A DNA stretch of 33,655 bases from Candidatus Kaiserbacteria bacterium (GCA_011322135.1 DRNP01000005.1:1-33655), one strand, 5' to 3'; shown: positions 1 to 33,655, numbered from the stretch's first letter. Notes: a model not told the origin generated them from the sequence alone. Translations and numbers: made by a program.

Positions 1-2
1 AT

Positions 3-359
3 CAAACAGACTTCATTTTTGCGGCATACGCGGAAGAGTGGGGATTTTTCGGTGTCGCTCTCGCGCTTGCATTGTATGCAACATTACTTGCACGACTTTT
101 TGCAATTGCACGTAGGGCGAGCACAAATTTCGATGCGTTTTTTACGCTCGGTGTCGCGATTCTTTTTCTCGCGCACATTGTAATACATATTGGTATAAAC
201 GTAGGTCTTTTGCCCGTTACAGGCACAACAACACCGTTTATGAGTTATGGAGGTTCTCATATTGTAATGGAGTTTGCAGCGCTCGGAATTGTAACAGCAT
301 TGGCACGGTACGGACGGTCGGTGCCACGCCAGCAAGCGGTGCGGGAATATGAAGGGTGA
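3..359 (+). CDS. rodA: FtsW/RodA/SpoVE (SEDS) family protein, 3' part (5' end outside window)
   Basis: Frame 3 is open from the window edge: QTDFIFAAYAEEWGFFG...IGINVGLLPVTGTTTPFMSYGGS are hallmark SEDS C-terminal motifs. rodA versus ftsW cannot be settled from this fragment. Confidence 0.85.
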   Translation, partial: QTDFIFAAYAEEWGFFGVALALALYATLLARLFAIARRASTNFDAFFTLGVAILFLAHIVIHIGINVGLLPVTGTTTPFMSYGGSHIVMEFAALGIVTALARYGRSVPRQQAVREYEG

Positions 360-362
360 ACG

Positions 363-427
363 ATTTCGATTAAGCGCGCGCAAGCGCGGAGCTATTAGCT
401 CCGCGCTTGCGCGCGCTTAATCGAAAT
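363..427. repeat. Perfect 32-bp inverted repeat with 1-nt spacer between convergent genes (possible bidirectional terminator or palindromic element)
   Basis: atttcgattaagcgcgcgcaagcgcggagcta-t-tagctccgcgcttgcgcgcgcttaatcgaaat. Confidence 0.95.
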
Positions 428-443
428 ACTCTACACGTTGTTT

Positions 444-1436
444 TCAAACATAGAGTGCGTATGTTTTTTCGCGCATGTTCTCAAGAGAAAATTCGTGTAT
501 GTCCGCGGAGTTAATGATTTCATCAACACCGCCTACGTGGTTTGCAACAATAGGCAGTTTTGCAAGACGCGCCTCAATGAGAACATATGGCAGTCCTTCT
601 TTAAGAGACGGGAGTGCAAACACATCGAAGCCACGCAATACTTTTTGAAAAGGTATAAATCCGAAAAGTTTTACACGATTTTCGAGTTGATATTTTTGGA
701 TAGCTTTCTCCAGATTTTTTCTTTCCTCTCCTTCTCCAACAATTGCGACGTGCATGTTTTTATCAAGTCGTGCTTTTTCGATAAGCTCTATTTGATTTTT
801 ATTATGAGTTAGTTCGCCGATTGTTCCTGTGATACGTGCGTGTGGCGGAAATGCGTTGCGTATTTGTTCACCGGGTTCGAGTTTTGTGGAGAGATTAATT
901 CCGTTGTAAATAAGCCGTATTTTCCGCTTACACAAAGGCAAACGCCTCCCAATATGTTCGTCTCGCGCAGAAACGGTGATAATAATATCTGAAAATAAAG
1001 CAGTTACAAATGAACCGATGAAAGCAAAAGTTCGCCATGCGATTGAGCGTTTTTCTGAAAACGGCCACCCGTGCGCGGTGAATATAATTTTATGAATTTT
1101 TGTCAATCGTGATGCAACAGCTCCGAGGGCACCTGCTTTTGAAGAGTTTAGATGCACAATATCAGGTCGCTCTTTTTTGAAAAAACGTAACAACTCGATG
1201 AAGCTTTGGATATCGCGTGTTATCGACAAGTTTCGGTCGAGTGATTTTATCGTTACTGTTCGTATCCCCGCATCAGATAGTCGTCTTTTTAGTATCCCGT
1301 TTGTGCCGAATGCCACGACAACATCAAAATAATCTCTCGGAAGACCTGTCGCGAGGTCGAATACATACCGTTGAGCTCCACCCCAGTTCGATTTCGTAAT
1401 CACAAACACTATCTTTTTTTTGCGTTCAATGCTCAT
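444..1436 (-). CDS. Glycosyltransferase family 4 (GT-B fold)
   Basis: ITKSNWGGAQRYV N-terminus, HLNSSKAG, FTAHGW, and the LPSLKEGLPYVLIEA EX7E motif. Start reassigned to ATG 1436 (MSIERKK) because the longer ORF overlaps the divergent gene. Confidence 0.9.
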   Translation of the reverse strand: MSIERKKKIVFVITKSNWGGAQRYVFDLATGLPRDYFDVVVAFGTNGILKRRLSDAGIRTVTIKSLDRNLSITRDIQSFIELLRFFKKERPDIVHLNSSKAGALGAVASRLTKIHKIIFTAHGWPFSEKRSIAWRTFAFIGSFVTALFSDIIITVSARDEHIGRRLPLCKRKIRLIYNGINLSTKLEPGEQIRNAFPPHARITGTIGELTHNKNQIELIEKARLDKNMHVAIVGEGEERKNLEKAIQKYQLENRVKLFGFIPFQKVLRGFDVFALPSLKEGLPYVLIEARLAKLPIVANHVGGVDEIINSADIHEFSLENMREKTYALYV

Positions 1437-1491
1437 AATAGTAACTGTACAGCAGGAATGGAAAGTATAAAATAGGTATACGTAATTATTT

Positions 1492-2826
1492 ATGGCATTT
1501 TCTAGACGCGAAACAGGTATATTGCTTGCAGGAGACTTCTTGTTTCTTGTCGGCGCTTTGTGGTTTTCGCTTGTAATACGAAACATTGCATTGCCACAAC
1601 CGGATTATTTTTTAAATAATGCCGTTCCGTTTATTCCGATTTTTTTCTTTTCGCTTGCTGTTTTTTATATAGCGGGTCTCTATGAAAAACCAACGCGCCC
1701 AAACCGGCATGTTATGGGCGAACGCATTATAGGTGCGCAAATTGCAAACACTATCTTAGCGGCGGTTTTCTTTTTCGTGCTACCTCTTTCAATAGCTCCG
1801 AAGACAATTCTCGCATTGTATCTTATCGTCTCGGTAGTGATTATTACTGCGTGGCGTTTTTATGCGTTATCACATTTTGCTCCTCGTGGAAAAATCGCAA
1901 CAGTGCTTGTCGGTACCGGTATCGCTGTGGAAGAAGTTGCGGAAGAGCTTTCAGAAAATGACAGATACACGGTACGCATGATATCAAAGATTGATACGGC
2001 AACTCATTCTTCGAAAGAAATCACCGAGGAGGTTTCAAAATATATTCGATTAGGGGCAGGTATCATAATAATCGATACACTCGACCGAGCTGTTACAGAT
2101 GCATTGCCGGCACTTTATGAAGAAATGCTTACGGGAACAATGTTTATTACATTCGAGGAGTTTTATGAAGAATTATTTGATCGCGTACCTCTTGCGCATG
2201 TTGATTATTCATGGTTGCTGGACTGTTTACCGCGTCAGCATCTTTTGGCGGATGCAACAAAAAGATTTATCGATATTATCGGAGCTCTCGTAGGTGGTGT
2301 TTTGGCGCTCGTGTTCGTAGCTCCGTCAGCAGTGATACTGGCAGTAACTGGTGGGCGACCTTTTATTTTTCATGAACGTATCGGGCGAAACGGAAAGACG
2401 TTTCGCATCATAAAAATGCGCACGATGCTTTTAGATGACCATGGCGATCCGAAACTTCAGGCAAAAAATCGCATAACTCGTATCGGTGGTTTTTTACGCA
2501 AGACCCGCATAGATGAACTGCCACAGCTTTGGAATGTTTTTGTCGGGGAGCTTTCCTTTATAGGACCGAGACCGGAGTTGCCACGCATCGCAACAACATA
2601 CGAAAAAGAAATACCATACTATCATGCAAGGCATCTTATTAAGCCGGGTCTCTCCGGATGGGCACAAATTCGTGACTATGATGCTCCGCGAGGTGGGGCA
2701 GATGTCGAAAAAACACGGCGCAAGCTTTCGTACGATTTGTATTATTTAAAGCATCGTTCTTTTGGACTCGACCTGGCAATTGCATTAAAGACATTGCGCG
2801 CACTAGCTTCATTTTCAGGATCATGA
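1492..2826 (+). CDS. Polyprenyl-phosphate glycosylphosphotransferase (WbaP/WcaJ-like, Bac_transf domain)
   Basis: N-terminal TM helices, then KRFIDI, RIGRNGKTFRIIKMRTM, LRKTRIDELPQLWNV, SFIGPRPE, KPGLSGWAQ, YDLYY. Confidence 0.92.
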   Translation: MAFSRRETGILLAGDFLFLVGALWFSLVIRNIALPQPDYFLNNAVPFIPIFFFSLAVFYIAGLYEKPTRPNRHVMGERIIGAQIANTILAAVFFFVLPLSIAPKTILALYLIVSVVIITAWRFYALSHFAPRGKIATVLVGTGIAVEEVAEELSENDRYTVRMISKIDTATHSSKEITEEVSKYIRLGAGIIIIDTLDRAVTDALPALYEEMLTGTMFITFEEFYEELFDRVPLAHVDYSWLLDCLPRQHLLADATKRFIDIIGALVGGVLALVFVAPSAVILAVTGGRPFIFHERIGRNGKTFRIIKMRTMLLDDHGDPKLQAKNRITRIGGFLRKTRIDELPQLWNVFVGELSFIGPRPELPRIATTYEKEIPYYHARHLIKPGLSGWAQIRDYDAPRGGADVEKTRRKLSYDLYYLKHRSFGLDLAIALKTLRALASFSGS

Positions 2827-3650
2827 ATGCCATTATCGTAGACGGTAAAACTCTTGCGAATCGTATTCTCGCAGATGTGAAAGACAATGTCTCGAAGCTT
2901 CGGCGCGCTCCAAGATTAAGAATGATTGTAGCCGGAGAAAATCCGGCAATCGAGTCTTTTGTACGCATTAAAACGCTTCGTGCGGAGTCGGTCGGGATAC
3001 AGGTTTCGCTCGATAGATTTCCTGATGACGTGTCTACAAAGACACTTATTGAATCTTGCGAGCAAGGTGACGAGGATGCGCTTATTGTGCAATTACCTCT
3101 GCCTGCACACGTGGATACTGACACGGTGTTGTCCGCTATTCCTCTTGAAAAAGATGTTGATGTGTTATCTCCGATTGCATACGCACGTTTTGAATTCGGA
3201 GAGCCGGAAGCTCTTGTACCTCCTGTTGCTCTTGCTGTGGAAGCAATTCTTTCCGAATACAAAATATCCATTACAGGGAAGAGAGTTGTCGTCGTTGGAG
3301 AGGGAAGACTTGTCGGTAAACCTGTCGCAGAGTGGTTTTCTCACAGAAATGCACTTGTAGAAGTTGTAACTCTTGAGAGTGGTTCTCTTGAAAAGTCTTT
3401 GGCAAACGCTCAAATCGTTGTTTCAGGAGCGGGTGTTCCAAATCTAATTACACGCGAGATTATTCAAAGTGGTGCTGTACTCATTGATGCGGGAACTTCC
3501 GAGTCCGGAGGCGTACTTGTGGGTGATATTGACCCGGCGTGTTCTGAAAAAGCAACATTGCTAACACCCGTGCCGGGAGGTGTCGGACCTGTAACAGTCG
3601 CGTGTCTTATTAAGAACACATTATTTCTTACTCGGCAACGGTTTGCATAG
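2823..3650 (+). CDS. folD: Bifunctional methylenetetrahydrofolate dehydrogenase/cyclohydrolase
   Basis: IIVDGK, IVQLPLP, EKDVDVL, VVVGEGRLVGKP, LIDAGT, TPVPGGVGPVTVACL; ATGA overlap with the upstream gene. Confidence 0.93.
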   Translation: MNAIIVDGKTLANRILADVKDNVSKLRRAPRLRMIVAGENPAIESFVRIKTLRAESVGIQVSLDRFPDDVSTKTLIESCEQGDEDALIVQLPLPAHVDTDTVLSAIPLEKDVDVLSPIAYARFEFGEPEALVPPVALAVEAILSEYKISITGKRVVVVGEGRLVGKPVAEWFSHRNALVEVVTLESGSLEKSLANAQIVVSGAGVPNLITREIIQSGAVLIDAGTSESGGVLVGDIDPACSEKATLLTPVPGGVGPVTVACLIKNTLFLTRQRFA

Positions 3651-3676
3651 TTTGAATATATGCATATACTGGCAAC

Positions 3677-5029
3677 ATGAATCGTTATCGAATAGTAGCG
3701 GCAGTGGTGCTGTCTGTAAGTATTGTGCTCGGTTGGTTTGTGTGGAGCACAAGGACACCTGATTCACCATACGCTTTCAAGCTTGGTCTTGATTTGGCGG
3801 GCGGAACAGAGCTTGTTTACAAAGCGGACATGAGTCATACCGCTCCAAATGAGCGCACTGATTCGCTTTCCGCTTTGCGTGGGGTTATTGATCGCAGAGT
3901 AAATCTATTTGGTGTTGCGGAGCCACTGGTTCAGACCGAGCATTCAAGTGCGGTTGCAAAAGAACAAGAATATCGACTTATTGTGGATCTTCCGGGAGTT
4001 ACCAATATTAAAGCCGCTGTAGACGCACTCGGGAAAACTCCGGTGCTTGATTTCCGTTTGGCAACAACGACACTGGTAACGGGAGCGACAGGTAGCACAA
4101 CCAGACAAGTAGGCTTTATTTCCACGGGGCTTACGGGGCGTTATTTGCAAAAAGCATCATTGCAATTTGGTTCGTCTGAGAGTAACGCCCTCGGTCAGCC
4201 GGTTGTTTTGTTGAAATTTAATAAGGCGGGAGCAAAACTTTTTGAGAAGATTACTAAAAATAATATCGGTCATACGCTTGCGATTTTTCTAGACGGTCAG
4301 CCGATATCGACTCCGACAATAAAAGAGGCGATTCCGGGCGGTACCGCCAGCATCTCCGGTAACTTTACAGTTAAGAAAGCGCGTGACCTTGTACAAAATC
4401 TAAACTTTGGAGCGCTACCTGTTCCTATCAAGCTTCAAAGTAGCAGTTCCGTTGGTCCGACACTTGGTGCCGCAGCTATACATGACGGACTTAAAGCTGG
4501 AATTATCGGGTTCGCGATTGTAGTGCTGTTTATGATTCTTTGGTATCGTTTGCCGGGACTGATAGCAAGTATTGCTCTTTCCGGGTACTTGGCACTCGTG
4601 CTTTCTGTCATGAAGATTATACCGATTACTCTCACTGTTTCCGGTATTGCGGGACTTATTCTTTCTGTTGGTATGGCTGTTGACGCAAACGTGCTGATTT
4701 TTGAAAGAATTAAAGAAGAGCTACGCAAGGGAGAAGGAGCAAGAGAAGCAACTCATATTGGTTTTGCGCGTGCGTGGCCTGCTATTCGAGACGGACATGT
4801 GACAATGCTTATTTCATCCATTGTGCTCTTTTGGATGGGTACATCTATCGTGCAAGGATTCGCACTTACGTTTGCTCTCGGTGTTTTGGCGTCACTCATT
4901 TCGGCGGTATCCGCATCGCGTGTGCTTTTGCTCGCGGTGTTGCCTGAGGGCAACAAAGGCGTGTGGAGTTTCCTAACAAACTGCGGACTTCATGGGCGCG
5001 TTTCTATTCCTGATTCTGAAAACAAATAA
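3677..5029 (+). CDS. secD: Protein translocase subunit SecD
   Basis: KLGLDLAGG, RRVNLFGVAEP, GALPVP, VGPTLG, SVGMAVDANVLIFERIKEE. Confidence 0.97.
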   Translation: MNRYRIVAAVVLSVSIVLGWFVWSTRTPDSPYAFKLGLDLAGGTELVYKADMSHTAPNERTDSLSALRGVIDRRVNLFGVAEPLVQTEHSSAVAKEQEYRLIVDLPGVTNIKAAVDALGKTPVLDFRLATTTLVTGATGSTTRQVGFISTGLTGRYLQKASLQFGSSESNALGQPVVLLKFNKAGAKLFEKITKNNIGHTLAIFLDGQPISTPTIKEAIPGGTASISGNFTVKKARDLVQNLNFGALPVPIKLQSSSSVGPTLGAAAIHDGLKAGIIGFAIVVLFMILWYRLPGLIASIALSGYLALVLSVMKIIPITLTVSGIAGLILSVGMAVDANVLIFERIKEELRKGEGAREATHIGFARAWPAIRDGHVTMLISSIVLFWMGTSIVQGFALTFALGVLASLISAVSASRVLLLAVLPEGNKGVWSFLTNCGLHGRVSIPDSENK

Positions 5030-5031
5030 AT

Positions 5032-5940
5032 ATGTATATAATCAATCACCGCAAGATATTTTTCATCATTACAGGCATTATTCTTGCCATAGCTATTGGA
5101 GCTATAACACACTACGGTTTACCGCTCGGGATTGACTTTACCGGCGGCTCACTCGTAGAAGTTTCATATTCAGGAGCGCGACCAAATCTTTCAACACTCA
5201 AAAAAAAGATATCGGCACTTCCTCTCGGAGAGACTCTTTTAAGTGATTCAGGAGCTCATAACGTGATAGTGCGTTCTCGCACTCTTACACCGACCGAACA
5301 TAATGCCGTGCTTGAGGCACTTTCAACTTCAGGATCAAAAGTAACAGAATTGCAATTTACATCAGTCGGTCCGTCGCTCGGGTCTGAGCTGGCGCGCAAG
5401 GCGCTTGTTGCACTGGCTATTGTTATTCTCACAATCGTTATTTATATTGCATGGGCGTTTCGCCGTGTATCACGACCGGTATCTTCATGGGTCTATGGAT
5501 CTATCGTTGTAGCTGTTCTTTTCCATGACATCATAGTGCCGGCAGGTTTTTATGCTATCTGGGCTCATTTTACGGGAGCTCCGGTAGATTCGTTGTTCGC
5601 GGTAGCGCTTCTTACCATTCTCGGGTATTCGGTAAACGATACAATCGTCATTTTCGATAGAGTTCGCGAGCACCTTACAATTGACAGAAAATCTGTTACA
5701 CACGAAGAGTTCAGCAAGCTTGTTGGAGAATCTATAACTCAGACAATGGGTCGTTCTATTAATACATCACTCACGGTTATCTTTGTGTTGATTGCACTTG
5801 CAATCTTTGGAAGTGCCGTTACTCTCAATTTTGCAATTATCCTTATTGCGGGAGTTATAGCCGGTACGTATTCTTCCATATTGCTTGCAGCTCCACTACT
5901 TGTCCCCGTTGCGCGATATTTCACAGAGAAGCGAAAATAA
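5032..5940 (+). CDS. secF: Protein translocase subunit SecF
   Basis: LGIDFTGGS, VGPSLGSEL, LLTILGYSVNDTIVIFDRVRE, RSINTSLT. Confidence 0.97.
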   Translation: MYIINHRKIFFIITGIILAIAIGAITHYGLPLGIDFTGGSLVEVSYSGARPNLSTLKKKISALPLGETLLSDSGAHNVIVRSRTLTPTEHNAVLEALSTSGSKVTELQFTSVGPSLGSELARKALVALAIVILTIVIYIAWAFRRVSRPVSSWVYGSIVVAVLFHDIIVPAGFYAIWAHFTGAPVDSLFAVALLTILGYSVNDTIVIFDRVREHLTIDRKSVTHEEFSKLVGESITQTMGRSINTSLTVIFVLIALAIFGSAVTLNFAIILIAGVIAGTYSSILLAAPLLVPVARYFTEKRK

Positions 5941-5952
5941 AAAGAAGAAAAT

Positions 5953-6501
5953 ATGATTATCGGTATTACAGGTACCAATGGAGCGGGAAAGGGAACCATT
6001 GTTAAATATCTATTACAAAAAGGTTTTGCGCATTATTCAGTCCGCGAGTTTATTATTGAAGAAATAAAACGACGGGGAATGCCAATTGACCGTTCGTCTA
6101 TGCGTGAAGTGGCAAACGATTTACGAAAAAAGAATACGCCAAGCTATGCTGTCGAGGAACTTTTCATACGAGCACAAAAAATCGGAGGAGATGCCGTTAT
6201 TGAATCGGTACGCGCAATAGGTGAAGCGGAGTTTTTAAAAGAGAACGGAGCCATTCTTCTTGCGATAGATGCAGACCGCTCTATACGATATAAACGAACT
6301 GTCGCTCGAGGTTCGGAGACCGACCATGTCGATTTTGATACGTGGGTTATGCAAGAAGAACGTGAGTGGAATAACACAGATGCACACGACATGAATGTCC
6401 CTGCTGTAATGAAAATGGCAGATGCCACAATTATAAATAGCGGCACTCTAGATGAGCTTGGTGAACAGATTGACTTAGCAATGAAAGATATTTCTAAATA
6501 A
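5953..6501 (+). CDS. P-loop nucleotide kinase-like protein (dephospho-CoA kinase/AAA_17-like)
   Basis: MIIGITGTNGAGKGT Walker A, VIESVR, RYKR..RG lid, ADATIINSG; substrate uncertain. Confidence 0.75.
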   Translation: MIIGITGTNGAGKGTIVKYLLQKGFAHYSVREFIIEEIKRRGMPIDRSSMREVANDLRKKNTPSYAVEELFIRAQKIGGDAVIESVRAIGEAEFLKENGAILLAIDADRSIRYKRTVARGSETDHVDFDTWVMQEEREWNNTDAHDMNVPAVMKMADATIINSGTLDELGEQIDLAMKDISK

Positions 6502-6543
6502 ACGTGGAGATAGTCTAACCCGAGAAGTTTTTATAATAAACTT

Positions 6544-7236
6544 TTATGAAATGACTGTTCCTGTAAACGGTTTGTCGGAGAGGTAATTTTCAAACTCTTC
6601 GAGATGTTCGCCATTCATAATCGCGACCTCCATTTTTAGCTCGTCTGCTTCTTTTGCGGCTATCGGGTCAAACGGAGCAGACATTCCGGGGTCCCACTTG
6701 CGTGGAATTAGTGCGCGGAACTCGCTCCAATTTATGCTGTCAATCGGTTTTGCATCTGCGTTTGTACGCGGATCCGCTGTGTACACATGGTCAATGTTCG
6801 ATAAGTTTACGAGTCGTTTAGCACCGAGTGTTTTTGCCGCAGTTACTGCACAGAAATCTGTGGATTGTCCGGGTCTCCAGCCGGCTCCAAGAAGCACTGG
6901 CTCTTTTGCTGTAACTTCTTCGCTTGGGTCTTTGATGATGCGAGGGTGTGCTTGCTCTTTAAATACTGTACGTAAAAGGTGTGCGTTTAGACGAGTTGCA
7001 TGAATACCAAGCCAATCAAGATCATCTCTCGGTAGATCACCGCGAGCATCGCGCGCAGCGTCTTGATAATGTCTTGCGGTTTTTCCACCTCCTGCAATTA
7101 TAAAAAATGATGACCCTTGTTTTACAGCGTGCAATATAAGTGCGCGAAATCTGGAGATGAAATCGCTATCAATAGCTTCCGGAACAATGAGTGAACCACC
7201 AACGGACACAATGATGCGCTCTGGTGATTGTTTCAT
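6544..7236 (-). CDS. pyrH: UMP kinase, archaeal-type
   Basis: IIVSVGGSLI, IIAGGGKTARHY, DWLGIHATRLNA, GWRPGQSTD, NIDHVYTADP, PFDPIAAK, FTGTVI. Start taken at MKQSPE (7236). Confidence 0.9.
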   Translation of the reverse strand: MKQSPERIIVSVGGSLIVPEAIDSDFISRFRALILHAVKQGSSFFIIAGGGKTARHYQDAARDARGDLPRDDLDWLGIHATRLNAHLLRTVFKEQAHPRIIKDPSEEVTAKEPVLLGAGWRPGQSTDFCAVTAAKTLGAKRLVNLSNIDHVYTADPRTNADAKPIDSINWSEFRALIPRKWDPGMSAPFDPIAAKEADELKMEVAIMNGEHLEEFENYLSDKPFTGTVIS

Positions 7237-7538
7237 AATATATAGCAAGGGTGACGGCTTTACATACTATACTCGACACGCGCATTTGCCACAATATTGA
7301 CAGCTAAAATGTGCGTGCCGTTAGTTTTTGTATTCTTTTATTATATATAAAAATACAAAATCATAAATAGGTAGTGGTGTATTGGGAGTATCTTTTTAAT
7401 TAAAATTATCTTATTAAGACAACATGCTTACATTTTATGTAACGGTGAGTGACTTTTTAAATTATCGTGTCGTGTATTTTTAGTGTACTTTCAGTACGAT
7501 TTATACTCCTTGCTATCATAAAAAACGTGATAGAAGTG

Positions 7539-7567
7539 TTGACGTATATAAGAGGTGGGGGTAGTAT
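7539..7567 (+). promoter_or_regulatory. Sigma70 promoter of the 16S rRNA gene
   Basis: TTGACG (7539-7544), 17-nt spacer, TAGTAT (7562-7567), about 120 nt upstream of the 16S. Confidence 0.8.
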
Positions 7568-7658
7568 AGGCAGTACCGCTTTTGGGCGGTTTTTGCTACT
7601 TGAAATCTGGGCTTGATGAGTGCGAGGAAAGTACGTCAAGACCCTATATAGCAATAGA

Positions 7659-7685
7659 ATGTGTTCTATTGCGTTCCGCCTATTC
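7659..7685 (+). other. 5' arm of the pre-16S processing stem (pairs with 10411-10437)
   Basis: atgtgttctattgcgttccgcctattc is the reverse complement of gaataggcggaacgcaagagaacacat with 1 mismatch in 27. Confidence 0.85.
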
Positions 7686-8144
7686 TTAATGAGAGTTTGA
7701 TCCTAGCTCAGGGTGAACGCTGGCGGCGTGGATAAGGCATGCAAGTCGAACGGCCCTTCGGGGCAGTGGCAGACGAGGTAGTAACATGTAGGTACGCACC
7801 CCATGGTCGGGCATAGCCAGCCGAAAGGTTGGGTAATTCCCGATAGTCCCGCGAGGGTAAAGGTTTTTCGCCATGGGAGCGGCCTGCACAGTATCAGCTA
7901 GTTGGTAGGGTAAAAGCCTACCAAGGCTACGACGCTTAGGGGAGCTGAGAGGCTGACCCCCACCGATGGGACTGAGACACGGCCCATACTCCTACGGGAG
8001 GCCGCAGTCGAGAATCTTCCGCAATGGACGAAAGTCTGACGGAGCGACGCCGCGTGCTGGATGAAGTTCTTCGGGACGTAAACAGCTTTTATGTGGGACG
8101 AAATTTTTGACGGTACCATATGAATAAGGGGCTCCTAACTCTGT

Positions 8145-9265
8145 AAACATAATAACGGTTAGGAATATAAAGGAACTCTGTAAGCGAAAGCTTGCTTCAG
8201 TGGCGCTCGGTCGAAATGAGTACAGACACTCATTTCGACCCTCGCTTCTTGAAGTAATTACCTGGTGCAGCACTCGTGAGCAATTGCGAGTGGGAAAACT
8301 TGGCTATATGTTCCCGAATTGTCTTACATTGAATTTTTATTTGATGTGAGCCAACCGACCATGAGGTCGGTAGGTATACAAATCGGGGAACTCGTTGGAA
8401 GCAGCTTGGTCGAAAGACCAAAACTGCGTTTGACCAATGGGGCTGGAAATCTCTTGTGATCTGCATTGAGACATAAAATATGTTTCAAGCACAAGAGACA
8501 ATCAGCAGGGAAGTCGGGTATACTTAATAAATGGTTGGTAATCTTTCTAAACTGCAACACGATATACTTATCGGTCTTATACTTGGAGATGGATATCTCG
8601 AGTTTAATGGCTATAAGGGGACACGGTTGCAGGTAAAACAATCGGAGGAAAAGAAAGAGTATGTATTTTGGTTATATGATCATTTTGCAAAACTCACACG
8701 AACTCCTCCGCAACAACGGCGCGACACAATGCAGTGGTATTTTGGTACACAATTTTTTACGGATTTTGAGGAAATACGAAAGAATTTCTACGTAAATCGT
8801 ATAAAACATGTACCGGAAAATATTACTGAATTGTTTCAATCGCCACTAACACTTGCTGTATGGTTCATGGATGATGGACGACTTGACTATAGAGTAAAGT
8901 CACATTATGCCTACCATATCAGTACTGATTCTTTCACAGAGTCAGAGGTGCGACAGTTGCAAGTATTGTTACAAGAAAGATTCGGCATAACAGCAAAAAC
9001 TTATTTGTCGTTATGTCGAGGGAAGCGATATCCGAAGCTTTATATTGGAAAAGAAGGACGTGACATGTTTACAAAAACAGTTGCGCCATATATTCTCCCT
9101 TGCTTCAGTTACAAACTTCCACCAAATATGGAAAGTATATCTTGACCCCTCAGAGACTACACGCCGAGCTCCAATTCTAGTGTGAAAATTAGAATTGGAT
9201 GATGATATAGTCCGATCCTCATAGCGATGTGAGGGCATGTCCAAGCGACATGCCACAACAAGATG
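8145..9265 (+). mobile_element. Group I intron (IB-like) at 16S position ~516, with homing endonuclease in L6
   Basis: Removing 8145-9265 restores ctaactctgt|gccagcaggagcggtaa. The 5' exon ends in U and the intron ends in G. IGS ctggtgcag (8262-8270) pairs with exon CUGU (P1) and GCCAG (P10). P3 cttggc/gccgag, Q aatcagcagg (8500), R ctcagagactac (9149), S gatatagtcc (9204); P8 and P9 hairpins present. Confidence 0.95.
8531..9145 (+). CDS. Intron-encoded LAGLIDADG homing endonuclease (two-motif, LAGLIDADG_2-like)
   Basis: ILIGLILGDGYL and LAVWFMDDG motifs, KEYVFWLY, ISTDSFT, PYILPCFSYKL; lies between Q and R of the intron. Confidence 0.93.
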   Translation: MVGNLSKLQHDILIGLILGDGYLEFNGYKGTRLQVKQSEEKKEYVFWLYDHFAKLTRTPPQQRRDTMQWYFGTQFFTDFEEIRKNFYVNRIKHVPENITELFQSPLTLAVWFMDDGRLDYRVKSHYAYHISTDSFTESEVRQLQVLLQERFGITAKTYLSLCRGKRYPKLYIGKEGRDMFTKTVAPYILPCFSYKLPPNMESIS

Positions 9266-9293
9266 GCCAGCAGGAGCGGTAATACAGAGGCCC

Positions 9294-9326
<33 letters not shown>

Positions 9327-10410
9327 TGTCTAGGCGGTCATATTAGTCTTTTGTAAAATCCGGGGGCTCAACCTCCGACCTGCAAGAGAAACGGTATGAC
9401 TAGAGGATATGAGAGGTACAGGGAACTCATGGTGTAGGGGTGAAATCCGTTGATATCATGGGGAACACCAAAGGCGAAGGCACTGTACTGGCATATTCCT
9501 GACGCTCACACACGAAAGCCAGGGTAGCGAAGAGGATTAGATACCCTCGTAGTCCTGGCCCTAAACGCTGCTCGCTCGCTTTACGGAGTATCGACCCTCT
9601 GTGAGGCTAAGCTAACGCGGTAAGCGAGCCGCCTGGGTAGTACGAGCGCAAGCTTAAAACTCAAAGGAATAGACGGGGACTCGCACAAGCGGTGGATCAT
9701 GTGGCTTAATTCGTAGCTAAACGAAGAACCTTACCAAGGCTAGAAACCCAACTGCACGCTTCCCGAAAGGGAAGAATCCTTCGAGGGTGTTGGGCAGGTG
9801 ATGCATGGTCGTCGTCAGTTCGTGGTTTGAACTGTTCCCTTCAGTGGGATAACGAACGCAACCCCCGTTGCCTGTTATATATGTCAGGCGAGACTGCTCC
9901 CTCACGGGAGAGGAAGGTGGGGATGACGCCAGATCAGCATGTCCCTTGATGCCTTGGGCTGCACACGTGATACAATGGTTGGTACAGAAAGATGCAATAC
10001 CGTAAGGTGGAGCAAATCTCGAAAACCAGCCTCAGTACGGATTGAGGTCTGCAACCGACCTCATGAAGATGGAATCGCTAGTAATCGTGGGTCAGCTATA
10101 CCACGGTGAATACGTTCTCGAGTCTTGTACTCACCGCCCGTCAAGTCAAGGGAGCTGGGGGTACCCGAAATTCCACCTTGCGTGGAACTACGGTAAATTC
10201 AGTAACAAGGACTAAGTCGTAACAAGGCACGGCTAGCGGAAGCTGGTCGTGGATCATATCCGAATGGAATTGATGACTTTGAAAAAAGCATCTTGTCGAT
10301 TATGTATCTTCGGATACATAGAGGAATGACACTCACCTCTAAATGGTGTCCGGAAGCCGGAATGCCGTTACCGGTGCTCCTCGGAGTGCTCATATGACAC
10401 TCCGAAGAGC

Positions 10411-10437
10411 GAATAGGCGGAACGCAAGAGAACACAT
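10411..10437 (+). other. 3' arm of the pre-16S processing stem
   Basis: Complementary to 7659-7685 (26/27). Confidence 0.85.
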
Positions 10438-10439
10438 AC

Positions 10440-10470
10440 AAAAAGCGCGCGACTACGTCGCGTGTTTTTT
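10440..10470 (+). terminator. Intrinsic terminator closing the 16S transcript
   Basis: aaaaagcgcgcgac-tac-gtcgcgtgtttttt: GC stem followed by a U tract. Confidence 0.85.
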
Positions 10471-10616
10471 GGTGCAGTTGAAAAAAATATGACATGTTTC
10501 AATAGCTACATCTAAATGGGGGTTTTGTACCTATTCAGGGGTACAAGACCAGATAACTCAATTATTAAGAGTTTAGTATTACAACTATTTTGAACTGTGG
10601 CCTTGTGAGCGGAAAA

Positions 10617-10641
10617 GTGAGTGAGGTTAAACCTCACTCAC
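10617..10641. repeat. Perfect 12-bp inverted repeat, 1-nt loop, intergenic
   Basis: gtgagtgaggtt-a-aacctcactcac. Confidence 0.9.
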
Positions 10642-10813
10642 CTAATAAATAAGTAAGATTGATTTTATATAAAATATAACAAGCACAAGTGTGAAAGTTT
10701 AATATTTACTCTCTTGTGTGCTGAATAAACGATGTTATTTTCGTAGGGAAAATCATGTTGATACTCCTTAGAACTGGCATCACATCTAAATATTTGTTAG
10801 TATCGGCTGATAT

Positions 10814-10887
10814 GCGAGTGTAGCTCAGGTGGTTAGAGCACTCCCCTGATAAGGGAGAGGTCCCAGGTTCGAGTCCTGGCACTCGCA
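10814..10887 (+). tRNA. tRNA-Ile (GAU); CCA not encoded
   Basis: Acceptor gcgagtg/cactcgc, D arm tagctcaggtggttagagca, anticodon arm ctccc-ctGATaa-gggag, T arm ccaggttcgagtcctgg; possible extended -10 TGtTAGTAT at 10795-10803. Confidence 0.97.
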
Positions 10888-10929
10888 CAAAAATAACGAG
10901 CACGATGCGGATGCATCGGGCGAATGTAT

Positions 10930-11091
10930 TTTTGTAGCGTGTGACGGACTCGAACCGAGTCGTCGCGAAGCCAGGCGAGCAAAGCGAGCCTGTGACGACG
11001 AGTGGGGGTAGAGGGAGCGAGGTTTTTATGAACGCAAAGCGTGAAATAAAAACCCGCGAGAGTGACCGAGTCCTAAACAATGCAGGCACCA
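10930..11091 (+). ncRNA. Putative tRNA-linked structured element (anti-tRNA 5' segment, branched helices, tRNA-like 3' end)
   Basis: ggactcg (10946) pairs with cgagtcc (11067), enclosing the gtcgtcgc/gtgacgac and ggtttttat/ataaaaacc arms; ends in ..cacca. Confidence 0.5.
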
Positions 11092-11218
11092 AAAATAAAA
11101 TAAAGAAAGCATGAAGGTGCGTTTGTGTCGCGCTCGCTTCGCTCGCGCGATTTGTGCATACAAAACTTTTCCACTGTACAAAGGTATGGACAACTCAGCA
11201 TTACTGTATACTAAAGAT

Positions 11219-11737
11219 ATGAAAAAAGATTTACTTATCCTTGCTGGAATATCAATTGGTGCTATTGCACTTGGTTCTGTTCTATTTATTTATGGGTACA
11301 ATTCAAGTGAGTCTCTTGCATCCGGTAACGCGTCATCTGAGCTTGCTGTTGTTACGAGAGGAGTAAATGCACCTGTAGTTGCCAGAAAAAACTTTGTCAT
11401 TAAAAATGAAAAGGACTTAAAAAAATTATGGGCTTTTTTGTATGGAGATACTCCCACCACCCCAAAGTTACCGTCAGTTGATTTTTCGCGTCAGGAAGTT
11501 ATTGCTGTGTTTGCCGGTGAAAAACCGACAGGAGGGTACGTCATCTCGGTATCCGGTATAAAGAATTCTTCAAGTCATCGTGTCGTTGTCGTAACGATAG
11601 ATGAACCTGATCCTGCCTGTAATGCAAAAAAAGAGCAGACAAGCCCGTACGAAATTGTAACGATACCATCTTCAACGTTACCGCTCACTCACAAGGATAC
11701 TGTCATGACAAAGACTTGTACGGGTTCGCAAAGCTAG
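11219..11737 (+). CDS. Membrane-anchored PrcB C-terminal domain protein
   Basis: N-terminal TM helix, LPSVDFSRQEVIAVFAGEKPTGGYVISV, TSPYEIV. Start MKKDLL lies 6 nt after a TATACT box. Confidence 0.75.
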   Translation: MKKDLLILAGISIGAIALGSVLFIYGYNSSESLASGNASSELAVVTRGVNAPVVARKNFVIKNEKDLKKLWAFLYGDTPTTPKLPSVDFSRQEVIAVFAGEKPTGGYVISVSGIKNSSSHRVVVVTIDEPDPACNAKKEQTSPYEIVTIPSSTLPLTHKDTVMTKTCTGSQS

Positions 11738-11842
11738 TACAAAGTTTTGTTTGGTGTAGAACCGGTCATTTTTTGTAGGTCTAATTTAAAGATATATAAT
11801 CAGTAATATCAGATATCTGATTTTCTGGTATTCTATATGTAT

Positions 11843-13159
11843 ATGGATGTATCTTCTTTTTTTCATGGTAAGCGCATAACAGTGATGGGTTTGGGGCTTC
11901 TCGGGCGTGGTGTGGGAGATGTGAAATATCTTGCGGAGAGTGGAGCAGAGCTTATAGTTACCGATTTAAAATCGAAAGAACAACTTGCCGAGTCACTGGA
12001 GCAGCTAAAGTCTTTCCCGGATATTACTTTTGTTCTCGGAGAGCATAAGCTCGAAGATTTTCGAGACCGCGACTTTATACTGAAAGCGGCGGGTGTCCCC
12101 ATTGATTCTCCTTATATTGATGAAGCGAGAAAAAATAATATTTCGGTTAGGATGAGCGCGGATCTTTTCATGGAACTTTCAGGAGTTACATCTATAGGCA
12201 TTACAGGCACGCGAGGTAAATCTACCGTTACGCACATGCTTTATGAGATACTTAAAGAAAGCGGTATAAAAGTATTGCTTGGTGGAAATGTACGCGGAGT
12301 TTCAACTCTATCGCTTTTATCAGAAGCAACTCCCGAACACATAGCTGTGCTTGAGCTCGATTCATGGCAATGTCAGGGTCTTGGTGAAGCTAATATTTCA
12401 GCAGAGACCGCAGTATTTACAACTTTTTATCCGGACCATACAAATTATTATAAAAATGATAAAGGTAAATATCTTGCAGATAAATCAAATATTTTTTTGT
12501 ACCAGAGTCCGGACGATATTTTTGTAATGGGAAGCCAGTGTGCCCCGATACTTATTGAGGCGTACGGCGAGCACATTGTTGGGAATACAGTTATTGCAGA
12601 TGAAAATACCCTGCCAAAGGATTGGAAGCTTGCAATTCCGGGGAAACACAATCGCTATGATGCCGGAATCGCGCTCGCTGTCGCTCGCGCGCAAAATGTC
12701 GATGATAGTGTCAGTAAAAGAGTGCTTGAAAATTTCAATGGCGTACCTGGTCGACTTGAGAAAATTGCGGAAAAAAATGGGGTTGTATTTTACAATGACA
12801 CAACAGCAACAACGCCGGAGGCAACTCTCTCTGCGCTATCGGCACTGAATCCGAAACACACTGTATTGATTATGGGCGGTTCTGATAAAGAGCTGGACAT
12901 GAGTATTCTTTCTGCAAAACTTCCGGAAGTAAAATATGTCGCATTTCTCGCAGGAAGTGGCACAAATTTAATGCACGTAGATTTTCCGAACACCAAAATA
13001 TTTGATTCTCTAAAAGAAGCTTTTGCAGACGCACTATCACATGCTTCTAGTGGAGATTCTGTTATTCTTTCGCCGGCTTTCGCATCTTTCGGAATGTTTG
13101 AAAATGAATTTGACCGCGGTGATAAGTTTGTGGAGATTGTAAAAGAATACACTGCATGA
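11843..13159 (+). CDS. murD: UDP-N-acetylmuramoyl-L-alanine--D-glutamate ligase
   Basis: VMGLGLLGRG, GITGTRGKST, LGGNVRG, LELDSWQ, YNDTTATTP, LIMGGSDK, LSPAFASFGMFENEFDRG; start 11837 or 11843. Confidence 0.95.
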   Translation: MDVSSFFHGKRITVMGLGLLGRGVGDVKYLAESGAELIVTDLKSKEQLAESLEQLKSFPDITFVLGEHKLEDFRDRDFILKAAGVPIDSPYIDEARKNNISVRMSADLFMELSGVTSIGITGTRGKSTVTHMLYEILKESGIKVLLGGNVRGVSTLSLLSEATPEHIAVLELDSWQCQGLGEANISAETAVFTTFYPDHTNYYKNDKGKYLADKSNIFLYQSPDDIFVMGSQCAPILIEAYGEHIVGNTVIADENTLPKDWKLAIPGKHNRYDAGIALAVARAQNVDDSVSKRVLENFNGVPGRLEKIAEKNGVVFYNDTTATTPEATLSALSALNPKHTVLIMGGSDKELDMSILSAKLPEVKYVAFLAGSGTNLMHVDFPNTKIFDSLKEAFADALSHASSGDSVILSPAFASFGMFENEFDRGDKFVEIVKEYTA

Positions 13160-13923
13160 TCGGTCTTTTTGATTCCGGATCAGGAGGATTGTCTGTATTG
13201 CGTGAAGTTCATAAGCATTTGCCGGAAGCGGACATACTTTATCTTGGTGACATAAAAAATGCTCCATATGGAGAAAAAGCACCTGAAAAATTGTTTACGC
13301 TTACAATAAACGCGATACGTTTTTTACAGAGCAGTGGTGCTTCGAGTATTATTTCAGCATGTAACAGTGTTTCGGCTTCTTTAGTTGTATCACTTTTTGA
13401 TACTTTAAATCTAGAGAATAATCATCTGATAGAGATGGTTGGTCCTACTGTAAGTTATTTTCGTAACAATGATGAAAGTGTTTTTGTATGTGCGACTCCG
13501 GCAACTGTTCGAGCAGGTCTTTATAGAAACGGTTTTAACATGATAGGAAAAACTTTTTCGGAAGTTGTTATCCCCGGGCTTGCAAGCGCCATTGAGTTTG
13601 GTGCAACAGATATGGAAATTGAAAGAATTATAAGGAACTCATTTAAGGGAGTGTCTTATAATTCTTTTGATACTCTTGTGCTCGGTTGCACACATTATCC
13701 GCTCGTAACACATATATTCGAAAGAGTGTTTGGAGATAGCATAAGAATATTCAATCCGGCGGAAGCTGTAGCGAATCGAGCAAAAGAGAGATTTTTAAAA
13801 ACCGAAAAAGGAAATGGTATTTTAAGGTTTGCAATTACAAAAGATTCGGAATTGTTTCGTACACGAGTAGCTGAATTTTTCCCGGAAAATGTAGGTACTG
13901 TGGAAGTGGTATCTATGAAATAG
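13156..13923 (+). CDS. murI: Glutamate racemase
   Basis: IGLFDSGSGGLSV, APYGEK, and both catalytic cysteines in ACNS and LGCTHYP. Confidence 0.95.
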   Translation: MIGLFDSGSGGLSVLREVHKHLPEADILYLGDIKNAPYGEKAPEKLFTLTINAIRFLQSSGASSIISACNSVSASLVVSLFDTLNLENNHLIEMVGPTVSYFRNNDESVFVCATPATVRAGLYRNGFNMIGKTFSEVVIPGLASAIEFGATDMEIERIIRNSFKGVSYNSFDTLVLGCTHYPLVTHIFERVFGDSIRIFNPAEAVANRAKERFLKTEKGNGILRFAITKDSELFRTRVAEFFPENVGTVEVVSMK

Positions 13924-14038
13924 TATTGATTTCATAAAATATCTTTTAGTCGGTATTTTTATTATATTTTGTGTTTGGTGGTAGAGTAGTGTTAGTGGAT
14001 GTTGCCACGCGATGTAGTTTTTAATTGTATAAAAATAT

Positions 14039-15346
14039 ATGGATAAATTGATTTTCAATAAAATCAAAAAAGCTTATTTTATAGGTATTGGTGGCATCGG
14101 TATGAGTGCGTTGGCACAGCTGTTTAAACATAATGGCATTGTTGTTGCAGGTTCTGACCGAGAGAGTAGTCCCGTAACAAATCTACTGGAGCAAAAAGGA
14201 ATCGTTGTTACTTTTGGGCAGAGAATAGATAACGTACAAAAAGATGCGGACGTTATTGTTTACAGTGATGCGATAGAAGATGCGGAGCCGGATTTTATGA
14301 ATTCTGTTCGAGCGCTCGGTATCCCGACACGTTCTTATTTCCAGATGCTCGGTGCAGTGTCTGCGGAAAAGCGTACGTTTGCTGTCGCCGGAACGCATGG
14401 GAAAACAACCACCACTGGCATGCTGGCAAAAATACTTATTGACGCAGGCGTAGCTCCGACCGTTGTCGTCGGTAGTATTGTAAAAGATTTCGGGAGCAAC
14501 TACGTGGCGGGGAGCTCGAATAATTTTGTGGTAGAGGCGTGTGAGTACCACAATCATTTGTTGGAGTTTTCTCCGGAAGTTCTTGTAATAAATAATCTCG
14601 AGTGGGATCACACGGATTTTTTCCCGACACTTTCAGATTTACAAGAAACGTTCCGTAAAGCAATTTCAAAAGTACCTGCTAACGGTGTTATTGTAACCGA
14701 TATAAAAAATCCAAATATCGCTCCGCTTTTGGCATCTGTAGAAGCCGGTCGGGTTATAGATTACACAAAAGAGCCGGAGTACGCTCTTTTGTTACCGGGT
14801 GAGTTCAATCAGATGAATGCCAGAGCGGCTTCTGCAGCAGCACGTATCGCCATACCGAATATTACAGACGAAGCTATCGAGTCATCGCTTAAGACTTTTC
14901 ATGGTACGTGGCGCAGGTTTGAATACAAAGGGAAGACAATGCAAGGTGCAGATGTCTACGATGACTATGCGCATCACCCGACGGCAATTAAAAAGACAAT
15001 ACATGCACTTCGAGAAAAAACAACCGGAAAAGTTTTTGTTGCATTTCACCCGCATCTTTTTAGTCGCACGCGAGACCTTTTTGAAGATTTTGCAAATGCT
15101 TTTGGTGAAGCGGACAAAGTATTCATTGCTCCGATTTATTCCGCGCGCGAAAAAGATGACGGTACTGTTTCAAACGAAACACTCGCTTCTCGCATTTGTG
15201 AAAATGGAGTTGATGCGAAGGCGCTTGATTTTGACGAAATAAAAGCGGAGTTTTTAAAAGCAAAACAAGGAGATGTCGTTATGACAATGGGTGCAGGTGA
15301 TATTTATAAAGTGGCGGATAATATTGTTTCAAATAAATATGAATAA
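14039..15346 (+). CDS. murC: UDP-N-acetylmuramate--L-alanine ligase
   Basis: FIGIGGIGMSALA, VAGTHGKTTTT, VEACEY, DDYAHHPT, FHPHLFSRT, TMGAGDI. Confidence 0.95.
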   Translation: MDKLIFNKIKKAYFIGIGGIGMSALAQLFKHNGIVVAGSDRESSPVTNLLEQKGIVVTFGQRIDNVQKDADVIVYSDAIEDAEPDFMNSVRALGIPTRSYFQMLGAVSAEKRTFAVAGTHGKTTTTGMLAKILIDAGVAPTVVVGSIVKDFGSNYVAGSSNNFVVEACEYHNHLLEFSPEVLVINNLEWDHTDFFPTLSDLQETFRKAISKVPANGVIVTDIKNPNIAPLLASVEAGRVIDYTKEPEYALLLPGEFNQMNARAASAAARIAIPNITDEAIESSLKTFHGTWRRFEYKGKTMQGADVYDDYAHHPTAIKKTIHALREKTTGKVFVAFHPHLFSRTRDLFEDFANAFGEADKVFIAPIYSAREKDDGTVSNETLASRICENGVDAKALDFDEIKAEFLKAKQGDVVMTMGAGDIYKVADNIVSNKYE

Positions 15347-16016
15347 ACTTTCGATAGTTGCAACGCCGATAGGAAATCTGGGAGATATCACATTGCGCGC
15401 TCTCGATATTCTTCGAGAAACCGATGTGATTGCTTGCGAAGACACTCGTGTGACGGCAAAACTTCTCGCGCATTATAATATAAAAAAACCGTTGGTTATT
15501 TTTCATGCAAGGAATGCGCGTGTTGCTGGGGTGCGCATTTTAGAGCTTTTATCAGAAGGGAAAAATATCGCACTTGTTACAGACGCAGGAACCCCGGGGG
15601 TGTCCGACCCCGGTTCGGCGCTCGTCGGGCTAGTGCGCTCAAAGTTGCCCGATATTGTTATTGAAGCAATCCCCGGAGCTTCGGCTCTCGTTACCGCGCT
15701 TTCCGTTTCGGGAGTTCAGATTTCAGAGTTTACTTTTTTGGGATTTTTACCGCACAAAAAAGGACGGCAAACACTTTTTGCTGAAATAGCGGAAGCGTCG
15801 AGAGCATATGTATTTTACGAATCACCTCATCGAATAGAAAAGGCATTAGCTTCACTTGTCGACGTCCTTTCTGAAGAACGTCGTATTGTGGTTGCGCGAG
15901 AACTTACAAAAATATACGAGAGTGTGGTGTCTGGAAGCGCTTTGGAAGTTTCATCATATTTTAGCAGTCACCCAGACGAAGTACGTGGTGAGTTTGTAGT
16001 CATTGTTGCTCCGTAG
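15339..16016 (+). CDS. rsmI: 16S rRNA (C1402-2'-O)-methyltransferase
   Basis: VATPIGNLGDITLRA, ACEDTR, DAGTPGVSDPG, YESPHR, ARELTKIYE, GEFV; start MNKLSIV at 15339. Confidence 0.95.
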   Translation: MNKLSIVATPIGNLGDITLRALDILRETDVIACEDTRVTAKLLAHYNIKKPLVIFHARNARVAGVRILELLSEGKNIALVTDAGTPGVSDPGSALVGLVRSKLPDIVIEAIPGASALVTALSVSGVQISEFTFLGFLPHKKGRQTLFAEIAEASRAYVFYESPHRIEKALASLVDVLSEERRIVVARELTKIYESVVSGSALEVSSYFSSHPDEVRGEFVVIVAP

Positions 16017-16028
16017 TAAACTATTTTT

Positions 16029-16232
16029 ATGTCAGCAGAAAGCACACTTATTTTAGCGGGGGTTCTTGTGTTACTCACACGTTTCCTGGGACTTCCATCA
16101 GAATGGTACGTTTATATTTATTCGGCACTCGGTATCGTCATAATAAGTATTGGAATCATGTTGCACTTGCGTCGTTCAGAGCGTAAGGCAAAACGTTTTA
16201 CAGATGAACATACAAAAGAAAAAGACGCGTAA
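16029..16232 (+). CDS. Small two-TM hypothetical membrane protein
   Basis: Two hydrophobic segments separated by FLGLPSEW, then a basic tail. Confidence 0.65.
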   Translation: MSAESTLILAGVLVLLTRFLGLPSEWYVYIYSALGIVIISIGIMLHLRRSERKAKRFTDEHTKEKDA

Positions 16233-16397
16233 CCCAAAGCTATAAGATGTATCTCGCATAGTGCGTCCAAATAATTGAGGAATACATACATAAGTGATGT
16301 GTGAAAATATCAAGTCTCCATATAGCGCAGTGACAATGATGTCTAAAAGTGTTATTTAAATATTTTTTGCACGCCTTTGTGCGTTATAATTAACATA

Positions 16398-18152
16398 ATG
16401 GAAAATCCGGAACGAGTTACATATTTTGCCGCCACTGATTCACGTGGGAAACGAATACCTTTTGGCATAAAACAAAAAGATAGGTCGCGACACATGTATG
16501 TCATTGGTAAAACAGGTATGGGGAAATCAACCATGCTCGAAAATATGGCGATTCAAGATATGCGAAACGGAGAAGGTCTGGCACTCATTGATCCTCACGG
16601 AGGAACGGCGGAGAAACTTCTGGAATATATTCCGGAGGATCGTATCGATGATGTTGTGTATTTCGCACCGTTTGATATGGAACAACCTATTGCTTTTAAT
16701 GTAATGGAAGATGTCGGGTACGACAAACGTCATTTGGTAGTTTCCGGTCTCATGGCGACTTTTAAAAAGATTTGGCAAGACGCGTGGAGTGCGCGCATGG
16801 AATACATTCTTTCAAATACACTTCTGGCACTTCTTGAATATCCCGATGCCACATTGTTGGGTGTAAATCGTATGTATACTGACAAGACTTATAGAAAGCG
16901 TGTTGTAGATAATATAAAAGACCCTCTCGTAAAAGATTTTTGGACAAAAGAATTTGCCGGTTTTACAGACAGATATGCACAAGAGGCAACTCCTGCAATT
17001 CAAAATAAAATAGGGCAATTTACGAGCAACCCGCTTATTCGTAATATTATCGGTCAGCCAAAATCATCTTTTGACATACGGCAGATGATGGACCAAAAAA
17101 AGATTCTTATCGTGAATCTATCAAAAGGACTTGTTGGTGAGACCAATATGCAACTTTTGGGCTCGATGCTCACGACACGCATCTTTTTGGCGGCAATGAG
17201 TCGTGCGGATACACAAGCGCAGAGTTTGGCAAAACTTCCAAACTTTTATTTTTACGTTGACGAATTTCAAAACTTTGCAAACGAGACCTTTGCGGAGATT
17301 CTTTCAGAAGCTCGCAAATATAAACTAAACCTTGTTATCGCTCATCAGTATATTGAGCAAATGGATGAACAGGTGCGCGCTGCCGTTTTTGGAAACGTCG
17401 GTACAACGGTCTCTTTTCGTGTCGGACCTTTTGACGCGGAAGTTCTGGAAACTGTTTTCATGCCTGAGTTTACAAAAGAAGATTTAGTAAATTTGGGGTT
17501 TGCGCAAATATACGTAACTTTAATGATAGATGGCGTTGGCTCGCGTCCGTTTTCCGCGATAACAATTCCTCCGATTGAAGCTCCTGCGCGTACTTTTGAA
17601 CACGAGGTAATCTCCGCATCACGCGCGCGTTTTGGGCATCCACGTTTGGAAATAGAAGAAGCCGTTTCAGCAGAGCTTGCAAAAACAGAAAAAGAAAAAC
17701 CTTCGAATCAAAAAAACAATAGACAGTTCAATGGTGTGTCGGCGCGCAAAGATTATAACTACAAAAATTCAGAGCAAGCACATCAACAACGAAGAAAAGA
17801 CAATACAAAAGAAAAAGATGAACAAACAAAAAATAGGAAGTTCGAATATGTTTCGAAACAGAAAAGCTCCGGAGATTTAAAAGGCATACTCCGCACGTTG
17901 TCGCAAGATTCCAAAGACGCAAAAGCAAGAAGTAAGACCACACAAAAAGAATCTCTGAAAAATACGCTCGCAGGAGTTTTGGCAAAATCAAAAAATAACA
18001 CACAAAACGAAAGACAAGATAAAAAAACTGGACAGATACGGCAAGAAAGGGAAACTCCATCTTCTGAGAAACAAACTACAAAAGCGGAGCAACAAAAGCC
18101 GTTTGAGGTGCCTGAAAATCAATTACGAAAAATCTTAAAAGGAGAAAAATGA
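16398..18152 (+). CDS. VirB4/TraG/TrwB-like (HerA/FtsK superfamily) ATPase with low-complexity charged C-terminal tail
   Basis: RHMYVIGKTGMGKST Walker A, IDPHG, FYVDEFQNF Walker B, LSEARKYKLNLVIAHQYIEQ; start MENPERVT at 16398. Confidence 0.88.
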   Translation: MENPERVTYFAATDSRGKRIPFGIKQKDRSRHMYVIGKTGMGKSTMLENMAIQDMRNGEGLALIDPHGGTAEKLLEYIPEDRIDDVVYFAPFDMEQPIAFNVMEDVGYDKRHLVVSGLMATFKKIWQDAWSARMEYILSNTLLALLEYPDATLLGVNRMYTDKTYRKRVVDNIKDPLVKDFWTKEFAGFTDRYAQEATPAIQNKIGQFTSNPLIRNIIGQPKSSFDIRQMMDQKKILIVNLSKGLVGETNMQLLGSMLTTRIFLAAMSRADTQAQSLAKLPNFYFYVDEFQNFANETFAEILSEARKYKLNLVIAHQYIEQMDEQVRAAVFGNVGTTVSFRVGPFDAEVLETVFMPEFTKEDLVNLGFAQIYVTLMIDGVGSRPFSAITIPPIEAPARTFEHEVISASRARFGHPRLEIEEAVSAELAKTEKEKPSNQKNNRQFNGVSARKDYNYKNSEQAHQQRRKDNTKEKDEQTKNRKFEYVSKQKSSGDLKGILRTLSQDSKDAKARSKTTQKESLKNTLAGVLAKSKNNTQNERQDKKTGQIRQERETPSSEKQTTKAEQQKPFEVPENQLRKILKGEK

Positions 18153-18171
18153 TATAGACATACATTGTTTT

Positions 18172-19431
18172 ATGCGACGACTGTTTTTGATTTTCAGTTT
18201 TACGATACTTGTATTTCCTTCATTTGTTTTTGCATCACTTGTAAATATAAATACAGCTAACGTATCCGCATTGCAGAAATTACATGGTATAGGAACTGTA
18301 AAAGCACAAAAAATTATTGATTATCGTAATACGCACGGTGCATTTATTTCGATTGATGATATTAAAAAAGTGAGCGGTATCGGTAATGATACCTACGCAC
18401 GAATTGCAGATAGCATTACCGTGAATGGTTCAAGTGCTTTAGCGAAAAATACAGATAAAAGTACAAATACAGATAAAAGCTCAGTAGCTACAGTGAATAA
18501 AAAACAATCAAACGTAGAGAATCAAAATTACTCATCACACACATCTGCGATACCCACACCATCAAAATTGTCTGTTACGATTGAATCAAAAACAACTGTA
18601 TTTTCGGATGTGCCTTTTGTGTTTATGGCAAAAGTAAAAACAGATGCCGGCATCATTGATACTTCGGCGCGCATATCGTGGAGTTTTGGAGACGGGTCTG
18701 CGAGCGAGGGTCGCATTGTATCTAAAAATTATCATTATTCGGGTAAATATCGTGTCGTTGCCATAGCGCGTGATGGGGAAGTGAGTGCTCGAGATGAAAT
18801 AACAATATCGGTTGTACCACCTGAAGTTAGTGTTGCTTCTGTTTCCGTAGACGGAGTTATTTTGGAAAATAATTCCGATATAGAAACAGATTTATCGGGC
18901 TGGAGCATAATCTCTAAAAAAGGTGTGTTTCGCATACCGGTCGGTACTACACTGTTGCCAAAATCTCGAGTGCTGTTTCCTTTTTCGATTATGAGATTAC
19001 CCGTTGCGTGGAATGTGAAGCTGGTATGTCCGGACAGCGTGATTGCTTCCGAGTACAAATCGAAAGAGAGCTCTTTAAAAATGCATTCGTTAGTATCTAA
19101 AAATGTACATATACAAAAAATGAAACCTTTGTCGGGAGCACATGGTTTTAATAAGGTGAGTGGCAAAAGTTTTACAAATACAAACAAAGTCGCCTCTCTA
19201 ATTGTACATAATACTATTGCTCATGACATTGAAGCAGTAAAAGCCCCCACGCGACTTACTAAAGTTAGTCGCGTGGGGGCACCTTTGGGAAGCTCGTCTA
19301 TTGCGAATGCGTCAGATACTAAAACAACAGCCCCGTTATCCGGTCAAAAGAAATACGATAATAAAATGACGTGGCTACTTAGCGTTGCCGGTATTTTTGC
19401 GCTCGCAGGTGGGGCGTTCGTTATTCTTTAG
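18172..19431 (+). CDS. comEA: ComEA-like helix-hairpin-helix DNA receptor with PKD-like and lamin-tail-like domains and C-terminal TM anchor
   Basis: Signal peptide, VNINTA..LQKLHGIGTVKAQKIIDYR..GAF..IDDIKKVSGIG (HhH), WSFGDG (PKD), TDLSGW (LTD-like), hydrophobic C-terminus. Confidence 0.75.
   Translation: MRRLFLIFSFTILVFPSFVFASLVNINTANVSALQKLHGIGTVKAQKIIDYRNTHGAFISIDDIKKVSGIGNDTYARIADSITVNGSSALAKNTDKSTNTDKSSVATVNKKQSNVENQNYSSHTSAIPTPSKLSVTIESKTTVFSDVPFVFMAKVKTDAGIIDTSARISWSFGDGSASEGRIVSKNYHYSGKYRVVAIARDGEVSARDEITISVVPPEVSVASVSVDGVILENNSDIETDLSGWSIISKKGVFRIPVGTTLLPKSRVLFPFSIMRLPVAWNVKLVCPDSVIASEYKSKESSLKMHSLVSKNVHIQKMKPLSGAHGFNKVSGKSFTNTNKVASLIVHNTIAHDIEAVKAPTRLTKVSRVGAPLGSSSIANASDTKTTAPLSGQKKYDNKMTWLLSVAGIFALAGGAFVIL
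19243..19280. repeat. Perfect 14-bp inverted repeat (10-nt loop) inside the comEA-like CDS
   Basis: gcccccacgcgact-tactaaagtt-agtcgcgtgggggc. Confidence 0.9.
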
Positions 19432-19577
19432 AATGGTTTGTAAGTGCGAATTGTTCGCGCGAGCAAGTGAACGGTGTGAATGTTGACAGGTTGTATCCGC
19501 GTTTATGCCGGGCACTAAACAATGTTTATGATGTACGTGCTAGCTCAAATGTTTGTTTTGATATATGCTTGAATTAT

Positions 19578-20468
19578 ATGGATTCTAAAATTATTCTTGT
19601 TACCGGCGGGGCAGGTTTTATCGGGCACAATTTGTGCAAGCGTCTTGTACAAGACAAGAACAACCGAGTTATATCGTTGGATAATTACTTTACCGGAAGT
19701 CGTGAAAACCATGTAGATGGTGTGGAATACAGAGAAGGACATACAAAAGACATTGAAAAACATGTTCCGGAAACTCCGGATATCGTCTACCACCTCGGCG
19801 AGTACTCGCGCACGGCATCAAGCCTTGATGAGCCGGATGTCGTATTTGATTTAAATATTGTCGGTACGTTTGGCGTACTTGAGCATTGGCGCAAAAGAAA
19901 ATACAAATTAGTATATGCCGGCTCGTCAACAAAATTTGTCGGTGCACGAAAAGATGGCGTAGAAGGGCGTGATCTCGCTCCGTACAATTGGATGAAAGCT
20001 GCGAACACGGAACTACTGCATAATTATGGTCGTTGGTACAATCTCCCGTATGCGATTACGTATTTTTATAATGTTTATGGACAGGGAGAGAGAGCCGGAC
20101 AATTTGACGGGACATACGGGACAGTAGTGGAAACATTTAAACAGTGTTATTTAAATAACCAACCGTGTCTTATAAATGGTACCGGTGAACAGACACGTGC
20201 TTTTACACATGTAGACGACACGATAGATGCACTCATGCTTGTCGGAGAAAAAGGCGTTGCTGACGAATACGCTATAAGTGCAAAAGAAATATATTCGCTA
20301 CTAGAGCTTGCTGAAATGTTTGGAATTAAAACAGAGTTTAAATCGGCAACGCGCTCAACACGTTCGTCCGGAGCAGATGACACCACGAAGCTGGAAAAAC
20401 TCGGGTGGGAACAACGTCACACTCTTGAAGATTATATAGAACAAATTAAACGCGTTTCTAAAAAATAA
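19578..20468 (+). CDS. NAD-dependent epimerase/dehydratase (extended SDR)
   Basis: ILVTGGAGFIG, LDNYFTG, YAGSS, catalytic YxxxK in PYNWMK, YNVYG, GTGEQTRAFTHVDD; start MDSKIIL. Confidence 0.92.
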   Translation: MDSKIILVTGGAGFIGHNLCKRLVQDKNNRVISLDNYFTGSRENHVDGVEYREGHTKDIEKHVPETPDIVYHLGEYSRTASSLDEPDVVFDLNIVGTFGVLEHWRKRKYKLVYAGSSTKFVGARKDGVEGRDLAPYNWMKAANTELLHNYGRWYNLPYAITYFYNVYGQGERAGQFDGTYGTVVETFKQCYLNNQPCLINGTGEQTRAFTHVDDTIDALMLVGEKGVADEYAISAKEIYSLLELAEMFGIKTEFKSATRSTRSSGADDTTKLEKLGWEQRHTLEDYIEQIKRVSKK

Positions 20469-20471
20469 TAC

Positions 20472-21626
20472 ATGAAGCGCATTTTAATTTTTTCACTTGC
20501 ATATTATCCGGTTTTTGTTTCCGGAGCAGAGGCGGCAATAAAAGAGATTACAGACCGCATCACCCCGGAGGATATTGAGTTTCATATGATAACCATGCTT
20601 TTTGACCGCAGTTCTCCACGCGATGAGATTATCGGTAATGTGCATGTACACCGTGTCGGGTTTGGTGGTGCGTATATTTCAAAGATTTTATTTCCGGTCG
20701 TTTCGGCGCTCAAGGCGCGCAGTTTACACAAGAAGTATCATTTTGATGCTATGTGGGCAATGATGACATACATGCTATTGCCAACAATGCTTGCAAAAAG
20801 TTTTGGTGTTCGAGTACCGCACGTTTTGACACTTCAAGACGGCGACCCGTATAAAAAAGTTTTTGGTCGTATGCGTATTGTGCCTTTTATTTCAATTATC
20901 AATAAAGGATTTCGTACTGCCGGAGTTATACAAGTTATATCGCGCTATCTCGCGTCGTGGCCGGAGAAGCGCGGTTCCGATAGTTCCGTGGTGCTGGTAC
21001 GTAACGGTGCAAATCCACGAGACCTTAAAGAGGATTCTTCCAAAGAAGATATTATTGCGGTGCAGAAAAAGATTGGTAAGAAAGACGGAGACGTATGGAT
21101 TGTCAACACTTCTCGTATGGTGCATCAAAAAGGGATTGATACTACTATAGAGGCACTGACGCATCTACCTGCATATGTGAAATTTCTTGCAGTAGGTGAC
21201 GGGGTAGATGCTACAAAATTGAAAGAGCTCGCTACTCGTTTGGGTGTTGCCGATAGAGTTGTCTTTACCGGTCAAGTCGACCGCTCAGAGGTAACTTTAT
21301 ATCGTAAGGCATGCGATATTTTTGTCGCACCGTCACGCTCGGAAGGACTCGGAAATGCTTTTGTTTCTGCTCTTGCGTCGCGTCTCCCGCTTGTTACGTC
21401 CGGAGTTGGAGGTATCGCGGATTACGCAATAGACGGAGAGACCGCATGGATTGTTCATCCTGATGACCCGCAAGCGCTTGCCCAAAAGATTAAAGAGGTT
21501 ATGGATAATCCTGAAAAAGCACACAAAATCTCAGAACATGCGCGCTCTATTGTTGAAAATGAGTATGATTGGGACAAGATAGCTACACAGATGCGTGAGC
21601 GAGTGTTTAATCCTGTATTAAAATGA
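20472..21626 (+). CDS. Glycosyltransferase family 4
   Basis: ILIFSLAYYP..SGAE, TLQDGD, SRMVHQKG, PSRSEGLGNAF. Confidence 0.9.
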   Translation: MKRILIFSLAYYPVFVSGAEAAIKEITDRITPEDIEFHMITMLFDRSSPRDEIIGNVHVHRVGFGGAYISKILFPVVSALKARSLHKKYHFDAMWAMMTYMLLPTMLAKSFGVRVPHVLTLQDGDPYKKVFGRMRIVPFISIINKGFRTAGVIQVISRYLASWPEKRGSDSSVVLVRNGANPRDLKEDSSKEDIIAVQKKIGKKDGDVWIVNTSRMVHQKGIDTTIEALTHLPAYVKFLAVGDGVDATKLKELATRLGVADRVVFTGQVDRSEVTLYRKACDIFVAPSRSEGLGNAFVSALASRLPLVTSGVGGIADYAIDGETAWIVHPDDPQALAQKIKEVMDNPEKAHKISEHARSIVENEYDWDKIATQMRERVFNPVLK

Positions 21627-22168
21627 ACGGAGCACTTGTAGAGAAAGCAATGTTGATGGCACTTCGCGCACATGAAGGGCAAACGCGAAAAGAATCTTCA
21701 GCGCCATATATTGTGCATCCTGTTCGGGTGGCAATATTGTTGGCACGGTATGGTTTATCGGATACGGTAGTTGCAGCAGGACTCGTGCATGATGTTGTGG
21801 AGGATACGAATGTATCGCTTGATGATGTGCGAAACGAACTCGGTGATGAAGTGGCAGGTATGGTAGCTTCTGTAACACACGACAATGCACTTTCGTGGAT
21901 TGAAAAAAAGAAAGCATATATTGAAACGGTACGCACAGCTAGCGAAGAAGCAAAAGCTATCTCTGTAGCTGACAAGATTGCGAATGCAGAGAGTCTGATT
22001 TCGTCACACGCTCGGGAGGGAAGTGAAGTCTGGCGACATTTCAGTACCGGACGTGAGAAGAAATTATGGTTTGAGGAAGCGGTGCTCGCAATGCTTCAAG
22101 AGTCGTGGCATCATCCGCTCGTTGAAGAATACGCACGTTTTGTGAAGCGACTACAAGGATTGAAATAA
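21623..22168 (+). CDS. HD-domain protein, Mesh1/SpoT-type small alarmone hydrolase family
   Basis: AHEGQTRK...PYIVHP, GLVHDVVEDT, ADKIAN. Confidence 0.85.
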   Translation: MNGALVEKAMLMALRAHEGQTRKESSAPYIVHPVRVAILLARYGLSDTVVAAGLVHDVVEDTNVSLDDVRNELGDEVAGMVASVTHDNALSWIEKKKAYIETVRTASEEAKAISVADKIANAESLISSHAREGSEVWRHFSTGREKKLWFEEAVLAMLQESWHHPLVEEYARFVKRLQGLK

Positions 22169-22304
22169 TCTTGGTTAATTTTATCCGGATTGCAGGCATA
22201 GATACATAGGCGCGGATATTTGCCAAAGTACATAATATGTATTATTATGTTTAATAGGGTAGTTTCGTACATTTTTTAAAACTTGAACAAGGGAGGAACC
22301 TGTT

Positions 22305-22730
22305 ATGTCAGATAAGATAGTAATTCCAACGAAGGATTTCGACAAGTATGGAGTAAGCGTGCATGCCAAAATGATGAAAGGGACTTTTGAAAAACGCTTT
22401 GCACTGCGAAGTAAAGATGGAGCAAGTGTTACGATAACGCAGGCTCAATGTGCAGATTACTGGCAGACGGCTCATTCACACAAGGCAACGAGAGAGTTGT
22501 ATTTTGTGTGGAGCGGAGCACTTATTTACGCCAGTCTCTGTGAAGGTAAAATAGTCCTAAACACTTACAAAGCCGGCGAGTTTTTTTCTTGTGAGCCGGG
22601 TGTTGCTCACACGGTATTTGTTGATTTTGGTACAGTATTTGGTACCACAAAGTTTCAGCTCCCCGGGTTTGAATTTCCGGACTATAAATTGGAGCCGGAA
22701 ATGGACAAACTTCTTCACGACATTGTGTAA
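22305..22730 (+). CDS. Cupin-fold protein
   Basis: AHSHKATRELYFVWSG and GEFFSCEPGVAH cupin motifs; preceded by a GGGAGG Shine-Dalgarno. Confidence 0.75.
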   Translation: MSDKIVIPTKDFDKYGVSVHAKMMKGTFEKRFALRSKDGASVTITQAQCADYWQTAHSHKATRELYFVWSGALIYASLCEGKIVLNTYKAGEFFSCEPGVAHTVFVDFGTVFGTTKFQLPGFEFPDYKLEPEMDKLLHDIV

Positions 22731-22762
22731 AAACAATCAATGCCAATGTCTGTATCTAAAAC

Positions 22763-22794
22763 AAAATTGCGCGACAATAGTTGCGCAATTTTTT
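22763..22794. terminator. Bidirectional intrinsic terminator between convergent genes
   Basis: aaaattgcgcgac-aata-gttgcgcaatttttt. Confidence 0.8.
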
Positions 22795-22795
22795 A

Positions 22796-23908
22796 TTAGT
22801 GGAGTGTTTGCTGGCGCTTTTTTTCATCAGTGCTTCGTAGTGTGTCGCGTGTTTTTTTATATTCTTCAATGATTTCAGTTGGAATGTCTGTATCATTTAA
22901 CACATTTTCTAAGACGTTTATCCAAAATGTAATTCTTGCAATAGCAAGCAAGTGCAAGTTACCGTTTGTTTTTTGCAACCAATTAACATAGTAGCGAACA
23001 AGCTCAGTGAATCTGTAAATACGCATTAGTTTGAGAGACATAAGTTCTTCCGGAGCTCTGTTTAATTTTACGTAAGTAATGAGTGCCTCAGCAAGTGATG
23101 GATTATAAAGCACCATGAAATTGATAAATCTCGCCCATCCTTCATATTTATTTCCAAATCGAAATGAAGCATTGTCTAATATATATAAAGTATCGTCACG
23201 GATGCGAAAGTTTTGCGGTGTGAAGTCCCAATGGGTAAGGAAGTCGCAGTACTGCTCGATAGTTTTTTGATGTGTATTTATAAAATCTAATGCGTTGTCT
23301 AATGTGTTTGTGAAATGCTCCGCATGAGAATCTTTTTGAGAAAGTGCTTGTTTTATTTCGTTAACATATTGCTCTGCAGTATTTAAATACTTTTTTGCAT
23401 TCATTTCTTCAAACGTGCCGTGTATCAATTTGTGGTGTTCGTACGTGGAGGCGTTGATATTTTCCTGCGCTTTAAAAGCATCTAGAGCAACAGAGAATTG
23501 TTTTTTTAAAGGTTGTTTAATAAATGGAATTTCTTGTTCTATGTATTCTGTAATAGCAATAACGCCGTTTTGACTTTTTGTAAACAAAAGTTCTTTTGGC
23601 ATGCGGAAAACATCGTACGCAAATGGTAGGAGAGCGAGAGCGACACGTCGCTCTCGCTCTTGTTCTATTTCATGTATACCGCCCTCGTCGGTGCCTATTT
23701 TTATAATGACTTTTGTTTCTTTTGATTTTCTTTTTCCGAGCAATACAAGCTTACTCCCGCTTTTAATAGGACGCGTTAGAGAGCGCTCGCCGATTATATG
23801 TGGTTGTTCTGTATCAAGCTCATATCCGAGTTTTGCCAATAAAGGAGTAAACTCAGAGATTGTACGAGCGGTGTATTCTTCCCATTTTTTTTGTATATCA
23901 ATTGTCAT
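22796..23908 (-). CDS. Protein kinase-like (APH/choline kinase-type) phosphotransferase
   Basis: VIIKI lysine, ITEYIE hinge, THWDFTPQN (HxDxxxxN), LYILD. ATG 23908 overlaps the stop of the upstream gene. Confidence 0.75.
   Translation of the reverse strand: MTIDIQKKWEEYTARTISEFTPLLAKLGYELDTEQPHIIGERSLTRPIKSGSKLVLLGKRKSKETKVIIKIGTDEGGIHEIEQERERRVALALLPFAYDVFRMPKELLFTKSQNGVIAITEYIEQEIPFIKQPLKKQFSVALDAFKAQENINASTYEHHKLIHGTFEEMNAKKYLNTAEQYVNEIKQALSQKDSHAEHFTNTLDNALDFINTHQKTIEQYCDFLTHWDFTPQNFRIRDDTLYILDNASFRFGNKYEGWARFINFMVLYNPSLAEALITYVKLNRAPEELMSLKLMRIYRFTELVRYYVNWLQKTNGNLHLLAIARITFWINVLENVLNDTDIPTEIIEEYKKTRDTLRSTDEKKRQQTLH
23631..23660. repeat. Perfect 14-bp inverted repeat (2-nt loop) inside the kinase CDS
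   Basis: agagcgagagcgac-ac-gtcgctctcgctct. Confidence 0.92.
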
Positions 23909-24422
23909 ATTCAAGTGTGGTTTCTATTTTCTCCAGATGCTCATTCCATGATGCATTCCACGTATTGATTGCATCGACGGGTTTTGTTTCAAGGGGCAGT
24001 ATTTCCGGCTTTTGTTCAGGTGTGCTTTTTATAACCGCATCTGTACGTATTGTTGCCAGCCAATCTATTATTCCCAAACGAGAAGATGCTTTTTTGTCCG
24101 CGATACAGAATATCGTTTTTTTGTGAAGCGGTGTAAGAATAAGAGGTAATTCCGTTGATATGCCATTTATTACGATGATTGCATCTGTATCGCGTGCAGA
24201 TTGTATCAATGCTTTTCTAAACGCATGTAAGCGTACAAGTCGTGGCTTGTGTTTATCAACCACAGTGACATTTACGTTTTGCAATTGCTCAGGCAAATGT
24301 GTGTATGCCAATACGTTTATTTTATGACCCGCCAATGACAGTCGTCGTGCCAGTTCTTTTGCATACGTAGCAACAGGAGCTATTTCAGGTGGGTAAAGTG
24401 GGGTTGCAAGCACTATGCGCAT
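23898..24422 (-). CDS. Stand-alone GT4 N-terminal-domain protein (no C-terminal nucleotide-sugar-binding domain)
   Basis: MRIVLATPLYPPEIAPVATYAKEL resembles the N-terminus of 25251-26351; only 174 aa; no EX7E motif. Confidence 0.7.
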   Translation of the reverse strand: MRIVLATPLYPPEIAPVATYAKELARRLSLAGHKINVLAYTHLPEQLQNVNVTVVDKHKPRLVRLHAFRKALIQSARDTDAIIVINGISTELPLILTPLHKKTIFCIADKKASSRLGIIDWLATIRTDAVIKSTPEQKPEILPLETKPVDAINTWNASWNEHLEKIETTLEYDN

Positions 24423-24499
24423 GATTGCAATATATCATAAACGTGTTTAATCCTCATGAATAAAAGGGAACTCGAGGGCTTCTGGTGCACAGGGTGACA

Positions 24500-24535
24500 T
24501 TGACACGGTAGATAATGCCATTATAATGGCATTAT
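24500..24535 (+). promoter_or_regulatory. TA operon promoter with overlapping 24-bp perfect palindromic operator
   Basis: TTGACA (24500), 16-nt spacer, TATAAT (24522); palindrome ataatgccatta|taatggcattat at 24512-24535. Confidence 0.82.
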
Positions 24536-24556
24536 AATCACTAAACTAATATACGT

Positions 24557-24808
24557 ATGGCAACAATACAAAAACTCATCAAGGCTGGTAGCTCGGTGGC
24601 TGTGGTAATTCCAAAAAGTTTGCTCGGAAAGCATTCTGCCGGTGCGCCAATTAGTATTGAAAAAGATACTAGTCCAAATACTTTTCGAGTACGAGTGCTA
24701 CCTAAAAAAAAGAACACTCTTTCTGCGCGTGAGAAACACGTTCTTTCATTGACCGATTCGTTTGTTAAACGCTACCGTACCGATCTTAAACGTCTTAAAG
24801 ATGCTTAA
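24557..24808 (+). CDS. AbrB/MazE-like antitoxin
   Basis: QKLIKAGSSVAVVIPKSLL swapped-hairpin motif; C-terminus FVKRYRTDLKRLKD; overlaps the toxin start. Confidence 0.8.
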   Translation: MATIQKLIKAGSSVAVVIPKSLLGKHSAGAPISIEKDTSPNTFRVRVLPKKKNTLSAREKHVLSLTDSFVKRYRTDLKRLKDA

Positions 24809-25241
24809 ATACCTTAGTGAAGACGAGATTGTACTTATTCATCAGCGCATAGTAGATGAAACAGGCGGTTTACAGGGTATTCGCGAACCACATGCGATAC
24901 GAAGTGTTGAGGGGCAACCTCGTCAGGCAGTCTTTGGTAAAGAGCTATATTCAACGATGTATCTCAAGGCAGCTGTGTACGCACATAATATAATCGCACA
25001 CCATCCATTTTTGGATGGGAATAAGCGTACTGGCATCTCTGTGGCTATTGTGTTTCTGGAAGATAACGGACTTATCGCAAAAGCGAAAGAGGGGGATTTC
25101 TTTAATCTTGCACTGCATATAGCAGAAGACAAATGGGAATACGAAGTAATTGCCACATGGCTCAAGGAGCATACGAAGAAAGTGGCGAGTACAAAAAAGA
25201 CTGGCAAAAAGCATTCGCAAAAAAGTGATAAAAAGCGTTAG
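24801..25241 (+). CDS. doc: Doc/Fic-family toxin (death-on-curing)
   Basis: MLKYLSEDEIVLIH, GGLQGIRE, KAAVY, Fic motif HPFLDGNKRTG. Confidence 0.88.
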   Translation: MLKYLSEDEIVLIHQRIVDETGGLQGIREPHAIRSVEGQPRQAVFGKELYSTMYLKAAVYAHNIIAHHPFLDGNKRTGISVAIVFLEDNGLIAKAKEGDFFNLALHIAEDKWEYEVIATWLKEHTKKVASTKKTGKKHSQKSDKKR

Positions 25242-25250
25242 ACTATACGT

Positions 25251-26351
25251 ATGAAGATTGTCATTGCCACGCCACTGTATCCGCCGGAGCTTGGTGGTCC
25301 CGCCACGTACGCGAAGATTCTTTTTGAAGAGCTTCCGAAACGGGGAATTGAAGTAGAGCTTGTGAAGTTTAGCGATGTACGGCATTTGCCGAAAATTGTA
25401 CGACACGTGGCATATTTTTTTCGTGTGAGGCGCGCGCTTGCGCGCGCCGACTTAGTGCTCGCGCTTGATCCTGTTTCTGTTGGGCTACCGGCATGTATTG
25501 CTTCATGGATGCTTAAGAAGCCGTTAGTGGTTAAAATCGTCGGAGATTATGCATGGGAACAAGGACGTCAACGTTTCGGCATTAAAGATACTCTTGATGA
25601 TTTTGCCCACACGAAACGAGCTCCTTTTTTTGTGCGTCTTTTGCGTAGCGTGCAGACGAGAGTAGCTCGTCGTGCGCACACTATTATTGTTCCGGGGGGA
25701 TACTTAAAAAAAACAGTCTCCTCTTGGGGTGTTCCGAAAGAAAAAATTCGTGTTGTACATAATGCAATATCTCTTGAAAAGATAGGGTCTGTACCTAGTC
25801 AGGTCGAGAGACTTCATCGTCCTTTGGTTGTTTGTGCAGGACGTCTTGTCCCGTGGAAAAATATGGATAAAGTTATCGATGCGGTTGCATCCTTGCGTAA
25901 AAAAGGGATAAAAACTTCGCTTGTGGTTGTGGGTGATGGACCGGAGCGTGCGACGCTTGCGTCGCACGCTGAAAAAAAACTGGGAAGCGCATGCGTATTT
26001 ACAGGTGCACAGTCACATGCGGATATGCTTGCAATTTTAAAATACACAGATGTTTTTGTACTTAATTCTTCATATGAAGGGCTTTCGCATATGCTTATAG
26101 AGGCGCAAACGCTCGGAGTACCTACTGTTGCTACGAAAGTTGGTGGAAATACGGAAATTATAACCGATAACGAAAATGGTTTATTGGTGCCTTACGGAGA
26201 CGAAGGTGCTTTGCCATTTGCCATATCGCGCATTCTTTCCGATAAATCGTTGCAGGCGCACATAAGCACATCTGCAAAATATTCGTCATCGCGTTTTTCT
26301 ATAAATGCTATGCTTGACGGCACCATTTCTGTACTCGATGAGTTTAAATAA
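25251..26351 (+). CDS. Glycosyltransferase family 4
   Basis: ATPLYPPELGGPATY, VGDYAWEQ, GRLVPWK, LNSSYEGLSHMLIEA. Confidence 0.92.
   Translation: MKIVIATPLYPPELGGPATYAKILFEELPKRGIEVELVKFSDVRHLPKIVRHVAYFFRVRRALARADLVLALDPVSVGLPACIASWMLKKPLVVKIVGDYAWEQGRQRFGIKDTLDDFAHTKRAPFFVRLLRSVQTRVARRAHTIIVPGGYLKKTVSSWGVPKEKIRVVHNAISLEKIGSVPSQVERLHRPLVVCAGRLVPWKNMDKVIDAVASLRKKGIKTSLVVVGDGPERATLASHAEKKLGSACVFTGAQSHADMLAILKYTDVFVLNSSYEGLSHMLIEAQTLGVPTVATKVGGNTEIITDNENGLLVPYGDEGALPFAISRILSDKSLQAHISTSAKYSSSRFSINAMLDGTISVLDEFK
25945..25970. repeat. Perfect 12-bp inverted repeat (2-nt loop) inside GT4 CDS
   Basis: agcgtgcgacgc-tt-gcgtcgcacgct; a second 9-bp one, ggcgcgcgc-tt-gcgcgcgcc, at 25429-25448. Confidence 0.9.
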
Positions 26352-26357
26352 TTTCAC

Positions 26358-27479
26358 ATGAAAATACTTTTTATATCAAATGATCCGACAATATTTGAAG
26401 AAAACAGTTCTGCGCGTTCTCGTATGCGTTCGTATGCAGAGGCGATAGGAGAATTGCATATCCTCTCGCAAGGAGCAAAGACATCGGACGAACAAGAAGG
26501 AGCACTTTTCTTACACAGTATTCGACCACTGCCAACGAAGCTCGGGAGGGTTTTCTTATTGTGGACTCTTTCAAGACGAGCTCATCGTTTGGTAAAGAAA
26601 TCGGGTATTGAAATTGTGTCTGCACAAGACCCTTTTGAACATGGAGCAATAGCAAAGAGCGCGGTACATCACACGAATGCAAAATTACACGTGCAGGTGC
26701 ACACTGATTTTTGCTCTCGATATTTTTCAGAAGAATCTATAAAAAATCGTTTACGTATGATTATTGCAGATAATGTGTTGCCACACGCAGACGGCATACG
26801 CGCAGTATCAAATCGAGTGAAAAATTCGCTGGTTGCACGATATGGTACGCGTATATCTTTGCCGGTTGTTATTCCGATAGCAATGGAAACAAAAGTTGCA
26901 AACAAATCAGTGGAGCCGTTTAGCATTAGCTCGAAATTTTCTTTTATGATAATGGCCGTCGGTCGTCTTGAAAAAGAAAAACGACTAGAGGACGCAATCC
27001 GTGTCGTTGCAATACTTGCTAAGAAAAAATATCCGGTCGCGCTTGTTATTGTTGGAGATGGAAGCGAAAAAGAAAAGTTGAACTCTCTTGCAAAAAAACT
27101 CGGTATAGAAAAACGCGTTATGTTTTTGGGTTGGCGGAATGATATACACGAGCTTTTGTCACATGCGCAAGCGTTTATCCAAACAAGTGCTTACGAGGGG
27201 TATGGACGAACATACATTGAAGCTGCGCTTGCGGACGTGCCTATGGTTGTAACAAACGTAGGTATCATTGGCGATGTATTTATAAACAAAGAGTCCGCTT
27301 TGGTGTGTGATGTGAGCGATATCAGATGTTTGGAGCGTTCTATGGAAACGCTTATAGAGGAAAACGATACGCGATATAAAATTACATATAATGCGCATAA
27401 TGTGGCGGATGCTCATATTAAAGCCGTCGGTGATACCGTTGCGCGCACAGTTGAGGATTTCGAAAGGTTACTGGCGTAG
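26358..27479 (+). CDS. Glycosyltransferase family 4
   Basis: SAQDPFEHG, QVHTDF, VGRLEKEK, TSAYEGYGRTYIEA. Confidence 0.92.
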   Translation: MKILFISNDPTIFEENSSARSRMRSYAEAIGELHILSQGAKTSDEQEGALFLHSIRPLPTKLGRVFLLWTLSRRAHRLVKKSGIEIVSAQDPFEHGAIAKSAVHHTNAKLHVQVHTDFCSRYFSEESIKNRLRMIIADNVLPHADGIRAVSNRVKNSLVARYGTRISLPVVIPIAMETKVANKSVEPFSISSKFSFMIMAVGRLEKEKRLEDAIRVVAILAKKKYPVALVIVGDGSEKEKLNSLAKKLGIEKRVMFLGWRNDIHELLSHAQAFIQTSAYEGYGRTYIEAALADVPMVVTNVGIIGDVFINKESALVCDVSDIRCLERSMETLIEENDTRYKITYNAHNVADAHIKAVGDTVARTVEDFERLLA

Positions 27480-27504
27480 CAGAAGTTATAGATATTTTTC
27501 AAAA

Positions 27505-28647
27505 ATGACATCTTTACAAAACAAAAATAACGCGAAATTGTTGATAGTTACACAAACCATCGACGAGAATGACCCGGTTTTAGGTTTTTTTGTGCGTTGG
27601 GTTGAAGAGTTTGCAAAGCGTGCAGAGAGCGTGGAGGTCATTTGTCTCAATTTGGGAAAGTCGGACCTTCCCAAAAACGTGCATGTGCACTCGCTTGGTA
27701 AAGAGCGCGTAGCCGGTACGGATAACACAGGAAATATAAAGCAAGCGCAGAGCACAGCGCCGAGCTTCGCTCGGCGCTGTGCTCTGCGCGCCACTTACGC
27801 GATACGCTTCATACACCTGGTATGGAGTTTGCGCAAAAGATACGACGCAGTCTTTGTTCATATGAATCCCGAGTATTTCGTACTCGCCGGGAAACTATGG
27901 CGTTTGATGCGAAAACGCACAGCACTTTGGTACACGCACAAAAGTGTTGATTTAAAATTACGTATAGCGGTGCTTTTTGCAAACATTGTATTTACAGCGT
28001 CACCTGAAAGCTTTCGGCTTAAAAGCAGGAAAGTGCATGTTGTTGGACACGGTATCGACATGGAACTTTTTACAAAAAAAGCAGATGAACATACAAAAGA
28101 TAAAAATTATCCGAAAAAAACATTTCGGATTTTGACGACAGGACGCATATCGAAAACAAAACGAATAGCGGAAATGTTATCTGCGTTAGACGTGCTTTAT
28201 TCTCTGGGAGAAGATTTTATATTTATCGTCGCAGGCACACCGGCAACAAATGAAGACAAACTGTACGAACAAAAATTGCTTCGCTTTGTAAGCGCATCTC
28301 CGTATTCTGAAAGAGTACGTTTCATCGGAGCTGTATCACATAAAGATATTCCGAAAATGTTAAATGAGTGTGACGTATTTATTAATTTGAGCGAAACCGG
28401 AAGTATGGATAAAGCAATACTGGAAGCTCTCGCGGTTTGCGTTCCTGTTGTAACGACAAATGTAGCTTTTCGAGATATTCTCGCCCGCACACAAAATCTT
28501 TTTATCGAGAACGGTACGCCGGAGAAAATAGCGAACACGCTTATTTTTGCGCGCAATGCCGATATCAGTGCAATTTCAAAAGAAATACGACAGCGCTATG
28601 CGTTGCAACACACAATAAAATCAATTATGAAAATACTCACCGCATAG
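27505..28647 (+). CDS. Glycosyltransferase family 4 with in-frame palindromic segment
   Basis: LLIVTQTIDENDPVLGFF, FVHMNPEY, LWYTHK, GHGID, NLSETGSMDKAILEA; start MTSLQ at 27505. Confidence 0.88.
   Translation: MTSLQNKNNAKLLIVTQTIDENDPVLGFFVRWVEEFAKRAESVEVICLNLGKSDLPKNVHVHSLGKERVAGTDNTGNIKQAQSTAPSFARRCALRATYAIRFIHLVWSLRKRYDAVFVHMNPEYFVLAGKLWRLMRKRTALWYTHKSVDLKLRIAVLFANIVFTASPESFRLKSRKVHVVGHGIDMELFTKKADEHTKDKNYPKKTFRILTTGRISKTKRIAEMLSALDVLYSLGEDFIFIVAGTPATNEDKLYEQKLLRFVSASPYSERVRFIGAVSHKDIPKMLNECDVFINLSETGSMDKAILEALAVCVPVVTTNVAFRDILARTQNLFIENGTPEKIANTLIFARNADISAISKEIRQRYALQHTIKSIMKILTA
27745..27789. repeat. Perfect 21-bp inverted repeat (TTC loop), exactly 15 in-frame codons
   Basis: gcgcagagcacagcgccgagc-ttc-gctcggcgctgtgctctgcgc, encoding AQSTAPSFARRCALR. 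Confidence 0.95.
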
Positions 28648-28650
28648 TCT

Positions 28651-30021
28651 TTATTCAATGTTTTTCGGGTGTTGTTTGAAAATCTTTTCAAGGTCTTTAT
28701 CTATGTATTCAGAAATGTTTGTTTGTCGGACTTTGTAGTAAATGAAAGAAAAAATGGCAATGATTCCCATAACAAGGGCACTGCTTATCAGGTTGCTCGG
28801 GTTGTGAATAATATTGTATCCTATCAACACGACTGTAGATATTGTGCAGAGCAAAAAACCAATACCCGGAATTATACGGTTTGATTTGGTTTCTTTATAT
28901 AATTTGAAATTAGATAGATTAACAAGAGCGAATATAATCAAAAACCCCGCGCTTCCCGCTATTGAAATATTTTCCAGATTAAAAGTTGTCGCAAAGATAA
29001 TACTGAGTAGAGCGATTATAATGACTCCTTCATAGCCTTGTTTAATTTTTTCGTCAAACATCTTTGGTAGTTCACCGAGTTTTGCCACGAGGTAGCCTAC
29101 CCGGCTACCACCATACAATGTAGCGTTTATTGCTGAAGCGGTAGAAAGCATCGCGGCAACAGCGATGACGGCAAAACCTGTTTTACCAAAAAATGGTTTT
29201 GCCGCTACTGCCAAAACGTAATCTTTTGCAACCATTGCTTCGTGTATGCTCACGTTTCCGACAGCGACAATAGCTACACAAATATAAAGTAAGATAACGA
29301 AAATAACAGCACTGTAAAAAGCACGCGGTATATTCTTTTTCGGATTTACTATGTCCTTTGCTGTGTTTGCTATCAGCTCGAAACCTTCATATGCCAGGAA
29401 AATCATCAGTCCACCCGTTATGATTGATGTCGTGTTTGTCCATGATGCAGGATCCAGTCTGCTCACGTGTATTGTCAGGAATCCAACACCTGCAAAAATA
29501 ATCAAAATGGTTAATTTTATAAACACCATTATATCTTCCGCTTTTCCTATCATAAATGAACCCATAAGATTTAATGAAGCGAATAACACGATAACCCCGA
29601 CAGATAATATTTTTTGAAGCCACACGATATTGCTTCCTGTAAATAATGCCGAACCGTAGCTACCAAACGCATATGCATAAAGCGCAAGCATGATGACATA
29701 ACTTATAAGTAGCAGGTTATTTGCAATGGCTGAAAAAACACCATTTCCAATACCCTGAACAATAAACTCGATTGTACCGCCCTCGCTCGGGTATGTAAGC
29801 GAAAGTTTTACATACGAATAAACGGTTACGAGTGCTATCAATCCGGCTATTGCAAATGATATAGGTGCTGCGCCGTGTGAAAGCGAGATGGTTAGACCAA
29901 GCACTGCAAAAATACCACCGCCGACCATTCCGCCTACGCCGATACTAAACGCTTCTATAAAACCTATTTTTCTGTTTTTAAAATTTGTCTTCAAAATAAT
30001 ATCTTTAATTTTCCCGTGCAT
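28651..30021 (-). CDS. APC superfamily amino acid permease
   Basis: AFSIGVGGMVGGGIF, YPSEGG, FLAYEGFELI, SAINATLYG, about 12 TM helices; exact start uncertain. Confidence 0.9.
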   Translation of the reverse strand: MHGKIKDIILKTNFKNRKIGFIEAFSIGVGGMVGGGIFAVLGLTISLSHGAAPISFAIAGLIALVTVYSYVKLSLTYPSEGGTIEFIVQGIGNGVFSAIANNLLLISYVIMLALYAYAFGSYGSALFTGSNIVWLQKILSVGVIVLFASLNLMGSFMIGKAEDIMVFIKLTILIIFAGVGFLTIHVSRLDPASWTNTTSIITGGLMIFLAYEGFELIANTAKDIVNPKKNIPRAFYSAVIFVILLYICVAIVAVGNVSIHEAMVAKDYVLAVAAKPFFGKTGFAVIAVAAMLSTASAINATLYGGSRVGYLVAKLGELPKMFDEKIKQGYEGVIIIALLSIIFATTFNLENISIAGSAGFLIIFALVNLSNFKLYKETKSNRIIPGIGFLLCTISTVVLIGYNIIHNPSNLISSALVMGIIAIFSFIYYKVRQTNISEYIDKDLEKIFKQHPKNIE

Positions 30022-30186
30022 TCGTATGCAGTACTCTTTAGGTATCCCGAACAACGCCCGTCACTTTAAAATTGCCTTACAATATAAAGTATACTCTTTT
30101 TATCGCAAACTGATTATCGTGCTATAAACTAAAGAAGCGCGTTATCGCGATAGTGTCATGCGCAACTGCATTTAAATTGAGACGAT

Positions 30187-32265
30187 ATGCAAAACTCTAA
30201 AAAACCAAAAATAAAGAGAGTACTTTTCTTTGGTATCTTTGATCCTAAGTATTCACGCTCACGTGTTTTACGTGAGGGTTTTGAGGCGCTTGGATATGAA
30301 GTCGTAACTTGTCAAACAAATCCAAAAGAGAACCCTGGGCTACGTAAATATAATGTACTGTGGAAAAAAGGAAGAGCACTTCGTGCCGAACAATTTGACC
30401 ATGTCTTCGTGCTTTTCCCCGGACACACGGTTGTGTGGCTCGCCCGGATTCTTTTTGGTAACAGAATTATTTTTGATGCGTTTGTGTCGCTTTATGATTC
30501 AAACGTGTGCGACCGTGCGCTTTATACGTCGTTTTCTCCCCGTGCGATAAAAGATCGTTTTTTAGACAGCATATCTTGTACTCTTTCGCATTATGTACTT
30601 GTTGATACAAAAGAGAATAAATCTTATTTTGTAGAAAAAATAGGTGTCAGTGAAAATAAAATAATTGTTGTTCCGGTCGGTGCCGGAACAAAATGGTTTA
30701 CAGCTGGAGAAAATATAGAGTCACTTCATGGAGACCAGCTGATTGTAGGATTTTATGGGTCGTACATTCCGCTACACGGCATATCAACTATTGTCCGTGC
30801 AGCGCACTTGCTTGCAGAGGAGCGAATATTTTTTCGCATTATTGGCGGTGGGCAAGAATACGATAAAGTGAAAGCGCTCGTCAAAAAACTTGGTGGTGTA
30901 CCAAATATAGAGTTTATAAAATCTATGCCACGTGATGAACTAATTAAAAATATACGCGAGATGGATATATGTCTCGGCATTTTTGGGGAAACAGAAAAAG
31001 CATCACGTGTTATTCCAAACAAAGTATACGAGTGTGCAGCATTCGGTAAGCCAATCATCACGGCAGACACGCCGGCAATTCGTGAAGTATTTACGAATAA
31101 AGAAAATATTCTACTTACGGAAGCAGGTTCTGCGAATGAGCTCGCAAAAACAATCCGTGACTGTATCGCGGATTACGGGCGCGCGACGCGTACCGCGTCG
31201 CGCGCCCGTAATCTCATGCTTAAAAGCTATACTCCGGAAAAAATAGTACGCAATTTAGATGAAAAAATTTCTGCAAAAAAAGTGGCGTTTTTGTTTTCAA
31301 AGGCGCGAGGAGACAAGTCGGAGCCGGATACTTCGTTTCGAGGCGCAAACCATATACCGAATGCAGAGATTATTGTTGTTGAGCGCGGTGTGATTAAAAC
31401 GTTAAAGATTATATTTAAGTTAATCAGATATGACGTCGTCGTGGCTTCGGATTATTTTACTATAGGTTACATTGTCACTTTTTTATCGCGTCTCTTGCGC
31501 AAAAAGACATATTGGATTTTCATAGCGATGCATTCATCAACATTAATGCGCAAGCATTCAAAACATACGATACGTATCTATCTTTTAAAGATGTTTTGGA
31601 AAAGTTTCGCACGCATAATTTGTCTTTCGCGCGCGCAATATAAAGATTTTGAAGATTTTGGCGTATCGCCTGAAAAACTGGAATTCATACATTTTGGTAT
31701 TGATAAGGATTTTTACACAAACACAACAGATAAACATAAAAGAGAAAATATCGTAAGCGTGGGGCGTGATAGCGCCCGCGACTATAAAACGTTGTTTAAG
31801 GTTGCCGATAAAATTAAACACAAATTTGTTATTGTTTCCGCTCATAAAAATATTCCGGACAACATACAAATTCCGGAGAATGTATCGTTGAAATATAATT
31901 TGCCGGCGAGCGGTGTTCGTAAAATATACGAAACAGCAAGGATTGCTGTTGTTGCGGTAGAAGATGATAATTTTTTCTATGGTTCCGATTGTTCCGGACA
32001 GACAGTAATTCTGGACGCAATGTCAGCAGGAGTGCCGGTTATTGTAACGAAAAGAGCGTGGATTAGAGATTATTTTATTCCGAATAAAGATATCGTCGTT
32101 GTTTCTTGTGGCGATGCAGAAGTACTCGCAACGGAAATTAAAAAACTTTGGAATTCATCCGACGAGCGTGCTCATATTGCGTCCAGTGCCAAACATAAAG
32201 TTTTAGATATGTATACTACGGAGAAATTTGCGAATAAATTAAATAGCGTAATTACAACATTATGA
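30187..32265 (+). CDS. Tandem double GT4 glycosyltransferase fusion
   Basis: Module 1: YSRSRVL, FYGSYIPLHG, VIPNKVYE. Module 2 from ~KKVAFLF: SVGRDSARDY, SGQTVILDAM. Confidence 0.88.
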   Translation: MQNSKKPKIKRVLFFGIFDPKYSRSRVLREGFEALGYEVVTCQTNPKENPGLRKYNVLWKKGRALRAEQFDHVFVLFPGHTVVWLARILFGNRIIFDAFVSLYDSNVCDRALYTSFSPRAIKDRFLDSISCTLSHYVLVDTKENKSYFVEKIGVSENKIIVVPVGAGTKWFTAGENIESLHGDQLIVGFYGSYIPLHGISTIVRAAHLLAEERIFFRIIGGGQEYDKVKALVKKLGGVPNIEFIKSMPRDELIKNIREMDICLGIFGETEKASRVIPNKVYECAAFGKPIITADTPAIREVFTNKENILLTEAGSANELAKTIRDCIADYGRATRTASRARNLMLKSYTPEKIVRNLDEKISAKKVAFLFSKARGDKSEPDTSFRGANHIPNAEIIVVERGVIKTLKIIFKLIRYDVVVASDYFTIGYIVTFLSRLLRKKTYWIFIAMHSSTLMRKHSKHTIRIYLLKMFWKSFARIICLSRAQYKDFEDFGVSPEKLEFIHFGIDKDFYTNTTDKHKRENIVSVGRDSARDYKTLFKVADKIKHKFVIVSAHKNIPDNIQIPENVSLKYNLPASGVRKIYETARIAVVAVEDDNFFYGSDCSGQTVILDAMSAGVPVIVTKRAWIRDYFIPNKDIVVVSCGDAEVLATEIKKLWNSSDERAHIASSAKHKVLDMYTTEKFANKLNSVITTL
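31171..31213. repeat. Perfect 20-bp inverted repeat (TAC loop) inside the double-GT4 CDS
   Basis: gattacgggcgcgcgacgcg-tac-cgcgtcgcgcgcccgtaatc, encoding DYGRATRTASRARN. Confidence 0.95.
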
Positions 32266-32403
32266 AAAATCCTCTACATATGCAAGCATACACTTAACTA
32301 CTAATTTGTTAGAATCATCAGTATGTGACCATATTTCAACGTGGAATAACAAACGAAGTCTTCAAATTATTGGATAAAAAGGGTATTCTTTGGTAAAACT
32401 CTG

Positions 32404-32455
32404 TTGACACCTACTTCCAATAATATACAATATATGTATATTATTGGAAGTAGGT
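32404..32455 (+). promoter_or_regulatory. abiE promoter with 21-bp inverted-repeat operator
   Basis: TTGACA (32404), 16-nt spacer, TACAAT (32426); acctacttccaataatataca-atata-tgtatattattggaagtaggt (32409-32455). AbiEi antitoxins are known to autorepress via long promoter inverted repeats. Confidence 0.85.
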
Positions 32456-32469
32456 AATATCCATATATT

Positions 32470-33114
32470 ATGCCTGAAGAAAATAAAACAAAATCTATAC
32501 TAAACATTGTTCGCAAATTACCGCTATTTACGATAAATGACATTCCAGATGTTGGCGTAACAAGTGCTTCTGTCAGAGTAAAATTATATCGTCTGGCTAA
32601 GGCGGGGAAAATTATCAGAATTAAAAGAGGTTCGTATGTAAGTAGCGCGTACCTGGAGCATATACGTAGTACCGGAATGATAGATACTTATCTAGAATTT
32701 TTAGCTACGAGCATATATGAGCCGGCGTATCTCAGTGTGGAGTATGTGTTACAAAAACACGGAATATTATCTGAATCTGTGCAGGCGATAACGGTAATCA
32801 CAACAAACAAAAAGAACCGATTTATAAATACTCTCGGCATATTTACATATAGGCAGGTAGGTGAGAATTTATTTACCGGTTTTAATGTGGAAGAAAAAGA
32901 TGGTTTTGTCGTAAGTATGGCGACTGTTGCAAAGGCGTTGTTTGACTTCTTGTATTTAAGAAAAAATCTCATTAAAGACAAAAACGCTTTTGAAAATTTA
33001 CGACTTAACTTGGATCTATTGTCAGCAAATGATTTGAAAGAATTTACAAAGTATGTGAATAAAGAAAATTCAAAAAAAATGCGTTTATTGGAATCATTTA
33101 TTAGACAGAATTAA
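32470..33114 (+). CDS. abiEi: AbiEi-family type IV antitoxin / winged-helix regulator
   Basis: LYRLAKAGKIIRIKRGSY winged helix, PAYLSVEYVLQKHGILSE, ITVITT, ATVAKALFDFLY. Confidence 0.85.
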   Translation: MPEENKTKSILNIVRKLPLFTINDIPDVGVTSASVRVKLYRLAKAGKIIRIKRGSYVSSAYLEHIRSTGMIDTYLEFLATSIYEPAYLSVEYVLQKHGILSESVQAITVITTNKKNRFINTLGIFTYRQVGENLFTGFNVEEKDGFVVSMATVAKALFDFLYLRKNLIKDKNAFENLRLNLDLLSANDLKEFTKYVNKENSKKMRLLESFIRQN

Positions 33115-33121
33115 AAAAGAT

Positions 33122-33655
33122 ATGGCAAAAGACAAAGAGATAATGAAAAACATATTGCGAGAGCATTCCGGAGAGTCGGAATTGTATCGTAGAACTTTAT
33201 TAAAAGAATATATGCAGATACTAACGCTTGATTTTATTTATTCCAATAATAGGTATAAGTCATTGGTATTTTATGGAGGCGCTTGTCTTGCACATTGTTT
33301 TGGACTTCCTCGTTTGTCGGAGGATTTGGATTTTGTGGATACGGATGGCAGTGTAGACCTTGACTCGCTTGCGAATGATTTGAAAATCTTTTTCAAAAAG
33401 AAAACGAATTTGCCGGTTATTATTCGTCGGCAAAAATTTCGTATTGAGTTGAAATTTCCAATACTGCGCGAACTAGGACAGAGTGGCACGTCAGAAACAG
33501 ATATACTTATTTTAAAAATAGAAGTGTTTAGTGATTTTGACTTTTGCAAAAAGTATAAGACAGAGATAAATCCACTATTTAAATTTAATAAATCAATTCT
33601 TATGAAGACTTTTGATCTTCCAACACTCATGAGTACAAAGATTCGTGCGGTGTTG
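33122..33655 (+). CDS. abiEii: AbiEii-family nucleotidyltransferase toxin (3' end outside window; not in the ORF track)
   Basis: ATG at 33122 gives MAKDKEIMK...LKEYMQILTLDFIYS...LVFYGGACLAHCFGLPRLSEDLDF; open to the window edge. Confidence 0.88.
   Translation, partial: MAKDKEIMKNILREHSGESELYRRTLLKEYMQILTLDFIYSNNRYKSLVFYGGACLAHCFGLPRLSEDLDFVDTDGSVDLDSLANDLKIFFKKKTNLPVIIRRQKFRIELKFPILRELGQSGTSETDILILKIEVFSDFDFCKKYKTEINPLFKFNKSILMKTFDLPTLMSTKIRAVL

Follow-up and report, generated by a model that had tools for sequence, protein, structure and literature searches.

The window considered here (the whole analysed stretch, 33,655 nt of a Candidatus Kaiserbacteria genome, GCA_011322135.1 DRNP01000005.1:1-33655) carries dispersed perfect palindromes, mostly GC-rich and partly located inside intact protein-coding genes, which raises the question of how such sequences arise and why they stay perfect. 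A preliminary description of this DNA had offered two answers, namely a mutational process that perfects hairpins and thereby rewrites short Arg/Ala-rich peptide patches, or selection of the hairpins as structural signals of DNA or RNA.

Palindromes of the window

All eight palindromes of the preliminary description were found again at the same positions, together with four further ones (8209-8240, 22756-22799, 24512-24535 and 32409-32455):

363-427, unstranded: perfect palindrome, 32-nt arms, loop 1, inside an 84-nt intergenic gap
8209-8240: 13-nt arms, within the 16S rRNA gene
10617-10641, unstranded: 12-nt arms, loop 1, GTGAGTGAGGTT-A-AACCTCACTCAC
19243-19280, plus strand: coding hairpin of 14 pairs without mismatch, loop 10, in the ComEA-like gene 18172-19431, aa 358-370 (APTRLTKVSRVGA)
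22756-22799, unstranded: hairpin with 12-nt arms, imperfect because of a single G.T mismatch, in the gap between the convergent genes 22305-22730 (+) and 22796-23914 (-)
23631-23660, minus strand: in-frame, 14-nt arms, loop 2, in gene 22796-23914, aa 85-95 (QERERRVALAL)
24512-24535, unstranded: AT-rich, with 12-nt arms and loop 0; overlaps a sigma-70-like promoter (12/12) that precedes the Fic/Doc gene 24762-25241
25429-25448, plus strand: in-frame, 9-nt arms, loop 2, in the glycosyltransferase (GT4) gene 25251-26351, aa 60-66 (RRALARA), end of helix 48-63
25945-25970, plus strand: in-frame, 12-nt arms, loop 2, in the same GT4 gene 25251-26351, aa 232-240 (ERATLASHA), start of helix 233-247
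27745-27789, plus strand: in-frame, 21-nt arms, loop 3 (TTC), in the GT gene 27391-28647, aa 119-133 (AQSTAPSFARRCALR)
31171-31213, plus strand: in-frame, 20-nt arms, loop 3 (TAC), in the two-domain GT gene 30187-32265, aa 329-343 (DYGRATRTASRARNL)
32409-32455, unstranded: AT-rich, with 21-nt arms and loop 5; overlaps an 11/12 promoter-like site and precedes the AbiEi antitoxin gene 32470-33114 by 15 nt

Six of the eight originally listed palindromes lie within open frames. As had been claimed, five of the seven long ones are located inside coding sequences without breaking the frame (open frames of 366-692 aa), four of these in the surface-glycan block, where three host genes have a Pfam GT4 match and the fourth, 22796-23914, has no Pfam match and is situated among GT genes. 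Four of the five in-gene palindromes of the window are found at Arg/Ala-rich segments (CGC/GCG codons) or in a variable loop, and sister species have no palindrome or a different one at these places.

The palindrome at 363-427, a unique sequence in the genome, is flanked by convergent genes (FtsW/RodA-like, 3-359, plus strand; GT4, 444-1586, minus strand) and has an RNA MFE of -60.8 kcal/mol; we read it as a bidirectional terminator-type hairpin that lacks a clean T-run and is thus missed by a simple terminator scan. We read 22756-22799, a GC-rich hairpin followed by a U-tract directly past the gene, as a terminator as well, and the two AT-rich palindromes at 24512-24535 and 32409-32455 as operators, a class other than that of the GC-rich palindromes. 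The palindrome at 10617-10641, which separates the 16S rRNA gene from tRNA-Ile as part of their spacer, is one of a dispersed family with 11 full copies genome-wide, mostly intergenic and flanked by an A-run and a T-run. The earlier statement that the palindromes are mostly not copies of each other therefore holds in general, but not for this one.

Excess over chance and lineage distribution

In the window, 13, 10, 6 and 4 palindromes with arms of at least 10, 12, 14 and 18 nt, respectively, were observed, compared to means of 0.44, 0.06, 0 and 0 in 50 dinucleotide shuffles and 0.54, 0.10, 0 and 0 in 60-nt block shuffles. The entire 657-kb genome (G000) contains 253 palindromes with arms of at least 10 nt, versus 7.6 expected. 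The excess persists in synonymous-codon shuffles, which preserve both the protein and the codon usage: genes of at least 250 aa contain 22, 12 and 8 palindromes with arms of at least 10, 12 and 14 nt (3.8, 0.2 and 0 in the shuffles), or 23, 13 and 9 in a second run (3.0, 0 and 0). There are thus about 12-13 in-frame palindromes in long genes, against 0-0.2 expected, and five of them are in the window. Among 81 orthologues of one GT, a codon-preserving control gave 3.2 palindromes with arms of at least 10 nt and 0.4 with arms of at least 12 nt, against 33 and 16 observed. The excess over composition- and codon-preserving nulls grows with arm length, and the excess above chance that the initial rough estimate had suggested for the window is borne out by the controls. 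The self-complementary sequence (GC)4 is likewise more frequent than expected (70 versus 15).

The palindromes are GC-rich in a genome of 42% GC, with arms of 9-21 nt within genes and up to 34 nt between genes. The majority are intergenic, being present in 15 of 41 convergent, 52 of 183 tandem and 9 of 47 divergent intergenic regions; in many of them a GC-rich stem is bordered by an A-run and a T-run, and most look like terminators or operators. They resemble intrinsic (bidirectional) terminators in location and in this architecture, but arms of 20-34 nt without a single mismatched base exceed the needs of termination. The genes that host palindromes are unrelated (GTs, an aminotransferase, a tRNA synthetase, methyltransferases, a Mur ligase, Pol III delta'), and the in-gene palindromes have no sequence in common.

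GCG and CGC are reverse complements, and motifs such as ARASRAR yield 9-nt arms through codon choice alone, so that palindromes could be a chance product of Arg/Ala-rich proteins; an artefact of assembly or amplification would agree with their mild enrichment at contig ends (8 within 150 nt versus 2.9 expected). Both ideas are already refuted, and we give them practically no credence: the codon shuffles leave the excess in place, all in-gene palindromes keep the reading frame, palindromes occur at orthologous sites in many independent MAGs, and the same palindromes are found in L199, an independent metagenome contig 89.3% identical over 6.3 kb (background divergence 10.9%). L199 covers four in-gene palindromes, three of which match letter for letter (0/20 differences at 25429-25448, 0/26 at 25945-25970 and 0/45 at 27745-27789), whereas windows with zero differences make up 14% of all 26-nt and 3.6% of all 45-nt windows.

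The excess is restricted to the lineage of G000. The density of palindromes with arms of at least 14 nt is 21.3 per 100 kb in G000, 8.2 in the genus, 5.8 in the order, 0.9 in the rest of the phylum and 0.7 in E. coli. In-gene palindromes with arms of at least 12 nt number 7 in ten genomes of the genus (0.3 expected), 1 in three genomes of the order (0.2), 0 in 11 other genomes of the phylum (0.4) and 0 in 150 kb of E. coli (0.05). Within the genus the load is patchy, as one genome (G003) has no palindrome with arms of at least 14 nt in 40 kb and another (G111) has 10. According to the available text of a published survey (arms of at least 10 nt, spacers of at most 8; PMC13155455), Ca. Campbellbacteria and Ca. 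Kaiserbacteria are the densest phyla (12.0 and 9.7, the mean of all bacteria being 3.14 per kb); G000 has 12.9 bp per kb when these settings are applied. The portions of the survey at hand report densities and a general intergenic concentration; in-frame palindromes, recurrence at orthologous codons or a mechanism for the CPR phyla were not seen in them.

It had been suggested that this lineage has lost hairpin or mismatch repair. Indeed, SbcD, MutS, MutL and the large subunit of ExoVII were not found in G000 (95% complete). However, among 81 sampled genomes of the phylum SbcD scored above the cut-off in 3, MutS in 16 and ExoVII in 26, and palindrome-poor genomes of the phylum are likewise devoid of SbcCD, MutS and ExoVII. 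Hence the loss does not explain the excess, though it may be permissive. We found no lineage-specific loss or gain of an enzyme that separates the genus from other Patescibacteria lacking SbcCD, MutS or ExoVII.

Stems, orthologues and the origin of the arms

The stems are near-binary, i.e. mostly perfect: among 154 with at least 14 pairs, 125 have no mismatch, 14 have one, 6 two and 9 three, and the in-gene stems of G000 and ten genomes of the genus comprise 33 perfect, 9 one-mismatch and 7 two-mismatch cases. In 78 of 186 palindromes the nominal loop is 0-2 nt long, so that complementarity reaches into the physical loop.

Alignment of coding sequences with their orthologues showed how the arms differ from the orthologous segments. 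The palindrome 27745-27789 falls in a protein loop of variable length; the two closest orthologues share the TTC centre with 8-nt arms (one perfect, one mismatched), and the window gene has four extra residues, unique among 12 sequences, encoded by 12 nt that are inserted in frame and read as the distal left arm in reverse complement. The palindrome 23631-23660 occurs in 0 of 15 orthologues; its 5' arm resembles their HERECR, while its 3' arm (VALAL) replaces their RVLQKI. In a class I tRNA synthetase, with a palindrome in 6 of 24 sequences, the left flank is variable, and in G000 (15-nt arms) and, independently and with different letters, in a second genome, G017 (14-nt arms), it corresponds to the complement of the conserved R-L-L flank. 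In several cases one arm thus looks as if it had been copied from the other, by insertion or by overwriting, as the preliminary description had anticipated for such alignments. The polarity of copying rests on distant orthologues (45-67% identity), at which distance single events are indistinguishable from several steps.

The palindromes recur at seeds and not as conserved sequences. A palindrome with arms of at least 9 nt is present in 3 of 81 orthologues at the site of 25429-25448, and palindromes of other sequences in 11 of 81 at the helix of 25945-25970; each hot spot of this GT gene has a palindrome in only 3-11 of 81 orthologues, and all four hot spots are located in helices of the AF2 model (pLDDT 90.8). 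At the helix of 31171-31213 orthologues have other palindromes, with arms of 12 nt (two species) or 9 nt (one species).

The possibility that small mobile palindromic elements were inserted in frame (Rickettsia palindromic elements, REP/REPIN or MITE-like) has to be weighed against these data. Rickettsia palindromic elements (RPEs) are selfish insertions of about 100-150 bp, mobile copies of a family that, as far as is known, always arrive by insertion, in frame, and lose repeat identity over time. The palindromes of G000 are like them in being palindromic DNA within intact genes of a reduced bacterial genome, tolerated in surface segments, and the longer segment at 27745-27789 and the repeated family of 10617-10641, a stem sequence reused at 11 loci in the manner of REP-like elements, could be taken as traces of mobility. 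In other respects they differ: the in-gene palindromes are unrelated in sequence, their arms are far below RPE length, they stay perfect, and in four of the five in-gene cases of the window (19243, 23631, 25945 and 31171) the length of the orthologous segment is preserved, extra residues being found at 27745 only. Shorter palindromes with the same centre in orthologues indicate growth in place. Neither do they belong to a REP/REPIN-RAYT system, as the earlier remark that this is no classic REP family implied, since the sequences are unique (except 10617-10641), most of the listed ones reside in open frames, and a search for the Y1 (RAYT/TnpA-REP) transposase (PF01797), positive in 6 of 14 control genomes, gave no match in the 95% complete genome. 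We therefore regard insertion of mobile elements as very improbable.

The closest analogue is the coding palindromes of Nematomorpha mitochondria. The available text of the study that describes them (PMC6649704), which also discusses RPEs, reports perfect inverted repeats in intact protein-coding genes with both arms translated, a 'binary' identity with almost no imperfect copies, and gains and losses between species; its authors suggest that one arm is converted by the other, with template switching as a possible route, and are sceptical of an essential function. As far as that text goes, G000 shares the perfect translated arms, the intact genes, the scarcity of imperfect copies and the interspecies gains and losses. 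The differences are that the former are animal mitochondria, whose repeats reach 284 bp and extend over conserved residues (PMC6649704), and G000 is a free bacterial chromosome with in-gene arms of 9-21 nt, GC-rich against the genome average, seeded by Ala/Arg codons and found mostly in surface-type segments that are variable or helical. In bacteria, Lavi et al. 2018 (PMC5941160), in the part of the paper available, found perfect inverted repeats over-represented, the more so with longer arms, and conserved or corrected rather than decaying, and proposed that imperfect arms are converted to perfect ones. That part deals with non-coding regions of E. coli and its relatives, coding repeats being set aside; G000 differs in its in-gene excess (a 150-kb sample of E. 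coli has 0 in-gene palindromes with arms of at least 10 nt, 0.85 expected) and in a density of long arms about 30 times higher.

Template switching or selected signals

We propose, with a probability of about one half, that quasi-palindrome template switching gives rise to perfect short GC-rich palindromes, extends them and maintains them in a small lineage of Patescibacteria. A nascent strand with a short self-complementary seed would fold back or switch to the complementary arm, copy from a few to about 20 bases of it, and return to the template; depending on the rejoining point, an arm would be overwritten with its length kept, or a few bases would be inserted, and in genes only in-frame outcomes would survive. 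Where Ala (GCG) and Arg (CGC) codons alternate, seeds arise by themselves, since these codons are mutually reverse-complementary, which would place in-gene palindromes in variable loops and in helices rich in Arg/Ala, above all in the fast-evolving glycosyltransferases. The replication mechanism inferred here has precedents: judging from their accessible parts, the papers by Lavi et al. 2018 (PMC5941160) and by Monttinen and Loytynoja (10.1101/2021.04.15.439925) explain perfect inverted repeats, as well as compensatory changes in stems, by template switching. The idea of a hairpin-perfecting process fits the codon-preserving excess, the near-binary stems and the signatures of arm copying. All these signatures could also be obtained by stepwise point mutations under selection for pairing.

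Such selection would be expected if the in-gene hairpins were cis-acting signals kept paired by compensatory changes, acting in mRNA (RNase III processing, protection from exonucleases, translational pausing, stopping of antisense transcripts) or, at the DNA level, as a cruciform or protein-binding site. The best candidate is the ComEA-like hairpin 19243-19280, which can alternatively be parsed with 18-nt arms (94%) and a loop of 2. Its pairing is kept throughout the genus, in 15 of 15 species compared, with 92.9% of cells paired compared to 82.3% in shuffles and 38-62% in slid controls. Both sides have changed in 10 of 17 pairs, with 26 double-change cells against 5.9 in shuffles (the observed value was attained in 0 of 500), and invariant third-codon positions are found at the hairpin in proteins that are 34-45% identical. 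Compensatory pairing of this kind was detected for 19243-19280 only, and not for the GT hot spots or 23631. The covariation suggests that this hairpin may be functional, but it is no proof of function because template switching can yield covariation as well.

Other observations are also compatible with signals. The genome encodes RNase III, for which perfect stems of 20-21 bp have sufficient length as substrates. T-rich tails follow 27745-27789 and 23631-23660 on the strand antisense to the host gene. The three palindromes identical in L199 and the pairing of the ComEA-like hairpin agree with selection on structure no less than with template switching. Furthermore, RNA MFEs of -47.2 kcal/mol at 27745-27789 and -41.7 kcal/mol at 31171-31213 lead one to expect that in-gene hairpins of -42 to -47 kcal/mol hinder translation, so that their persistence needs a strong drive or a benefit. 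Among intergenic hairpins of tandem regions, TT/TTT/TTC loops outnumber AA/AAA/GAA loops on the sense strand (34 versus 12), from which we conclude that selection at the RNA level acts on the intergenic class. In L199 the counterpart of the intergenic hairpin 22756-22799 has perfect 13-nt arms and another inner stem, so that the difference is a compensatory one, and the putative operator 24512-24535 has arms of only 7 nt.

For the in-gene set, there is no sign of tuning at the RNA level: GAA and TTC loops are equally frequent (4 versus 4), and mismatches (G.T 5, A.C 4, other 14) do not reveal tolerance of G.U. A sense-strand U-tract is absent from the five in-gene hairpins of the window, none of which lies at a gene end. 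Selection for stability would require neither perfection deep into the loop nor near-binary stems, and the sites track Ala/Arg codon seeds in unrelated genes rather than a common position in the gene. The low fraction of orthologues with a palindrome at the GT and tRNA synthetase sites makes a conserved function unlikely there, and the same fraction is nil at 23631. In L199, 6 of the 14 pairs of 23631-23660 are broken at scattered sites, by five synonymous changes and one V/I replacement; the palindrome has decayed or has not yet formed, with the peptide almost unchanged. We consider it possible, though rather doubtful, that the in-gene hairpins are generally selected signals. The original suggestion of structural signals thus stands for most of the intergenic palindromes and probably for the coding hairpin 19243-19280, but is unlikely to apply to the GT hot spots, 23631 and the tRNA synthetase site.

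If template switching is the source, the same process would operate in intergenic DNA free of coding constraint, where the resulting hairpins would be used as terminators, some of them bidirectional, and the majority of the in-gene hairpins would be tolerated by-products rather than signals.

Palindromes in the window and across the lineage

The window is the entire contig C5 of a small Patescibacteria (CPR) genome of 656,807 nt (46 contigs, ~42% GC), from a genus of at least 166 species, the nearest of which share just 64-74% DNA identity with it over the glycan block. Its main features are:

FtsW fragment, SecD, SecF and racemase: cell-wall and secretion genes
Three Mur-ligase-domain genes, including 11837-13159 (MurD-like N-terminal domain) and 14039-15346
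GT4 glycosyltransferase block with an epimerase
Amino-acid permease gene
Fic/Doc gene and AbiEi/AbiEii pair
363-427: palindrome between convergent genes
7685-8249 and 9166-10264: split 16S rRNA gene with an insertion of ~916 nt, read as an intron
8531-9145: LAGLIDADG homing-endonuclease ORF within that insertion
10814-10888: tRNA-Ile, after the 16S rRNA gene
16377-18152: TrwB/VirD4-like ATPase, adjoining the ComEA-like gene
18172-19431: ComEA-like gene (N-terminal hydrophobic segment, HhH, PKD and lamin-tail-like domains, C-terminal transmembrane helix)
22756-22799: imperfect hairpin between convergent genes, read as a terminator
24512-24535: AT-rich palindrome overlapping the near-consensus promoter of the Fic gene
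32409-32455: AT-rich palindrome overlapping the near-consensus promoter of the AbiEi gene

Two GT4 modules (aa 8-361 and 374-688) lie in a single 692-aa frame at 30187-32265; in the relative G012 they are separate genes ~1.2 kb apart, and in G048 they form one 987-aa frame. ORFs 26358-27479 and 27391-28647 overlap by 89 nt as listed, but orthologues align to the latter only from residue ~42-49, so its true start is probably ~40 codons further downstream.

All eight palindromes (perfect inverted repeats) of the preliminary description were found as described, and four more had been overlooked: 32409-32455, 24512-24535, 8209-8240 and the imperfect 22756-22799. Its rough chance estimate had the right order of magnitude when set against shuffled sequences.

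Palindromes observed and expected, by arm length (at least 10, 12, 14 and 18 nt)
Window, observed: 13; 10; 6; 4
Window, mean of 50 dinucleotide shuffles: 0.44; 0.06; 0; 0
Window, mean of 60-nt block shuffles: 0.54; 0.10; 0; 0
Whole genome, observed: 253; 186; 140; 88
Whole genome, mean of block shuffles: 7.6; 0.6; 0; 0

The excess persists against codon-preserving shuffles. Within genes of at least 250 aa, their first 50 and last 30 codons excluded, the genome has 22, 12 and 8 palindromes with arms of at least 10, 12 and 14 nt, versus 3.8, 0.2 and 0 after synonymous-codon shuffling, and a second implementation gave 23, 13 and 9 versus 3.0, 0 and 0; for arms of at least 12 nt this is 12-13 versus 0-0.2. 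Chance and codon usage are thus ruled out as the source by the dinucleotide, block and synonymous-codon shuffles. The window alone holds 5 of the 12 in-gene palindromes with arms of at least 12 nt. Others lie in genes for a class-V aminotransferase, a class I tRNA synthetase, two methyltransferases and Pol III delta', and a smaller one (10-nt arms) in a Mur ligase, so the phenomenon extends beyond the glycan genes, though these are enriched.

Palindrome load across the lineage (in-gene arms of at least 12 nt, observed/expected; arms of at least 14 nt per 100 kb)
This genome (657 kb): 13/0; 21.3
10 genomes of the genus (400 kb, 40 kb apiece): 7/0.3; 8.2
3 genomes of the order (240 kb): 1/0.2; 5.8
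11 other genomes of the phylum (560 kb): 0/0.4; 0.9
E. coli K-12 (150 kb): 0/0.05; 0.7

Load is uneven among genomes of the genus, being high in G111 and G017 and low in G003 and G062. Under the parameters of a published survey the present genome has 12.9 inverted-repeat bp per kb; that survey has a bacterial average of 3.14 and a value of 9.7 in Ca. Kaiserbacteria, and these candidate phyla have the highest density of perfect inverted repeats in the tree of life (PMC13155455). Alternating octamers are also over-represented 4-4.5 times, (GC)4 occurring 70 times versus 15 expected and (CG)4 62 times versus 16, with a CpG observed/expected ratio of 1.29; this excess was absent from the 11 other phylum genomes and E. 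coli. Palindromes with arms of at least 14 nt show a mild enrichment near contig ends (8/140 lie no more than 150 nt away, versus 2.9 expected), where they may contribute to assembly breaks, and very stable hairpins may likewise add to contig breaks in MAGs of the lineage.

In-gene palindromes and their orthologues

The preliminary description had raised the overwriting or insertion of one arm by the complement of the other, and alignment with orthologues revealed such signatures at 27745, at 23631 and in the tRNA synthetase flank. The palindrome 27745-27789 encodes AQSTAPSFARRCALR in a variable-length loop. In the two closest orthologues the loop has PRFARR and shares the TTC centre, with arms of 8 nt that are perfect in one and carry a single mismatch in the other; four residues of the window are absent from all 11 orthologues, and the 12 nt that encode them match the distal left arm in reverse complement. 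In other species this loop bears unrelated palindromes, with 20-nt arms and loop 0 as well as 8-nt and 9-nt arms. The palindrome 23631-23660 was found in none of 15 orthologues and is confined to the window's lineage; its 5' arm resembles the orthologues' ERECR, while its 3' arm stands in place of their sequence. In the class I tRNA synthetase (contig C27) a conserved ARASRAR yields 9-nt arms by GCG/CGC codons alone, and the palindrome has been lengthened independently to 15-nt arms in this genome and 14-nt arms in G017; in both, the variable left flank (KD or EA) now complements the conserved R-L-L flank, the letters differing between the two. The orthologous gene L323 (contig C17 of the relative G014) enters a poly-G tract at the contig end that probably arose as a sequencing error in the G014 assembly, and the matches in G018, G042, G046 and G047 contain one in-frame TAG or TAA apiece, which may mark gene ends, frameshifts or errors.

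At other sites the length is kept. The segment 25945-25970 (ERATLASHA) is as long as in its orthologues (8 of 9 loci compared; L022, which matches another gene, omitted), and the same codons carry 11-nt and 10-nt palindromes in two of them, from which the window departs by paired changes made at the cost of amino-acid changes. At 31171-31213 the window has DYGRATRTASRARNL and the nearest orthologue DLAQRRLIATAAREL, and the helix bears different palindromes in three orthologues (10 of 13 loci compared; L030-L032, which match the second GT domain, omitted). Among 81 orthologues of the glycosyltransferase 25251-26351 we counted 33 palindromes with arms of at least 10 nt versus 3.2 expected, and 16 with arms of at least 12 nt versus 0.4, with hot spots at aa 60-66 (3/81), 136-145 (10/81), 232-241 (11/81) and 335-342 (8/81). 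All four fall in helices of an AF2 model (pLDDT 90.8), a placement for which 27 of 80 orthologue loci were used.

The hairpin at 19243-19280, in the ComEA-like gene, is conserved, unlike the other in-gene ones. In the window and 14 of 15 orthologues (L165, without the segment, omitted), whose proteins are merely 34-45% identical, pairing is retained in 92.9% of cells, versus 82.3% in shuffles and 38-62% with the partner slid. Both sides have changed in 10 of 17 pairs, and 26 double-change cells were observed versus 5.9 expected, a value reached in 0/500 shuffles. Several relatives share the gene's position next to the glycan cluster.

A second view of conservation comes from L199, an independent metagenome contig that is 89.3% identical to window positions 21810-28064. 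Over the palindromes at 25429, 25945 and 27745 it shows 0 differences in 91 nt against a background divergence of 10.9%. At 23631, on the other hand, pairing is broken at 6 of 14 positions, five of the changes responsible being synonymous and the other V/I, and in the terminator at 22756 the inner stem is different and compensated. Among the sequencing runs listed as matching, two are of DNA, with small shares (0.08 and 0.07) and contigs ~90% alike, and none is of RNA.

Intergenic palindromes

Crude ORF calls put 176 of the 253 palindromes between genes or over the end of one, frequently laid out as an A-run, a GC-rich stem, a short loop and a T-run. Arms of at least 12 nt occur in 15/41 convergent, 52/183 tandem and 9/47 divergent intergenic regions, a gradient that would follow from most being terminators. 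Sense-strand loops of TT, TTT or TTC in tandem regions outnumber AA, AAA or GAA (34 versus 12), and stem mismatches there are G.T in 17 cases versus A.C in 9, which is not significant; GCGAAGC/GCTTCGC is the most frequent centre, with 21 of 63 three-base loops. A terminator scan flags two in-gene hairpins on the antisense strand, to which we attach no weight, T-rich tails being common at 42% GC and the nearest antisense gene ends ~0.9 kb off.

The palindrome 10617-10641 belongs to a GTGAGTGAGGTT-N-AACCTCACTCAC family with 11 full palindromes in the genome and also solitary half-sites, the 12-mer matching 32 times altogether. Copies beyond the window lie on contigs C4, C6, C7, C13, C20, C28, C32 and C35, two of them ~50 nt or less from contig ends, and most are intergenic, with an A-run 5' and a T-run 3'. 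The genome has no RAYT gene, and the family reads as a terminator-like or REP-like stem that has been put to use repeatedly. A sigma-70-like promoter matching 12 of 12 positions (TTGACA-16-TATAAT) lies at 24500-24538 upstream of the Fic/Doc gene, and another matching 11 of 12 at 32404-32455 upstream of the AbiEi antitoxin gene; the overlapping AT-rich palindromes are, to judge from sequence, likely autoregulatory operators of the toxin-antitoxin modules.

Origin and significance of the palindromes

The preliminary description had suggested a hairpin-perfecting process, perhaps following loss of hairpin or mismatch repair. SbcD, MutS, MutL and the ExoVII large subunit were indeed not found in this genome, where SbcC gave only a weak match under the cut-off and RecJ and RNase III are encoded, but SbcD, MutS and ExoVII are lacking in most sampled genomes of the phylum too: the cut-off was passed by SbcD in 3, MutS in 16 and ExoVII in 26 of 81 genomes, and MutS was found in none of 61 genomes of the genus. 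Eleven palindrome-poor comparators are mixed for ExoVII (present in 6, absent from 5), and their palindrome counts bear no visible relation to its presence. Loss of these genes therefore does not explain the excess. The contention that this is not a REP/RAYT system was borne out, since the in-gene sequences are unique and no Y1 transposase was found in the genome. As length is also mostly kept, a mobile element was ruled out, RPE-type elements included, and we give little credence to mobile elements or an artefact as the explanation.

The best fit, to which we assign a probability of about one half, is conversion by quasi-palindrome template switching, the way of working proposed for E. coli non-coding repeats (PMC5941160). 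Short self-complementary runs, supplied by Ala and Arg codons, would act as seeds; one arm would be copied from the other at the DNA level, and such copying would create and extend palindromes and keep them perfect across the genome. Those between genes would be used as terminators, and most of those within genes would be tolerated by-products. This reading draws on the near-binary perfection of the stems (125/154 with at least 14 pairs are perfect, compared with 4/14 in other genomes of the phylum), on the recurrence of palindromes of differing sequence at the seeds, low per-site occupancy and copied arms, and on the lack of RNA-type biases in genes, where stem mismatches are G.T in 5 cases versus A.C in 4 (small numbers). 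In addition, the nominal loop is 0-2 nt in 78 of 186 palindromes, so complementarity extends into bases that are unable to pair in a hairpin.

Three observations count against a purely mutational reading: the strict conservation of three palindromes in L199, the genus-wide conservation and covariation of the ComEA-like hairpin, and the cost to be expected from hairpins at -42 to -47 kcal/mol. We consider selected signals less likely than conversion as the explanation of the in-gene set. Conversion and selection are compatible, as some hairpins that originate by switching can be captured later. The coding palindromes of Nematomorpha mitochondria are the closest in appearance, and their authors arrived at the same two-way uncertainty (PMC6649704). 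The literature searched yielded no earlier account of perfect palindromes lying in frame within genes of CPR bacteria.

More tentatively, arm copying may amount to a genus-specific 'palindrome drive' that writes perfect in-gene hairpins of up to -47 kcal/mol and keeps them so, with at least one, the ComEA-like hairpin, captured as a cis-element; short peptide segments would be rewritten and protein evolution shaped in the process. If true, such a drive would give the coding palindromes of hairworm mitochondria their first counterpart in bacteria, offer a possible explanation of the published record inverted-repeat density, and provide a concrete bacterial system, with many genomes and many independent sites, for the creation and maintenance of stems by template switching. 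Multi-base arm changes break the independence assumption of alignment, phylogeny and dN/dS methods, and compensatory 'covariation' in coding hairpins would be no proof of RNA function in this lineage. A mutational process, not protein selection, would then set short Arg/Ala-rich segments in many of the lineage's proteins.
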